The notes below the pieces were generated by a model. That model was given only the letters and a program-made list of their open reading frames with translations, ran no database searches and had not been told where the DNA came from. Shown here piece after piece: positions 1-64,000 of a stretch of DNA of 64,000 nucleotides; within the stretch, counting starts at the first letter, position 1, and every line of letters starts with the position of its first letter. The translations under genes were made by a program, and so were the position numbers. The stretch is from Amoebophrya sp. A120 (lineage: Eukaryota > Protista > Dinoflagellata): contig CAJINV010000018.1 in NCBI GenBank assembly GCA_905178155.1, positions 407,028-471,027 on the forward strand. The letters are read 5' to 3'.

Positions 1-3000
1 AGACGCTCATCAGCAAATCTCGCTCCTTCTTCAACCTGCCTAGTTCGATCTCGTCCACATTCACATCTTCATACCGCTCCAAGTAGTCGTCCAGCCGCTC
101 CACGCGTTTCTTGAAAACGTGCCGGAGGTACTGTCAAATGCAAAAGTGTCTGGGTCTGGAAGAATGCAGACTTGTCATGCATATTTTGTATGATGACTGA
201 TGCCTCCAATGCATGATCTAGCAACACAGATTTTTAGAGGGCTTCCTAATGCCTATTTCGCATGAGAAATGCCCTCTCAGCGTAACACAAACTGGAGTCC
301 TGTTGCTGGTCATGCAATACAGATTTTTTTGGAATCCAAAGAAAGCATTACAAGTTGCAATCTTCCAGTAGACCCAGACATTTTTGCAATCCATAGGTAT
401 ACCTGGTTCTGCATTCGGAGCTGATACTCCTTCAATCTCGCCCCCCTCTATCAAAGTGAAAAATCCCCCCTCCCCATATTGAAACGGAGATTTCAGTTGC
501 TGGATTTGTGTACACAGATCAGCTCTGTCTTGCTGTGAGGCACTGCAGACAAAGCCTAAGCCTGTGTAGGTTTGTTTTGATGTAGGTGCTTAGCATAGCA
601 GAGGCATGCCATGTAGCCGCAACAGCAAGACAAATCGCCCGCATAGGCCGTCGGATTCTTTGGATTTGCCCTCTTGCAAGAGCGACAGGATTTGTGGTCA
701 CAAATCAGCATCACAAATTTTTAGGAACATATTGTTCAATATGGGGAGGGGGGATCTTTCCTCACAATAGCCTCGGCTCCTGCACGATGGTCCGGACGAG
801 ATTGTGCTGCGGCTTGAACTATGCACTGCAAATATGTCTGAGTCTGGAAACTTGTGATGCAAGTCAGTCAATAACAAATGCACTGTAATTATGCGCCGCC
901 AAGCATGACAAGTTTTCTCGTGCTTCTGTGTTCTTGCGTATTCCACATGACAGGCGAGAGAAACTGTTTGTGGTCAACACGCAACACAGATTTAAGGGCC
1001 ATGCCAGATCAGCATGTGAAATTTCGCAACCCACCTCCAGACCCAGATCGATGTTTGCATTTCATATGAACAAGTTGTGGTCAGTCAAACCACTCAGGTC
1101 GAAGCTTGTGTATCCTGAGCAAAAATGTCTCCACCCAGAGTTGTCATGCAATTTTGCAGCTACAGGAAGATTTGTAATGCGCATCCCCATGAGAGACATT
1201 TCCAGTCACGTTTTGCACTTTGTAATGCTGTCGACAGGATGAGTAGATGGATTGGTGTTGCGGCTGTACTTGCTCGCCCGCACTACGATACAGAGACGAA
1301 CTTGTCATGCTTGACCCCCAAAACTTCTGGATTTGTGTTGCGAGATATCGCCCATCTTGACTCTGGTGTGGGGACGTTTTTACATAGGATATTGTGGTCG
1401 CCAAATTTACGTGTGCTGCCGCCGTGAAACGCGGAAAAATGGTGCTCGGAACAGCTACAGGCGACTGCTTTTGCTGCCCACCTGCAGCAGATGAAACAGG
1501 AGCACTCCGCTGCGCGAGCGGGACGCTGAGTAACCGCCAGAAGTCGTTTTTCACACCAGGAAGTAAACCACTACCGCCGGGCTTTGCTTGTTCGGCTGAA
1601 GCTGCTGCGCCGGCTCCTTGCGGCAGCGCTGCCGGCTGGCCAGCTCCTGCCAACCGCGCTTCTTCCTCTGCGATCAATGGTTTCATCTGCCGCTCTAGGT
1701 AATATGCATTGCAAATATGTCTGGGTCTGGAAGATTCTGAGACTTGGTTGGTTGGTTGGTTGGGTAGCGCCTGTCGCCGGTGCAGGTCCCGCCCTCCATC
1801 GATTGCGATCCGGAGTAGCCGGAACACAAGGCCCTAGTGGCGCAATCGATCGACGAAGCCCTATGCACGTTTTGCATGAGCCATGATGCACGTTTTGCAT
1901 GAGCCATGATGTCTGTGATGCATGCCCTAGCATCACAGATGTTTTGAGGGCATCTTGATGCCTATGTATTCCGCATGGCAAATGCCCTCTCCGCGTAGCA
2001 AAAATCGCATTCCCTTTGCTGCTCATACAATACAGATTTTTTTGGAATCCAAATGCAGCATCACAAGTTGCATTCTTCCAGAGCCAGACATTTTTGCATT
2101 TGATAAATAAAGCGGGTCGACCAACTGAACTGTGCTGTAAGCCTTGTCAAACAAACCACCGAAGGAATTCACGCAGGCTGGCGCCGCTTTGGACCCGTTT
2201 TCGATCGGGCGGCTGGTGATGTATGCAGTGGAAACAAATATGTCTGGGTCTGGAAGAGTCACGCTGTTTTTGCATGACACAGAAGGTCTGGCATGGAGGA
2301 TCTAGCATCACAGGTCTCGAGAAGCTTCCGCAATGCCGAATTCGCATGACAAATCCCCCATTTTGCTGGTAGAAAGTGGGCAGCTTTTGCTATCAATCTA
2401 TGCATGAGAGATTTTTCTGTGTTCTGAAATGCGCATCACAAGTTTGTGTTCTTCCAGACCCAGACATTTTTGCACTCCATATAATGTGCTTTGCGATCAG
2501 CGGCTCCTGCTCCATGATATGAATTGCAAAAGCATCTTCGCACTAGTGGTAATTGCATTACAAATTACCTCAGTATGAAAAACGGAACTTGTGATGCTGT
2601 TTTATCTTGGGATGGAGATTTGTGATGCACAATTGCAATTACTACGAGTGCCATACGTTTGCAATGCATACATGATCGCCCTCGCGAACTGTTGCAGCAC
2701 CTCCTTCACATCGGTCAAATACGCGATGGGGGCGTAGTTCGTCGTCTCCTCAGTGACGGTCGAAACCGCAGCGTCACCTCCAGTGCCCCCAGGTTGTAGT
2801 TGCTCCCCAGAAGCTCCACCTCCTGCTGTTGCGCCACTGCCACCCGGACTAGAACCGGACAGTAGCGACGCGGCGCTTCGGGTCTGCTCCACGGATTGCT
2901 TTTGCGGAAAGAACTTGTGCCAGGTTTTGTCCTTGTCCAAAACTTTCTGCCAGCAGGGCAACTCTCCTATGAACGCCTCAGGTTGGAAATCCTCAGAGTG

Positions 3001-6000
3001 GAAATAGTTTGTGATGCAGAAAAGCATTCCAGTTGAAGCGCCACTTCTAGGCGGCGCATGACAAATTTCCCGGGCAGCACGCAAAGCATGCCTGTCATGC
3101 TCGTCAACGCAAAGGGGTGCCCAATCCTCGTGCTAATCAGCACTCCTATTCTCAAACCCGTAGCAGGACAGTTGTCGGCTTCCATTGCGGCCTCTGCAAT
3201 ACAGTCTTTTTTGCGTCGCATTTCATGCATCACAAATTATTTCCACGTTGAGGATTTCCATTCTGAGGCGTTCATATCTCCCTCCACAGCGTCGGCCGCG
3301 GCGGCCCCCAGTTTTACTTCGTGCATACCGAAAAATAACAGCCGGAGGTTATTGAGATGAAAAATCCCCCCTCCCCATACTGGAAAGGTATGTTTCTAAA
3401 AATTTGCGCTGCTGATTTGTGGCCACAGATCCTGTCTCTCTTGCAAGAAGACAACTCCACAGGCACAGGCTCTGCCGCATTATGCAAGCGGTTTGTGATG
3501 CTGTTGCGCCTACAGCGTAGACGTTTCTCATGCTAAGTGCCTAGGCCAAAACCTCTCCACTCAGGCTTGGCAGGAGCCTGCAGTCCTCTACTGCAAGACA
3601 AACCTGATTTGTATACGCAAATCCAGCATCAGAAACTTCCGTTTGATATGGGGAGGGGGGATTTTTCCTTTTGATAGAGGTAGTTGTTCAGAGAAGCAGC
3701 GGTTTCGATCGCTTTGCTGCCCATCGGATTGTTATGCCCAGAAGTCCCCCTCGGATTCCTATTCGGTTCCTTCGCGCAGGCCTGGCCGATTTGCTCCAGT
3801 TTCACTTTGGATGCGATGACGTATTGGTGGAACCATTTCAGAAGAAACTCGTCCGTGATCAATTTCGTCAAGTCTTCATTTCTCGTATTTTCGAAAGATC
3901 CCCGTCGCTCGTCCAGCACATACCGGATGAAATGCGATCCGATGGTACTGTCTTCGAAGCTTGCGCGGAAGCTGTTTCGCCGCACTTCGTCCATCCAACT
4001 GAAGCCGAAGATGCTCGCAACCAAGACATATCAAATGCAAAAATGTCTGGGTCTGGAAGGTTGCAACTTGTCATGCTGGATTTGGATTCCACAATAAATC
4101 TGTACTGCATGAACAGCAAAAGAGGCCCAGTTTCTACTGCCGCGGTGAGAGGGCATTTCTCATGCAGTATAGGCATCAGGAAGCCCTCGCAAAATCTGTG
4201 ATGCTGGAGCATGCATCACAGACATCAGGAGTCATGCAAAATGTGCATGACAAACCTTGCACTATTCCAGACCCAGACATTTTTGCATTTGGTAAGACCT
4301 TCGCAGCGGAGCTCTGCTCGATTTGCTTCGCCGCGTCGCTCTGAAAGTCGGACAAAAGCTCCTCGTAGGCTACGTGGCTCTGGATCCTCTCGTGCACGGA
4401 GACGGACTGGTCCTCACAGACAAACAGCCCATCGATGTGATCATTCCTGTATTGGGGTGAATCCGGCCTCAAGGTCGTGCGTATCCTGAGTAAGAGCGTC
4501 CCCATACCAGAGTCAAGATGGAAAATCTGCTAGACAAATCAGGCAACTTTGGTTGGTTCGCATGACAAGTTTGTCCTCGTAGTGTAATCCTATTTAGGTA
4601 GTTCAGCAGCATCACAGATCTAGCATATCATGCAATTTAAATTTATAGCATCACAAATTCCAAAACACCACTAGAAAATGCTTCTCATGTGGCTTCGCAT
4701 GAGAGACTTTTTTGGCATGCAGATTTGCATGACAACGCTGGGGTGGGGATGTTTTTACTCAGAATAGTGCTTCCTGGTTGATCATCTCCCGCATACGGGT
4801 TCTGCAGGGGCTTGCACCGTATCCTGTGCAAAAGTATCGTATTCGGATAAATGCAAGCCTTGCATTACAAATATTTTTCTTAAGGTAAATCAGCATGACA
4901 AATTTCATTTCTCATGCTGAGGAAATTTGTAATGCATTTATACGAGTACGATGCTTTTGCAGTTCATACACCGGCCGTTGGTCGCGACATCGAGAATGTT
5001 GGTGAAGGTCCGCTGCACATTAACTACGCCGTCTTGCAGGTAAAGCGACCCTCTGGTCGGGCAAACCGCCAAAGCGGAGGCGTATCACATAGAAAAAAGC
5101 CGGCGGGGCATATTTGTAATGCAAAAATAAATACACAAAAAAATCTGTATTGCATATCCGAAACAGCATGCTATGAGGCCGCCCATGACAGATTTGTCTG
5201 TGTATCTATTTTTGCATTACAAATATGCCCTGCCAGCTTTTTTCTGTGGGATAAGGCGATGGCGATACCGGGACTGGCTTCGGGGCGGCGTTTCGGGCCG
5301 CCAGTTGTGGTATCAAATGTAAAAATGTCTGGGTCTGGAAGGCGGCAGCTTGTCATGGTAAATCTGAAGCATGCAAAAATCTGTGTTGCATGAGTGCCAA
5401 AAGCTGTCCACTTTTGACCAAGCTGGAAGGGAGTTTCTCATGCAGGTGAGGCATGGCAGAGACCTCGCAGAGCCTGTCATGCTAAGTCCCGCATTCCAGA
5501 CCTCATGGGTCATGGAAAATCTGCAAGTTTGAACTTTTCCAGACCCAGACATTTTTACAATCCATATGTGGTTTCCTGGAGCATCTCATCGAACAACCGG
5601 TCGGCACGCTGCACAAAGGTTTCATCCGAGTTCGTTAGATTCGGTTTGTAATAGGAATACCACATCCGCGAAAGCAAATACCGGTCCGAGATTCGACGCA
5701 TTGGAATCACGAGCGACGGGTTTGTCGCATAAAGAGCTGCGGACTTGCTCCTCGATCCAAGCAGGACCAAAGTCTCCGGGTCGGTCACTGGATTTTTGTT
5801 CACCATTTCCGCATTGACGAGTAGCCTCGCCGCAGTCGTGTCGCGCGTCGCGAGCAACCGGAAGTGCCAGTCGCGGAGCATTTCCTCTAGCTGCTCGAAA
5901 GAGTCCTCCGTAGACATGGGTGGTGGCGGAAAGCGTTTTCCGATGATCTGTCTTTTCGGAATTTCATGCTCGTTTTCCCTTTTCTCCCTCGCTTGCTGCA

Positions 6001-9000
6001 GGACTATTTTCGCCTGTACTTCCTTTCTGTTGATCCTTTGCAAGTTCTCGTTTTCCTTCGTGACAAAGTTCAAAATATCGAAAGGAAAAATCCCCCCTCC
6101 CCATATCGAAAACGAAACTTGTGATGCTGTATTTGAGGTCACAAATCAGATTTGTCTTGCTGGCGAGGACTGCAGGCCCATATCCGGCCTGAGTAGACAA
6201 GTTTTGGCCTGGGCGCTTAGCATGGCAGACGTCTACACTGTAGGAGCAACAGCATGACAAACCGCCTGTAGAATGTGGCGGAGCCTGTAGACTTGCCTTC
6301 ATGCAATACAGCGACGATTTGTGGTCTCAAATCTGCATCACAAATTTTCAGAAGTGTTCCGGTTTGGTATGGGGAGGGGGGATTTTTCCTCACAATACAA
6401 AAGCTCATCCAGATAGTCGATCAACTTGAAAATCTTCTGCAGAGTGCCACTAGGCGTTCCGTCAGCCGCAAACTCGTGACTTACTACCCGGTCCATAAAC
6501 TGGTAGTGCGGGGCTGTTTGCGACACCAGGTCGAAATGCCTTTTCAGAAACCCGGTCGGACCAAGCGCAGCCTTCATTTCAGCGAGGATATTGAGGTAAA
6601 CGTTTTCCAGCTCCGGGTAGTGTGCTTCCAGCACTCCTGCGCCGTGCTCTCCAGCAGCAGCACTAGTGTCAACATCTCTTTGATCGCAAGAAAAAAGTGT
6701 TACAGTTACACATTGTGTTGCAGGAGCCGCAAGACAGACAACCTTTGTCATGCAGGAAATGCTTGCGAGGTTCGTTTTCTACATATTTTCCCTTATGATC
6801 TTTGCATTACAAGTTTTCTCTGCCACACAGAGAAAATCTGTGATGCAGAAACTCCAACAAATGTGTAACTGTAACACTTTTTTCTTGTGATATCTTTGAT
6901 CGAATGGCAACCTCGTGAATGGGTTTAGAATCTCTACCGCATCGTCTTTGCTGAACTGATATCAAATGTGAAAATGTCTGGGTCTGGAAGAATGCGTGAT
7001 TTGTCATGCAGCTTTTCCATGACCCATGAAGCCTGGAATGCAGGACCTAGCATGACAGATTCTGCGCAATCTCTCTCATGCCTTTCCTGCATGAGAAACT
7101 CCCTCCCGACTTGGTCAAAACTGGACGACTTTTGGTAATCATGCAACACAGATTTTTGCATGCTTCAGATATAGCATGACAAGTTGCATTCTTCCAGACC
7201 CAGACACTTTTACATTTGATAACTGAAAAACTCCCTGGCTCCTCGCCAAAGCCGTCAGCTCCGGGTTGGTTTGGAACTCCATCTCCGCTCGATTTTTCAC
7301 CCGGACCGCCGTCTTCAACATCAGGTGCTCTGCGCCCTTGTAGATCTGTTTATCAAGCTGGTTTGAGCTAATAGGCATTGCGTCCTGCAGTCCGCGAGTG
7401 CCAATCCAGGGGGAAGCGGGGCCTCCTGTTTCGCCACCAGCACTTGATGCTTTCTCTTCGGCGGCCGCAGCATCCTGCAACCTCCGCGGCACCATCCCCA
7501 GCGGGTTTGGCTTCGCAATGTCAAGTATCAAATGTAAAAATGTCTGGGTCTGGAAGATTGCAACTTGTCATGCTAAATCTGCAGCATGCAAAAATCTGTG
7601 TTGCATGATTACCAAAAGTCGTCCAGTTTTGACTAAGTCGGGAGGTAGTTTCTCATGCAGGATAGGCATTAGAAAGGTCTCGCAGAATCTGTCATGCGAG
7701 GTCCTGCATTCCAGACCTCATGGGTCATGGAAAAGCAGCATCACAAATCGCGCACTCTTCCAGACCCAGACATTTTTACATTTGATATCAAGAGCATCCT
7801 CTGTAGCCGCGTAGCCCGCCGGATCGTTTTTGTACAAGAGGATCTTAAAGGTCTGCAAGTCCGTGCCCCGCCGTTCCTCCGCCCTGTTGTTCCACAAAAG
7901 CTCTCGAACCAGATTCTCCGGCTGCACCAGAATCTCTGCGGCAGGTTTGTCCGCGGACGTTTTGGCCGTCGGCGACTGGACCAGGACGTGGAAGAGCGAC
8001 TTGTGGAACTCAGGAGACTGGAGAAGTTCTTGTTGCTCTCTAGTACTTCTAGAAGCAGGTTGCTGTCCTCTCGCTGGCGATGTTGCAACCAATTTCTCCG
8101 GATGCAGAATTTCTTTCACCAGTTTCTCGTACTTTTCATTCTGGTATTCGTTTTGATCTTGACGAAAAACCATCCTGTGCAAAACTATCGTACTCGTATT
8201 GCAATCATGCATAATACAAATCTTTTGATTACGGTAAATCCGCATTACAAATTTTATTTCATCTCATGCTGCGGAAGTTTGTAATGCATGTATACGAGTA
8301 CGATACTTTTGCAGTTCATAAAAACCCCAACTAAACCGTATAACCCGCTCAGGTGTTACAATCTCAAACGTTACAATAGAATTTGGAAACCTGTGATGCA
8401 AGAGCGCATGATCTAGCCAACTCTCATAGGATTGCGCATGACAAGTTCTAGAGTCCTAATCCGCACTACAATCTGGCGAAATTTGTATTGCAGAAAGTGG
8501 AATGCTGTCTGAGTCTGTCATACTCATCATGCAACACAAATGCCAGATTCTATTGTAACGTTTGAGATTGTAACATCTGAGCAGGTTATAAACCGCAGAA
8601 CGACGGCTTGGTAGTAGCTGTACCTCGTGGGGAAGTGGTTGTAGTAGCAGGGGCATCAAATGTAAAAATGTCTGGGTCTGGAAGAATGCAAGATTTGTGA
8701 TGCAGGTTTTCCATGACCCACGAGGTCTGGAATGCGAGACCCAGCATGACAGATTCTTTGAGGTCTCTATCATGNNNNNNNNNNNNNNNNNNNNNNNNNN
8801 NNNNNNNNNNNNNNNNNNNNNNNNNNNNNNNNNNNNNNNNNNNNNNNNNNNNNNNNNNNNNNNNNNNNNNNNNNNNNNNNNNNNNNNNNNNNNNNNNNNN
8901 NNNNNNNNNNNNNNNNNNNNNNNNNNNNNNNNNNNNNNNNNNNNNNNNNNNNNNNNNNNNNNNNNNNNNNNNNNNNNNNNNNNNNNNNNNNNNNNNNNNN

Positions 9001-12000
9001 NNNNNNNNNNNNNNNNNNNNNNNNNNNNNNNNNNNNNNNNNNNNNNNNNNNNNNNNNNNNNNNNNNNNNNNNNNNNNNNNNNNNNNNNNNNNNNNNNNNN
9101 NNNNNNNNNNNNNNNNNNNNNNNNNNNNNNNNNNNNNNNNNNNNNNNNNNNNNNNNNNNNNNNNNNNNNNNNNNNNNNNNNNNNNNNNNNNNNNNNNNNN
9201 NNNNNNNNNNNNNNNNNNNNNNNNNNNNNNNNNNNNNNNNNNNNNNNNNNNNNNNNNNNNNNNNNNNNNNNNNNNNNNNNNNNNNNNNNNNNNNNNNNNN
9301 NNNNNNNNNNNNNNNNNNNNNNNNNNNNNNNNNNNNNNNNNNNNNNNNNNNNNNNNNNNNNNNNNNNNNNNNNNNNNNNNNNNNNNNNNNNNNNNNNNNN
9401 NNNNNNNNNNNNNNNNNNNNNNNNNNNNNNNNNNNNNNNNNNNNNNNNNNNNNNNNNNNNNNNNNNNNNNNNNNNNNNNNNNNNNNNNNNNNNNNNNNNN
9501 NNNNNNNNNNNNNNNATTTGTGATGCTGTGAACAGGATGAGCAGATGAATCTGTGATGCGGCTGCACTTGCTAACCTGCACTACACTGCAGAGTGCAACT
9601 TGTCATGCGTGACTCACAAAATCTCCTAGGTTTGTGTTGCAAAATCCCCATCCTGACTCTGGTGTGGGTACGTTTTTACTCAGGATACAGCAACGTGTTT
9701 CTTCAAAGTTTTCGGTAAGTAATCCTTCCGACGGAGAATTTGGATCGGGAACAGTGGCATCTCCGGAATCGCGTTGTCATAGGAAGTGAACCGGAGGAAT
9801 TTTTCCAAAACCTGTCTGTTCGTGATGACTTGGAGCTTTTTCGGTTGTTCCCTGTGTTCCACCTTCTCCCACTGCGGCCCCGTCGGAGCAGAGGTAGAAC
9901 CTCCGACCGACAAAGAGCCTGCAATTCCTCTTTCCCGCAGCTGTGACACGGACTTGTTGCTTTCTTTCAGAAAACTATTACTCGGCTCGAGCAAGCAGCC
10001 CATGTTATGGATTGCAAATATGTCTGGGTGTGGAAGGTGGCAACTTGTCATGGTAAATCTGAAGCATGCAAACATCTGTGTTGCATGAGTGCCAAAAGCT
10101 GTCCACGACTTTTGACCAAGTTGGGAGGTGGGAGTTTCTCATGCAAGATAGGCATGGCAGAGACATTATCGCAGAGTCTGTCATGCTAGGTCCCGCATTC
10201 CAGACCTCAGGGGTTATGGAAAATAAGCATGACAAGTTTACACTCTTTCAGACCCAGACATTTTTGCACTTGATACATGTTGATCGTGTGCAAAATGTGG
10301 ATCGTGTCGCCCTCTTTCAAACCTGCCTTTTTCGCCCAGCCATCGAAGTCGGACACTTTTGTGGTTTGTTGCTCTTTCAACTTCTTGATCAGAATCCGCC
10401 CGTGGTGCTGCGAGAAAAAGTCCTCCAACTCGGGCTTCTGACCCGCGATGTTCGCGATCTTTGGGCTGATACTGATATCGCCGTAGAGCTTCTGCAAATT
10501 CTCCTTGGTCGGCTCTTGAATTCCGTGAATTTGCTGGTCTAGGGAAAAGCTCGTGCCGAAATCGGATACAAACTCAAAGTATCAAGTGCAAAAATGTCTG
10601 GGTCTGGTGGAAGAGTGCCAGACTTGTCACACAGGTTTTCCATGACCCATGAGGTCTGGTATGTAGGACATAGCATGACAGATTCTGTGAGAGTTCTTTC
10701 AGGCCTATCCTGCATGAGAAACTGCCTCTCGATTAGGTCAAAAGTGGACAGCTTTTGGTAGTCATGCAACACAGATCTTTACATGATTCAGATTTAACAT
10801 GACAAGTTGCTATTCTTCCAAACCCAGACATTTTTGCATTTGATACGAAGTCCTCAATTCCGAGGCCAGACAGAAGCTCCGGACCGCTGATAGAAGTACT
10901 TCCCGGGTTGGTATGAAATGCAAATATGTCTGGGTCTGGAACAATGCAAGACTTGTCATGCAGATTTTTCATGACCCATGATGCCTGTAATGCATCACCT
11001 AGCATCACAGATTTTTAGAGGACTTCCTAATGCCTAGTCCGCATCAGAAATGCCCTCTCCATGTAGCACAAACTGGACCACTCTTGCTGATCATGCAACA
11101 CAGATTTTCTTTGAATGCAGAGACAGCATTACAAGTTGCAACCTTCCAGACCTGGACACATTAGCAATGCATAGTTGGTCATCTGTCTTGTGAAATCATA
11201 GGTCAACACGTCGAACTGTTTCTTGAATTCCTCTATCGCAAGAAAAAAGTGTTACAGTCACACATTGTGTTGCAGGCCAAGCAAGACAGACCAGCTCTGT
11301 AATGCCGGATACGCATAGAGGCCTCGTTTCATAGGTGTTTTCCCGTAGGATTTCTGCATTACAAGTTTTCTCTCTCATGCTGAGAAATTTGTGTTGCTGA
11401 ATTGACTACAAATGTGTAACTGTAACACTTTTTTCCTGGGATATCCTCGTCGTAATTCTTACTGTTCTTCATCAAATCTGTCAAAAGACACCGGTTCCCG
11501 AACCGGTTTATTTCGGAATTTATCAAATGTAAAAATGTCTGGGTCTGGAAGATTGCATGGTGGTCATGCTTGTCTGGCATGACTCTTAAATCTGTCATGC
11601 ACGTTGCCCAAGAGCAGCGTTTTTCTGTCATGCGGAGACGCAATTTGTCATGCAGAATAGGCAACACCCACAAGCTCAGAAATTTGTCATGCTGAGCCAG
11701 CACTTGAGGCCTCCTCATGCTACGCCACTCAGCATCACAAGTTTCCAGACCCAGACACTTTTACATTTGATAGAATTTTTATCCTTGTATTCCTCCAACC
11801 CAATCTCGAACTTCTCGAGCTTCTTGTATGGAAGTGTCAGAATCGAAATTGACAAAATCGAAAAATTTGTGATGCAGAAAATCGATACCAGTTGGCTCCT
11901 CAGTTTGTAAGTGGCGCATGACAAATTTCGGGAGCACTCAAATCCAGTCTGTCAAGCTGTTTGGGCAAAGAAGACTGCTCCTGTCATGCTACTGTGGCAG

Positions 12001-15000
12001 CACATTGCATACCCCTAAATAGGCTCACAATCGGTCTCGTTTGCCTGCTCCCCAATACAGGCCTCCAGTGCCCTACATTTTACGCATCACAAATTTTTCG
12101 ACTTTGTCGATTTCGATCCTGACAGTTCCATATCTTGTTGACTTCAACTTCGTTGTTCTTATTCTCCAACAAAAGGCTTTCGCGCGCGCTTTTGCTCATG
12201 AGGGCCAAGGGGAGCTTCTTGTAATTCGTACTGTGGTTCCAAATGGAGGAATAGGAAATTTGCTCCCCGGGAACGCCAGCTTTGCCGGGGCCGGTCTGCT
12301 TCAGCGTTACGGTCTATGAGGGTGCACAACTCCCCCTCCCCCTCAGTTGTATGGCGTGAACAGCAATACAAACACCAATACAGGTGGATGCTGTGCATGA
12401 CAAGTTCATGCACTCAGTATAGTATTGTTTGGGCTTCCTAAATTTGTAATGCAAACAGTGCCAGCACAAGGCAGCAAATGGGTTTGAGAATTTGCATGAC
12501 AAATGAGCAGCCAGGGGGAGGGGCGTTGTGCAGTGTCATACGGTCTGTTTGCTAGTCCAGACCGCACTGTCCGGGTGGCGCCACCCGAGCTCGGCTATAA
12601 CCTGCTCAGGTGTTACAATCCCAAGCGTTACAATAGAGTCTGGAATTTGTGTTGCAAGAAGTGCATTATCTAGCCAACTCTCATAGGATTGCGCATGACA
12701 ATCTGCGGAGTCCCAATCCGCACTACAATCTGGCGAAATTTGTATTGCAGAAAACGGAATGCTGTCCGAGTCTGTCATGCTCATCATGCAATACAAAACC
12801 CAGATTCGATTGTAACACTTGAGATTGGAACGTTAGACGAGGTCATATCGGCGAGAACCAGTTTCTCTTGCCAGGCGTCAGTCTTTTGCGGCTTTTCCGC
12901 GTCGTTGCGCTGCTCTTCGGTAAGATACTATCAACTGCAAAAATGTCTGGGGCTGGAAGAGTCGGGGCTTGTCATGCACATTTTGCATGATTGATCTTCC
13001 GTGAGGTCTGTGATGCTGGTTCTAGCATCACTGATTTTTTGAAATAAGCTTCTTGATGCTGATTACGCATGAGAAATGCCCTGCTCTCTGCGTGCCATGA
13101 GCTGACTCCTCTTGCTGCTCGTCATGCAACACAGACATTTTTGGAATCCGCAAACAGCATTACAAGTTCCACTCTTCCAGACCCAGACATTTTTGCAATG
13201 CATACATACCCCCGCAACGCGATCTTCGTCGCCGTGGCCAGCTCCCACTGCCTATCCCACAGAAAAAAGCGGGCAGGGCATATTTGTAATGCAAAAACAA
13301 ATACACAGAAAGATCTGTCATGGGTGGCCTCATAGCATGCTATTTAGGATATGCAATACAAGTTTTTTTGTCTATTTATTTTTGCATTACAAATATGACC
13401 TGCCAGCTTTTTTCTGTGTGATACTGCCCCGGATAGCCTTTCGACTGTGCTGGAGCGGCGAGAAACTGCCGGTTTCCTTGCTGGGGCTGTTGCGGCGTCT
13501 GCGGCTGCGGCTGCAACTTCCCCATGAGGTGTTGCTTCGGAAAAAGCGGCAACAGCTGCATGCTCTCTGCCGCAACAGCTGCATGCTCTCTTGGTTTCGA
13601 GAAAAATAGACCGAACCGCTCGCCAATGTTGGTAGGCGGTAGGTCCCCTTTGGTTTTCTTGACCAAGCCAGTGTCCGGGCAAAAATCAAATGCGCCGGGC
13701 GTAATAACCTCGTCATGAGTCACCACCCGTCCCTCCAAGGCCACTGCCAGCTTCAGCTCCTTGGAACCGTCCGGTTTCGTCCTGTACACATGTGCCTTTT
13801 CTGGCAGCTGCCCCTCGTGAGCAACAGCTGCATACGTAGTCGTATGGATTGCAAATATCGATCTGGCTGGTCTCAAAGCTTGTGCTGCTGAACTGTTGAT
13901 GATTCAATCACTTCCGAATTTTTATGCAACCAAGAACCATGACTAGAATTTTTGCACAGCGCTTTCTACTCTTCACACGCAGTCCGCATGAGTAGAAACA
14001 AACTGCGTTTTTGGATGACAAAGGGAGCTTCATCCACCGCTGCGACTTCTGGTTTTGTTGGTCATGCAACACAGATTGCACATCAGGACTTCATCTGTAT
14101 GACCAGTAATATTCTAAAAAGTTTTATCAACTTTCCACACCCAGACCAGAAGATAGTATTTGCATTTGATAAGTCCGCAGCAGTTGCAGGGGGCCAGGTC
14201 CGGCAAAGTCCAGTTCCGGGCTGACGTGGTAGTACATCGCGACGCGGTAAAACGCGTCTGTCGCTACCCCGCCCTGGTGGTGCTGCTTCCGAAACAATGG
14301 CTCCCAAAATTGCTTGATCTTGTTGCTCGTCCCCACGGGACCTCTCTTTGCGGTATCAGCAGGGTCCTCCTGCCACCCCACGGTGGGCATCCGGGCGTCC
14401 AGACGCTCCAGCGTGCTCATGTCGGTGATGAAACTGTTCCGTGCGGCATCGAACACCTGCAGGTAGATGTAGGACCCGGTTTGTTGCGAAATGGTGCTCT
14501 CGAGCCCGGTCTCGCTGAAAAACCGTCCCAGACAGGAGTCTTTCATCCTCGCCTTCCCTTTAGGCGAGATAATTTGCGACACTGCAATCGGAAGGGTTTG
14601 GTGGCTTTTCAGGTAATTTTCGTGCCCTGCTGTGTTACTATGTCCGGCGTTCAGCACCGGAAGTTCCGTCTCCAGAAGCCAGGCCTGCCCCAGCATCTCG
14701 GAGACCGTGACGGGCAGACCGAGCGGCTCGCCGCTGTCCTCGCACAGAAACTCGTGCTTTTTCCAGTTCACCGGCAGGAAGTTCGTGTTCTTATCGCCTA
14801 TGTACGGTTTTGTCGCCTGCTGGTCCGCGGTTCTCAGCTCGGGGAGCACCACGTGGGCAATCGGGGCGAGCTTTTGCGGACTGAACCCTAGCCAGTTGCG
14901 CTGCAGGTCCCATCGCGGTTCGCGCAGGAGCAGCAGGCGGCCTGGTTGCAGCTTGTTTGTCTTCAACTGGGAAATTGGCGGCTCCGGTCCATAATTTTGA

Positions 15001-18000
15001 TCCACAAATTCCTTCCAGCCTGCAAAAAGCAAGTACTTGAAGAAGTCGCTCGTCAGCTGAGCCCATTTAGGATCGGTCATTTTACACGTCAATTGCAGAA
15101 TCGTGGGCAACGCAGGTCGTGACCCTTGCTGGTCGTGGTGCACATCAGGATCCTCACCAAACTGCTGTCCATGTAATTGCGAAGCTGCCCCCGTTGTCGT
15201 GCCTTGTGGCAGCAATGTTTTCCAATCCGCTTCATGTTGCACCGACTCAAAGAACGTGCCGTCAAGCGGCACCGCTGCTTCAAGTCGGCCACTCGTCCCA
15301 GAGATTCCCGTGAAAACCATGCGAAACACGTCCCCGTTGCGCAAAAACTCTTGTCCAATCATCTCTTCGTCCGGCGACATTTTTTGAACGTTGCTCACCC
15401 GCGCACGCACGATCGAATGGCTTCTGCCGTCGTCAATTTCAACTGGTAAGAACTCGACGTCGAGATCAAAGTGGTGGTCCTCTTCTAGAGCAGATTTCAC
15501 CTTGAGCCCGTAGTCTCTCCAATCGGTCACCCACCCATTGAGGAAGGACTTGCGCGTTGCCGCGTACCCGGGCATTTGCTGAAAGGGGGGGTGAAAGGGA
15601 TAGTGCAGGTAGTCTTTCTCGTCCGCACTCACGGCCCGCGAGAGGCTGTGCTGTGAAAAGGAGCCCATCGCGCGCAGGGCCGACCAGATCGGCGCGTCCC
15701 AGTTGTTCCAGAGTGGCCGCTATCAAATGTAAAAGTGTCTGGATCTGGAAGAATGCAACTTGTCATGCCAAATCTAAAGCATGCGTCAAAAATCTGTGTT
15801 GCATGATTACCGAAAGTCGTCCAGTTTTGACCAAGTCGGGAGGGAGTTTCTCATGCAGGATATGCATGTGAGGGATCGCACAGAATCTGTCATGCTAGGT
15901 CCTGCATTCCAGACCTCGTGGGTCATGGAAAAGCTGCATGACAAATCGCGCACTCTTCCAGACCCAGACATTTTTGCATTTGATAGCCGCCAAATGTAGA
16001 ACTTCAGCCTCGTCTTTATCAAAGTGAAAAATCCCCCCACCCCATATCAAAACCAAGTTTGTGATGCCTGATTTGCGTACTCGTACACAGATCAGATTTG
16101 TCTTGCTGGAGGGGACTGCAGGCCCATACTAAGCCTGAGCAGAGAGGTTTTGGGCTGGGCTTTTAGCATGAGATACGTCTGCGCTGTAGGCCCAGCAGCA
16201 TGATCACAAATCGCCTGCATAAAGCGGCGAAGCCTGTGGAGTTGCCTTCTTGCAGGACAGAGATGATTTGTGGTCGCAAATCAGCATTGCAAATTTTCTG
16301 CTACGTACCTTTTCGATATGGGGAGGGGGGATTTTTCCTCACAATAGTCTTCCGCATCCGCGCCTTGACGGCGACCGTGTCCCAGTTTCTGATGATGTAA
16401 TTCAAACCATGCTCCATCACCGGTTTCGAAACGATACCGACGGACCCCGCAATTCTTTTCGTGGTGCCCACCTGCCTTTCGTGTTCCTTCTTCATCGCTT
16501 CCGCTTCGTCGTCAAATTCCCAGCGCAGCAGCTTGTTCTCGTATGCCTTGTATCGCTCCTCCTTGGTTCCTACGCGACTTCTAGTCTGCGGGTTCCAATC
16601 GACGTTAGGGATTAGTTCCTCGTAGGTTTCGTATTGGTTTGCATATAAATACCTGACCTGTACAATGTCCCCCTGTCGGAAGCCGTGATTCCATGCCCAC
16701 GAGTACATTTCCGGCTCAAAGGCCACTTCCGCCCGCGATTCCACCGGGGCGTTGCGTCCTCCCGGAGCCCGTTGCGGCATCCCGAGCCTGGCCAGAGTCG
16801 TTGCGTCGGGCCGTTTGAAAATGATTTCTCTGGTGGTTTATCCACATGAATCAAAAAGCCCCCACGCCAGAGCAGGGAGGAGGAAAGCTTGTTCCACATG
16901 GTAAGCAACATTTACGGATTCATTTGACGGCGCGGCTTTGGATTTGGCCGCATCGAGGATTTTCGACTCTGATTAGCGCAGCTTGATATTTTATATAGTG
17001 TTGCCGGGTGCTTCTGGTTCTGCTTCAAACTCGCGTGAGTAGAGAGACTATCAAATAAAATGCATCGCATTCGGCTTGTGCAAACCAAAAAAGGTGGCAC
17101 TTACCATGTGGACGAGTCAACTTGTTTGTACTACACGAGCTACATCATTCCCGTTATTTCTGGGCATGAGGAAATTCACCCAATTTGATATGGTTTGCCG
17201 TTCTGGCACATCAAAATGACGGCCCGAATTTCCGTCCCAGCGGCGTACCGTGACGATTCGCGTCTCGTCCCTGAAAAAGCCGGTGTCTACGTGCAGGAGA
17301 GGCCACCCCGGAATTTCGAGACTGAAGTTGGTTTTCGATGTGGCAACGACCGTCTTGCGCTCCTGTGGGTTCCATACATGAACTTCAGAAAAGCTGGACG
17401 GGTTGTGCTGCGCTGCAGCATGCCCGTCTTGTTCGATAAATGCGAGATCGGTTCCCCGCATTTCGTCGGCAGTTTTCTGGGCTTTAATTTGCTGCATGTG
17501 GGGGTCTATCACGAACCTTCTTTCACCTTCGATGAACGTCCCACGTGTTGCCTTCCACATGCGGCGATATACGGTGCGAGCCCCCATTCCGGCAACACTG
17601 GACCGCCTCTGCCGACACCCCCGGATGGATTTTTCCCCAATCGCCGTTTCTGTTTGCTCCACGGCAAAGTTGTGCGCCGACGGCGAGCCTTTGTACGCAT
17701 AGTGGAACACAACATGCGGAATCTTGTATTTCGCCTCTGCGGCGGCCAGGCCTGGGTCACCGAAGATGCCGCCCGGCGGGCCCCCTTGGCTACTTCCAGG
17801 CATGAAGGTTTTCAAAACCGAGCCGTTGTGCAGGGGGATCTGGCTCTCCACTGCGGTGCTGTCGATCCGGCCAGGTCCGACCACGGTGGTAGTGGAGGAC
17901 GCATCGGGTGCAAGAACCGCAGCTGGCACATGCGCGGCGGCATCCTCCGGCTCGGTAATTTCGACTTCGCCCGGAATTTCCACTTCCTCCCCGGCCACGC

Positions 18001-18431
18001 AGGAATCGTCTGCGGGTCCCGAGAGCGCATCATAAAACACCATTTCGGGTTCCTCCGCCTCTTCATCTTCCTCGGGAACACCGCTCATAGTACCACCTTG
18101 GCCGGCGTTTGCATTGCCAGCCGTAGTAGTAGTGGTTCCAGACGGGGAGCCACCGGGCTGTTGCTGCTGCTGCTCAGAAGTACCGCCAGCTATGGTCTCG
18201 ACGACGCTCTGTACGCTTTCCGCCACGTACTGATAAGCCTCCGAGGCGGCTTCTACTGTTCCCGGCATCATCTGACCCAAAAGACCCGGCTCTGCGCTGC
18301 TGGGCGGCTGCTCCGGGCGGGGTCCGTCGTGCGCGTCGGCCGATGAGCGCACAGACCCCGGCAATGTTCTACTTCCAGAAGGCGTGTTGTACGCACCCCG
18401 TCGCTGGTCTCCGGAAGAGCCACGGCCCTGG
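1..18431 (-). CDS. Very large multi-exon protein of unknown function, split by ~35 introner elements; continues past the window start; may be the 3' part of the gene at 18717-24844
   Basis: Removing each element plus one 5-bp DR joins the listed ORFs (e.g. 16301-16780, 14127-15668, 13376-13876, 10207-10497, 7718-8245, 5555-6142, 3629-4024) into one stop-free frame on each side of the gap. Exon structure at 16.8-18.4 kb is not resolved. Confidence 0.75.
132..395. mobile_element. Introner, family A
   Basis: TIR ..AAAARTGTCTGGGTCTGGAA; DR GGTAC/GGTAT. Confidence 0.85.
449..769. mobile_element. Introner, family B
   Basis: TIR TATCAAAGTGAAAAATCCCCCCTCCCCATA; DR CCCTC/GCCTC. Confidence 0.88.
820..1066. 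mobile_element. Introner, family A (variant interior)
   Basis: A-type TIR; perfect DR TGAAC. Confidence 0.88.
1111..1391. mobile_element. Introner, family C
   Basis: TIR TATCCTGAGYAAAAA..CCAGAG; perfect DR TTGTG. Confidence 0.9.
1703..2105. mobile_element. Introner, family A, with nested ~120-bp insert
   Basis: A-type TIR; DR GGTAA/AATAA. Confidence 0.85.
2222..2481. mobile_element. Introner, family A
   Basis: DR TGATG/TAATG. Confidence 0.85.
2518..2670. mobile_element. Introner, family D (~150 bp)
   Basis: TIR TATGAATTGCAAAA; perfect DR CATGA. Confidence 0.85.
2968..3276. mobile_element. Introner, family E
   Basis: TIR TATGAACGCCTCAG..GGAAAT; perfect DR TCTCC. Confidence 0.9.
3350..3676. 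mobile_element. Introner, family B (opposite orientation to 449)
   Basis: Perfect DR GAGGT. Confidence 0.9.
4029..4294. mobile_element. Introner, family A
   Basis: DR AGACA/AGACC. Confidence 0.88.
4482..4766. mobile_element. Introner, family C
   Basis: DR GTGCG/GTGCT. Confidence 0.85.
4820..4968. mobile_element. Introner, family D
   Basis: TIR TATCCTGTGCAAAAGTATCGTA; perfect DR CACCG. Confidence 0.9.
5083..5253. mobile_element. Introner, family F (nearly fully palindromic)
   Basis: TIR TATCACATAGAAAAAAGCCGGC; perfect DR AGGCG. Confidence 0.9.
5311..5566. mobile_element. Introner, family A
   Basis: Perfect DR TGTGG. Confidence 0.9.
6076..6397. mobile_element. Introner, family B
   Basis: Perfect DR CAAAA. 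Confidence 0.9.
6682..6892. mobile_element. Introner, family G
   Basis: TIR ATCGCAAGAAAAAAGTGTTACAGT; perfect DR TCTTT. Confidence 0.9.
6960..7221. mobile_element. Introner, family A
   Basis: Perfect DR ACTGA. Confidence 0.9.
7526..7787. mobile_element. Introner, family A (reverse orientation of 6960)
   Basis: Perfect DR TCAAG. Confidence 0.9.
8171..8320. mobile_element. Introner, family D
   Basis: Perfect DR AAAAC. Confidence 0.9.
8339..8590. mobile_element. Introner, family H
   Basis: TIR TATAACCYGCTCAGGTGTTACAATC; perfect DR AACCG. Confidence 0.9.
8654..8774. mobile_element. Introner, family A, truncated by gap
   Basis: Left TIR only. Confidence 0.8.
8775..9515. other. Assembly gap (N)
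   Basis: Run of N. Confidence 1.
9516..9687. mobile_element. Introner, family C, truncated by gap
   Basis: Right TIR ..CGTTTTTACTCAGGATA; interior matches 35016-35294. Confidence 0.85.
10006..10275. mobile_element. Introner, family A
   Basis: Perfect DR CATGT. Confidence 0.9.
10580..10845. mobile_element. Introner, family A
   Basis: DR CAAAG/CGAAG. Confidence 0.88.
10912..11173. mobile_element. Introner, family A
   Basis: Perfect DR GTTGG. Confidence 0.9.
11234..11443. mobile_element. Introner, family G
   Basis: Perfect DR TCCTC. Confidence 0.9.
11521..11772. mobile_element. Introner, family A (variant interior)
   Basis: Perfect DR GAATT. Confidence 0.9.
11827..12132. mobile_element. 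Introner, family E
   Basis: Perfect DR TCTTG. Confidence 0.9.
12315..12540. mobile_element. Introner, family I
   Basis: TIR TATGA..GCACAACTCCCCCTCCCC; perfect DR CGGTC. Confidence 0.9.
12596..12847. mobile_element. Introner, family H
   Basis: Perfect DR TCGGC. Confidence 0.9.
12929..13204. mobile_element. Introner, family A
   Basis: DR GATAC/CATAC. Confidence 0.88.
13253..13423. mobile_element. Introner, family F (reverse orientation of 5083)
   Basis: Perfect DR CTGCC. Confidence 0.9.
13843..14171. mobile_element. Introner, family A, degenerate
   Basis: Eroded TIR; DR AGTCG/AGTCC; frame restored. Confidence 0.8.
15721..15985. mobile_element. Introner, family A
   Basis: Perfect DR GCCGC. 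Confidence 0.9.
16017..16346. mobile_element. Introner, family B
   Basis: Perfect DR GTCTT. Confidence 0.9.
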
Positions 18432-18716
18432 TGTTATGGAACGAAAAGACGGACTGCCCATATCGTGCAGCATGACAGCGACTGCGACAACAGCCAGTAC
18501 TATCTATCATGTGTAGAGGCCCGTCACTTTTTGATGCACCTTGGAAACGTGGACGAGCTACATCTTCACGCGATCATGCGTGGATGGTACTACTCATGTA
18601 TGCGTTGCGAGGTGGAGCTGCAAGCACACGCACCTGTGTAAGTAAACACGTCATGACAACATCAGATCTCAGCTCATTTCATACCGCAGTTGCGAACTCT
18701 CAATTTGAATGTTCAC

Positions 18717-21700
18717 GATGATCGACGCAGCACTGTGGGAGGTCCTCATCTTTTTCTACTTTCGATAAGGGCATCGTTGCGGCGCCTCCTGCAGCGATTC
18801 CACCTGAGGCCGGTAGAGTCAAGGGCGGGCTCGAGGGCGGTCGTTCTTCTGGGATTGTAAAGTCCGCCGCGGCATCATCGTCGAGGCTCTGCACGTTGCG
18901 GCCTTGCACAGCTGTAGCTTTCGCTTTGGGCGGTGGAGAAGGTTGCTGTTCTTCTTGCCGCGGTTGCTGCTGCTGATGCTGCGCCGCAGCAGCGGTGATG
19001 TTCTGCTCTCCGGGTAGAGCACGACTGGTAGTTCTAGGTGGGGGCGGAACAGCTGCACCACTTCCAGATGAAGAGGGTGCGCCAGCAGCTGCACCACTTC
19101 CAGCTGAGGAAGATGCGCCAGCAGGTCCTCCTGCGTATCATTGGACAAAATGCAAAAACGCAGTAGTGGCAACCCCAATAGATATGGCTGTTTTGGCCCT
19201 CCACCCAAACTGTTTGGGCTGATGCAGATCCGGAGAACCACAATGCGCGAGCAATTGTTGGAGCGCGGTACGCCGCGCCCCTTCGCTTGTCCGGGCGACA
19301 TGACGGCGCACCAAATTGAACTGCAGTGCGGCCGCCCAGCTGGTATATGCATCCTCCGGGCCGTAGATTGCCCGGTAAATTAGCGGCATGGCCAACAAGA
19401 TATTCACAACCCCCTGGCCGCCACAACTCCAACAACTGTGGGCCCGCGCACGAAAATAGCCCCCGGGCCTATCAAACGGCAGCGGGCAACACAGCCATCC
19501 CATTGGCCGGACGCTGCCCATGCAAATTGCCGGCTCGAGCCCGCTGCCTTTCACATCCAACCACAAAGAGGCAAAACGACAAAGACACAGGAGCCACAAT
19601 ACCCCGGGGCGCCGCTGCGTTGGCACTGGGCCCCTCGTCGGCGGGCAGCCAGCGGGGCTGTGCGGCGGCACAATGAACCCGGTGCGGGCCCATCGGGAGG
19701 GGGCGCCACGTGCGCCATCCAAAATGGCCAGCCGGCCAAATAGAATATGGCCCCGGTCCGAATTCTATTGGCCCCAGGCCCCGAACCCAAGCCGCTGGCA
19801 ACGCACCAATGTCGGCAACCCGGATCCCCGCAACCACAAATCCCAGCAAAAGTGCCAGGGGTTGCATGGCCGTGCGGTCCGAGCCAAGCAACGGACAAGG
19901 CCACTTGGCGCGGAGGGAGACTGCGCGGAAACCTACCCCCCCGCCCTCTTCTCGCCCGGGCGCATCTGGCGCCGCTGGCCATTTCTTGGCCCTGGCCCGT
20001 CTCACACACAGCTGCCGCCAGCCGGCGCATGTATTTGCCGGCGTTCCAGCTGAATCCATGTAGTGCGCCCCCCGAATTGGCCCACCTCCACCCGGGGCGC
20101 CGCGCGGTGGGTATTCCGAAGAGCCCAGGCCTCCCCCCGGCTGTTTGGCCACTGAGACGCTGGCTGCCTCCGCAATCTGCCCAGGGCCAGGCGCCTAAGC
20201 GCATGGCGGCCAACATTCGTCCCCCTGCGCGCACATTTAACAGCGGCCCCCAGAGGGATAAAGCGCAGGCACGCGCGCTACACCCATAACAACCTGCGGG
20301 CCACACCCGGAAGACTGCGATCAACTAGAAGGCGACCCGAATGGCATGGACATCAGGCGAACCGCGCGGCCTAACGCAGAAAAACAGCATATCTATTGGG
20401 ATTTGCACTACTGCGTTTTATGTATGTCGTCCATCCCTATGGATGCGCCAGCAGGTCCTCCTGCGGCACTCGACGAGGCGGCAGCAGATGCTGCGCTCCC
20501 GTATCAAATGCAAATATGTCTGGGTCTCTGGAAACTTGCGATGCTAAAGTGTGCATGATGAAAGCACTTCCTTTTTATCCGGCAAGGCATTTTGCAGAAC
20601 GCTTGCTCATACGCACTCCGCATGAGAGGCCACGTCTACGACTTTTGTTGGTCATGCAATACAGATTTCGCAGGAATGTGAGGCCAGCATAATAAATGAA
20701 CAGGCTCCAATTTTCCAGACTCAGACATATTTGCGATGCATATCGCAGTTGGCGGAGGAATTCCCGTGAGTTCTGCGTACTTGGCCCTCGCGTCCGCGAG
20801 AACATCAGGATCGAGTCCGTTTTTTTTCGCCGTCCGAGGGTCGTCATCGAGGTCATCTTCAGGAATGTTGTATTTCCCACTCGCGGCCAAGTTCCGCAGC
20901 TTCTGGTACTGGACGTCAAGCTTTGCCAGTTCCATCAGCTTCAGTTTCAACGCCGTCTCGGCCTTCGCGAGCTTTGCGATATACTTCGCGTCACCACCTT
21001 TTTTGCTCACTTTCTTCCGTTTCTCTTCCACATCCTTAAGAAGTGGTACGATCTCCGTGTCAACAAGCCGCATTTGTTTCCCCAGTTGATTAATCTTCTT
21101 TTTCAAATCCGCTGCGGTGAGTTCTTCAGTCTCCTCCTCCGACCCATCGTCACTGCTTGAGGAGCTGCTCGAGGAAGAGGACTCTACTACGACCTCCTTT
21201 TTCTTACTTTTCTTCGTCCCACTCGTCCGGGCGGCAGACGATCCGCCAACAGATGCGCCTTCAAAGCCGGTCAGGTCTTGCGAGTCCACGGACTGTCCCA
21301 GGTGCAACGCACGACCACGCGGAGGGGAAGTTGTAGCCGGGTCGCCGCGGCCGTTTGCGGGATCAGAATTCTCCTGAACAGGCACTGGACCGGCTGCCGG
21401 TGCAAGAGTTGGCCGCTCCTGATTTGCGTCTTGAGATGTAGTACTCCCCTGGCCCGGCTCTCCTGCCCCAGCAAAGGCTCCAGCTCCACCAGTACCTCCT
21501 GACCCCGAGCTGCGGCCACCGCGGCTGGAAGGCGTTTTCGCCAACGCTTGCGCCAACCGGGCTTTAGCGCCCGGCGAATTGGGCCGCTCCTGCTGCGCGC
21601 GCACCGCGTCGGCAAGTTCCGCGGCGATATCGGCAGCGTTCTCACTTGCTGATCCTCCTGCTTCCACGGATGCTGGTTGTTCAACTGCTGCTGCGGGCGG

Positions 21701-24700
21701 CTTATACCACTCATCAGTGTCATCCTGCGTTTTGAAGACCGGGGGCTGCTGAAGATCACCATGCCCCGCGCCCGCGGCCGCCGCAGGAGAGGGTCGCGGA
21801 GAGGGTTGGCGTGACTGATTTCCAATGTCGTAGTATTGGGTCTCCTCCATCAGTGAGTGATGACTTGTGCTGGGACTCACACCCGCCTTATCATCATGAT
21901 GATCTTGAGGCTGGTTAGTGGTACCTTCTGTAGTTGTAGCTCCTGCTCCTTCTGGTGATGTGGTAGTGATATCAACTACCCCAACACCGACTTCCTGATT
22001 CCCCGAAACATCTCCTGCACTGTTGACCATGGTCCAACTGTCCTGTGGGGCTGTAGCGTGGTCGCCAGAGGATTCTTTCGTCGGTGACCCTTGTTCCACA
22101 GGCACACTTTCCCCTGCTTCAAACCTCCGAGCCATGCGCTGTGTCCTGGTCTGCTGGTCGGTCGAGGAAGAAGCTGCGCTTGGCGCTTGTTCTTGTCCAG
22201 CACTAGTGGAGAGGCTACCTTCTGCGGGCTGCTCCACTTGAGCAGGCACAGGAGGAGCTCCAGAAGACGATGCTGGTGGGACGGCGCTGCTCGCACTACC
22301 ACCTGAAGATCTTTCCGGAGGAGAAAACGCTGCAGGATCACCACCAGCGGCGGGGGCTGCACCTCCCGCAGGTTGCTGCGCCGAGGCGGACGGTCCTTTG
22401 TCCTCATCCGAGGAGTCATCATCGTCGCTACTTTTGTTGCTTGCCGCGCCTCCCGTCCTTTTTGCCGCGCCTACCGAACTTTGTTGATTAATACGAGGAG
22501 CCCCCACGGAGCCGCCTCGCTGTCCGGCGCCGGCCTTGGGCTTGGGCTTGGATTTCGACTTCGCTTTGGGCTTCCCCAGCGACTTGCCTCGACTTTTGGC
22601 AGAGCCGGCGCTTTGCTTCGGGGCAGCTGTTCTCGAAGGCTCGTCGTCACTGTCGATGTCCGAGGAACTGTTGTATGCATCGAAAAAATATGACTATTAC
22701 TTGTATGAGTTGTTGCAATCTGGCATGACATCTCCAGTACTAGACCTGGTCTCTCAAGAATAGCTGGATACGCATGACAGACTCCGTTTGTCTTTTTCAA
22801 AAAGTTCGTTTTCATGCGAAATATACTTGTACATGCACGTACGCGTAGGCGATACTACTTTTGCAATGCATATGTCGTCGGCGGGAGACCGTTTTGGAGC
22901 AGCCGGCGGTTTTGGCGCCGCCGGAGTGGAAGTTCGACTTTCAACGCCCGGCAAGACCGTTTGCGATGTTGCAGCTGCTTCTGCCCGCAGACGCTCTTCG
23001 TTTTCCGCCTGTTCCTTGGCCTCTTGGTCCGCGCGTTCTTTGTCCGCGCGCTCTTTTGCCTCTCTGTCCGCTCGTTCCCTGGCCTCTCTTTCTGCGCGAT
23101 CTTGTGCTTCCTGCGCGGCTGCGCGGTCCTTTGCCTCTTGTTCCGCGCGAGCCTTTATTTTCTCTTGCTCCGCACGGTCTCTTGCCTCTTGTTCCGCGCG
23201 GGCTTTTTGTTTTTGCTCCAAACGCCGCTGCCGTTCAACTCGCTCCTTTTCCAGTTGTTTCTCCCTCTCCTCCTGCTGCAAACGAGCTTGCCTCTCCTGC
23301 TCCTCGCGCTCTGCCAGTGCAGCGGCGTCAGCCTGTGCACTAGTAGTACCCGACGAGGACCCCGCAGCACCTGCCACTTCCGCATCACTGCTGTCATCGT
23401 CGCTGGCACTGGAGTTACCTCGCGCGCCGCGCTTCGGAACGACTTTTGCCTTCGGTTTCGCATTACCGGCGGGGGACTTCGGGCCACCAGCGGCTTTCGC
23501 CCGTACAACCGGACCCGCCTTTCGCGGAGGCTCGTCATCGGAATCGACGTCAGACGAACTCTCATCGTGATCTCGACGAGCAGCAGCAGGTGGGGGTTTA
23601 GGAGTTTGGGCACCAGCCGTTCGTGATTCTTCTTGCGGCAGAGTAGCAGGGCCACCAGCAGCAGCAACCGCCGCGGCTGACGTCGGGGATGTTGGGTCAG
23701 CATCAACACCACCTGCACTTGTAGTTCCTGAATGTTCCTGCGGTTCATGATCTGCACTTTGTTCCTGATTTCGTTCTGGTCCTGCATCCGCTGCTGCAGA
23801 GGAACTGCTTGCAGCACCAGCCTGTCCGCTGGACGAAATAGAAGTACGAGCTGCCGCGGCCGTGGAGACCACTGCGCCACCGGTTGAGGCCGCCGCACCC
23901 CCGGCTCCCCGAGCTAGGTTGAGTCCGAAGCGTCCCAGACTGCTTGCGGTGCCCAACACAGCGCCCCCGAGGCCCCGGGCGCCCTGGACGCCAGCGGCGC
24001 CGAAACTCGCCAGGGGATTCGACGAGGATCTTGCCGGGACATTCCCCTCTTCTTCGTCGAGCTCCGCGTGCCGCGCTTCTGTCGCCTCTAAGTCGTCTTT
24101 CCATTTCGGAGGCAAATTCGCTTCGCCCCGCTCGACCTTCTCGGCACAGAGTCTCAGCATTTTGTCCAAACTTTCCCCCTTGCCCCTGTTTATCGCCATG
24201 TTGATGGCCATTTCCATGTTTGGGGGCGTCAAGCTCGGATTAGCCGAGTAAAACGACCGGATTAGAGCCGCCTTCTCCTCTACCGCGCGAGCGTTACTCA
24301 TCTGTTCTAGCCGTTCCCGGGAAATACCTGTGTTCTGCGTGGCCGCCCGCTGTTCAGCCGCCGCAAGTGCGGCGCGGCGCCGGGACTCCTGGCTGTCATT
24401 GTCTCCGCTATCGGAGTATCAAATGTAAAAATGTCTGGGTCTGATGGAATCCAACTTGTCATGCTGATTTTGGATTCTAAAAAAATCTGTATTGCATGAG
24501 CAGCAAAGAGAGTCCAAATTTTGCAGCACGGAAAGGGCATTTGTCATGCGGAATAGGCATCAGAAAGCCCTCGCAAAATCTGTGATGCTAGGGCATGCAT
24601 CACAGACTTGAGGAGTCATGCAAAATATGCATGACAAACCCGGCAATCTTCCAGCCCCCGACATTTTTACATTTGATACGGAGGACGAGCCGCCGGGGGA

Positions 24701-24844
24701 GAGGGAGGCTGCGACGAGGGTGAGCTGGCCCGTCGTAGAGTAGAGTGCAAAAAGTCCGAATCCGAAGTGTAAAATGCACTGGCTAAGCATCAGCAATACA
24801 AGTGGTCCCGCCGCGCGGCAGGGCTTCTTGTTTTTGGAAAACAT
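18717..24844 (-). CDS. Large low-complexity Ala/Gly/Ser-rich and coiled-coil protein with an N-terminal signal/TM-like segment
   Basis: ATG at 24844 (MFSKNKK..LVLLMLSQCILHFGFGLFAL). Joins in frame through elements at 24417, 22674, 20502 and 19136 to ORFs 22754-24301, 20636-22507 and 18700-18909. E/R/A coiled-coil repeats. Confidence 0.75.
19136..20439. mobile_element. Long introner, family J, with GC-rich interior and 26-bp flanking duplication
   Basis: ~60-bp imperfect TIR (..AAAACGCAGTAGTG..CCCAATAGATATG..); flanks 19110-19135 and 20440-20465. Confidence 0.75.
20502..20742. mobile_element. Introner, family A, degenerate
   Basis: DR TCCCG/TCGCA; frame restored. Confidence 0.8.
22674..22872. 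mobile_element. Introner, D-like, degenerate
   Basis: TATGCAT..ATGCATA termini; DR TGTTG/TGTCG; frame restored. Confidence 0.8.
24417..24678. mobile_element. Introner, family A
   Basis: Perfect DR CGGAG. Confidence 0.9.
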
Positions 24845-27800
24845 CTTGTTCACCTCGTACAAATTGTCTAGTTGTCGAGGAATAATATTTTTAGCGTAAT
24901 TATACTATTTTCTTGGAATTTCAGCTAAAATCAAAGATAGGAACCCTAAACGTAAAAACTATGGTAACTATGAAGTGGGATTTTGTTCGTATAATATGAT
25001 GTTTGTTAGTTTGTTTCTTTGTTTTCTGCGGATTACTGTACGTGGCAAACCGAGGATATGATAGCGAATATCAAATATAGTAGAGTATTCGTCTAAATTC
25101 TTGCTGCTTCAACCGCGAAGAGACAAGAATATCGTGCTAAGTATCAAGCGCATTACGTCTCACAGCGCGGCTGTACTCATTCGTATTCTGTATCGACAGG
25201 TTGTTGTACCTGTACTTAGTAGAGAAAGTCCTAGTCCAAGTCGCTTTGTATTCACAAGTTCTAAGAATAAAGAAAGAGTATTTTCAGTCGTGTCTATGTT
25301 GATTTTCTACTCCTGCGCAGTGGCGGTGCGTCAGGGAATGAAACGACAATAAAGTGAAGTTTTGATGATTTTCTATGTTGGAGCTCCGCTTCGTTCTAAT
25401 TCCGGATTCTGCTTACACTTGTATGCCAGTATCCGAATAGAATCTAAGTAGTATAATTTTTTTCCACCGACAGCACAGCTGTTGTACAAGCGAAGTTTAT
25501 AACTTATGCGTATCGACAGTGAAGAAGTGTCAAACCCAAATAAACAATTTTGTTTCCACCTTTGTAGCAGCGACAGGTAAAAATAGCGAAAATCTTATAC
25601 GGTGTCGTCTTCTAGTTTCACTAGAGAGGAGCAGTCACAAATCAACAGGCGACTGCGACAAAAATGTTGACAGGCTCGACGTCGAAATAAGTGAGTGTAG
25701 CCGAAGTCCTCGTGTGGTCCGGTCTTTTCAGGGTTCACACGACAACGCTGGTTGACGAGAAACCACCACACACCACAATAAAGAATAGACACCAGCAGAA
25801 CTAGTAGCAACTACTTCCTGTCTTCCTGTCAACGGGCGGTAATGGGATTTTCTGAAGGAAGTCGAAATTTGGATTATATTTCAGGCGGTTGATGGTACAA
25901 AAGTATTATATAAGTTCTTGTGGGGTGTTCTTCGCTGTTAATTGTGTACAACTTGTACTCAAAAAATACGTCGAAACTCGTCTATGCCGCCGAAGATTCG
26001 TAGGAGTGGTGAAAAATGTAGCTAGAAAATGTGGCGGTTTTCTTGTAGCTTTTCTGTCCGGCTACAACAACCTTGCGGCCACCAGTCGATATTGCTAGTA
26101 TACTTCTACCTAGTACCGGTAAAAGAAAAGTTTATTTTTCATCAAGCTACAAACGGTACTAGAGGTCGAATAGCTAGAATGAATGTAGTACTGAAATTAT
26201 GTCGTGCTCTATTTCATCTGCCTCCACTTTTTTTATTTTCGTGGCTTCACCACGTACAAGCTCCTCTTAGTTGGAAAAAAAAATAGAAACGTAAAATAAT
26301 CCCGTCGCGAAAGACAAATCGAAATTCACAGAATCAATGAATTACGACCCGGTCGCACAACAAAGATGAACCTGTAGTGAGGTAAGCAACGGCATTGTTT
26401 GGTATTGAAAATGTGTCATCTCGGATGAAGATCTAGCATCTCTTCACACATCAACTTAGACCCCTACTACTTAGATGGGCCCGGTTAAAAAAGATCTCCT
26501 TCACACGTGGTCATAAGAGTGCATTCCCACGACCGCCTTCCTTTGTCCTCGGAAACATCTCCGAACAAAGCAAGCGGCGTGGCGGTGAGACATAGTAGAT
26601 CGACTTGATGTTACTGAGCCAGTCCTAGTGCGGACGTAGTAAAATAAGGAAGATCATTATCTTCATCCAGATGGAGTTGGAGATGTGTCGTTGTGTTCTT
26701 ACTTCTAGATCCAATCATGATCATACATGATCTCATCTTCCGTGAACTCTTAGTACTATCCAGTCCAACAATAGTAGCACTGCAGGTGAGGATATCACCG
26801 TTGACACGTACGATCGTAATGCTGTTGGATCCTCACAAACGAAGATCTTGAACTTTATGACTATCTGGCTGCGTCTGCGACTGCAGTACTTACGGAAAAG
26901 ATCCTCCTCTAGGTGTCTTATTGATCTTCGCTTTGCAAAGTTGAGTGTAGGACGAGCACAACTTCTTCGAAACATAAATAAATGGCTTGCACCGAGGGCA
27001 CGCTGCATCGAGTCTTCTTAGTTAACGTGGAGGATTTTTGCCTTTTTAAAGCTAAAATGGGCGGCACTGCCGCGATTCTGATGAATAAAAAGAAGCAAAA
27101 AGTAACATATTGCGTGCGCTTGTACCAGCCGCAATTTTTCATGTTCTGGACGAGACTACCGTCGTGTTTCGCGCAAAAATGCGCATAATTGAGCAAAGCT
27201 GATAATTTACAAGCAGAGAAACCGATACTGTTTCGCGAAAAACGAAGAAAAAATGCACAATTCATCAAAATTACTGAAATACAAACCGAGAGACCGACGG
27301 CGTTTCGCGAAAAAAAGTTGACGAACGGGCAAACCGCCGCTACCGAGGTAGAATTTGACACACGTGCACACAGTAAACCGCAAATAGAGAAGGAACAGTA
27401 CTTACAACCTTGGTCGCTGTGCCGACGTTTATTTTCACGACGCAAGCAGTGCTGGACAAGAACAACTTGCCTCTCAGCTTCTATTTTTCTTTTAGTTTTT
27501 CATTTCAACAAAGCTCAAACACAACTTGATGTTGTCCCAAAATTTACCTTCGACAAAATCGTTCAAGAAACATATCAAGTGTTCATTGAAACGCGAAGTC
27601 AAAATCCAAACTCTGGTAATACTCATCAAAATAATTTTCACGACGGCCATGAAATCCTCGGGGCTATCCCTGCAGGCACATGGCTAGTTTGCCGTACATT
27701 ACATGCATGGCAAATATTTTCTTCAAGTCTGTGAAATTATACAGATTTTCATCTTCATTTCTGTTATCCTTATCCCCACCTCATCCTCAAACAAGAAATC

Positions 27801-30800
27801 TTACAAAATCATTGGCGTCGGCAGGAAGGGTCCGTGCCGCCACAAGGCCATCGGCGACGCCGCGTGAGATGCTAGCTCGTTGTGGTTGGTTATCAAGTGC
27901 AAAAATGTCTGGGTCTGAAAACCTGTGATGCTGAATTGAGCATGATTGAAGCGCTTGCAATGGCAGCCAAGCATGACAAGTTTTGGGACGCCTGCTTATG
28001 CCTAGAACGCATCACAAATTGCGTTTTTGCATGACAAAGGAAGTGGAACAAGCCCCTCTCTTGCTGCTCATGCAACAAAAATTTTCCAGGAATGCAAGAC
28101 ACGCATCACAAGTTCCACTGTTCCAGACCGAGACATATTTGCATTTGATATTGGTCACGTGCGTGGAGGTCCCGAAATTTTCCACAGAGTCCTGGTAGAG
28201 GAGACTGGTGTCATCGTCGTCGAACCCGGGGAAGGTCAGGTCCGATTGTTGCCCTCCCGCAGCAGCGCCGTAGTTCTTCTTCGCCACCGCGGCGGAGAGC
28301 GAAATGCTCTTCACGACGTTAATGCTGTTTTTGGCCGGCACAGAAGATTTTTGAACCAGGGTGGATGAAACAGACGACTTCTTGGAAGAAGCAGTATGGA
28401 CCTTCTTGTGGCGCGAAGATGTAGCTGTGTGTTTCATCTTCATCTCCTTCGCCCGCAGCTTCTCGTGCATTTTATCAAAGTGAAAAAAGCCCCCACCCCA
28501 TATCAAAACGAAACTTCTGATGCTGGATTTGCGTACACAAATCAGATTTGTCTTGCAGTAGGGGACTGCAGGCCGATATCATGCCAGTGCGCAGAGGTTT
28601 TGGCCTAGGCGCTTAGCATGGGGAACGCCTATGCTGTAGGACCAACAGCATTACAAACCGCCAGCATAATGGGGCGGAGCGGATGCCGTTGCTTTCTTGC
28701 AAGACAGACACGATTTGTGNNNNNNNNNNNNNNNNNNNNNNNNNNNNNNNNNNNNNNNNNNNNNNNNNNNNNNNNNNNNNNNNNNNNNNNNNNNNNNNNN
28801 NNNNNNNNNNNNNNNNNNNNNNNNNNNNNNNNNNNNNNNNNNNNNNNNNNNNNNNNNNNNNNNNNNNNNNNNNNNNNNNNNNNNNNNNNNNNNNNNNNNN
28901 NNNNNNNNNNNNNNNNNNNNNNNNNNNNNNNNNNNNNNNNNNNNNNNNNNNNNNNNNNNNNNNNNNNNNNNNNNNNNNNNNNNNNNNNNNNNNNNNNNNN
29001 NNNNNNNNNNNNNNNNNNNNNNNNNNNNNNNNNNNNNNNNNNNNNNNNNNNNNNNNNNNNNNNNNNNNNNNNNNNNNNNNNNNNNNNNNNNNNNNNNNNN
29101 NNNNNNNNNNNNNNNNNNNNNNNNNNNNNNNNNNNNNNNNNNNNNNNNNNNNNNNNNNNNNNNNNNNNNNNNNNNNNNNNNNNNNNNNNNNNNNNNNNNN
29201 NNNNNNNNNNNNNNNNNNNNNNNNNNNNNNNNNNNNNNNNNNNNNNNNNNNNNNNNNNNNNNNNNNNNNNNNNNNNNNNNNNNNNNNNNNNNNNNNNNNN
29301 NNNNNNNNNNNNNNNNNNNNNNNNNNNNNNNNNNNNNNNNNNNNNNNNNNNNNNNNNNNNNNNNNNNNNNNNNNNNNNNNNNNNNNNNNNNNNNNNNNNN
29401 NNNNNNNNNNCCCTCTTTTTGACCTCTCTGCACCCTCTGTGCCACTTAGGCGGCGCCTAAGGGTGGGCGCTTACTGCGGGCCTTATTCGCGCACCCTCTC
29501 GCGGACCCTCTCGAACGGGGTCCCGCGCCACCTCTCCACCTCTGTCGACCTCTTTTCTACCTCTGTCGACCTCTTTTTTACCTCTCGGCCACCTCTCTGG
29601 GACCCTCTGTCTACCTCTTTTTTCGCATGAATATAATGTATAGTAATCGCAATACAAATTTCCGTAGCATTAGAAATGGAATCTGTAATGCGGATTTGCC
29701 TCAAGAAAAAGATTTGTAATGCATGACTGCGAAGATTACTACGTACGAGTACGATACTTTTGCACAGGATACTCTTCGTCCTTTGCCAAAATGTCGTAGA
29801 TGCTCGCCGCCAGTTTCTCCTCTTCCTTTTTCGACACGAACTGGTTCTCGCTTTGCAAAAACTCCTTTGACTTCACGGATTGGAGAAGATTGTCGGCGTA
29901 TTTTTCTTGCTCCTTCTCCATGAAGGCATGTTGTTGTCCTTGTTCTTGATGACCAGGTGCAGCAGCCGCGTTTGTGAAGGAGATGCGATTTTTCTTCTTG
30001 GCCAAAAACCCCTGCTGATCAACATGAGTGTGCGAAACCACGGACTTCACAACATCCCGGACCGTCATCGAATCAGAAGCGGCACTCTTCTGCTGGGCAG
30101 AAGAAGTACTGGTGTGCGCGGCGGTCGGTTGCGTCTTGGAAGTAGTAGCTCCCGTAGTAGAAGACTTCTGCGCAGGGTCGTTCTTCATCTCGCGCACCTC
30201 CGTCACATAGTTGACGACCGGCGGGAGACCAGCAGTGTTCATTCTCGACGCACCAGAGGCGTTCGCCAGGAAGTTGCGGCCTTTGGAAGAAGCACCAGAG
30301 TGGTCGCTCCCGCCGACCTTCTTCTCCACGACTTTCTTCTTTGCAAAATCGGTTTCATGGTTCGCTTTGGCAAAGCCGACCTGCAGACCGTCGCGATCGA
30401 AGACGGTGAAAAAGGCGCGAATGAAGACGTCGCCCAAGATCCAGGCCGGCTTTCCCATCTGCGTCTTGGGCTCTTCGTACCTTATGTATAGTGTGGTTTA
30501 GGGTTTAGGCTTCGGAGAGTTCTGAAGTAGATGACACCGTGATAGTATGTGGATAGGATTTCTTCAAGATACGAATATAGAAGATTTGCTTGAAAACAGG
30601 CTTGAAATAATGACATCATGACAAAAAACTACACTCCTCATAGTACTACCCGAATTCCATGTCCGCGGGCATAATCCCGAGGGCGCAGTTGGTCCGCTTC
30701 CCTTTGTGATCGAACTTATCCAAGAAAAAAACTGCGTTAGTGTAACTATCTTCGGCTGGTGACAGCATCACAAATTTGCTCTGTCTACATGATGTCATGC

Positions 30801-33800
30801 GTGGTTTGTAAGGGAAAACACACATGAGCAGAGGACTGCGCGGCTGTCTGGCATGACAGGTGTAACTTTGTTGCATGTTCTGCATCACAGATTTACACTT
30901 ACACAGTTTTTTTCTTGCATAAAACTCTTCCATCATGTATTCTTTCGGGGTCAGGTCCAGCTCGTAGTTCTCTCCCTTGTCATCCCGGAAAATGTATCCT
31001 GTGCAAAAGTATCGTACTCGTGATCTTGCAATCACGCATTACAAATCTTTTTGCTAAGGTAAATCAGCATTACAAATCTTATTTTTCATGCTGAGGAAAT
31101 TTGTAATGCATTTATACGAGCACGATACTTTTGCAATTCATAAAATGAAGGTCAGAGGTTTCAAGTTGTTGAATCCGTTACAGTCGTCTTCCACGCCGAG
31201 CACACTGATCATGTCCTTCACATTCGATTTATGAAATGCAAATATGTCTGGGTCTGGAAGAATGCAAGTCTGTCATGCTTGGCCGACAAGACAGAAAAGT
31301 CTGTCATGCTTGGCGCGCTATGGTGCCACTTGTTTGTCATGCACAAGGGCCATTTGTCATGCGGCTCACGCTAGACATAGCCGCTCAGAAACTTGTCATG
31401 CGCGGCCCCCGAATACAGGCTGCGCATCATTCGGACATTAGCATCACAACTTTCCAGACCCAGACATATTTGCATGTGATACGATTCCGGAGCGGTGATC
31501 AAGCTGGTACCCGTGTCAATCAGCGCGGTGCACCCCTTCTTCGGGCAGAACCCTATCAAATGCAAATATGTCTTGGTCCTCTGGAAGATCCCGAGATTTG
31601 TCATGCAGTTTATCCAAGCTCCACCAAGCGGCCTGGAATGCAGGTTGTAGCATCACAGGATCTGCAGCCCCTTGGTGATCGATGCCTGCTCTGCATGAGA
31701 AATGCCCTCTAGCATGGGCACCTCTTGCAAGTCACGCAACACAAATTTTTGTACGATCCGCAACATGCATCACAAGTTCCCATCCTTCGAGACCCACACA
31801 TATTTGCAATGCATAAACCCGAAGGGACTGTCATGTGCCTTCACGTCGACGAGATCGATGGTCCAACGAGATTTCATGGTCACCGGCGACCACTGCATCT
31901 TAGTGGCGCCCTTGTCACCGCCGAGGATCTTGTCGGGATCGACCTGATAATAAACGGGAAGTGGAGATTGTGATGGCTTGGTGCGTTATTTCCGATGCCG
32001 AACCATCAAGATGACGAAGACCAACATGCAAGGGCACAGCAACAATCAATGATGCATGTCTGGCTCAGTGATAAATGTAAGAACATGCACACTTCTGCAT
32101 CTTCCCCCGCGATCGAAGGATCAGGATGGGAATGGGTGTTGATGTACAACCTGTGAGAAATAAAACAAAACCTGTTTATTTACCTTCCCAATCGTCATGT
32201 AGCCGGGCTTGGTCGGGTCCCCGCTGAAATAAAAGCCGTACTGGTTGTGCTCGATCAACTTTTTATCCAGCATGTTGTCCAGCACCGGGCGGTGGAAATT
32301 CCGTTTGTTCTGGTAGTATCCTGTACAAAAGCATCGTATTCGTATTTTGCAGTCATGCATTACAAATCTTTTTGTCAAGTCAAATCCGCATTACAAATTT
32401 ATCTGTTTCTCAGGCTGAGAAAATTTGTAATGCATTTATACGAGTACGATACTTATTTGCAATGCATAGGTAGTGATTCATATCCAATCCCAGCCCGAGA
32501 ATCCCGTCCATTATCCCATGCAAAAACGTCCCCACCTCCCCATAGTTGTAATGCAAGTCTGCATGCAGCTGCAAATATTTCTCATGCGGAGCCCCATAAG
32601 AAGCATTCTCGAGCCGTGTTTCGGAATTTGTGATGCTCCAAGCAGCATAACAGGCTAGATCTGTGATGCTGTTGAACTAGCCAAATAGGACTACACTACA
32701 CGGCCAAGTCTGTCATGCGCAACAAACAAAGCTGGGAGATTTGTCTAGCAGATTTCCCAGCCTGAGTATGGGGCGGGGACATTTTTACTCAGGATACCCA
32801 TCGGAGATTCCTTGAAGGGAAAATCCGTTTCCCGCAGCGTCACGCCCACGCCCTGCCAGGGCACCTCGATGTCGCCCAGCTTCACGTGGTCGGTTCCCCA
32901 CTGCTATCAAGTGTAAAAATGTCTGGGTCTGGAAGAGTGCAACTTGTCATGCTAAGTAAATCTGAAGCATGCAAAAATCTGCGTTGCAGGATTACCAAAA
33001 GTCGTCCAGTTTTGACCAAGTCGGGAGGCAGTTTCTCATGCAGGATAGGCATGAGAAGGATCGCACAGAATCTGTCATGCTAGGTCCTGCATTCCAGACC
33101 TCATGGGTCATGGAAAAGCTGCATGACAAATCGCGCATTCTTCCAGACCCAGACATTTTTACATTTGATAACTGCGCGCGGACGGCGCCCGTGCCGTAGA
33201 ACAGATCGTGGCGGGTGCCGGTCGTGCGAAAAGTCTTCGATTATCAACTGCAAAAGTGTCTGGGTCTGGAAGATTGCCAGGCTTGTCATGCATATTTTGA
33301 ATGACCCATGATGTCTGTGATGCATGCCCTAGCATCACAGATTTCTAGCGGACTTTGTGATGGTGCCTCTACCGCATGAGAAATGCCCTCTCCACGTAGC
33401 ACAAACTGGAGTCCTTTTGCTGGTCATGCAATACAGACTTTTTTAGAATCCAGAGACAGCATTACCAAATATAGCCGCTGGGGCGGGGGTAGTGAGGTCG
33501 TGGGCGTTTTTTTGCCGACCGCAGCCTTGGCCGCGGCTTTGCTTTTTATGGGTTCGTCATACCTCCGTGAGTAACGTTATGCCGCACGGTATGATGGCCA
33601 CTTGGGAAACGTTGCAAATTTTGGCACATTTCCAAAATTACTTTCCGAAAGCCAGCCCCGATGCTATGGGGCCGATCCGGGTGCCACGGGGGCCGCCCAG
33701 AAAGCGAAGAAAAACCGGGCCCATAGCATGCGGATTGGCTTTGCGCGTCTGGCGCGCTTTTTATTTTTCGCGTTTTTATTTTTCACGCCGGCGCTTTTTG

Positions 33801-34784
33801 CAAAGCTTCCCAGGCTCTAAAACCGGCGAAAAGGCGGCCGCTTTCGCGGCCGCCCAAAATGCTCCGAAATCGCGGCCGTGCCAAGCTGTTTCGCTGTTCT
33901 GATTTTGGGCGCGTTTTTTGCGCGCCCTTTTTTGGGCGCCCCAAATCGCCAGAAACTAAGGCGGCGGGCGCCTCAGAAGGGCGCCCCTTTTGCCGGCTCC
34001 CCTGCGTCGTTTTATCAAGTGCGAATCGATAGTTTTCGACCGGGCTTGTTTGCCGCAAACGCCCCGGCCGCTCGATAAGTGAAAACTTTTTATGCTCAAA
34101 AACACTTCCGGCCGCTTGAAGACTGCCGGTCGTTTTTCACGGGAGGTGTCAAAAAAACTCCCTGGTTAGAACCGTTCGGTGACCTCACTACATACAAGTT
34201 TAGAATCTTCCAGACCCAGACACTTTTACATTTGATATCGATTTCCAGGGCGCAAAAGCCTTGTGGTTCTTGCAGCACGCATCCGGACAGAGCTTGCCGG
34301 GAACCTTTAAATCATTTTTTTTTCGCTATGTATACATCAACATGCCCACCAAGAGTAGTCGAGTACAATTGGTTGTTCCTCCTTCATCCTGATACGTTAT
34401 TCTCAGGTAAAGACATTGTTCTCAAACTCAAAGATGTAAACGGTACTGTACGACACGCATGAGAAATCTATTTTTCTGTACCCACAAATCGTTGCTGCCC
34501 GTGTCGAAGACGACAGTGAAGTTTTGCGGCGGAGTCCCAATCTCGATGTCGCCGTAGAACATCATGTTGTCTTGGTTCATCATCTCAATCTCCTGCGGCG
34601 TTGCGCGTCCCTTCTGCGCCCGCTGCACAACGGAAACGGTTGCCTGCGAGCGCTCGCGGTTCGTCGGCCGCAACTCAATTTGCGTGGACAACGCATGCGC
34701 TCCTTGGAAGAGGGTCGTTTGATGTTGCGCTGTCAAGAGATAAACAGCGCCAAAAATAGCTCGAGTGGAAAGTTTACTCAACAT
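27801..34784 (-). CDS. Aspartic protease, pepsin (A1) family, with signal/pro-peptide and a long low-complexity C-terminal extension
   Basis: Spliced protein has [28 protein letters not shown], flap [23 protein letters not shown] and [20 protein letters not shown] introns at 34305-34481, 31944-32183 and 30481-30649, plus 11 introners. The C-terminal part crosses the N-gap. Confidence 0.93.
27891..28150. mobile_element. Introner, family A
   Basis: Perfect DR TTGGT. Confidence 0.9.
28473..28719. mobile_element. Introner, family B, truncated by gap
   Basis: Left TIR and interior. Confidence 0.85.
28720..29410. other. Assembly gap (N)
   Basis: Run of N. Confidence 1.
29411..29771. mobile_element. 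Family D introner right end, preceded by a C/T-rich insert with 21-bp repeats
   Basis: Right TIR ..GATACTTTTGCACAGGATA; CCTCTGTCGACCTCTTTT repeats. Confidence 0.7.
30717..30921. mobile_element. Introner, family K
   Basis: TIR TATCCAAGAAAAAAACTG; DR GAACT/AAACT. Confidence 0.85.
30995..31142. mobile_element. Introner, family D
   Basis: Perfect DR AAATG. Confidence 0.9.
31230..31481. mobile_element. Introner, family A (variant interior)
   Basis: Perfect DR CGATT. Confidence 0.9.
31554..31815. mobile_element. Introner, family A
   Basis: Perfect DR AACCC. Confidence 0.88.
32317..32468. mobile_element. Introner, family D
   Basis: Perfect DR GGTAG. Confidence 0.9.
32512..32796. mobile_element. 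Introner, family C
   Basis: DR TCCAT/CCCAT. Confidence 0.88.
32905..33170. mobile_element. Introner, family A
   Basis: Perfect DR ACTGC. Confidence 0.9.
33242..34237. mobile_element. Introner, family A, with ~730-bp nested GC-rich insert (33465-34192)
   Basis: Perfect DR TCGAT; family interior resumes after the insert. Confidence 0.88.
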
Positions 34785-35015
34785 TTTGTTTATGATTTTT
34801 GCAAAATCTTTATGTTTAAAAATCAGGTTCTTCAGGGTAGAAGTCAATTTCAGTAATCAAGTGAGGAAACAGAAGCAGCAATAGCTGGTATCAAACAGAA
34901 ACTTTCGGAAAAGGAAAGAAGAGAAAAGAATCGCCTCGTCGAGCAGGAAGAGAAAACTCAGAAAGCAATCCCCTTCAAGCAAGACGAAGGCGTCGTCTTC
35001 TGTAGGTGGTAAAAT

Positions 35016-35294
35016 TATCCTGAGTAAAAACGTACCCACACCAGAGTTGTAATGCAGATTTGCAAAGACAGGAAGACTTGTAACGCGCATCCCCATGAGA
35101 GCCATTCCCAATTGTGTTTTGGAATTTGTGATGCTGTGAACAGGATGAGCAGATGAATCTGTGATGCGGCTGCACTTGCTAACCTGCACCACACTGCATA
35201 GTGAAACTTGTCATGCGTGACTCACAAAACTCCTAGGTTTGTGTTGCAAAATCCTCATCCTGACTCTGGTGTGGGTACGTTTTTACTCAGGATA
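35016..35294. mobile_element. Introner, family C, upstream of the protease ATG (probable 5' UTR)
   Basis: Perfect DR AAAAT. Confidence 0.9.
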
Positions 35295-36239
35295 AAAATT
35301 GTATGATAGTCACAAAGTAGAGCACGAGCACAAGTTCGTTCGTAGACAAAACAATCAAAATTAGGAGAATAAGCTCAAGGATAATTCTGAAGAACAGCTC
35401 GAGTTGTTGTAAGTAGATAGTTCTCCTCCTCGTCTGTGCAAGGAGTTGAAAACTTTAGTCGACGAAGTCGAGTCTTGAATCCTTTCTAACGCGGCAGAAC
35501 GACACGAAATCGAACTGCCACAGGGGACGAAAGAAAAAAACTGCTGCTGTGTTGGTTTTCCAATGAAGTCGAAGAAGTTCGCTCGAACTAGAAATTGACA
35601 TTCTGATATGAATTTAGCGTGTTTGCTGAAGAGGTCACGACACTTGATGATTTGAATCTGTTCGACTCTAAGCCTTAGATTGTCCCTGTGCGATTCACTC
35701 CTATTCTTTTTCGTCCCTGGAGTCTTCGCATTTGCTGAATAGGAATAATTTGCTCTTGGAAGGACGCAGCGGAAGAAATGGTACACTTATCATATCAAGT
35801 AGCAATTGCTGTCCAACACCATGCTAGTAGACCGCCAATGTAAAAGCGAGTTTGCAAAAACGATTTGCGCGATCTTCGCTCGTGCATGTTTCGCAATATT
35901 GCTGCTCTCACTTCCATGCATAACGGCAACAGTTTTTACGTGATTTGGCGCTAAAAGATTTGACGCTCTCGTTTCTCTCGTGGGGGTGATACTCTATGAA
36001 GCGCAAAAACGACCGAGAACGACAACGAGATGCCTTGGTTACATGCCGCCGAGAACAAGAATCAGACAGATTTTTGCGAGCTGCAATGTTGCTGCGAGAG
36101 AACTCCTGTTCGCTCATCTCGTTATAATTTGAAAACTGAACCGCTCACATTAATGGATGATATTGCGGCCCTTGTCAACCGGGTTTGCAACGTGACTTGT
36201 TGACAAGGCATTCTCGCGGCGAGAACTAGGGCAGGACGG

Positions 36240-36411
36240 CACTTAGGTAAAATGGATACCAAATGATCTTGTCATGCACAGAGCCATGCTGAAAAAAGAA
36301 AAACTTCTGCTCTTGCATCTACAGCTTCGGCTTAATGCAGACGTACCCCTTCCTGGTGTCCAGGTCCAAGGCAGATCCAGCCCAGTGCCCGAATGGCAAC
36401 TGTCCAATCAA
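36240..36411 (-). pseudogene. Duplicated metacaspase fragment (partial intron plus exon LDSCHSGTGLDLPWTWTPGRG) lacking the introner
   Basis: Near-identical to 44172-44315 joined directly to 45999-46023, with a single CCAGT at 36382-36386. Confidence 0.9.
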
Positions 36412-36466
36412 AAAAAAAAACAGAAGGACTTGGACCAGGAGCTGCTCGCTCTGGTATCAATCCAGC

Positions 36467-36600
36467 GGACTTTTCTCCTTTGCAAGGAGAAAAGTCCGGA
36501 CTTTTCTCCTTTGATCCATATCAAAGGAGAAAAGTCGTCTGATCCATATCAAAGGAGAAAAGTCCGACATCGCGGACCCTCTGATCCATATCAAAGGAGA
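36467..36600. repeat. Tandem perfect hairpins
   Basis: GGACTTTTCTCCTT-tgc-AAGGAGAAAAGTCC, then GACTTTTCTCCTTTGAT-ccat-ATCAAAGGAGAAAAGTC, then two repeats of the right arm. Confidence 0.85.
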
Positions 36601-36737
36601 AACCCCGATACTTATCACAGACCCTATCCCACCCAAACCTTAGCCACCGAGCTCGTCTCCGCTCTGTTTCGCAGTGAAGATCAGAAGGAGCTTGCCTCCA
36701 CTACGTGCTAACGCGGAGATCAGCGGCCGGCTCCTAA

Positions 36738-37075
36738 GGAAGAGATTTCCTATAAAGAAACGCGGAAAGCCCAGGGGCGAGCGATTTCCTAAAAGAAATC
36801 ATGCGGAAAACCTGGACGAAGCGATTTCCCAAAGGAAATAATGCGGAAAGCCCAGGAAAAGGGATGTCCCAAAGAAAATCACGCGGAAAGCCCAGGAGAA
36901 GGGATTTCCCAAAAGAAATCACGCGGAAAGCCCAGCAAAGGGGATTGCCCAAAGGAAATCATGTGGAAAGCCCAGGAGATGGAGAAGGGATTTCGCAAAG
37001 GAAGTCATGCGAAAAACCCAGGAGAAGGGAATTCCCAAAGGAAATCACGCGGAAAGCCCAGAAGAAGGGATGTCC
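36738..37075. repeat. Minisatellite, ~41-bp unit, ~8 copies
   Basis: Unit GATTTCCCAAAAGAAATCACGCGGAAAGCCCAGGAGAAGG. Confidence 0.9.
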
Positions 37076-38523
37076 CCTTCTGAAGGAAATCTCGAGAAGC
37101 CCCGACTTCCTGAATAAGATGTTTGGAACAGGGGGCCTGTTCTAGAGAAAACGAGGGGCGAATGCGTTCAGGGCACAAAAAAACGGTGCTGCCTGTTGAC
37201 AAGGCATTCTCGTGACGGAGCGACTTACTGAGGCATTCTCGCGGCGAGAACTAGTGTTGGGAAATAGTCCCAATCCTGTTTTGCAGTGGTCGTTGGATCG
37301 TACTCGAGAGAACACAAGGCCACTAAATTCTATAACTCCATGAGTGGAGTATCTCTATCTACGTTGGCGCGATGTGTATTCCTTCGTCATAGTGGTCCAG
37401 CTAGCATTACTGAGAGAGAGTGAGAGACCTATCCTAAAAAAATATAGTCTGACTTCTAGCATGATATATTCAGTCTGTCTAATTGAAGTTCTAATTTCAC
37501 AGCTAGTCTCGCCTACATCTAAGTCTACATCTACATCCTGATAACACAACTCAACTTTTCTTCCCCGAGCGTCCTTCTTCGTTTGCCTGCTCGTTGTCCG
37601 CAACTGCTGCGGAGCTCTCGCCCTCTTACTACTCCTTTCGCCTACGCCTCGATCCCGAGCGCGCACTCCTTCTACTGGCGATTTCTCCTTTTGCTGCGTC
37701 GTCTTCGTTCCCGCCTGCCCGATGGCAAGCGCCTAGCACTACTGCTGGGCCTCTTTCTTCGTCTTCTTCGCCGGTTTCCGCGGTGGTGCTTGCTGCCTTG
37801 CTGGTCTGGTCTGCTTCCGGTGCTGGTGGCCATATGTTTTCATGCCTCTACTACAAAAACATATCTACGGCCCTTGCTCTGCTCCTTGTTCTTCTTTGTC
37901 TGCGTAAGCTTTTCCCAGTCTTTGGGCGTAGTCCTGCTGTCAGCAAATTCGACGGGTTGCGCTGTAATCCGGCGCGGTCCTCGAATCTTGCAACAATCTA
38001 GGCACTATCTTTCGCTTCGCTTTTCGTCCTTTCCTAGCCTAATAGTGCGACCCAGTCCCTTTGTAGTTGCTTCTTGCCGAGCATCTACACAAGGCGTCTA
38101 GCTCTAGCACTACTGAGCTTTCTCGCGACTTACTGAGGCATTCTCGCGGCGAGAACTAGGGCAGGACGGTGAAAAACCGATTTACTGTATACGAGAGAAA
38201 CTGTGAAATATAGATGAATCAATATTGTCCTCTGTGAAACTTTGAAACCACATACAACAGATTTGTCATCGACACTTGCTTGAATTTGTGACATTCTTCT
38301 CGACGAAGATACCTGCTCTACTCGCTCTCTCATTAGGTTTGGAAATCCAGCAACTCACAGACAGTTTTTTACTACATCGACGGCGAAGTAGGCTCGAGCA
38401 CGTGAAGATGAAGATGAGCCGCCCAGCGGCGGTTTTGGTCCTTCCAAATACAACTTCCTTCGGCAGCACGAGCGAGTGACCACAGACGGCATTATGGGGT
38501 CGTGCTGCAATATGTGGTCACAG

Positions 38524-41500
38524 TCACTTGTGGTTCAAGTCCATGGCCAGTTGCAAGTCCTCCTCTAATCCTTCCAGACCCGTGTCCAGCAGCTCCGGGC
38601 CAGTGTCAATCTGGATCCTTTGGCCGTCGGACGTGAGGTAAGTCATCTTCTCCTGCTCGCCCTCCTCTAGACCAAACAACTGGCCATGGCCAACGTCATC
38701 AGCATCAGCAACGTCGTTGTCCGAAAAGGTTTCATCAAACCGACTTTTTATCTTGTTGTTTCTCGTTCCCTCCTCTAGTTGTACGTCTGTCACACTCTGA
38801 TCTTGTCCTAGAATTGCAGAGTTGATGTTTTGAGAACTACTGGCCTCCGAGTCATTGACCGATGTTGTTGGATTCGTCACAATTTCCGGGTGTTTCGGCA
38901 GCGGCAATTCCAGCTTTCTTGCAGCGTGAAGATCCGCTGGTGTTTTTCGCGTCTCAGCAGCAGCAGCAGCGTTACCCGCGCCGGGGTCGAGGAGGTTGAT
39001 GTTGCCAGAAGGAGGTGTGTAACTGTGAGAGAAGTTTGATGGGGGTTCTCGTGATATATTGTGAAAAGGAATCCGAATCTTCAATCACTCTCAGTGCTAT
39101 TCTTGTTAAGCACTGCAATTACTTTTTATGTAGTGGTTCCAAACCGACGTCCTTCCTCGATCGTGTCACTTATGACTGCTCTTGATAACGTCAGTGCCAG
39201 AATCATGCATCTACCGAGAGACTCTGAATCGATGAAAACTATCTTTCAAAAATCGGAATCCTCTCCTTGTTCTCCTCTCAACATCTCTCACAAAAAAGAA
39301 AACGTCGCTCAAACCACAGCTAAAATACCTGTTGTAATAGTCCCCTGCGTCGGAGAAATTCGGGGTCTGCCCCGACAGCAGGTTGTAGTTGTCTGTGGCT
39401 GCCCCGCCTAGCTGCATCATGGGCGTTGCCGCCTCAAACCCGCTTTCTTCGGCGATGGAGTGACTGCTGCTCTGCGACCGGATCTTACTGAGTTTGTCCA
39501 GAATCTCCTGCTCGACCACGCCCTTGCTGCTGGACCGCGTGTAACTTTCGCCGCCAGGTTTGGAAGTCAAGCCGCTATGTTGAGGCTTCACGTTCACGCC
39601 CGTTGAAGAACCTCCTCCATGGTCACCAGATCCCCCGCGATCTGTCTTGAAATCCGACCGAGAAGAGCTCATCCGTGACTGTGGCTGGCTCACGATGTCC
39701 TCCAGAACTTCGTACGCAGCCTGCTGTCGCTGTTGGGTCTCCTGCAACTTCTTGATCAGGGAAAGCTCTTCGCGCTCCATCGCTGTAAATTTTCATTTGA
39801 GTCGTGGTGCTGTTTTGCTTTTGTTTCATACGAACCGAACAAAATAAATCATCTTCGTGCAATAATCAATGTGAAGATCTCCTCGTTATTAATTTTCGTG
39901 GACGAGGATTGTGATCACTTTTGGTCACGCGGCCACTATTTGTATCAAGGTCGCCCGTTCGGGTTCGCAACGTTTCATCCCGAGTAGGTCGTACGTAGCA
40001 AGATGTGGATGCACAACGGAGCAGGCTGCATTTCTGATCCTGGTGAATATATATCTGCATGGTCGTCCCGCTGCCTGTCGTGCTTCCACATAATTCCTGA
40101 GTTTGAGTTGTCCTTTTGATGTTCCTGAGGTTGTGAAGATGTTGCTGGAGGGTTGATGGGATTCCTGAAGCGGCCTCTTTTTCCCGTGATCACGACCGCT
40201 CGTCCTGATGGCGCTTCCTGAGTGGAGTGTTGCGGTTCTTTCCTGGCAGGTCGTACGTGCAACTTTTCGCCGTCCTTGGTAGTCGTGAAGAAGAAAAGCA
40301 ACCTCGCTCTACTAGTACTTTTCCGGCGTGGTCAACAGCATCCTTGGAAGGCGAAGTAGGAAGAGCTGCATCTCCTCGACGAACCGATTTTACTGATCAG
40401 ATCTCCTCGTCCTCGATCACGATTAGTGGGGGAAGATGTTCTTGGCATGATCTATATCTCTGATCATGTTGTTTCTAGCAGGAACGACCGAGCCGACCAA
40501 AAATCCCGGCAGGACGAAAAAGCGGTGCGGATTTTTTTGTTGTTGTTGTTGCGATCGTCAAGAATTTCGCTTCTTGGGTGCCTTTTGCTGAAGATCGCGT
40601 GTAGCAGCTACACAGCTGCCACACAATTGACATGGGATTTGATGCAACGCATGACAAAGATTGTTGTTGTTCTGCTTTACATGTATCATTCACACATGAA
40701 AATAAAGCATCAGAGTAAAAAGTACCTCGAATCAAGTCCTCTTTCTGTTTTTTCATTTCCAATTCACGTTCGAGTTTTTCTTGAAAGATCTTCGAGCTTA
40801 TCGGCCGTAAAAATTTCTATGCCAGTGATGCTCACGCGACTGAACTTTTCCTGAAGATGCGGCATTATCATGCTTGAAGCGAGGATGAATGGCGATCGCG
40901 AGTGGGTCTCCCAGTACAGAGCGCAAGAACCGAAATAAACTTGTCATCATTGATCTTTATGGCTGGAGGTGCGATTGACATCGACTCATGTACTATGCCA
41001 AACATCTTCAATAATTTCAGACGGTGGAAGATCATTGGCAATTTCATGGCATTCCATAGCGCCAATGCCCTTCTTCGCGTCCAAAGCCTGCTGCTGTCTC
41101 GTTTGGCTCATCAACCTGAAAGTGTAGTTCTTCTGTGGATTTGTATTGCACTTTATCATCATCATCATCATCTTCATGCTGTTGGATCAGTGAGATCTTT
41201 GTCATGCACATTGAAGGTACACAGCCGCAAAAGAATCTAGCAACATCTTCCTACCGCTCCCTCCTGACTCTCTGTCGCGTCTCCTCCGCTTCCAGTCTGT
41301 ACTGTTCCGCGTCCTGCTTTCGCACAAGCTCCGCTCGTTTCCGTTCTTCCACGGATCGTAAGTAGTCCTGCTTCTTGCGCTGCAGATCCTGCCCGACCGC
41401 TTTGCTATTATTTTTCACGTTCTCCTCCTTCCGTTTTTGCACGAGCGACTTCTGGTATTCCTTCGTCTTTCGTTATCCACTGCAAATATGTCTGGGCGGT

Positions 41501-42484
41501 CTGGAAGAATGCAAGTTTGTGATGCTTGGCCGACAAGTTTGAAAAGTCTGCCATGCTTGTTGTGCTACAGTGCCACTTCGTTGTCATGCAAAAAGGCGCT
41601 TTGTCATGCGGTTGGCGCTAGACATAGCCGCTGGCTCAGAAACTTGTCATGCGCGGCCCCGTAATACAGGTTTCGCATCATTCCAACATTAGCATCACAA
41701 CTTTCCAGACCAATACATTGTTTGCAGTGCATATCCGTTCCTCAGTCTCGATTTCGTTCTTCTCGTCCAACCGTTTCTGGTATAACAATGCACAACTCCC
41801 CCTCCCCCTCATTTGTATTGCATGAACGGCAATACAAGCACCAGCAACGATGCCGGTTTTACATGACAAATTTGCACTAGAGTATAGTGCTATTTGGGCT
41901 AGCATAACTTGTCATGCAAGCAGTGGTAACAGGCAAAGGGCGGATTAAGTACTTATTTTGCATGACAAATGAGGGGGAGCAGCAGGGGGGGTTGTGCACC
42001 GTCATATCTGGTTCCGCAGCCGCAGGTTCAGAATGTCCACCGCCTTTTTCTCGGTTTCCTTCGTCTTTTGAATCGCTTTCTCCTCCTCCAATCTTAGCAG
42101 CTGGATCCGGTTCTGCAACAAGACCGCATCCTGTTCCGCGCGCTTCCGGGAGACGGTGGCGGTGAACAGCGCGGGACGGGTGGAGGAGTGGGAGTGGTTG
42201 GTGGTGTTGTTGTCATGGTGCTGGTGGGAGGAAGACGAAGAGGGGGGGAAATTACTGCTCATCTTCATTCCACCACCTCGAGCGCTGCTGGTGTTAGAAG
42301 ACGCGGCTGTCGTAGTACCGCCGGCAGGAAAGTGGGCGTGGTGTAGTTGTGGTGGTCCACCTCTCGCGGATGATTGCTGCGAGGAGGCATTTGAGAATAT
42401 GGGGCTCTTGTGGCTGCTGGTGCCGAGGGTCACGGTTTTCTTTGTTGTCGCCCTGGAGCCGGAGGACCCACCGAATTGTTCCAT
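38524..42484 (-). CDS. Coiled-coil protein of unknown function (multi-exon)
   Basis: Heptad-rich exons AEQDAVLLQNRIQLLRLEEEKAIQKTKE, EERKRAELVRKQ and MEREELSLIKKLQETQQRQQAAYEVLE. Frame restored across elements at 41781 and 41474. Remaining intron boundaries are approximate. Confidence 0.65.
41474..41733. mobile_element. Introner, family A (interior like 31230)
   Basis: DR TTCGT/TCCGT. Confidence 0.85.
41781..42006. mobile_element. Introner, family I
   Basis: Perfect DR TCTGG. Confidence 0.9.
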
Positions 42485-43317
42485 GACTTTTAGAAGTCCT
42501 GTGATGTAAAAACGACCTTGACAACTGTGCTATTGTATTCCGTTTTCGCTCGCACTTCTTCTCCTAGACACATTTTCAAACGAGAAACTGTGCGTGCTTG
42601 TTTTTCCACATAGTTAAAACCGCGAGAAGACGGCTTTCGCTCGTGAGATTTGCTGTTCCGAGTGAAATAAAAAGGCTCGCCCTTTCATCTCTCAACACTC
42701 TCAGAGCATCATTAGACACATGAAGCGCAAAACCTTCTCAACTCCACGCCGGCAGCCTGAGGCTGTGCTGAGCTTTATTGTGTGCCTGTTTGCTGCTCAA
42801 TGCGGACCACTTCGGCGACGGGGCGCGCAACATGACACACCTGGCGCGTCTGGGGCTTTCTGGTGTCACGGTTTCGGGTCACAGCACCCGGCCCGACACA
42901 AATATGAAGGCCATACAAAATCTCCACGCCGCAGTGTCTCAATAAACCGAACACACAGGAGACAGTATCCCTCGCCAACGTGATTGGATCACTTGGTTTT
43001 TCAGGTTCACAAGAACTCCCTTGTTTTCTTTCTCTTCTCTAGTTGATCTAGTTCCGAAACAATACACATTACGCTGCCCCGTTCTCCATTTCGATTTCTT
43101 CATCAAGCAATCATACATGTTGAAATTCTTCGCGCTGATAAGTACCATGAGGCCGTACAACAGGAGAGGCGATCATCTGAAGCATCACAATTGACATTTG
43201 AAAGTAAATTTTCCTGCTGTACTACTACGACACCACCAACCTTTTCAGCAAGAACGCCGTATTTAGGGTTTAGGGTATCGCCGTGTTGATTTCCTCCCGC
43301 GAAGATCGTCATCACTA

Positions 43318-46300
43318 TCAAAACAGCAAGTCCGCGAGAATCAGGCCGCCAACCACGCCCGCGCCGATGCCCAGCATGTCCGCCAAGGGGCCGTCCATTT
43401 GCCGGGGCCTGGGGGGGAATTTTCGCCGGAACACCCGGCCGTAGACTGTGTTGGTGTTCATGGTCACGGAGTCCAAGATGAACATGCGGTCCATGCCAAA
43501 CGCTTGGCTGCTGGTCAGCTGGGGCCGTTGGGAAAAGCCGCGCTGCCGCATCTGCCGGTGCAGCTCCCGCAACAGTTCATCGTAGGTCAGCGCGTTCCCG
43601 CGCGAGTAGAAATTCCGCATAGTCTCGCAAAACGCCGTGGTCATGGCGCCGGCCCGCTGTCCGTAGTAGCTCCCGCAAGGTGTGGCGTGGAAAAAACTTC
43701 AATCATGTTGTACTACAATCCCTGCGTCCCCGTCGCGTTTTCAAATACATGATCCAGCTTCTCTTGCAGCCGGAGCTTTCCACCAGAGAGGCATGAAGAT
43801 CGGGAGAAGATGGGTGAATTTTCAGATCCGCTTCGTTCGTAAATAAAACAAAAAAGAACAATAACAAAGTGCGCCTTTTCTCAAGACAAACACTTTTGCG
43901 CCTTCCGGAAGAACGTAGCGCCTACAATTCCGAACAACTGCGCTTCCCAATCCCAGAATGCTTTCGTGAGTAATAATAGTACCGACCTGGGCGGTCAGGG
44001 TTGTAGTCCTTACACTCTGTTTTTTCCACGCGATACCATCGGAGCTAGTTTGCGAGTCTTCGCACCCCGAGAACATCTGCACATCGCCGCGGGAGTGAAA
44101 TGGGTTTGTATCCTCTCGCCAACCTGGAGTTTTTTGTTTCTCAACATCCGGGAGAATCGCTATAGCACAAGCACTTAGGCAAAATGGATTCCAAATGATC
44201 TTGTCATGCACAGAGCCATGCTGAAAAAAGAAAAACTTCTCTTGCATCTACAACTTCGGCTTAATTCCGACGTACCCCTTCCTGGTGTCCAGGTCCAAGG
44301 CAGATCCAGCCCAGTTATCAAATGCAAAAATGTCCCTGGGTCTGAAAGAATGCGCGACTTGTCATGCAGCTTTTCCATGACCCATCAGGTCTGGAATGCA
44401 GGACCTAGCGCGACAGATTCTGTGCGATCTCTCTCATGCCTATCCTGCATGAGAAACTCCCTCCCGACTTGGTCAAAACTGGACGACTTTTGGTAATCAC
44501 GCAACACAGATTTTTGGTTAACTCTAGACCGCTCAGAGTGTAATCGTGATTCAAACGGAATTCAAACTGAATTCAAAAAGTTGGCATTTTCAAAAAAACG
44601 CCCCTCCGAGGGGGCGAATCGGGCGAAACAAATGCGGCGCGCGACAGCTATAGAAAACGGCCTGTAGCCGCTTTCACACGAACGCTGCGCCCTGTGCTTG
44701 GTCCAGCGGACCAGGCGCGAAACGGCAACGGGATCCAACCCCGCGAAGGAACTTCCGGGAAATGGGGCGAACGGGCTTTGGTTCGACCGGCGGCCGAAGT
44801 TTGTTATCATGCCTTAACTTGCGAACCTTGAAACCCGGCTCGGCGCCAGGGGGGTGCTGCCGGTGTAATGAGAGAAGACCCTGCCCAGCCACAGAAAAAT
44901 GCCGGGAAGCGTCGGGGGCCGGCTTATGCGGTTAGGAGCATGGCTGGCGTCGGTGTCGGGGTCGCGGCTTGGCCCGGCGAGCGCTCAAGCGAGTCAGCCT
45001 GTGCATATTGCATGTGACGCTAGTGGACAAAATGCCGCCAGGGGCGAGGCCATCCCCGGCCGCCATTCCCAATGCGGTCAGCCACCCAAGATAGCCCAGG
45101 CTAGTCTCGGTAGGTGAAGTCGAGTGGAGGCACAACTCTGGTGGCCCGACCACAAAATCCCATCCCCCACCAATTCAAAATCCATCCGAATTCTGTCAGA
45201 ATCCGTCCGAATCAAGAAGCCAAGTAGGGGACAAAATTCGGACGGAATTCCGACAGAATTCGGATGAGTTTTGAATTTGCCCCGATGGCCCCGATGGAGT
45301 TTGAATTGGGGCCGATCGTCCGGATGGGTTTTGAATTGGGGCCGGTCGTCCGGATGGAGTTTGAATTGGGGCCGGTCGATCGGATGGAGTTTGAAATTGA
45401 GATCCACTCCCCGATGAACTTTAGAATTGTTGCGCCGATCCCAAATTAGCGCCGCAAACAAGCGCAGCCCCCTTCTGCGCCCGTGCGGGCCAGTTGTAGC
45501 GTTCCTGCCTGAAGTGCCAAAGCCAACAATAGCGCCGGCCGCGGGAATGACTAGACCGCCACCCGTGTCAGACAGGCGCTACACAATAGTGGCGCGAAAT
45601 TTTAAGCCACGACAGAGCGCCGCCGCCCTTCACAGGCGATGCGGGCGTATGCCGGAAAGTGAATCAGAGCGCATCGCTCTGGCCCTCGGTCATCATTCAG
45701 CAACACTGAGAGTACGGCGCGGAGCAGCCCTTCGGGTTGAGCCCGTCCCCCGAGCCAATGAGCCAGGAGGCAGCGGCGCTACCAGGTCGCCAAAAGCTGC
45801 CGGGGCAGCAACCGCTGAGAGCCCAGGGCATCGCGGATTGTGGCTCATTTCAAAAGTGCTCACTTTTTGAATTCATTTTGAATTCGTTTTGAATTCAATT
45901 TGACACCGCCTGGTCCAGCGTTAATTTTTGGATGCTTCAGATTTAGCATGACAAGTTGCATGCTTCCAGACCCAGACATTTTTACATTTGATACCAGTGC
46001 CTGAATGACAACTGTCCATCAAACAGGTCAACCTGGCGCCCTCAGGAAGCTATCCACTGCAAAAATATCGCACGACTCTACAGATTGATTGCAGTCTGGC
46101 ACGACAAATCTAGACTTTCTACCTGATTCAACATGACAAACTGCGTACTATTTTGTTTTGGCGAAAATTTGTCATGCGATCCATACTAGTACAAGTAGGA
46201 TATTTTTGCAAAAATGCATAGCAGGGGTCGCACCACGATGTCCGCCATCTGGTCGTCGGAAATCTGGTATGAGAGCGCACAACCCCCCCTCGGTCTCATT

Positions 46301-48888
46301 TCTCATGCAAAATCCCAAATCCAATTGCTTCTTTGCGTCACTATTTATGCATGACAGACTCCGGAAGGAGCGGCCGAAACTGTACTACACTCGGCGCATG
46401 ACTTTGTCATGCACTGGCTTCACGTGTGCTGCTGTTTGTGTTGCTGTTCATGCAATACAAATGACGGGGAGCAGGGGGAGTTGTGCAGTGTCATATCTGG
46501 CCGGCCCGCTGGAAGTCACAGGGCAGGATCGTTTCGTTCATGCCGTCTTCTTCGTAGCCGTGCGGGTCCTCCTGTTGCGCGCCGTGTCCGCTGTACAGCA
46601 GAAACAGCACGTCCCCCGTATCCTGAGTAAAAACGCACCCACACCAGAGTCAGGATGGGGATTTTGCAACACAAATTTAGGAGTTTTGTGAGTCACGCAT
46701 GACAAGTTGCGCTCTGCAGTGTAGTGCAGGTTAGCAAGTGCAGCCGCGTCACAGATTCATCTGCTCATCCTGTTCACAGCATCACATCGGAGGTCTACGG
46801 GCAGTTCGTCCCTTGTGGCATCAGGCCCTACTAAAACCAATAAAAGGTTGCAGTTGAAACAAAGGCATAGTATCAAGAAAATGGAGGAACTTAGCGGGAA
46901 TTTTTACGAAGTACAACGTACGAGTAGTACCACGAGAGACGACCTAGGTCAGTGAAGCAGGGACGGCTACAGCCACACGGGGTCCCGCAGAGACCGAGTA
47001 CAGGGTACCTGACCGTGGTACATCAAAGGCCTGGAGGTCAAAGCGGGTGCTCACACAAATCGAGTCCAGGTCTACGAGTAGTGTTCACAGCATCACAAAT
47101 TCCAAAACACGATTGGAAATGGCTCTCATGGGGATGCGCATTACAAGTCTTCCTGTCTTTGCAAATTTGCATTACAACTCTGGTGTGGGTACGTTTTTAC
47201 TCAGGATACCCCGGCTTGCAGTCCTGCGTGAGCCAGTGCAGCCCGGAGAGAATGTTGCGCTTCGTTATCAAATGCAAAAATGTCTGGGTCTGGAAACTTG
47301 TGATGCTGGGTGGCGTCTCATGATGAGGCTACAAATGCTGGCTCAGCATGACAAGTTTCTGAGCTCCTAGGTGTTGCCTATTCTGCATGACAAACTACGT
47401 TTCTGCATGACAGAAAAGTGGGGCTCTTTGGTAATGTGCATGACAGATTTAAGAGTCATGCCAGACAAGCATGACAAACATGAATTCTTCCAGACCCAGA
47501 CATTTTTACAGTTGATATTCGTGGGGTGCTCGCCAAAGGTGCCCCTGCCGTCATCCGTCAAAACGCGGATTTGGTCCGTCTTCCACCGGAAAGTTTCGGT
47601 GAGGAGTATCGCGAGGAAGAATCCCCCCTTCCCATACTGAAAAGTCACGCTTTTGGATGGAAATTTGTGATGCTGGTTTATGGTCACAAATCATGTCTGT
47701 CTTGCAAGAAAGCAAACCCAGAAGGCCCCCCGCATTATGCCGGCGGATTGTCATGCCGTTGGGCCTACAGCATAAGCTTTTGCCGTGCTGAGCGCCTGGG
47801 CCAAAACCTCCCCGCTCAGGCTTAGTCTGGGCCTGCAGTCCTCTACTGCAAGACAAGGTTGATCGGTGTACGCAAATCCAGCATCAGAAATTTCGTTTTG
47901 ATATGGGGAGGGGGGTTTTGTTTTCCTTTTGATAAGGAGCCGGTACACATTCTGCACGTCGTTGATGCAGCCCTTCAGCTATGGATTGCAAACATGTCTG
48001 GGTCTGGAAACTTGTGATGCAAGTCAGTCAAGAACAAATGCACTGTAATGCGCCGCCAAGCATGATAAGTTTTTTCGTGCTTCTGTGCTTCGTATTCCGC
48101 ATGAGAAACTGCGTTTTTGCATGACAGGCGAGACCGAGAGAGGCTGTTTCGATGGCCCTACGCAATACAGATTTAAAGGCCATACCAGATCAGCATGACA
48201 AATCTCGCAATTTTCCAGACCTAGATACATATTATGCATTCCATATCAACTCTGCCCGCGTGCCTCGGTAATTGATCCCGATTAGCAGCGCCTTCTGCCG
48301 CCCGGTCAACGGAGGCGGTGCGTGCCCTCCTTGCGGAAAGGGTTGTTGGTAGTTTGGCATATTGCCGTACCCCGATGGACGCTGCTGCATCGGCTGGCCT
48401 TGCGGGCTGATGTTGCTGTGCTGTTGTTGACCACCCGCCGACGACATGGGGACTTGCTGCGACTGTAGAAAGAGAAAAAAATGTTTTACTCGTCCCACGT
48501 TCTTTCATCTAGCGGCAACAGTCAATGACCACGTCACAAGAAAAACAAACTACGAATGCAACTTCCTGAAGAGGAGTTGCGAACATCACCGCTCTAGAAC
48601 CTCTACAACGAGCAATCAAAGTCAAAGACGAGCCTGTAGTGTTAAATAGTAAACTACAACGTGTAAGTGCTATATGCTCACCTGCATTTGTGGTATTTGC
48701 CCCCCGCCACTCAGCGGCACCACCTGGCCGTCGGGGGTCATCCTGCCTGGAATTTGGTTGTGCCCAATCACGTTGCCATTTTGGTCCACCACCGGCTGCA
48801 GCAGCATCACCTCCTGCTGTTGGTTCTGCTGCCGCTGGTACCGCCGCCGTTCGTTGGTGCCATCAAGGTCGGAAATACACCCACCCAT
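43318..48888 (-). CDS. MCA1: Type I metacaspase (peptidase C14B) with Q/P-rich prodomain and N-terminal MGGC acylation-like motif
   Basis: Spliced protein has KALLIGINY..LKGCIND, catalytic YSGHG and MDSCHSGTG, FSGCEDSQTSSD and GAMTTAF. GT-AG introns at 48463-48681 and 44124-44275, plus 8 introners. Confidence 0.93.
43681..44035. mobile_element. Old G/K-like introner with eroded DR
   Basis: Termini TGTGGCGTGGAAAAAAC / GTTTTTTCCACGCGATA; removing it plus 5 nt restores SSDG-GSYYGQRAGAM. Confidence 0.7.
44316..45993. mobile_element. Introner, family A, carrying a nested TIR element
   Basis: Perfect DR CCAGT; empty-site copy at 36382. Confidence 0.92.
44518..45924. mobile_element. Nested non-autonomous TIR transposon (~1.4 kb)
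   Basis: ~75-bp imperfect TIRs starting TTAAC and rich in GAATTCAAA; flanking TTTTTGG duplication; internal 30-bp tandem repeat at ~45260-45420. Confidence 0.8.
46051..46220. mobile_element. Introner, family L, degenerate
   Basis: TATCCACTGCAAAAATATC / GATATTTTTGCAAAAATGCATA; DR GAAGC/GCAGG; frame restored. Confidence 0.8.
46268..46495. mobile_element. Introner, family I
   Basis: Perfect DR TCTGG. Confidence 0.9.
46619..47208. mobile_element. Introner, family C, with 295-bp nested insert (46787-47081)
   Basis: Perfect DR CCCCG; insert flanked by a 16-bp duplication. Confidence 0.9.
47266..47517. mobile_element. Introner, family A (reverse orientation of 11521)
   Basis: Perfect DR TTCGT. 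Confidence 0.9.
47607..47934. mobile_element. Introner, family B
   Basis: Perfect DR AGGAG. Confidence 0.9.
47980..48245. mobile_element. Introner, family A (interior like 820)
   Basis: DR TCAGC/TCAAC. Confidence 0.88.
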
Positions 48889-50777
48889 CGTCGATAGCTC
48901 TTCTCGACTGCCAGTCTGTGCTTCGTTCTCCTGGTTCTCAAAGTTCGTACAACTTGGTGGCGGACCACCAGGAGCTGCCACAACTACAACAACCAGGCTT
49001 GTTCTCCTCGTTCAGATGAGCGGCCTACAAGCACGACTGTACCAGCAGTTCCAGCCCGCAAGCTACGACTCTCGACGTGGTGGGGAGCACGATTGGTCTT
49101 GCTGCGCAGTCTTCCTAGTAGTGTTGTGCAGCAGGAGACATATTAACCGAGAAGTAACGAGTGCTGGCACTTACTTGTTCGCCAGCACGACGACCAGTCC
49201 GACTTGGAGGGTACTGCTCACATGATACTTGTTGTGAATCGGCATGGTCGTGGGTTAGAATTTTCTATATGTTTTGTTCTTCATAAAAATCACCCAAAAA
49301 TGCCACAACGCATAATTCACAGACTGTAACGGGATTGTTCTTCACGCAGAACACATGGGATTTTTGCTCCTCGTTGTCATCTTTTACGATTGGGAATGGG
49401 ACCTGCTAAAGTGGTCAACTAGAAGTATGGACGACCGACGCTATTAAGTACACAAATTATACACAACGGAAACGAGTCCTCCGAAAAACATGTTGCAGCA
49501 AAATAATTTTGTTCTTGACAACTACGGTTGACAATATCGACCGCTCGAAGCAAGAGCATACAGGTACTACTGCCAACAACTCGGAGATGACGAACTCAAT
49601 TCTATTGCAGTGGAGATGAGAAATATTTAGAGTACGGTATAGCTGCTTAGCTGTAGCAGGTTGGCCACGGCAGCTCAACACGCAAGTGCTTGTGAACACA
49701 CGTTGGAGAGGACGGACAGTTGAGTGGACCTTGTTCTCTTTCTACTGGACCGACATAATTGATGTAGATGACAGTAGAACCCAGATGCACAAAAACAAAC
49801 TTAGTTTGACAACAACAGGAAGCCAGAAAAATGGAGGGCCTTGTTGTATTGATGAACAGGCTTCTTGTTCTTCTAGTATCGGTTGCCAATCACAACTACC
49901 TCTTGGTCTTGTGTTCTTCGATTTGGCCCTTCGCCCTCGTCTCGCTTCTGCGAAGGTGGTGTCATGATTTTCTACTCTTGCATTTTACAACGAGAATGTG
50001 ACCTCCGGACGAGTGGTTTGTTGTTCAGCATAGAGGCAGGATCTTCTCTTCAGCATAGAGGGTTGAGGTACTTCTAGAACGGGATTTCTAGTTCTGTTTT
50101 AATTTCAATTTGTCGTAAACGGACACGTTCGTCTAACACTTCATTTTTACTTTTTTTCCGTTGAGTGCTTCTCGTTTATTTCTTGACCTTGGAATCTATC
50201 TTTTTTATTCGTCCAAAAACCGCGGAGAGTTCCTTGCGGCGGCAGAGATGATGCTCACAAAAATATGAAGAGCTACTTCCTAAAATGGTAAAGTCCTAAA
50301 ATGGTACACAAATGTTAATTTTTAGAAGTGCTGAATCGTCCTACAACGAACTTCTATCTTCGCGCAGCTTAATTTTTCTGAAAACTTATTCATTCATCCG
50401 AATTATGCACCGTTTTGCAACATCATCATCATCATCATCAAACTCCTGCCCCGGGGGGAGCAGCGTGCACTGCGACATCAAAAACAAAGGTGGTCTGAGC
50501 ACTCACACAGTAGCCTAGCTCCTGCTCCTCCTGTAAGCTCTCTAGAAAATCAGCAACAAAACGCAAAAGTTCATCATTTGAGCGTAGCGCAGTAGTTTCA
50601 TTGTTCATTCTAATAGCGCTCCCGAATAAAAATGCAGTGGTGTAGCGTACTTACCGCCTTGATGCAAAGGGGTACGAGAGCGGGATTAATATTTTTGTTT
50701 ACAACTGTATATCATTTTTGTGTTGGGTCGTCAGGGTCTGCAGCTTCCACTTCCGCTTCCCCAATGGGACTCCACGT

Positions 50778-53700
50778 TCACCCTTGAGCAAAATTGGACA
50801 AATCCCGAAGCAAGGCATCGGCCTCCTTGAACAAAAGTCGGACGGGTATGCATTGCAAATATGTATGGCTATGGACTTGGATCATGAAGTAAAAATGCCT
50901 GTCTTGCATGCCCGCCTTTCGTCCTGTGATGTAGATGCGCCGCTGCAAGAAGTTAGTAGTCCTCGTGTATAAATTGTTTTGCATATAATGAAGATTGTGC
51001 GAAAGAGCAACAGCGACAACGAAAAGCGAGGCCTTCCTTTGTTCTGATTCGCACATCGGCGTGATGAAGAAGATCTGATGCGCTCTAACAAGCTCTATGC
51101 TCCACCACGACCACGACTACAACAACGGATAATGTCGATGAATAGGCCCCGGCGCCCCCCGGGGGCGGGGCCCGGTGGCGGCGGCGTCCGCGGGCTCTTG
51201 TCGAGGCCGCCCGGCAGGCGCCCCCGTAACTTGCGCCCTTCCGCCCCCGCCTTTTTCTTCGGTTTGCGACTTTTTTTCTTCACTTTGCGACTTTTTTTCT
51301 TCACTTTGCGGCTTTTCTTCTTCAGTTTGCGACCTTTTTTCCTCAGTTTGCAAATTTTTTTCTTCAGTTTGCGACCTTTTTTGCTATTAATTTTCGACAC
51401 AAAAAAGCGGCACAGAATGGCTTCCAGGCGGGAAGCGCCGGGGGCACCGGCGGGGCAGCGCGCGGCGCACCCACAAGCTCCGGCGGCCGCCCACAAAGCC
51501 GCGCGGAGCACCTTCCACGCTGCGCACGCCTTTTGTTTTTTGGCTAGTTTCGCGAGTTTTTTCGTGCCCCGGCTTTTTTTTTATGTCCCGGCGGCATTTT
51601 TCCCTGCTTTGCGCGGCCAAACAGGACGCCGCTTGTCATTTTTTTCCCTTTAAGCAGGTCCCAATAATCTTGCGCGCCGGAACGTACCTGCACCGCGCCG
51701 ATACGCCCCAACTTGTTTTGCTTCCACGGGATTTTCCTTTCCGCTGGAGCCCTCTTAAGGTCCACTTTCCCGCGGTTCTGCGTCGCCCACGAGTCCGGAA
51801 AAAGACTTCGGGATTACTTCGGTTTTACTTAGGATTCACTTAGGCCAACACTTAGGTTTATCGAGAAAAACCAATACTAAAAGCTCTATGCTCCACCACG
51901 ACCACGACTACAACAACGGATAATGTCGATGAATAGACACGACATCATGCATAGAAATTCAACTGTAACGGTTCGCCCACTACTTCACAGGTAGGACGAC
52001 TTCTGAGTAGAACCATACACACCTTAAAGACTTATTTGCAATGCGTAGCGCGCTTCTGCTGTTCCACCACGGCGCCCGCGGCTCTGATGTATTTTTCGTC
52101 GTGCGCGGATCTGAATAGCCGGATCTCTTCTTCTGGCACCGCTGGAGGGGAAACATAAACAAGATCAGGCTCCTGATGTTGTTCTCCGGCCGTGCTGCTC
52201 GTGCCGCTGCTTTCGCTGGAAAAATATTCGTCGTGGTCCAGAAGAGGATCTTCCTCTTCTGCTTCAGGAAGCAGGTCAGAATCCGAGTCGGCGACGACTT
52301 GCTGCACCCTTCGGAAACCTGGTCGTGTAGTATTGGCAGCAGGCGGAGGCGGAGGTGGCCCCCGCGAGTAGAGCACATCTTCACGAAGATCTGCTTCTTC
52401 CTTGCCGGCCCTGATGCGTTCGACTTGGTCGGCTTTGTTTTCCAAAAAGTGCTGGCAAGCGTCGTGCATGGAGGGGGGGAGCCGCGAGAGAATGGCATAC
52501 CGCGCCAGGGTGCTTTTGGGCATCAAGTAGTTCTGCGCCCCCTCTCTTTGCCTCGTTTTTAGCGAATAAATTTTGTTTCTGTCCACCTCCTGGCAGGAAT
52601 ATAGCTCGCCTTCATCTTCTTTCTTGCTCTTCCCTGAAGTGGCGGGCCTTGTTCCTGTGGCAGTTGCTGTTGGTGTTGTCGTGGTTGATAGTAGTTGTAT
52701 TCCCGGTCCTTTGACGCTATAGGTGGTAAAGCTCCACTGCGCGTCGGAGTAGTCAGAGTTCAGCACTTCCTTGCGCGCCTCGTCCAGCACAGTTTTGTAG
52801 TCGGCCCCGTACTCAGTCTCGTTTTTGTTCGGCATGGCAATGCGAAACACTTCGCTGACATCCACCGCCATGCGTTCCTCCAAGCGCACTCGCATCCACA
52901 CAGCTTCGAGGGCTCTAGCAAGAAGACGCGTTGCTATTGCCTTAGCTGCAGGGTCAGCGGCGCCAGTCCTCGTGGCGCATGCGCCCCTACTCACCAGGCC
53001 CGCTGCTTCACCCCGCTCGCGTAGTTCTCCGATATTCGGAAAGCGGTAGGACCTTCTGGATCGGGTCCAGCAGAAGCTCCTGCCACACCTCTCTGCTTCT
53101 ACCACGGGGGGCGCGACAGGAGTTGCGGTGTTGACGTGTGGCGTAGGTACAGTTTTTGGAGCTGCTCCCATTTTTGCGACGTCCTCCCGAGATAAAGTTT
53201 CCCCTTCTGGTCTCTTTCTCCTTTTTGGCAGCTGCTTCCGACTGCGTTGGCCGCTGATGATAGCTCGCTGCAACATCTCTCGTCGCAGTTGCTTCATATT
53301 ATCATTATGCGACGAAGCGCCATTTTCTACATTTACTTTTTTTGTATCAGGATGCTCAGTATCAGTATCTTGCTGGCCAAACCAATCGTCCAGCATCCCG
53401 CGCGCCGCCTCCCAAACTTCGTCGCGCGTCCATGTTGTCTATCAAGTGCAAAAGTGTCTGGGTCTGGAAAAGTGTAAACTTGTCACGCAGCAGATTTTCC
53501 ATAACCTTAACCCATGAGGTCTGGAAAGAACGAAATGGAATGTGGGATTTAGCATGACAGAATCTGCGAGGTCTCTGCCATGCCTATCCTGCATGAGAAA
53601 CTCCCTTCCATGTTGGTCAAAAGTGGACAGCTTTTGGCACTCATGCAACACAGATTTTTGCATGCTTCAGATTTACCATGACAAGCTGCCACCTTCCAGA

Positions 53701-56700
53701 CCCAGACATTTTTGCATTTGATAATGTCGCTTCGGAGGAGGTCTTGTCAAATTCAAAGAACCTGGCCAGCTCTGCTTCTTCCGCCAAATACGTAGCGATC
53801 TGGGCTGCCTCGAAGAAATCCCGAAGCAGAGTGACCAGCCGCGGATCAAAAGCAGTGCCTTGAGTCAGCGTCTGAATTTCGAGGGCTGTTGCCGCGGCCG
53901 CTTCCAACTGTAAAACATGGAAGCGGGGCTGCCCCGTGGTAGGTCGCGCGTGCAATGGCGCCGCGCTGGAAAACCAATAGAAACGCCACACCAACTCCAG
54001 ATTTGCTACCAGCTGCTCCGGGGTAGGCACAGTTTGGCGGCTATGATTCTTTGTCAGTAGGTCGATGACAGCGACATACTCGAGCGCGCCTTCCTGCATG
54101 TACCGCTCCGGCTCCTCTAAAAGCTCAAGGCCAGCTATGGATGTGTCAGGTTTGAAATCGTCAAAGTTGAAATAGTTTGTCATGCATAAAACGCATACCG
54201 GTTAGACCTACAGTTTGTAGTCGGTGCATGACAAATCTTCCCGGTCCCGGAAGCGAGTCTGTCATGCGGTTTAGGGCAAAAGAGCTGCCTTCTGTCATGC
54301 TAGTTAGCAGTCCAACTTTTGACCCTTACCAGGACTATAATCTACCTCCCGTGGGTCCTCTGCAATAGAGTCACTTTCTGTGTCGCATTTTATGCATCAC
54401 AAATTATTCCAACTTTGACGATTTCAAACCTGACGCTTCCATACCAGCTTCAGATAGCATTGCAAACGTGTTTTGCTCCGCAACGGTTTTCCGCTGTTCG
54501 ACATGTGTATACATCCACGCCTTCCAATTTTCGTTAATGCGGCTCTGCGCCTCCGTTTCTGCAAGCTCCGATGCGCGTACGACATCTTTCACCGCACCCA
54601 TCTCCGAAATCACCTTGTCGCGCCACTCGCGAGAAGCCTGACGCTGGGCCTCAGGAGAAACTACGGGCGCATGACTTCGAGGGCGTAAGAACGCTGTCTG
54701 CCTGGCTACTTGTTCCTTGCGCATTGTCTTCACCAAGTCGCTGAGCCGTCCTTCTGCATTAACCAGGGCGGGAGAAATGGAGTTCTTCGCGTCCCTGCCA
54801 TATGCTGCCACAGCACGCGTCATTTCCCGCAGCGCTTCAAGCTCGTAATTCAGGAACTGCGGTCCCCGGCGTCTCAGCCAGTCACGCCCCAACGCCCGAT
54901 ACAGGTGCGCGCGAGCCCGTGTGCTTTATTGTGAGGAAAAATCACCCCTCCCCAGGCCCAGATTGAAAAGACATCCTTCTGAAAATTTGCGACGCAGTAG
55001 ATTTGTGGCCACGAAACATTTCTGCCACGCAAGAAGGCAATTGCCGGGATATGCGCGGCCACAATAAGTATACCGGGCGTTATGTCATGCGGACTGGCCT
55101 CTAGAGCAGGAGGCCTCTCCCATGCTATAAACAGGCACACCATTGATTACGCTTCCAAACAGGACGAGAGTCAGGCTGCGCCTGTTTACCGCAAGATAGA
55201 TTGAATTTGTGTACGCAAATCCAGCATCAGAAACTTCGTGTCGATGTGGGATGGGGGATTTTTCCTTTTGATACGCTCTTATTGGCAAAAAGTGCCTGAC
55301 AGCTGGGCATCGCCTTCAACTTCCCTCCCTGCACCCACTCTTTGAGGTCTTTGTTGAAACGACTTATGCATCGCAAATATGTGCTGGTCTAGGTGTGGAA
55401 ACTCGTGATGTGAAGGTATCATGGATGGGTCTGGTACTTATTTCAAGGGCAGCCAAGCATGAGAAGTCTATGACGCCGTCTGATACGTAAACGTAGCACG
55501 CATGACAAAGACAAACTGCGTCTTTGCACGACAATAAAGTAACGCCTTTGATGCTGGCTATCGTTTTGCAACACAGATCATTTTTCAGGATGAATGCTAG
55601 ACATGCATCACAAGCTCCACTTTTCCAGACCCAGACATATTTGCACTGGATAAGACTACCACTACTCTTTGTATCAGAAAAGGGCTGGCCGTCGCGTCCT
55701 GTGATGGTGATGCTGAAGGCATTTTTTTCATCACTCACGTCCTGCTGTTGAGCACCAATGATTGGCGTTCTACTTGATTTTCCCGGCGGCATTGCTGACT
55801 CAGTCCTTTTTACCACGTTTCGCGTTCGGTTTTCTGCACTTTTTGCCTGCTTTTTTACGCGACGTCCAACTACAGCTCCATCCCTACTTGTTTCCGCCGT
55901 ACCAAAGGCATCACTCGCGGTCCCCTCATTTTCGCTGGTACTGCAAAAACGCGAAGTCGTCCTCTGGTGCTGGTCCCCGTGGTCTTCCTCGTGTTCTTTC
56001 TGCAGTAAAATCTCGAAGCGGTTCTCTTTCGTATTGAGCAATGCCGGAGCTCCTGCAGCCTCTTTTTCTGGTCGTCGTGTGATGGTTTCTCGCCTTTTGT
56101 TTTCCATAGAAGCACTCACTTTCTCTGAAAAGGATGAGCGGCCAGACTCTGCAACGACCTCCGACGCCGAAAAGAAACTATCCCGCGCACCATTGATGTG
56201 CTGCGCACCAGCCGGGACTATTAATTTCCCCGCTGCGAGGCACTCGGATGCCCTCTGCCACGCCACAGCAATCACGTTCGCGTGAGCTGGATCGGGCCGC
56301 AGGTGCCGGCCCGTCAACGGGTAGATGAGGCGCCGCGCCGCGTAGCATCGCCACCAGTCTTGGAAGAGGTTTCGGTTTTTATCACATGTAAAAATGTCTG
56401 GGTCTGGAAGAATCGGGACTTGTGATGCACATTTTGCATGACCCGTGAGGTCTGTGATGCTGGTGCTAGCATCACAGATTTTTTGAGAGCTTCTTGATGC
56501 TAATCACGCATGAGAAATGCCCTCTGCGCTTGCCAAGAACTGACTCCTGTTGCTGCTCATGCAACACAGATATTTTTAGAATCCGCAGACAGCATTACAA
56601 GTTCCAACCTTCCAGACCCAGACATTTTTGCAACCCATAGTTTTTCACGAATGGCAATTTGCCGCTGCACACGTGGATGTTGGTATCCAGATCCGCACTA

Positions 56701-57119
56701 GAAGTCGAAACTGCTACGTGGTAGCTGCACAGACTTTTTTTCATCTGCTGGTAGTGGCTATTCCAGGCCTGAAGGGCTTTCGGGGAGAGATTCACCTTGT
56801 CGACCACGTCCCCCGCATCCACGTGGGCGCTCCCGGCAGCGGTGCGAACCGCAGAGGCGAATCGCCGCAACGCGCCGTGGTCGGATCCCGCAAGGTTTTT
56901 CGCGATTTCCCGAGCGACTTCCGGCAGCCGGTCCCAGTCATGAATCGAAATACCCAAAGCGGCTGGCAGGTCCGCCGTGGCAATCCACCGGGCTGGTACA
57001 ACAGGAGACGCGGCACAAGAAAGAGGACCTCCGGGAGGTGGCAGGAGGTGCGGCACAAGAAAGACCGGGAACAGCACAAGCCCCCATTTTGTCCTTGATG
57101 AAAAGAGGCTGGCGCTCAT
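50778..57119 (-). CDS. Large protein of unknown function with a signal-peptide-like N-terminus
   Basis: MSASLFSSRTKWGLVLFPVFLVP. In-frame joins across 6 elements link ORFs 56595-57119, 55364-56317, 54404-54892, 53641-54183, 52032-53396 and a last exon ending at 50778. Confidence 0.75.
50847..52047. mobile_element. Degenerate introner with 735-bp nested insert (51146-51880)
   Basis: TATGCATTGCAAATA / TATTTGCAATGCGTA termini; frame restored; insert between 56-bp perfect direct repeats. Confidence 0.7.
53440..53723. mobile_element. Introner, family A
   Basis: DR TTGTC/ATGTC. Confidence 0.88.
54136..54443. mobile_element. Introner, family E
   Basis: Perfect DR CCAGC. Confidence 0.9.
54927..55273. 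mobile_element. Introner, family B, degenerate
   Basis: DR TGCTT/CGCTC; frame restored. Confidence 0.82.
55365..55652. mobile_element. Introner, family A
   Basis: DR CGACT/AGACT. Confidence 0.85.
56380..56639. mobile_element. Introner, family A
   Basis: Perfect DR GTTTT. Confidence 0.9.
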
Positions 57120-59223
57120 TGTTGTATGTACTCTACTTCACCCTCCTCTTGCGTGCTTCTTGTCGAAACTTATTTTTTATAATTTTATTCTGTGACGAAT
57201 AATTTCCACTGTACTCTTACTTTATAGAGAAATGCGAAGCAAAAAAATTATGTTGGACGGACTTGCTAAAACTAATTCATTGTTGCAAACACATACACTG
57301 TGGAAATTTTCGATACTGGGTTTTATTGATTTTTTGTGAAATAGGAATAGTCACAGGTGGGATCATGGAACAGATTTCAATGGAAGTTGAGCGGTTGCAG
57401 GTGCGAACTTGGGCCCAGAAAAAGGATAAGCCTAGACCTACAGAATCTATCTTCTATCTGAGCGAGTGCGAGAAAGTGATTGTGATCCGAGATAAGAAGT
57501 AGTAATAAAGTGCCCTCGTCTCTTCTAGAAGCGAGGAACAGGTTGATGTAGTTACAGCAATATATCAATAGCGCGGTCGACTCGACCATCAAAGCCAGTA
57601 GGATTTGGATTTCAAAAAGAATATGAAAAACTATGGCAAGGCAGATCGCTGGACGGTGGATCGAGGAATTTGAGTCTTTCATTAATGACAGAAAAAGAAC
57701 TTGCAGATCCGATCTGCACGGGGATCAAAATTTTCTACACGTTGATCAGGCCCCGCCGCTTGAAGATCTTGTAGGCTTTATTTTTTCCTGAGGATCTTCG
57801 TGGTGTGAGTGTGTTGACCAGAGCTGGAACTGAGCACTGCATGCGAAGAGCTTTGATTTTGCTTGTAACAGAGGATCGCTTGAACTTATTTTCAATTTGA
57901 TGCACCGAGCAAGGAAACGCTTACACTTACTTGCGCTGCTCTCGACACCAATAAGTACATATTACCCGCCGCTTTGTACACGATAAATAAGCAAAAACAC
58001 TATACACTTACTTGGAAATTATACAAAAAAGTACATATTACCCGGCGGCGCTCACGGGAACACGATACAACAATTTTTGACCCCACCAGCTTGGTGCGCT
58101 TGGGGCGTCCAAGAATTTTTTACTTTTGCGAACTGAGTCGCAAAATAGGAATAGCTGTGGGCGCTGAGAGGACCCGCTGAGAAGAAATAGAAAAATGTCT
58201 AAAATAGAGTGCGATACCACTGGGTGCACATGATGACGAGGACTATGGACGACAATCATCCCTATCCTCTGGCGAGGAACATCAGAAGCCTTCTTGACAC
58301 CACATAGTATCTAGGATTACAATACCACTTCCCTTCATATATAGAATGACGCGCACGCGCCGTCGTGCGGTTATAAAGGTGAGCGGAGTTATAGTCTCCC
58401 GCATACTCTAGGGTAAGTCCAAGGCAGTAAATTGCTCTGCAGCACTAGTAGTCGACAACGCTTCTGCGCCCCCAGTGACGTAGTTTCACCGCCCGCTTTA
58501 GCAGTCGGCGGCTAGTACCAGTGGCGAGCTTGCCGTTGGCGTCGCCTCTTGCCACTGGCATTCAAAAACAAGCGCCATTAGTAAGTACCACGCCCTCATC
58601 CATGGCCGCTCTAGTCCTGAGCCATTTACTGTAAATAGAATCTTGTGCTGCTTATAATTTCCGGACAGGAGCGGTTGCGGTGTCAAAACTTCTTGCAAAG
58701 TTGTAGACACACGTCGGGTATTAAGAACCTGTTCCACGGTGGAGCAGGTTCTTAGACCGACCACGTCTTAAGTGGTCGGGTAAAACTTCCATCCGACCAC
58801 GCCGGCTCCTTGCATACATTTTTTCTGCGACACGTCTTCCGGCCGGTTCAAAAAATGCTAGATGTTATAACAAATAACGACCACCAAGAACTCGTCTTCC
58901 ACTTCTAGGTGTGCGCGTTGTTTAGCCAAAAAATCTGCCTTACGAATACGAGACAAAGAGAGAATCCAAAATCTTTAATTTTTGTAGGAGACGTACGTAT
59001 GTATCTATAACTTTAACTTCTTAAAATCAGAATCATACATGGACTACATCACGACATCGAGAGAGATACGAGGGGTGGCACTTGCGCACTTATCGTAAAA
59101 AATCATACACACACATTACTGAAAACAGCGCACACTCATACATCACGGTCGTGCAACACATCAGTCATGAACAGCCAACAAGAGAATAAATTTAAATACT
59201 ATTGGAGTTATATGCTCGGTTCT

Positions 59224-62200
59224 TTATCTGATAAAAAACCGGTCCTGTTTTCCATCTTCCCAATGGCAAATCTGCGCCCCACAGGTCCAGCCTTGCTGTT
59301 TCCAGCGTCTCGGGTCAGGGTTGTGTTCTGAAGCAAGATCGGAACGAGAATCCGCTTGAATCCGCCTCAATTCCTCCCGCGAAAAATTTTTCCATTCGAC
59401 CGTGCACTTGAGCAGGGTGATCAGCGTGGGGGATTCCAAGATGGCGAACTCCTGGCTGTAACGGACGCTTGTGCGTCTATGTATTGGGGTCTCGAGGGTC
59501 CGCAAAAATGTCTTCCCAACACTGGTCGTCGTGCGACAACCGCCCGCGGCGGCCACGGCCTTCATATTTCACCCGGGATATGAAGTTTTCATTGTCTATC
59601 CCGTCAAAGAACTAACCCACTTCAGACGCAGAGTTGTCATGCTAAACGCAATGCGGTAGTGCAGTGTTGGCACGCAATTCTGGGATCATGTACATGCACA
59701 GAAGTAGCGTCTCTGTCTCACGATGAAAAATTTGTCATGCCAAACCTCCAATCGAAACCACCACACCTTTTATCAAGATCTTTTCACTCCACAGGTGAAG
59801 ATGATTGTATAGTTATGCTTTGGGCGCCGGCCTCAGTTTGAACATGCATTTTCAACATTCTTGGATCTGGTCCGGTGGGTACGTTTTATTTGCCTCCGGG
59901 ATACTATCCAGGTCAAAGTCCGTGGTGTAAACGTGGTCCTGCGATGAGTCGCCACGCTCGTGGGACCGGAGGTGTCTCAACCGCAGGTGGTCCTCATCTG
60001 GCTTCGCGAGGGTCCCCAGAGCTAAACCCGTTTTGCGCATGAAGACTTTTGGGTAATAGGAAGCGAGCGGCGTCTCTTTACTTCCGAACATGCGCTCCTT
60101 GGTTCTTTCACTGAGGGACAGCGCCTCGGAACCTTCATCTACAGGCACGCGCTCCTGGTTGGAAGCTTGCACCCAGTGTAAGTATTTGGGAAAGCTTGCC
60201 TCCAACACCGAGCTGGGATCATTAGTAGGACGAGAAGGGAAGGAAAGCCGCGCGTCGTTCTGTTCTTGGTCGTGTCGTGTAGTTCCTCTAGTCGAAGATG
60301 TGGCACCAGGGTGGAACACAGGAGGCGTCGTTCCTGCTGTAGTCCTGTCCACCTCAATCGACGCAGAAGCTCTTCGTCCTGCTTGATACTCAACATCCGT
60401 TGGGTCTGTGTAGTTCTGGGTGCTTTTACCAGAGAAATTTTCATCAATGCTTTTCTCGAGAAGTTCTTGCGAAAGCCACGTTTCGGAATATTGGTGAACA
60501 GTGTGCCCCTCGCCGGATCGTGCATACCGAGGCCGGATGTGGTCTCGGTAACGGTCCTCCGGATTCAGGCGGTCATCCGCCTGATTCGCAGAGCATTTGA
60601 AGCCGCCGAGACGGAGAAGTTGCTGACTTGCCGGCAGGCGATGTCTCGCCACATCTTCAGTATGCAAGAAGCCCTGGTGAAAATCCTGGTTCGCAGCTGC
60701 TACCGGTGGCACTCTTGTAGGGGCAAGAGACACCTTGCGGCTTCGTATCCAAATGAAAACCAGTTCCAGTATGTAAAACTTGTGAACTCGTGGCGTCTGC
60801 CTTCCCAAGCTGCAAGATGCAGACGCAGCCTTGCAGCTTTGCTGCAACAAATATAATAATTAAAGGACCTTCAGCGACTTGGAGGACTTCTCTCTATTAT
60901 TATTTGCTTGAGAATCTTTATCAATCTAGGAGCGCGAGCGCACTCACCGTGGAGGTGCACCTTTGTTCATATATATTAGAGCCGCATCATCTTGCATCAT
61001 GAGCAGTTTCAACATCATCTTGCATGAGCAGCGGTAGCTCGGAGCAAGACAATCTTTTTTCTACTGCCAAAAAAGTAGTACTAATAGGACGGGAACTTAT
61101 TGTCACTAGGATACTCAGCTCTTTTCGAAGGGCGTGTTCCATTTCCTGTCGCAGCGATGCAGTTTTCTTCTCCTCTCTCGACATAGAAGTATAACCTGCT
61201 CAGCTGTTACAATCTCAACTGTTACAATAGAATCTGGAAATCTGTGATGCAAGAACTGCATGATCTAGCCTACTCCCATGAAATTGCGCATGACAAGTTT
61301 CGGAGTCCCAAACCCACCTGAAATCCGGGAAAATTTGTATTGCGAAAAGCTCAATTCTCTCTGCGTTCCTCATGCTCTTCATGCAATACAAATTCCAGAT
61401 TCTATTGTAACGCTTGAGATTGTAATGTTTGAGCATGCCATAAGAAGTTGTGCCATCTTCTGCTTCCAATGCAGACCCAGCTGCCGTGTGGTGGCGTTCG
61501 TACCACCGCGCGGCGGCTCGTTTCAACATCGCACTTCCGAGGTAATGCCGCTTCGCGTTCTGAGCGAATTTCTTTATCTCCTCTTCCTTTTCAGGGTGTC
61601 GACTACTTTCCGGACCAGGTAAATACGAATAAATGTTCGGCCAAGTGTATTCAGTGCACAACTACGACTCCTCCTCATTTGTAGGGCACGGGCAGCAACA
61701 TTTCTGCCGTTGCTTATGTCATAAGCAACGGCAGAAATGTAAGCTTCCGCATGACAAAGACAAATTTTTTTACGTGCGGACTGTAGTACTGTTTGAGCTT
61801 CGGAAATTTGTCATGCAGACAGTGCTCAGGAGAGGCACGGCCACGGTATGGATTTGGGTTTTTGCATTACAAATGAGCGGGAGGGGGAGGTGTGCACTAC
61901 CTTCGTAAAGTGTCTTGACCGATCCGTCCATATCCCCCCAGGCGCGAAGACGACGACGCCGCAGCGAGTCCTGGCACAGCCAGGTATTGCGAGGAAAAAT
62001 CCCCCCTCCCCATATCGATAAGAAGCTTTGTCATGCTGATTTGTGACCACAAATCGCATCTGTGATGCAAGAAAGCAACGCCACAGGCTCCGCCCCATTA
62101 TGCAGGGGGTGTGTAATGCTATTGGGCCTACGGCATAGACGTTCCCCATGCTAAGCGCCTAGACCAAAACCTCTCGACTCCGGCACGATATAGGCCTGCA

Positions 62201-62369
62201 ATCCTTTACTGCAAGACAAGATTTGTGTTCACAAATCAACATCACAAATTTCGTTTTCGATATGGGGGGGGGAGATTTTTGCTCATGATAACAGATAGGA
62301 AAAGATCTGACCACAGCCACCTAGTTGTGCCAAGAGGTGCAGAATATTTTTAAAAATTGGCCGGGACAT
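59224..62369 (-). CDS. Protein of unknown function with a signal-peptide-like N-terminus; 3' structure uncertain (may end at 59852 or be disrupted)
   Basis: ATG at 62369 (MSRPIFKNILHLLAQLGGCGQIFSYL). Frame restored across elements at 61985, 61648 and 61190. Link to ORF 59852-60850 is not resolved. Confidence 0.55.
59565..59803. mobile_element. Possible highly degenerate introner
   Basis: Weak IR TATTTCACC../..GGTGAAGATG and internal TTGTCATGC motifs; no DR. Confidence 0.35.
61190..61442. mobile_element. Introner, family H
   Basis: Perfect DR AGAAG. Confidence 0.9.
61648..61907. mobile_element. Introner, I-like, degenerate
   Basis: Perfect DR AAGTG. Confidence 0.8.
61985..62290. mobile_element. 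Introner, family B
   Basis: DR CCAGG/ACAGA. Confidence 0.82.
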
Positions 62370-62657
62370 GATTTTGATATGTAAAAATGTACGTAGAGTC
62401 GTGTTTAGATAAAAGATACAAGAAAGAGAGCTATGCTTTCGTCAGTTCGGTTCGTATGAAGATCGATTTTGAAGATGCAGACTGTGAGAAAAATTCAAAA
62501 ATTGAGACATTTAACATCAAAAGTTGAAGCGACTTAGATTTTCGGAACCAAAGCCGCGCACTGAGTATGAGTAAAAAATTTTTGCGGAAGAATGAACCGG
62601 GACGAACAACATCGAATTTGCTCTATAGTACCATGACGATCTTCCCGAACTCGTTGT

Positions 62658-63370
62658 TTACTGGTGGAACGGACCCCCAATTTTATGGAGATCGAAACTT
62701 GCAACCAAGTTGCCAAAGACTTGCGCGACCCATATTCGAGAGGGTCGCGACGGCTTCAAAGTGAGCTGTTCTGTGAGCGCACCTGTGACGCGCCCAACTT
62801 TGAAACCAGCAACAGGAGGACAAGCTATGGCACGGCGCGACGCTTTCTGTGCCTCTTCGTACTGTTTTTCGCGAAATATGCCAGGAACCCCAGCCGCTTT
62901 GCTTTGAAATCAAAACACGATCTGAATCCGGACAATTGGCCGCTCCAGCCAAAACTGCCTATTGTCGAGATTTAGACCGGGCGCGGACTGTTTTGGGTGC
63001 CGCCTTCGCTGCTTTTTCGTTATACCTAGAAAAAGCAGAACGCGCCCGCCACTAATCAATCCGCCCGATCACTGGCGAGAAGCTGGCCCCGCGCCGCCAA
63101 TGCCGAAAAGAACGCCGGGCCCGCCTGATGCCCCAAAAAGGCCGGCAGGCCACACGGAGGGGGCGCGCCCGCCCGGGCGGGCGACGGTGGGCGCTAGGGG
63201 TGGCGCGCTGGTCCGTCCTTTTCTTTGTTGAGAATAGCCCAGCGCACCCGCGTGCGCCGGGCTTGTCGGTGCACTTTGATACGGCCTGCTGGTTGGGTGC
63301 CGGCTTCCGAAACGCGTCGCTTTCCGGGTGGTCCAAGGCCGTGTAAAAGTGTCCGCCGGGTTTTAAACAG
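62658..63370. mobile_element. GC-rich insertion abutting an introner, inside a ~33-bp duplication
   Basis: 62625-62657 repeated at 63637-63669. Confidence 0.55.
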
Positions 63371-63639
63371 TATCAAATGTAAATATGTCTGGGTCTGGAA
63401 GAATGCGCGATTCGTCATGCAGCTTTTCCATGACCCATGAGGTCTGGAATGCAGGGCGTAGCATGCCAGATTCTGTGTGATCTCTCTCATGCCTATCCTG
63501 CATGAGAAACTCCCTCCCGACTTGGTCAAAACTGGACGACGTTATTTGGTAATCATGCAACACAGATTTTTGCATGCTTCAGATTTAGCATGACAGGTTG
63601 CATTCTTTCTTCCAGACCCAGACACTTTTACATTTGATA
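63371..63639. mobile_element. Introner, family A (no 5-bp DR)
   Basis: Both TIRs intact; interior like 6960. Confidence 0.88.
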
Positions 63640-63689
63640 GTACCATGACGATCTTCCCGAATTCGTTGTGATGTTGAATTTGAGCGAAA

Positions 63690-64000
63690 CCTGTCATGCT
63701 AGGTCCTGCATTCCAGACCTCATGGGTCTTCATGGAAAGGCTGCATGACAAACAAGGTCCGAGCACGGGGGCTGGGGCCCCCGTGCAGAGACCTTGCATC
63801 TTTGGAGGGCATTGGGCGGTCGGAGCAGTTTCCGAGGCCGGGCGGGCTTGCTCCTCGCGACATTCGAACGCAACCACAACGGGGACGCGCGTCGCGAAGT
63901 AGAGGAATGGCCAGTGCCGCGCCATCCCCAGCGGGCTACCACATAGGGCGCCCCGATGGGCGCCCGAGGGGTGGCGCGTTCGCTTCCACTTGCAGGACTC
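63690..64000. mobile_element. Family A internal fragment followed by GC-rich repeat sequence
   Basis: CTGTCATGCTAGGTCCTGCATTCCAGACCTCATGGGTC matches the family A interior; no TIR. Confidence 0.55.

What the first reader, a model, noticed from the sequence alone, without database searches (positions are those of the whole stretch)
132..63639. ~70 TIR elements act as non-GT-AG introns under an 'element + 5 nt' removal rule
Seen: elements run TAT..ATA, have family-specific TIRs and a 5-bp DR of arbitrary sequence, and show no conserved GT/AG. Removing element plus one DR copy restored the frame at all >50 junctions I translated. It also rebuilt the pepsin motifs (YGTG, DGILGLG) and the metacaspase motif DSCHSG, so the host genes look functional. 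The same genes also have normal GT-AG introns. Known: IR/DR-bounded non-canonical introner elements are reported from Amoebophrya, and their excision mechanism is unresolved. Inference: a second, TIR-guided excision system (RNA or DNA level) works beside the spliceosome.
Basis: partly seen in the sequence, partly recalled or inferred. Interest (0 to 1): 0.92.

Follow-up and report, generated by a model that had tools for sequence, protein, structure and literature searches.

The report
Known transposon introns lacking GT-AG ends
Genes of the marine parasite Amoebophrya strain A120 are interrupted by dozens of small transposon-like inserts without normal splice signals; this is a published intron class, and the inserts are likely cut from the RNA together with exactly five neighbouring bases by a still unknown, probably altered, splicing machine.

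Summary
Observation confirmed; the class is published. A pepsin exon matches an Amoebophrya sp. A120 protein 100%, and the 68 complete TAT..ATA elements fit the A120 introner elements of Farhat 2021. The direct repeat is 5 bp: 44 of 68 perfect here, and 233 of 300 in a second assembly found without using repeats. Element+5 removal gives long frames. Frame fixes only 2 mod 3; the +5 itself comes from pepsin orthologues (7 of 8 junctions gap-free). GT-AG is possible at any register in 9 of 271 elements. Refinements: removal tolerates decayed repeats and both orientations; the transcript-5' T never varies while the 3' A does (0 vs 8, p=0.008); the arms show no G-U bias; families share an internal motif. 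RNA-level removal is likely, DNA excision unlikely. A separate second system is not shown; a relaxed spliceosome is somewhat more likely. I saw no RNA joint over these elements directly. The scan noted similar introns in three other genomes.

The parts
132..8590 (-). 20 elements inside one 1174-aa frame (2-8774): 132-395, 449-769, 820-1066, 1111-1391, 1703-2105, 2222-2481, 2518-2670, 2968-3276, 3350-3676, 4029-4294, 4482-4766, 4820-4968, 5083-5253, 5311-5566, 6076-6397, 6682-6892, 6960-7221, 7526-7787, 8171-8320, 8339-8590
8654..9687 (-). two half elements of different families on either side of an N gap
10006..17190 (-). 14 elements inside one 1638-aa frame (9683-18433): 10006-10275, 10580-10845, 10912-11173, 11234-11443, 11521-11772, 11827-12132, 12315-12540, 12596-12847, 12929-13204, 13253-13423, 13843-14171, 15721-15985, 16017-16346, 16839-17190; no homologue found for its largest exon
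18435..18767 (-). uncertain old element, TAT..ATA with repeat decayed to 2/5; separates two open frames
19136..20441 (-). uncertain 1.3-kb insert with inverted ends and a 24-bp direct repeat; no Pfam match in its five longest frames
20502..24678 (-). 3 elements inside a 1259-aa frame: 20502-20742, 22674-22872, 24417-24678
27891..29771 (-). element 27891-28150 and two half elements at the second N gap (28473, 29771)
30717..34237 (-). 8 elements in the pepsin gene: 30717-30921, 30995-31142, 31230-31481, 31554-31815, 32317-32468, 32512-32796, 32905-33170, 33242-34237 (the last with a nested insert)
29772..34784 (-). pepsin-type aspartyl protease gene (P0002, PF00026) with GT-AG introns at 30481-30649, 31944-32183, 34305-34481
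35016..35294 (.). element with perfect repeat upstream of the pepsin start, no clear reading frame
39023..39328 (-). GT-AG intron skipped in an RNA-run contig; shows ordinary splicing in this strain
   Evidence: table 8 record 11
41474..42006 (-). 2 elements (41474-41733, 41781-42006) in a 260-aa frame
44316..48245 (-). 7 elements in the metacaspase gene: 44316-45993 (nested insert), 46051-46220, 46268-46495, 46619-47208 (nested insert), 47266-47517, 47607-47934, 47980-48245
   Evidence: last exon matches PF00656 at E 3e-4, just under the curated cut-off
50847..56639 (-). 6 elements inside a 1213-aa frame: 50847-52047 (nested insert), 53440-53723, 54136-54443, 54927-55273, 55365-55652, 56380-56639
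59597..62290 (-). 5 elements inside a 481-aa frame: 59597-59903, 60746-61113, 61190-61442, 61648-61907, 61985-62290
63371..63639 (.). main-family element with no direct repeat (0/5); left out of the oriented statistics

Best explanation
These are introner elements of Amoebophrya sp. A120: 150-370-bp non-coding inserts with TAT..ATA inverted ends and a 5-bp direct repeat, likely spread as non-autonomous DNA transposons and likely removed from pre-mRNA, element plus five bases, by a relaxed spliceosome that would measure its cuts from the end motif. Shown: anatomy, 5-bp repeat, both orientations, +5 removal in the pepsin gene, no GT-AG. Inferred (about 0.9): removal is at RNA level. Inferred (about 0.7): the cut is set by distance from a shared end motif (TAT, seven bases, AAA), not by repeat identity or by a perfect hairpin. 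Inferred (about 0.45): the cut falls after the fourth repeat base, so the intron starts N-T-A-T, the invariant T stands at donor position +2, and the acceptor is placed four bases past the element end regardless of sequence. Inferred (about 0.5): the catalyst is the U2/U5/U6 spliceosome with U1 replaced by an end-binding protein.
For: Identity: P0002 is 100% identical; 425 of 542 arms match the published A120 motif TAT-N7-AAA. +5: P0002 reads across all 8 pepsin junctions. Against the transcriptome-derived orthologue P0003, +5 is gap-free at 7 of 8 junctions, +2 at 1 of 8, +8 at 0 of 8. Ruler rather than microhomology: 18 junctions with 3/5 or 4/5 repeats still sit in long frames. Orientation-free: main family 62 same, 49 opposite, 11 unclear. 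Polarity: the terminal base varies 0 times at the transcript-5' end and 8 times at the 3' end in 271 elements (p=0.008); 0 vs 6 in the 204 outside the window. Register: the conserved D of DGILGLG needs repeat base 5 from the downstream copy, so the cut is at or before base 4; a cut after base 1 would make a stop in L039; summed codon likelihood ranks register 4 best among those allowed, weakly (-0.3 vs -1.3, -3.1, -3.8, -9.3). 6 of 7 GT-AG donors in the window begin GTA (3 of the 7 are hand-picked candidates). The annotated non-canonical sites listed for A120 mostly begin NT (Table S4). Spliceosome: 83 of 89 proteins found and U1 snRNA undetected in A120 and A25, whereas strain Kv has U1 and mainly GT-AG introns. 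Precedent in Fritillaria.
Against: I saw no RNA joint over an element: the displayed joints were 15 of 1196 and all came from the DNA run. P0002 is an annotation, built on transcript alignments according to the paper's methods passage, not a read. No polarity in the one branch-point-like motif (40 vs 55, p=0.15). No AG excess at the register-4 acceptor (23 of 271, expected 23.9) and +1 is arbitrary, which the known catalytic core does not tolerate well (recalled). A G preference at the would-be +5 position seen in the window (17 vs 5) did not repeat outside it (43 vs 39). The polarity test was noticed post hoc and is one of several tried. Annotated ends are confounded by aligners snapping to GT or AG inside the repeat. 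The elements do fold far better than shuffles (z -2.9 to -16.3 for 20 sampled), which suits a hairpin-guided rival equally.
Confidence: 0.5

Rival explanations
1. A separate, non-spliceosomal RNA cut-and-join system (euglenid-like) recognises the folded element or its end motifs and ligates the exons.
For: No GT, no AG and no polar branch motif; both orientations work; strong folding; euglenid non-conventional introns are released as full-length circles without lariats (review passage).
Against: No G-U over A-C bias between the arms (212 vs 216), and TIR positions 4 and 5 mismatch in 109 and 96 of 240 elements, so the stem is poor just inside its end. No candidate enzyme is known. The U1 loss reported in these strains points to change in the spliceosome itself.
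Confidence: 0.33
2. The elements are excised from DNA in some life stage by a transposase-like enzyme, leaving one repeat copy, as with ciliate internal eliminated sequences.
For: Transposon-like symmetric ends, a shared double-strand motif and a strict 5-bp repeat. Repeat positions 3 and 4 mismatch about half as often as 1, 2 and 5 (21, 19, 10, 11, 19).
Against: DNA contigs run from exons into elements at depth 41-48, like element-free stretches. No element-skipping joint among the 15 shown of 1196; this is one sample, probably the assembly's source, and contigs drop rare variants. Transcript polarity of the end base. Decayed repeats are tolerated. No germline-soma nuclear split is known in Amoebophrya, so excision would lose the elements (recalled).
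Confidence: 0.05
3. The elements are spliced at cryptic GT-AG sites by an ordinary spliceosome and the +5 rule is only apparent.
For: 9 of 271 elements allow GT-AG at some register; the paper reports IR/DR structure in 15% of A120 canonical introns.
Against: 262 of 271 allow none; orthologue colinearity demands exactly +5 at 7 of 8 pepsin junctions; the paper reports 65% non-canonical RNA-supported introns in A120.
Confidence: 0.03
4. The elements are self-splicing ribozymes.
For: They are strongly folded and carry a shared internal motif.
Against: No Rfam family in the window at gathering scores; at least nine sequence families of 150-320 bp; both strands would have to be catalytic; frames survive nested inserts of 0.3-1.4 kb.
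Confidence: 0.04

Closest known systems
Introner elements among the non-canonical introns of Amoebophrya sp. A120 (Farhat et al. 2021, PMC7789003; read: abstract, passages, sections 10-12, supplement parts 2-3 of 5; figures not seen)
   Same: Same strain by protein identity, inverted-repeat motif TAT + 7 nt + AAA, direct repeat at the borders, about 240-nt length, mixed genes with both intron kinds, no internal transposase.
   Different: [quoted passage not shown] With TAT/ATA as ends I find one length (5) and distinct end families. A uniform +5 rule, the polarity of the end base and the shared internal motif are not in the text I read; Figs 3, 4 and S19-S25 could show some of this.
A120 introner families in Gozashti et al. 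2025 (PMC12130899; read: passages, and 21 of 58 A120 rows of the family table)
   Same: Most of the rows seen are classed as TIR DNA transposons of unknown superfamily, with consensus lengths such as 149, 252-260, 278 and 305 bp and mostly non-canonical sites; three rows give a 5-bp duplication, one by manual inspection.
   Different: Automated duplication lengths run from 2 to 5 and the splice modes are mixed; no single rule is stated in what I read.
Fritillaria borealis non-canonical introns (review passages PMC11282704; abstract PMC13326754)
   Same: MITE-derived introns with TIRs and target duplications, removed by an adapted U2 spliceosome.
   Different: They have preferred sites (AG-AC, AG-AT) and duplicated U2AF; A120 has arbitrary sites and single U2AF subunits in Table S6.
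Euglenid non-conventional introns (review passages PMC11282704)
   Same: TIR-bounded, non-GT-AG, repeat-like borders, coexist with ordinary introns, mechanism unknown.
   Different: They show a pyrimidine|purine border and conserved pairing near the ends; here borders are arbitrary and arm pairing shows no RNA-type bias.

Membership tests
Amoebophrya A120 introner elements (Farhat 2021) | Occurs in the A120 genome | tested here: met
   Pepsin exon 100% identical to a protein named Amoebophrya sp. A120, which maps over the whole gene
Amoebophrya A120 introner elements (Farhat 2021) | Inverted repeats starting TAT, seven looser bases, then AAA | tested here: met
   98 of 134 window arms and 425 of 542 arms overall
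Amoebophrya A120 introner elements (Farhat 2021) | Direct repeat of 3-5 nt at the borders | tested here: met
   5 nt; 44 of 68 and 233 of 300 perfect
Amoebophrya A120 introner elements (Farhat 2021) | Repeated in families, non-GT-AG ends | tested here: met
   Nine rough end families, 28 of 67 in the largest; 0 of 67 GT-AG at any register
Amoebophrya A120 introner elements (Farhat 2021) | Removed from mRNA | tested here: inconclusive
   Indirect only: annotated protein and orthologues read across 8 junctions; no element-skipping RNA joint displayed
MITE / non-autonomous TIR DNA transposon | Short, non-coding, TIRs, fixed-length target duplication, many copies | tested here: met
   Median 263 bp, fixed 5 bp, neutral target
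MITE / non-autonomous TIR DNA transposon | Cognate autonomous element or transposase, which fixes the superfamily | tested here: inconclusive
   No Pfam match in eight frames of two long inserts; the genome was not held; the paper found no transposase in A120
Canonical U2 (GT-AG) intron | GT donor and AG acceptor | tested here: not met
   9 of 271 at any register
Spliceosomal intron (any type) | Lariat intermediate with branch adenosine; snRNP dependence | not testable with these tools
   Needs lariat sequencing or inhibition; the branch-like motif showed no polarity
Ciliate-type internal eliminated sequence | Absent from the expressed genome copy | tested here: inconclusive
   Retained at single-copy depth in one DNA run; other stages not examined
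Group I / II self-splicing intron | Conserved catalytic core | tested here: not met
   No Rfam match in the window

The most novel reading that the evidence does not exclude
All A120 introner families obey one ruler rule. A single protein reads the shared end motif (TAT-N7-AAA plus the subterminal GCAWNACA repeats, probably old transposase sites) and places both cuts after base 4 of each repeat copy. A U1-less spliceosome would thus use a transposon end as donor positions +2 to +4 and needs no G at +1 and no AG at all: a domesticated transposon-end reader turned splicing factor.
Probability: 0.25. Interest if true: 0.8.

Novelty: already known. Interest (0 to 1): 0.35.

Why it matters
The intron class is published, but how it is removed is open. 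Searches for Amoebophrya with splicing, introner or lariat terms returned no mechanistic study. Defining the ends as TAT/ATA turns an apparently chaotic set of splice sites into one rule (element + 5). That would fix gene models and makes the question testable with existing RNA-seq: elements whose two repeat copies differ reveal the exact cut. If the spliceosome does this, it works without either of its conserved intron-end guanines; if not, it is a second nuclear splicing chemistry like the unresolved euglenid one.

Tried and rejected
1) No whole genome was held, so no genome-wide transposase or snRNA search. 2) Run search: no RNA holder listed. The raw RNA runs X6 and X7 do not cover the genes. 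X5 contigs match exons exactly but thinly, and the joint table was filled by the DNA run. A second lay with RNA runs alone gave no result, so direct junction reads remain open. 3) The idea that the intron ends ATA-N with N not T: T was 5-6 of 67 in the window but 22-24 of 133 outside, expected 24.7; rejected. 4) G preferred at TIR position 4 in the 5' arm: 17 vs 5 in the window, 43 vs 39 outside; rejected. 5) RNA-type wobble selection in the arms: 212 vs 216; not supported. 6) GCAWNACA as a polar branch point: 40 vs 55; not supported. 7) Terminal variants as 6-bp duplications: 3 of 8 match the neighbouring base, near chance; rejected. 8) Annotated proteins to read the register at other mismatched repeats: none found for two large exons. 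9) Register from conserved genes in the extra loci: 6 of 24 exons had Pfam matches above 1e-3 significance. The residue choices rest on consensus motifs that I recall; the PDB alignments stop beside the junction residue, so this is weak. 10) Rows dropped: of 300 outside elements, 14 with repeats under 3/5 and 3 without a usable frame were dropped; 133 of 283 got a confident orientation, 71 more took their locus's orientation. 63371 was dropped from oriented counts, and 35016 and 27891 also from phase counts.
Full report
What is there. A scan for inverted ends with flanking repeats, an end-motif scan and a de novo TAT..ATA scan gave 68 complete elements, paired by hand, plus four halves at the two N gaps and two uncertain candidates. 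They cover a third of the window (21,174 bp; median 263 bp). The direct repeat is 5 bp: 44 perfect, 15 at 4/5, 8 at 3/5, 1 at 0/5, with other lengths at chance. Because many window seeds were found by requiring that repeat, I repeated the test independently. A 30-base end motif found 136 loci, all in one metagenome assembly. In these, 300 distinct elements were called from end motifs alone, and 233 have a perfect 5-bp repeat. The target sequence is neutral.

Which organism. A pepsin exon is 100% identical to P0002, named Amoebophrya sp. A120, with orthologues from a transcriptome (P0003) and from strain A25 (P0004). Farhat et al. 2021 describe A120 introner elements with inverted repeats starting TAT, seven looser bases and AAA, and direct repeats of 3-5 nt (section 11). 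That motif fits 425 of 542 arms. The finding is therefore the published class in the published strain. Gozashti et al. 2025 class most of the A120 families I saw (21 of 58 rows) as TIR DNA transposons.

The +5 rule. Removing element plus five bases yields frames of 1174 aa over 20 junctions, 1638 aa over 14, 1259 aa over 3, 1213 aa over 6 and 481 aa over 5. Frame cannot tell +5 from +2 or +8: 48, 44 and 43 of 68 junctions, against 7-8 for other offsets; outside the window 166, 177 and 161 of 300, against 75-93. The pepsin gene can. P0002 maps across all 8 element junctions and 3 GT-AG introns. Against P0003, +5 is gap-free at 7 of 8 junctions, +2 at 1 and +8 at 0; against P0004, +5 is gap-free at 5 of 8. 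GT-AG is possible at any register in 0 of 67 window elements and 9 of 271 overall.

RNA or DNA. In one search the DNA run X1 gave contigs running from exons into elements at depth 41-48, the same as element-free stretches, and none of the 15 displayed joints (of 1196) skips an element. This is one sample, probably the assembly's source, and contigs lose rare variants. Run X5 matches exons exactly and skips the GT-AG intron 39023-39328, but no element-skipping joint was displayed. X6 and X7 do not cover the genes. Direct junction reads were therefore not obtained; removal from mRNA rests on the annotated protein, the orthologues and the paper's RNA-supported intron counts. One sequence signal favours RNA: in transcript sense the first T never varies while the last A varies 8 times in 271 elements (p=0.008; 0 vs 6 outside the window), although copies lie in both orientations (62 vs 49 in the main family). 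This was noticed post hoc among several tests. That Amoebophrya has no separate germline nucleus is recalled, not tested.

How the cut is placed. Repeat identity is not required: 18 junctions with 3/5 or 4/5 repeats lie in long frames. The elements fold strongly, but the arms show no G-U preference (212 vs 216) and often mismatch at positions 4-5. All end families share TAT-N7-AAA. They also share an internal motif GCAWNACA, at 13.6 per kb in elements against 0.68 per kb outside, in 264 of 265 elements, typically 3-5 copies, on both strands and without polarity. This looks like a protein-binding site on double-stranded DNA, such as a transposase subterminal repeat (inference). I infer a ruler that measures from the end motif.

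The register. The conserved D of DGILGLG needs repeat base 5 from the downstream copy, so the cut is at or before base 4. A cut after base 1 would create a stop in L039. Codon likelihood weakly favours 4 among the allowed registers. A cut after base 4 makes the intron start N-T-A-T, putting the invariant T at donor position +2; 6 of 7 local GT-AG donors start GTA. It would also make 91 of 198 elements phase 0 (p=7e-4 against equal phases), like ordinary introns (recalled), though a cut after base 1 does the same and a weak symmetric target preference could also cause the bias. Against: +1 is arbitrary, the acceptor shows no AG excess (23 vs 23.9 expected) and a +5 G signal did not replicate. 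Mismatches at repeat bases 3-4 are rarer and mostly at third codon positions (12 of 16, p=0.003 given the phase mix), which may mean that either copy can reach the mRNA; this is unexplained.

Which machine. The paper finds 83 of 89 spliceosomal proteins and no U1 snRNA in A120, with single PRP8 and U2AF subunits; strain Kv has U1 and mainly GT-AG introns. Fritillaria shows that a spliceosome can adapt to MITE-derived introns; euglenids show a non-lariat alternative. I put a relaxed spliceosome at 0.5, a separate RNA system at 0.33 and DNA excision at 0.05. No transposase was found in the long inserts tested, and no Rfam family in the window.

Verdict. Real, correctly seen and already known. 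Its second-system inference is unproven. Earlier notes of this scan describe similar introns in three other genomes; I did not test them. Interest 0.35.

Noticed in passing
window 2-24904: The four frames of 1259, 145, 1638 and 1174 aa on the minus strand are separated only by two element-like inserts and an N gap, so they may be one gene of over 4,100 aa with about 40 elements; no homologue or Pfam match for the exons tried.
   Followed up: partly
window 19136-20441: A 1.3-kb GC-rich insert with inverted ends is flanked by a 24-bp direct repeat rather than 5 bp. It joins in frame under +5 only if the end is taken two bases inside, at a TA.
   Followed up: partly
window 51085-51145 and 51877-51936: A 61-bp direct repeat (98% identical) flanks a 730-bp insert nested inside element 50847-52047.
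   Followed up: no
window 33455-34190, 44507-45925, 46780-47100, 1748-1862: Unrelated sequences are nested inside elements while host frames stay restorable; the 1748-1862 piece recurs at 98% inside a same-family element in L096.
   Followed up: partly
window 36239-36386: A 148-bp copy (95%) of metacaspase exon and intron 44171-44315, ending exactly at the element border, sits in a repeat-rich stretch between genes: a captured gene fragment.
   Followed up: no
window 44160-44275, 41116-41220, 39783-39840: Three candidate GT-AG introns carry the elements' GCAWNACA motif in sense orientation 34-50 nt before the acceptor; the other four examined have none.
   Followed up: partly
L001-L136: The same end families occur in a metagenome assembly at the same density, so the elements are in a wild A120-like population; whether it is the same strain was not determined, as no locus overlaps the window's genes.
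   Followed up: partly
L039:3329-3608; L005:4330-4653; L036:3334-3590; L046:55-363: One element has an 8-bp repeat (also frame-neutral), and several with near-perfect ends have no repeat at all (14 of 300 under 3/5).
   Followed up: no
window 63371-63752: A main-family element without a repeat lies beside an inverted fragment of itself and a short duplicate of the sequence near 62635; a local rearrangement or assembly join.
   Followed up: no
window, all genes: Every gene modelled lies on the minus strand, in line with the unidirectional clusters in the paper's abstract.
   Followed up: no

Follow-up and report, generated by a model that had tools for sequence, protein, structure and literature searches.

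A helically phased 13-bp box shared by the introner families of Amoebophrya sp. A120 is probably a DNA binding site for a mobilising protein

It is established that transposase sites in subterminal arrays help synapsis (PMC11707139). In Amoebophrya sp. A120, introners with TAT..ATA ends and a 5-bp duplication have been published. Farhat et al. report no mobilising protein in A120, and U1 snRNA was not detected in this organism (PMC7789003). The TIR elements described here are these introners. They were catalogued in a window of 64,000 nucleotides (contig CAJINV010000018.1, positions 407,028 to 471,027), which contains 64 complete and 7 partial elements. Inside these non-autonomous transposon-introns lies a 13-bp motif, AAYYTGTVWTGCD, called the box. 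The motif is base-specific, and its six core positions are near-invariant. In the literature searched, no description was found of this box, its 31-33 bp pairs or its 10.4-bp phasing.

TGTNATGC occurs 105 times in the window and GCATNACA 97 times, and 195 of these 202 matches fall within TIR elements. Box density is 9.73 per kb in elements and 0.165 per kb outside (42,517 non-N bases), which confirms the concentration in element interiors described by the original prediction. All seven positions quoted there carry the quoted boxes. Each of the 14 families with at least three copies (window plus loci) has a mean of 1.3-4.7 boxes per interior, compared with 0.03-0.15 in dinucleotide shuffles. 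The predicted number of roughly 4-10 copies per interior was too high: strict boxes number 0-6 per element (median 3; at least four in 20 of 64), and the wider motif TGTNWTGC is found 1-6 times (median 4), never reaching 7-10 in the window. Nor are both orientations present in each interior, since the boxes of family 3 all point one way in 29 of 30 copies. The motif had also been called rare outside elements. This is correct for exons and intergenic DNA but not for ordinary introns: six of the 15 matrix matches outside catalogued elements are in the eight GT-AG introns examined. These introns (2345 bases) would be expected to hold 0.5 boxes, with a maximum of 2 in 150 shuffles. On account of these six, the boxes may also have a role in splicing.

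Family 0, the family A of the original prediction, is found throughout the window. Five boxes are present at 132..395 (as matrix matches), 2222..2481, 4029..4294, 6960..7221, 7526..7787 (orientation opposite to 6960), 10006..10275, 11521..11772, 12929..13204, 27891..28150 and 53440..53723, and six at 10912..11173, 24417..24678 and 56380..56639. Four are present at 1703..2105, which has an internal insert, 5311..5566 and 55365..55652. Three are found at 820..1066, 10580..10845, 20502..20742 (diverged) and 63371..63639, which is without a matching duplication. The element at 15721..15985 carries the quoted boxes 15761, 15795, 15888 and 15936, and the one at 8655..8774 is interrupted by an assembly gap. 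Family 1 includes 2518..2670 (three boxes), 8171..8320 (two) and 29625..29771, whose left end is gapped or lost. Its member at 4820..4968 represents the former family D; its box 4862 is paired with 4893 at 31 bp, and 4928 is opposite. Family 2 is present at 6682..6892 and 11234..11443, with four boxes each. Family 3 elements have five boxes at 1111..1391 and 4482..4766 and six at 35016..35294, upstream of the protease coding region; 9516..9690 is interrupted by an assembly gap.

Family 4 elements have three boxes at 449..769 and 16017..16346, five at 3350..3676 and 6076..6397, four at 61985..62290 and two in a diverged copy at 54927..55273, and 28473..28719 is interrupted by an assembly gap. 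Family 5 is represented by 2968..3276 and 11827..12132 (four boxes each) and 54136..54443 (five), family 6 by 12315..12540 (four) and 61648..61907 (three), and family 8 by 8339..8590 and 61190..61442 (four each) and 12596..12847 (five). The four boxes of the family 11 element at 5083..5253 form two 31-bp pairs, and a second member at 13253..13423 also has four. Singletons with one box lie at 13843..14171, with family-0-like ends, and at 22674..22872. A probable decayed element with putative ends and two strict boxes (59635, 59733) is found at 59575..59775.

Every element end starts with TAT, and most go on S-NNN-N-G-N-AAAA. All families share a target duplication of 5 bp with random sequence. 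When family-0 elements were collected with no filter on duplications, 136 of 166 had an exact 5-bp duplication and none had a 6-bp one. Of the 13 families with at least three oriented copies, 11 have insertions in both orientations. With an end signature and a duplication length in common, the families cannot simply be called unrelated. In alignments, 13 of 91 family pairs beat box-preserving shuffles at z>3 (median z 0.76 beyond the boxes), and families 4 and 13 are one plainly homologous pair. The earlier description of the TIRs as unrelated and non-alignable was thus overstated. The families may descend from a common ancestor, which makes the 13-14 layouts used below less independent. The boxes could then be functionless remains of one ancestral element that had a tandem repeat of 31-32 bp in its interior. 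The common ends and the weak similarity beyond the boxes agree with such descent, as does a faint inverted box at the midpoint of several pair spacers, yet we regard a functionless relic as a very doubtful explanation in view of the spacing and conservation of the boxes.

Of the 14 families, 13 have same-orientation box pairs 31-33 bp apart (the null averages 2.2, with a maximum of 8 in 20,000). Beyond the pairs, the arrays as a whole show a loose 10.4-bp phasing, with boxes in the same orientation separated by whole turns and opposite boxes by half turns. Over 13 family layouts, the combined phasing score peaks at a period of 10.4 (0.56) and is -0.04 at 11.0, a period that gives nothing. At 10.4, the phase is 0.98 for same-orientation boxes and 0.52 for opposite ones, the half-turn rule for the latter having been set post hoc, with the data already seen. 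A phase-free test gave 0.61 (null maximum 0.51). The best score over periods 8-14 was 0.52, whereas 600 random layouts reached no more than 0.32. When the 31-32 pairs were treated as units and their distances left out, the 13 family layouts scored 0.44, compared with at most 0.37 in 3000. Window elements alone also gave 0.44 at 10.4 (367 distances). The phasing is loose: frequent intervals such as 18 and 39 between same-orientation boxes and 44-45 between opposite ones miss the phase, and element lengths show no helical phasing. The pair spacing resists indels: it was shifted by at least two bases in 5.9% of 727 comparisons, versus 24.7% of 1001 comparisons across the remaining 24-42 bp intervals, the comparisons being non-independent. 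When nearest-neighbour length changes of all sizes are counted, however, 31-33 pairs are no less affected. The resistance of the pair spacing, together with a phase rule that is valid across layouts differing in order and orientation, is not expected of an inherited relic.

Wrapped DNA shows 10.4-bp phasing with A/T-rich motif heads. The arrays resemble it in both respects, and the gaps between neighbouring elements concentrate at 35-90 bases (34 or fewer in only 7 of 187), like linker-sized exons. An array might thus position a nucleosome or host chromatin protein, or keep the polymerase moving, so that elements carrying it would more often be tolerated or copied, with no direct part in strand transfer. 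We consider this quite unlikely. The motif is base-specific, unlike positioning signals, and the gaps are unphased (0.09; null mean 0.155). Inward boxes, in contrast, keep phase with the ends of the element, and their distance to the nearer end clusters at 35-36, 45-46, 55-58 and 63-66 bp. A benefit to the host should also protect boxes after insertion, and such protection is weak at most.

Private changes were counted in 366 copies found by their interior only. They affect 308 of 9658 box-core positions (3.2%) and 8.5-8.8% of spacer positions; boxes are thus more conserved than spacers, as the original prediction would have it. The rates are 4.7% for duplication mismatches (86/1830) and 1.5% for the terminal triplet (32/2158). 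Across copies, spacer change rises from 4.7% to 14%, and core change remains at 2.3-4.3%. Together with the spacing, a core rate of a third of the spacer rate largely refutes the view that the boxes have no present function. The 3.2% is, however, inside the range expected of post-insertion decay alone (2.4-4.7%). Box density falls as duplication mismatches rise, from 4.53 to 4.08 and 3.36 per 250 bases (334, 75 and 15 elements; rho -0.18, p 2e-4). Among the 32 copies that make up the three youngest clusters, 14 singleton changes fall in cores, versus 24.7 in context-matched spacers (ratio 0.57, 95% interval 0.31-0.95), and in the least diverged bin, cores show 2.6% and spacers 4.7%. Because of this deficit, weak selection on boxes after insertion is possible. 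The redundancy of 4-6 boxes per element would also mask such selection.

The original prediction allowed for boxes that fold the intron by pairing with one another, or that serve in the transcript as sites for a splicing factor. Boxes are indeed predicted to be paired more often than spacers, and predicted box-box pairing is 0.43-0.73 in the palindromic families 1, 4, 5, 6, 7, 8, 9, 11, 12 and 13. We nevertheless find an RNA code of this kind most improbable. The one-orientation boxes of family 3 have a predicted box-box pairing of 0.03. Covariation is absent from the free position of mirror boxes, which is complementary in 62 of 173 cases in family 0 (63.9 expected) and in 10 of 22 (10.9) and 10 of 16 (10.6) elsewhere. 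Mismatches in the transcribed strand of TIRs show no G-U bias (G-U 276, A-C 292; p 0.53), and the phasing period is 10.4, not 11.

The removal of elements also argues against such a code. An element and one duplication are missing from transcript-like contigs, and at the three informative junctions the cuts lie 1 base ahead of TAT and 4 bases past ATA. A host aspartyl protease gene (29742..34700, minus strand) contains eight elements and three GT-AG introns, and its spliced model is identical to A120 protein P0001 at 579/579 aligned residues. A second gene (43300..48462, minus strand), which we take to be metacaspase-like from its motifs, has an open frame across eight elements. The family 2 element at 30717..30921 (three boxes) is skipped together with 5 bases of its flank (30712 is joined to 30923), as are the elements at 30995..31142 (family 1, three boxes; 153 bases) and 32905..33170 (family 0, five boxes; 271 bases). 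The family 0 element at 33242..34237 is skipped whole (1001 bases), although it contains about 730 foreign bases and its right 770 bases are box-free. The length of the transcript-like contig indicates removal of the family 0 elements at 31230..31481 (six boxes) and 31554..31815 (five). Removal is also deduced for 41474..41733 and 47266..47517 (six boxes each) and 47980..48245 (five) of family 0, 32317..32468 of family 1 (three), 41781..42006 (three) and 46268..46495 (five) of family 6, and 47607..47934 of family 4, whose four boxes form the pairs 47666/47698 and 47848/47881. Nested inserts of up to 1.4 kb do not prevent removal; the largest, flanked by TTAA (44522-45920), is in a family 0 element with four boxes at 44316..45993, also apparently removed.

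Two features of these data bear on splicing. Family 3 appears to be removed both ways round: at 32512..32796, all five boxes read TGT..TGC on the plus strand, and at 46619..47208, an oppositely oriented element with a nested insert, all six read GCA..ACA. A single-strand reader would therefore need to recognise both the motif and its complement. Elements with next to no boxes also appear to be removed, namely an old one at 40799..41058 with a decayed TIR (8/25 paired) and no box even at 5 bits (transcript-like contig of 381 and open frame), an old one at 43681..44035 with an unrecognisable duplication and one weak box (contig of 728 and open frame), and a singleton at 46051..46220 with one box and a duplication of 3/5. 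Box loss was thus no bar in the three available cases, scored for removal rather than efficiency. Both features speak against a splicing-factor site or a signal replacing GT-AG. A mark read on DNA would escape the first, as phasing and orientation independence fit it equally well. A protein on the phased boxes of the gene would deliver the nascent RNA to the splicing machinery in place of U1 and GT-AG, and may also mobilise the elements. The undetected U1 snRNA, the roughly tenfold box enrichment in GT-AG introns and the residual deficit of core changes in young copies agree with it. Against it stand the removal of elements with 0, 1 and 1 boxes and of one with a box-free right part, a core change rate within the range of neutral decay, and the possibility that boxes in GT-AG introns are relics of old elements. 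On balance, such a mark is unlikely.

The data support the predicted common cis code, read by one shared protein, in its transposase form, with which the 31-32 bp pairs, the 10.4-bp phasing and the conservation between copies are consistent. The boxes are probably double-stranded DNA binding sites for one protein that all families need to jump. Several copies of this protein would sit on one helix face of the array. It would be the DNA-binding domain of a transposase or, somewhat less probably, a host bending factor. By bending the element, whose 110-330 bp are below or near the free-bending length of DNA, it would bring both ends together for a DDE/integrase-type insertion with a 5-bp stagger. 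An autonomous element was not found among long TIR pairs, and none of the 89 long frames of the loci has a transposase or integrase domain. Only copies with intact, in-phase boxes would found new lineages, and boxes would therefore look conserved among copies. After insertion, they would decay at about the background rate, and splicing would depend on the ends (terminal TAT/ATA and paired TIR) instead of the boxes. The box array is thus a possible bait for catching the protein that mobilises the introners of A120.

All genes examined in the window read on the minus strand and are interrupted by short elements with TAT..ATA inverted repeats, known as introner elements from the accessible text of Farhat et al. 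2021 (PMC7789003). In the aspartyl protease gene, the exon at 29742-30497 (minus strand) shows 100% identity to the A120 protein P0001, and our own spliced model of the gene matches P0001 at 579 of 579 aligned residues. A 530-residue exon had no homolog among proteins of near length, and an Rfam search gave no match. The window contains 64 complete and 7 partial elements, plus two old ones that were added later (66 complete). Multi-locus statistics combine the window with 144 loci on JACKZZ01 contigs, all from a single second assembly of which 18 of 64 parts were scanned. These loci comprise 148 stretches found with the commonest TIR (531 kb including overlaps) and carry the same element families at up to 97% identity. 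Run on the window, the element detector makes no false call and recovers 51 of its 64 elements; it finds 0 in three shuffles and yielded 364 further elements. When 425 interiors were clustered, they fell into 14 families with 3-196 copies each, besides 2 pairs and 23 singletons; the family sizes are biased because the loci were picked by the family-0 TIR. The 425 elements have the traits of MITEs, namely a length of 112-403 bases, TIR and target duplication, many copies, and no coding capacity. The families insert in both orientations, with duplications of flat base composition (strand assigned to 299 of 424 elements by a classifier correct in 60 of 61 left-out cases).

The ends of the elements are largely common property. 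The TIR logo of the 299 oriented elements has TAT at 97-100% and A at 77-93% at positions 11-14; families 5, 7, and 8 have the TAT and lack the A run. Among 166 family-0 elements found without a duplication filter, the direct repeat at the boundaries is exactly 5 bp in 136. The original prediction had called the TIR families unrelated. This holds for the inner TIRs and most spacers, which differ, but not for the TAT, the A run of most families, and the 5-bp duplication, which are shared; in 13 of 91 comparisons between families, the alignment scores better than that of box-preserving shuffles (z>3). Across all families, TIR positions 4-10 change at 13%, against 8.5% in spacers, and seem to be taken from a small word set common to the families. 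End swapping between families is possible.

Inside the elements, a 13-bp motif (the box) is repeated. Its matrix, AAYYTGTVWTGCD, gives 0.06 false matches per shuffled element. When only strict boxes are counted, 195 of 202 lie inside elements (9.73 per kb, against 0.165 outside), and the box count of every family is about ninefold or more above that of its own dinucleotide shuffles, which rule out CpG decay as the source of the boxes. The predicted concentration inside elements is thus confirmed, and every box coordinate quoted in the prediction does carry a box. The predicted number of 4-10 per interior was too high, since elements hold 0-6 strict boxes (median 3) and the 61 short window elements hold 1-6 matrix boxes. 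The smallest elements observed, L058:4414-4525 and similar ones of 112-116 bases in two further loci (L012 and L035), consist of the TIR with a single box, or with two boxes in the same orientation at a distance of 32-39 bp. Eight GT-AG introns (2345 bases) contain six matrix matches, where 0.5 would be expected, in the introns at 34305-34481, 39783-40725, 41116-41254, and 44124-44275. This is one result that favours an intronic role of the boxes. These boxes may also be relics of old elements, and the introns that bear them are possibly old introners turned canonical. Several of these introns begin with GTA(T/C), like an element with a preceding G.

The boxes are arranged in a regular manner. 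Same-orientation pairs at 31-33 bp occur in 13 of 14 families, against a null mean of 2.2 and a maximum of 8 in 20,000 draws; when any 3-base window was allowed, the null maximum was 10 in 3000. Between copies 72-88% alike, the 31-33 bp spacing shifts by at least 2 bases in 5.9% of 727 comparisons, and other intervals of 24-42 bp do so in 24.7% of 1001. In nearest-neighbour copies with any spacing change counted, the 31-33 bp pairs were no different from other intervals. In 13 family layouts (family 13 was left out as a relative of family 4), all box distances of 130 bp or less follow a 10.4-bp phase, with whole turns between same-orientation boxes and half turns between opposite ones. A spacing periodicity, proposed as a check in the original prediction, is therefore present; the phase score is 0.56 at 10.4 bp and -0.04 at 11.0 bp, above all 600 random layouts, and the phasing is still above all 3000 random layouts when the 31-32 bp pairs are set aside. 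The window elements alone score 0.44 at 10.4 bp. Intervals that recur in at least two copies have a mean cosine of 0.39 (80 lengths), compared with 0.15 for one-copy intervals (62 lengths). The phase is statistical only, and 18, 39, and 44-45 bp are common off-phase intervals. B-DNA makes a turn in about 10.4-10.5 bp and duplex RNA in about 11 bp. Together with these repeat values, the 10.4-bp phase is a signature of double-stranded DNA and places like box parts on one side of the helix. That such an array has a chromatin role is considered unlikely. Element lengths showed no phasing, and phased gaps between neighbouring elements were rejected on testing. The gaps in the window and loci cluster at 35-90 bases, with 34 or fewer in only 7 of 187 and no 10.4-bp phase, and would reflect either a zone of exclusion or a lower limit on exon size.

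The boxes are also more conserved than their surroundings, as the original prediction required of a functional motif. In 366 copies found by interior alone, private changes affect core sites at a rate of 3.2%, spacers at 8.5-8.8%, and terminal triplets at 1.5%. Before this comparison, 107 of 501 copies were excluded as duplicates, edge cases, too diverged, or with too few neighbours, and then 28 of 394 with more than two duplication mismatches or unaligned ends. The two duplication copies of an element mismatch at 4.7% of sites, which brackets post-insertion decay between 2.4% and 4.7% (of each duplicated position, one copy is exonic). The core rate lies within this bracket and stays flat while spacers climb from 4.7% to 14% (divergence bins were set on alternate sites, apart from the measured ones). 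As duplication mismatches rise, the boxes per 250 bases drop from 4.53 to 4.08 and 3.36, and from perfect to imperfect duplications the increase is equal for cores and spacers within error. The flat core rate and the loss of boxes are as expected from selection through transposition followed by decay. However, the 32 youngest copies (duplication mismatch 2/155) have 14 core changes against 24.7, a ratio of 0.57 with an interval of 0.31-0.95. This deficit counts against selection through transposition alone, and so does the redundancy of the boxes, behind which selection on any one of them could be hidden. The box cores differ less between copies than the spacers do, and we regard a functionless relic as very doubtful.

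The original prediction saw in the boxes a common cis code, perhaps the signal that replaces GT-AG. Removal from transcripts was followed in contigs of runs X1 and X8, which are presumed to be RNA, come from one sample, and were compared over 29420-49400, covering 19 of the 66 complete window elements. All 19 are removed, four as seen at joints and 15 as inferred by length arithmetic. At the joints, the contigs omit the element plus 5 bases at 30717, 30995, 32905, and 33242, and contigs that omit elements also omit GT-AG introns. Three contig middles (810, 381, and 728 bases) have exactly the length of the exons left after all intervening elements are taken out, with open frames. A GT..AG reading is possible in only 8 of the 299 oriented elements. 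At three junctions with unequal duplications (30712-30923, 40794-41060, and 43676-44037), the removed piece begins 1 base ahead of TAT and ends 4 bases past ATA on the transcribed strand, irrespective of the sequence there. Runs X5 and X6 match almost only repeats (90-99% identity) and therefore give no splicing efficiency at read level.

The removed elements include an old one with no box (40799-41058), an old one with one box (43681-44035), and a third with one box (46051-46220); the boundaries of the two old ones were located once the missing length had been established, and they are supported by that length, the frame, and remnants of the ends. Also removed are 33242-34237, whose right 770 bases have no box, 44316-45993, which carries a 1.4-kb insert, and the family-3 elements at 32512 and 46619, in opposite orientations. 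Removal with 0, 1, and 1 boxes (three cases, scored as presence only) speaks against boxes as a splice signal. The alternative that self-complementary boxes fold the intron as an RNA code fares no better. Mirror boxes do not covary, TIR mismatches on the transcribed strand have no G-U excess (276 vs 292), and 29 of 30 family-3 copies have all boxes in one orientation, with a predicted box-box pairing of 0.03. Of what an RNA structural splice signal should display, neither covariation or G-U tolerance nor a requirement of the boxes for removal was found, and an RNA code is highly improbable. A splice mark read at the DNA level would suit the phased duplex and sits poorly with the box-free removals; we consider it unlikely. 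The boxes are more likely a mobilisation code than a splicing code.

In the mechanism considered most likely for mobilisation, a common protein would bind the boxes on duplex DNA, with several copies along one face, and would bend the short element so that its two ends meet. Insertion would leave a random 5-bp duplication, as is usual for DDE enzymes. Boxes would serve jumping and ends would serve splicing, as two separate questions. It is improbable that one protein on the phased boxes has the double role of mobilising the elements and of tagging them for excision from the transcript as it is made. If so, the intron would be defined by a DNA-bound array rather than by U1 and GT-AG, and old box-free introns would survive on their ends. 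No autonomous element with a transposase was found in the window or the 144 loci, a small part of the genome, no transposase domain occurred in 89 long frames of the loci, and a TIR search of viral contigs gave no match. The 6.2-kb and 4.2-kb TIR pairs in two loci (L058 and L067) are chance pairings of separate short elements, and of 53 distinct orphan family-0 ends, the 17 whose sequence departs from known interiors in the first 200 bases resemble gaps or nested inserts.

Several other inserts were observed. The 1.4-kb insert at 44522-45920 lies between TTAA repeats, a piggyBac-like target, with imperfect long inverted ends and no Pfam match in one frame. An insert of about 295 bases at 46771-47097 is flanked by a 16-bp direct repeat ending in a box. 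Three family-0 copies (L043:1143, L061:5972, and L062:9456) carry T-run-headed inserts directly after the first box, reminiscent of retro-inserts that have a poly-A tail and favour a single site. At 50847-51950, a solitary family-0-like left end, for which no right end was found there, precedes a stretch that has a direct repeat of about 55 bases at its two borders (near 51093 and 51873). A partial second copy of the GT-AG intron and exon of the metacaspase-like gene (36247-36420 and 44170-44310) lies outside the gene and adjoins a 40-bp tandem array at 36738-37076.

Published A120 introners have inverted repeats that open with TAT and, after seven variable bases, continue with at least three As, together with direct repeats of 3-5 bases and non-canonical junctions (PMC7789003, accessible text). 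The elements studied here share their genome, TAT..A-run ends, short direct repeats, and non-canonical junctions (PMC7789003, PMC12130899), and family lengths of 149, 209, 226, 252-262, 279, 308, and 322 recur as A120 'TIR DNA, Unknown' among 22 of 58 rows of PMC12130899. The accessible accounts treat ends and hairpins only, whereas a cross-family internal motif, 31-32 bp pairing, phase, and decay are added here. About 30,000 repeated A120 introns form 1954 families whose mobiliser and splicing route are not known, and Farhat et al. exclude general transposase-mediated mobilisation (PMC7789003, same text); the boxes, in contrast, suggest that the families have one DNA-binding mobiliser in common.

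Subterminal transposase-binding arrays of piggyBat, Tol2, Ac, Tag1, and Tn7 TnsB, a proposed aid to synapsis, likewise repeat a short motif inward of the ends, in both orientations and at spacings that are important (PMC11707139, in the part available). As in those arrays, transposing copies keep both the sequence and the spacing of the box. Unlike them, the A120 array fills the whole interior and is common to families with different inner TIRs, and its binding by a transposase is putative. Among integrase-like DDE enzymes, IS3EU/GingerRoot has TA..TA and IS481EU TNT..AYA termini (PMC10045372, in part), and the A120 TAT..ATA ends fit both; such an enzyme is suspected for A120 family 38 in the available part of PMC12130899. 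Duplications are usually 6 bp in IS3EU/GingerRoot and about 4, 15, or 25 bp in IS481EU, whereas those of A120 are 5 bp. Duplications of 6 bp occur in 0 of the 166 family-0 elements, which does not match IS3EU/GingerRoot, and 4-bp ones in 1 of 166 (lengths to 10 bp) stand beside the fitting IS481EU termini. The elements are not placed in either group because the duplication lengths differ. Euglenid nonconventional and Fritillaria non-canonical introns are MITE-derived, are removed without GT-AG, and have TIRs that join the ends (PMC11282704). A120 introners differ in having no fixed junction letters, no G-U stem bias, and an internal DNA-phased array, of which the available part of PMC11282704 makes no mention for those introns.

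ApiAP2 proteins are an alveolate DNA-binding family that binds the TGCATGCA motif in apicomplexans. By letters, this motif has the CATGC(A) core in common with the commonest box; the box differs in being asymmetric, in its head TGT instead of TGC, and in a middle that allows C/G/A and A/T.

The elements are already known, and the internal array is a real feature that is apparently undescribed. Internal motif, pairing, phase, and decay were not found in the mostly open literature on Amoebophrya introners and introns, on the box letters with transposons, or on phasing (Farhat figures S19, S24, and S25, with element sequences and logos, fall outside this scope), and the available parts of PMC11282704 and PMC12005148 describe no internal motif. 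One conserved and helically phased array across families argues that one DNA-binding protein serves them all, and the array provides a defined bait for finding it. The box motif is also a tool to find decayed introners, some of which may since have become GT-AG introns. Finally, the array separates jumping, which would rest on the boxes, from splicing, which would rest on the ends, two questions that were merged before.

Follow-up and report, generated by a model that had tools for sequence, protein, structure and literature searches.

The locus described here raises the question of whether a short, non-coding copy of an exon that lacks an introner preserves the state of the gene before the introner arrived, or instead reflects the precise removal of that introner from the template. 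The window, a stretch of 64,000 nucleotides from contig CAJINV010000018.1 of Amoebophrya sp. A120, contains a metacaspase gene interrupted by introners and, 7.8 kb away, a copied fragment of the same gene in which one of these introners is absent. The features needed for the comparison are the following:

43321..48888, minus strand: metacaspase gene (Peptidase_C14) whose 430-aa product, mapped in 11 pieces, is identical to protein P0001
44124..44275, minus strand: canonical GT-AG intron of 152 nt beside the introner site, placed by protein mapping
44316..45993, no strand assigned: introner in the metacaspase gene, with TAT...ATA ends that are complementary at 17 of the 18 terminal bases, and CCAGT flanks
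44518..45923, no strand assigned: TIR element nested within the introner and showing an 8-9-bp duplication
36240..36409, minus strand: non-coding copy of metacaspase DNA, whose source is gene positions 44172-44315 plus 45999-46020
36382..36386, plus strand: single CCAGT, the empty introner site, located by alignment to the gene

All 430 residues of P0001, an Amoebophrya sp. A120 protein that also has an A25 orthologue at 76%, mapped to the window, and the mapping placed the GT-AG intron at 44275-44124. Removing each TAT...ATA element together with one 5-bp repeat left the metacaspase frame continuous for the first four elements, which had exact ends (two further elements had approximate ends only), and keeping both repeats broke the frame. 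For the introner at 46031-46244 in the same gene, the two 5-bp repeats are now mismatched, and the annotated frame needs the element and five bases to be removed.

The introner at 44316-45993 is 1,678 bp long and consists of a 264-bp introner core and the nested 1.4-kb element, a different transposon type within an introner, with an internal palindrome and a 30-bp array. It possesses the TAT-start inverted repeat, the seven variable bases and the at least three A that characterize A120 introners, its boundary repeat of 5 bp (identical in both copies) falls within the 3-5 nt range, and it belongs to a repeated family, five siblings of which, differing by 6.1-8.4%, lie in the window. Its putative removal from the mRNA is consistent with the restored frame and with the annotated P0001, which spans the junction. 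The element ends are predicted to pair over approximately 40 bp (-53 kcal/mol), which would join the two repeats, and three sibling introners are also predicted to fold end to end on both strands. Members of the subfamily occur in minus-strand genes in either orientation, and the frame is restored in each case: of three siblings compared, two are oppositely oriented in such genes.

The copy lies between two minus-strand genes, in the same orientation as its source. It contains the GT donor, 104 of the 152 intron nucleotides and the 63 nt of exon that surround the catalytic Cys motif, and is identical in 163 of 174 columns to the gene from which the element and one repeat have been removed. This match is not a chance one, as the left 148 nt alone gave a blastn E-value of 2e-60. 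The differences comprise seven substitutions (five in the 104 aligned intron nucleotides, two in the exon) and two insertions in the copy, one of 3 nt in the intron part and one of 1 nt near its end. CCAGT is present in the gene at 44311-44315 and 45994-45998, one flanking either end of the introner, and once in the copy. When the junctions of all 47 elements picked by their TIRs were searched in the window, that of the copy was the only empty one. One end of the copy is located mid-exon and the other mid-intron, neither at a splice site; an end at the branch point was considered and dropped, the acceptor mapping 47 nt further on.

An earlier, sequence-only reading of this stretch had described the single CCAGT opposite the two of the gene, the retention of about 100 nt of the GT-AG intron and two synonymous exon differences, and the alignment confirmed each of these. 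The exon differences, TGT/TGC (Cys) and TCA/TCG (Ser), are weak as evidence (P = 0.06), about one quarter of the possible changes in these codons being synonymous, and polarising them with outgroups gave no information because the codons are saturated. The start given by that reading (36240) also stood, but its end at 36411 did not, since homology stops at 36409 and a run of eleven A (A11, 36410-36420) then begins. Its term paralogue has to be abandoned: the copy is a fragment and not a paralogous gene, a search of the surrounding DNA revealed no further metacaspase remnant near it, and the P0001 cluster has one member on one contig.

The status of the 5-bp repeat could be established independently of the copy. 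Among 47 elements of the window chosen by inverted ends alone, 32 had an exact 5-bp direct repeat, with 31 different 5-mers, compared to a mean of 0.04 for shuffled flanks. The other elements matched at 4/5 positions (8), at 3/5 (4) or at none (3, of which at least one is a mis-picked inner repeat), and exact repeats of 3, 4, 6, 7 or 8 bp were found in 0 of the 47. The elements thus combine TIRs with a target-site duplication (TSD) of constant length and locus-specific sequence, as non-autonomous TIR DNA transposons (MITEs) do. Imperfect repeats are carried by 15 of the 47 elements; which copy decays could reveal the placement of the splice sites.

A metagenome scan with P0001 yielded 21 loci, and the introner or insertion DNA of the window was absent from all of them. 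The introner site was uninterrupted in 18 of the 21, and three lacked the motif searched. Most of these loci are short and intronless, probably transcripts, so that just the six intron-bearing ones count (L012, L016, L017, L019, L020 and L021, with L016 and L017 near-identical). The site was uninterrupted in all six, and the empty state is thus ancestral. A GT-AG intron at the same place was found in none of these metagenome loci. At L012 (5001-6843), a close metacaspase orthologue on an AT-rich contig has a single intron elsewhere and no introners in the gene, and its source is possibly an introner-free relative.

Taken together, the window-wide statistics, the restored frame and the uninterrupted related loci identify the repeat around 44316-45993 as a TSD even without the copy. 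The sequence-only reading had drawn the same conclusion from the copy; the conclusion holds, but its main support lies in these three lines of evidence and not in the copy.

Two further observations concern the introners of the window. A single 7-mer recurs across families, in 35 of 41 introners, and in several of these it lies approximately 40-48 nt from an end and in mirror orientation, with 83 matches in 14.9 kb inside introners versus 35 in 47.7 kb outside. It might serve a transposase as its site or act as a splicing signal that works both ways. The same 7-mer is also present in the GT-AG intron (at 44202, and at 36270 in the copy), and that intron might be an old introner. The closest introner pair of the window (35016-35294 and 46619-47208; 13/279 differences, the best of 117 aligned pairs) possesses a separate 5-bp TSD for each member. 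Within the member in the metacaspase gene (46619-47208), 295 bp have been inserted (46787-47081), flanked by a 16-bp duplication of which the sibling at 35016-35294 has one copy. This is a second empty-site pair, between the same two regions and at the same divergence as the copy, and is a hint of local hopping.

The surroundings of the copy had escaped the sequence-only reading, accurate as it was on the copy itself: the copy is the left end of a 1.9-kb composite unit bounded by two perfectly matching copies of a 34-bp direct repeat, and it adjoins the A11 run. The parts of the unit are the following:

36206..36239, plus strand: 34-bp direct repeat, left copy, a perfect match to the right copy
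36410..36423, plus strand: A11 run plus CAG, whose gene counterpart is AAACAG at 46021-46026
36421..37193, no strand assigned: unclassified segment in which palindromes are nested (36466-36604) and a 40-bp unit is repeated 7.7 times (36762-37076)
37194..37254, plus strand: further partial copies of the end motif, 37220-37254 being identical to 38125-38159 (35 bp)
37255..38124, no strand assigned: unclassified segment of approximately 870 bp between two 35-bp repeats, with two plus-strand ORFs
38136..38169, plus strand: 34-bp direct repeat, right copy, a perfect match to the left copy

The second perfect repeat pair, of 35 bp, lies inside the 34-bp frame, and the two pairs overlap. The left 34-bp repeat contains a 15-nt palindrome that directly abuts CTAG. 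The framing repeats are perfect despite the divergence of the copy (P = 0.03 for 69 bp at 4.8%; P = 0.33 at the lower bound), and the copy may therefore have been captured earlier and moved. No part of the unit recurs elsewhere in the window. The segment 36421-37193 contained no tRNA (0 genes with ARAGORN), no Rfam family at the gathering score and no hammerhead core, the Rfam scan giving only three sub-threshold microRNA-hairpin matches, on the palindromes. The Pfam search returned nothing for three ORFs over the insertion, and the two plus-strand ORFs of 37255-38124 had no Pfam match.

At the left junction, the last base of the 34-bp repeat constitutes a 1-nt microhomology with the gene; at the right junction, the microhomology is of 6 nt (AAACAG). 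A TSD directly around the copy would repeat bases of the right junction upstream, but no 6-mer or longer word of that junction was found again in the 940 bp on that side. The A11 run is the longest A/T run of the window and the sole one of at least 10 among 2,184 runs of at least 3; it adjoins exactly one end of the copy, on the strand antisense to the metacaspase gene. The CAG that follows it equals that of the gene, a 1 in 64 coincidence were A11 a tail. The run is ambiguous: it looks like a tail, yet it is antisense to the gene and its CAG match resembles microhomology.

Several element classes were compared with the copy and its unit. For a processed pseudogene, the copy retains too much intron (104 nt), its A11 is on the antisense rather than the sense strand, and the flanking TSD is missing from the upstream stretch searched. 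Of the features of a twin-primed retro-insertion, the inverted arm and the A11 are present, the sense arm is absent, and the 34-bp repeat lies 1.7 kb away. A canonical Helitron was rejected for the 36240-38169 unit on the basis of palindrome, insertion site and duplication. The unit resembles the Helitrons of PMC4067079, as far as its available text describes them, in its palindrome, its three CTAG ends (the 3' CTRR), its internal tandem array and its intron-containing gene fragment. It differs from them in that the palindrome measures 15 nt and abuts CTAG, where 16-20 nt about 11 bp from the 3' end is expected, in that T follows one and G two of the three CTAG ends, where insertion occurs between A and T without duplication, and in its long direct-repeat frame (34 and 35 bp).

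Penelope-like elements carry a hammerhead ribozyme core in their terminal repeats. This class was also rejected for the unit, with no hammerhead found in 35300-38520 or in the Rfam scan; the core motif had 0 matches in 35300-38520 and 8 in the whole window. Elsewhere in the window, at 51085-51936, a 61-bp near-perfect direct repeat (98%) surrounds a segment that is rich in GC and contains a 21-bp array; this is another insert with a long duplication.

The sequence-only reading had proposed dating the copy by comparing its divergence from the gene with that of the element from its family, and on the window data this comparison neither supported nor contradicted either order. The core and three siblings, from which it differs by 6.1-6.9%, form a star with 6-8 private changes each in 262 columns, or about 3% per lineage. 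The 8/262 private changes of the element in the gene are an upper bound on its insertion age. The intron divergence between copy and gene was 5/104, or 4.8% pairwise (95% CI 1.6-10.9%), which could not be distinguished from the sibling distances (Fisher P = 0.63-0.80). Under a crude model, the probability that the copy is older was 0.36-0.47 when set against the full private divergence of the element and 0.76-0.84 if insertion took place at a uniform later time. The ages of copy and introner are indistinguishable.

The explanation that we favour, with a probability of roughly 55%, is that the copy arose locally, as an insertion templated by DNA, at a time when the gene did not yet contain the introner. 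Repair of a break or of a stalled fork within the intergenic repeat cluster would have briefly copied the nearby, then uninterrupted gene, as a FoSTeS/MMBIR-type templated insertion. A member of the TAT...ATA burst would later have inserted at CCAGT, duplicating it, and become an intron whose removal with one repeat restores the frame; a second TIR element would then have inserted within this introner. Local DNA copying is favoured by the proximity of 7.8 kb, the microhomology, the retained intron and the ends away from splice sites. The chance of a random site this near the source is approximately 2e-4 for a 100-Mb genome, a figure softened by the fact that in-window copies alone were visible. 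The lack of a TSD next to the copy, the antisense A-run with its matching CAG and the ancestral empty state also count in favour of this explanation. The order, copy before introner, is allowed because the ages overlap (5/104 pairwise versus the upper bound of 8/262).

According to the available text of PMC5120786, templated insertions show microhomology at their junctions. The copy resembles the FoSTeS/MMBIR events described there in its short, nearby-templated stretch (template 7.8 kb away), its junction microhomology of 1 and 6 nt and its complex neighbourhood; it differs in that those events are known from human rearrangements, and the 11-nt A-run and 34-bp frame fall outside their signature. 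As for iterated template switching, the unit is composite, but no source of its other segments was found within the window. Against DNA copying stands the A11 run, which is predicted by a poly(A) tail and not by DNA copying. That the copy is the older of the two does not follow from the ages, and the perfect framing repeats and the absence of non-synonymous exon substitutions (P = 0.06) also speak against this explanation.

Nor does the empty site fix the order of copying and insertion, because a polymerase can skip the hairpin between its repeats. The two alternatives of the sequence-only reading were duplication before insertion, which is the one favoured here, and precise removal, which is less probable; it had not considered this third route. 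The copy may thus postdate the insertion, a DNA-repair polymerase or reverse transcriptase having slipped between the CCAGTs across the hairpin base, or the element having been cleanly excised later. We judge this unlikely: the predicted pairing would bring the repeats together in this element and its siblings would fold too, and the ages overlap, but an extra rare event is required and an empty junction was found for only one of the 47 window elements. The available text of PMC9262586 documents that an inverted-repeat insert between flanking direct repeats can be lost precisely when yeast DNA replicates, but the deletions in break-induced replication are mostly imprecise and the repeats there are 9 bp, against 5 here; for reverse transcriptases, such skipping is documented in the corresponding part of PMC8240250. 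Were it true, the empty site would be uninformative on age or splicing.

A retro-copy of partly processed RNA, with the introner out and the GT-AG intron still in, either polyadenylated in antisense or as a twin-primed inverted arm with a short poly(A), is slightly less credible. It would account for an A11 that is unique in the window and sits at exactly one end of the copy, and an antisense arm with poly(A) has the twin-priming geometry described in the accessible part of PMC12016303, if the non-inverted arm was reduced to the tail. The occurrence of the subfamily in both orientations with the frame restored makes removal from antisense RNA conceivable, and the non-LTR-type introner families reported in A120 in the part of PMC12130899 consulted suggest that a reverse transcriptase probably exists. 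However, a retro-copy is not expected 7.8 kb from its source, the CAG after the A-run matches the gene, no adjacent TSD was found, the 34-bp repeat lying 1.7 kb further on, and polymerase skipping or unspliced RNA from before the insertion yields the same product. The stronger version, in which the copy is a genomic fossil of an RNA that had lost its hairpin introner and kept its GT-AG intron, possibly antisense and poly(A)-ended, is improbable. If it were true, the removal of TAT...ATA introners would precede that of ordinary spliceosomal introns or be independent of it, and would be possible on either strand; such copies across the genome would record splicing order where no U1 snRNA has been found.

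Equally doubtful as the retro-copy is the idea that the copy is all that is left of a larger duplicate, or represents a divergent allele, or was captured earlier by a mobile element and moved as a passenger within the 1.9-kb unit, in each case still predating the introner. It fits the synonymous nature of both exon substitutions, framing repeats that look younger than the copy, and palindromes and a tandem array that resemble the nested TIR element in the gene; against it are the single-member P0001 cluster, the lack of any neighbouring metacaspase remnant, the improbability of a landing site 7.8 kb from the source for a passenger of other origin, and the mismatch with canonical Helitrons. An assembly artefact, in which exact repeats of 34-35 bp caused the unit to be joined in or DNA of a related strain was co-assembled, is very improbable. 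The framing repeats are about k-mer length, one junction is a homopolymer, and the window has two N gaps elsewhere, but the seven substitutions, two indels and sharing of only 1 and 6 nt at the junctions do not suit a collapsed or duplicated gene read, no N occurs between 29411 and 64000, and a mis-join would not favour a spot so near the source. The two gaps (8775-9515 and 28720-29410, approximately 700 bases each) both lie beside introner-like DNA.

The comparison with published systems concerns mainly the introners. Those of the window share with A120 introners, in the portions of PMC7789003, PMC12130899 and PMC11282704 available, the TAT-start inverted repeats, the seven variable bases, the A stretch, the short direct repeats at exon boundaries, the many families and the lineage-specific positions. 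That Amoebophrya introner repeats are TSDs is known already (PMC11282704, which gives 3-5 nt, and the supplement of PMC12130899). The available text of PMC7789003 likens the repeats to MITE TSDs and doubts a general mobilisation by transposase, and in that of PMC12130899 many A120 families are placed among the TIR DNA transposons. Of the 58 rows for A120 families in the supplement of the latter, the 21 seen give, in the TSD column as we interpret it, 5 in three, 2-4 in eleven and none in seven. The repeats picked here from TIR ends are, by contrast, uniformly 5 bp. The within-locus TSD test is the same as in the consulted part of PMC9860276, and a two-way orientation of introners is known in another dinoflagellate from the accessible text of bioRxiv 10.1101/2020.10.14.339549.

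The copy itself shares with paralogous empty sites (PMC4067079, available text) a related, element-free locus that carries one copy of the target, but it is a 170-bp piece that overlaps the insertion in age and was maybe made from a skipped or spliced template; for these reasons an allele or orthologue would be stronger proof. With the twin-primed processed pseudogenes in the portion of PMC12016303 seen, it shares the inverted arm beside a poly(A) run and differs in lacking a non-inverted cDNA arm, retaining an intron, having no adjacent TSD and being local. No description of an empty-site copy in Amoebophrya was found in the introner literature, of which parts were available. New here are the non-coding copy 7.8 kb from its source, the 34-bp-framed 1.9-kb unit, the junction microhomologies and the A11 run.

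Introner mobility and splicing in the absence of a detectable U1 snRNA are left open in the available text of PMC7789003, and one such copy cannot settle either. A caution follows for cDNA evidence of introner splicing, as hairpins between direct repeats are structures that reverse transcriptases skip. Overall, the copy mostly confirms the published view of introners as small transposons. Within the window, introners behave as MITE-like DNA transposons with a single TSD length of 5 bp, and this uniformity sharpens the published 3-5 nt.
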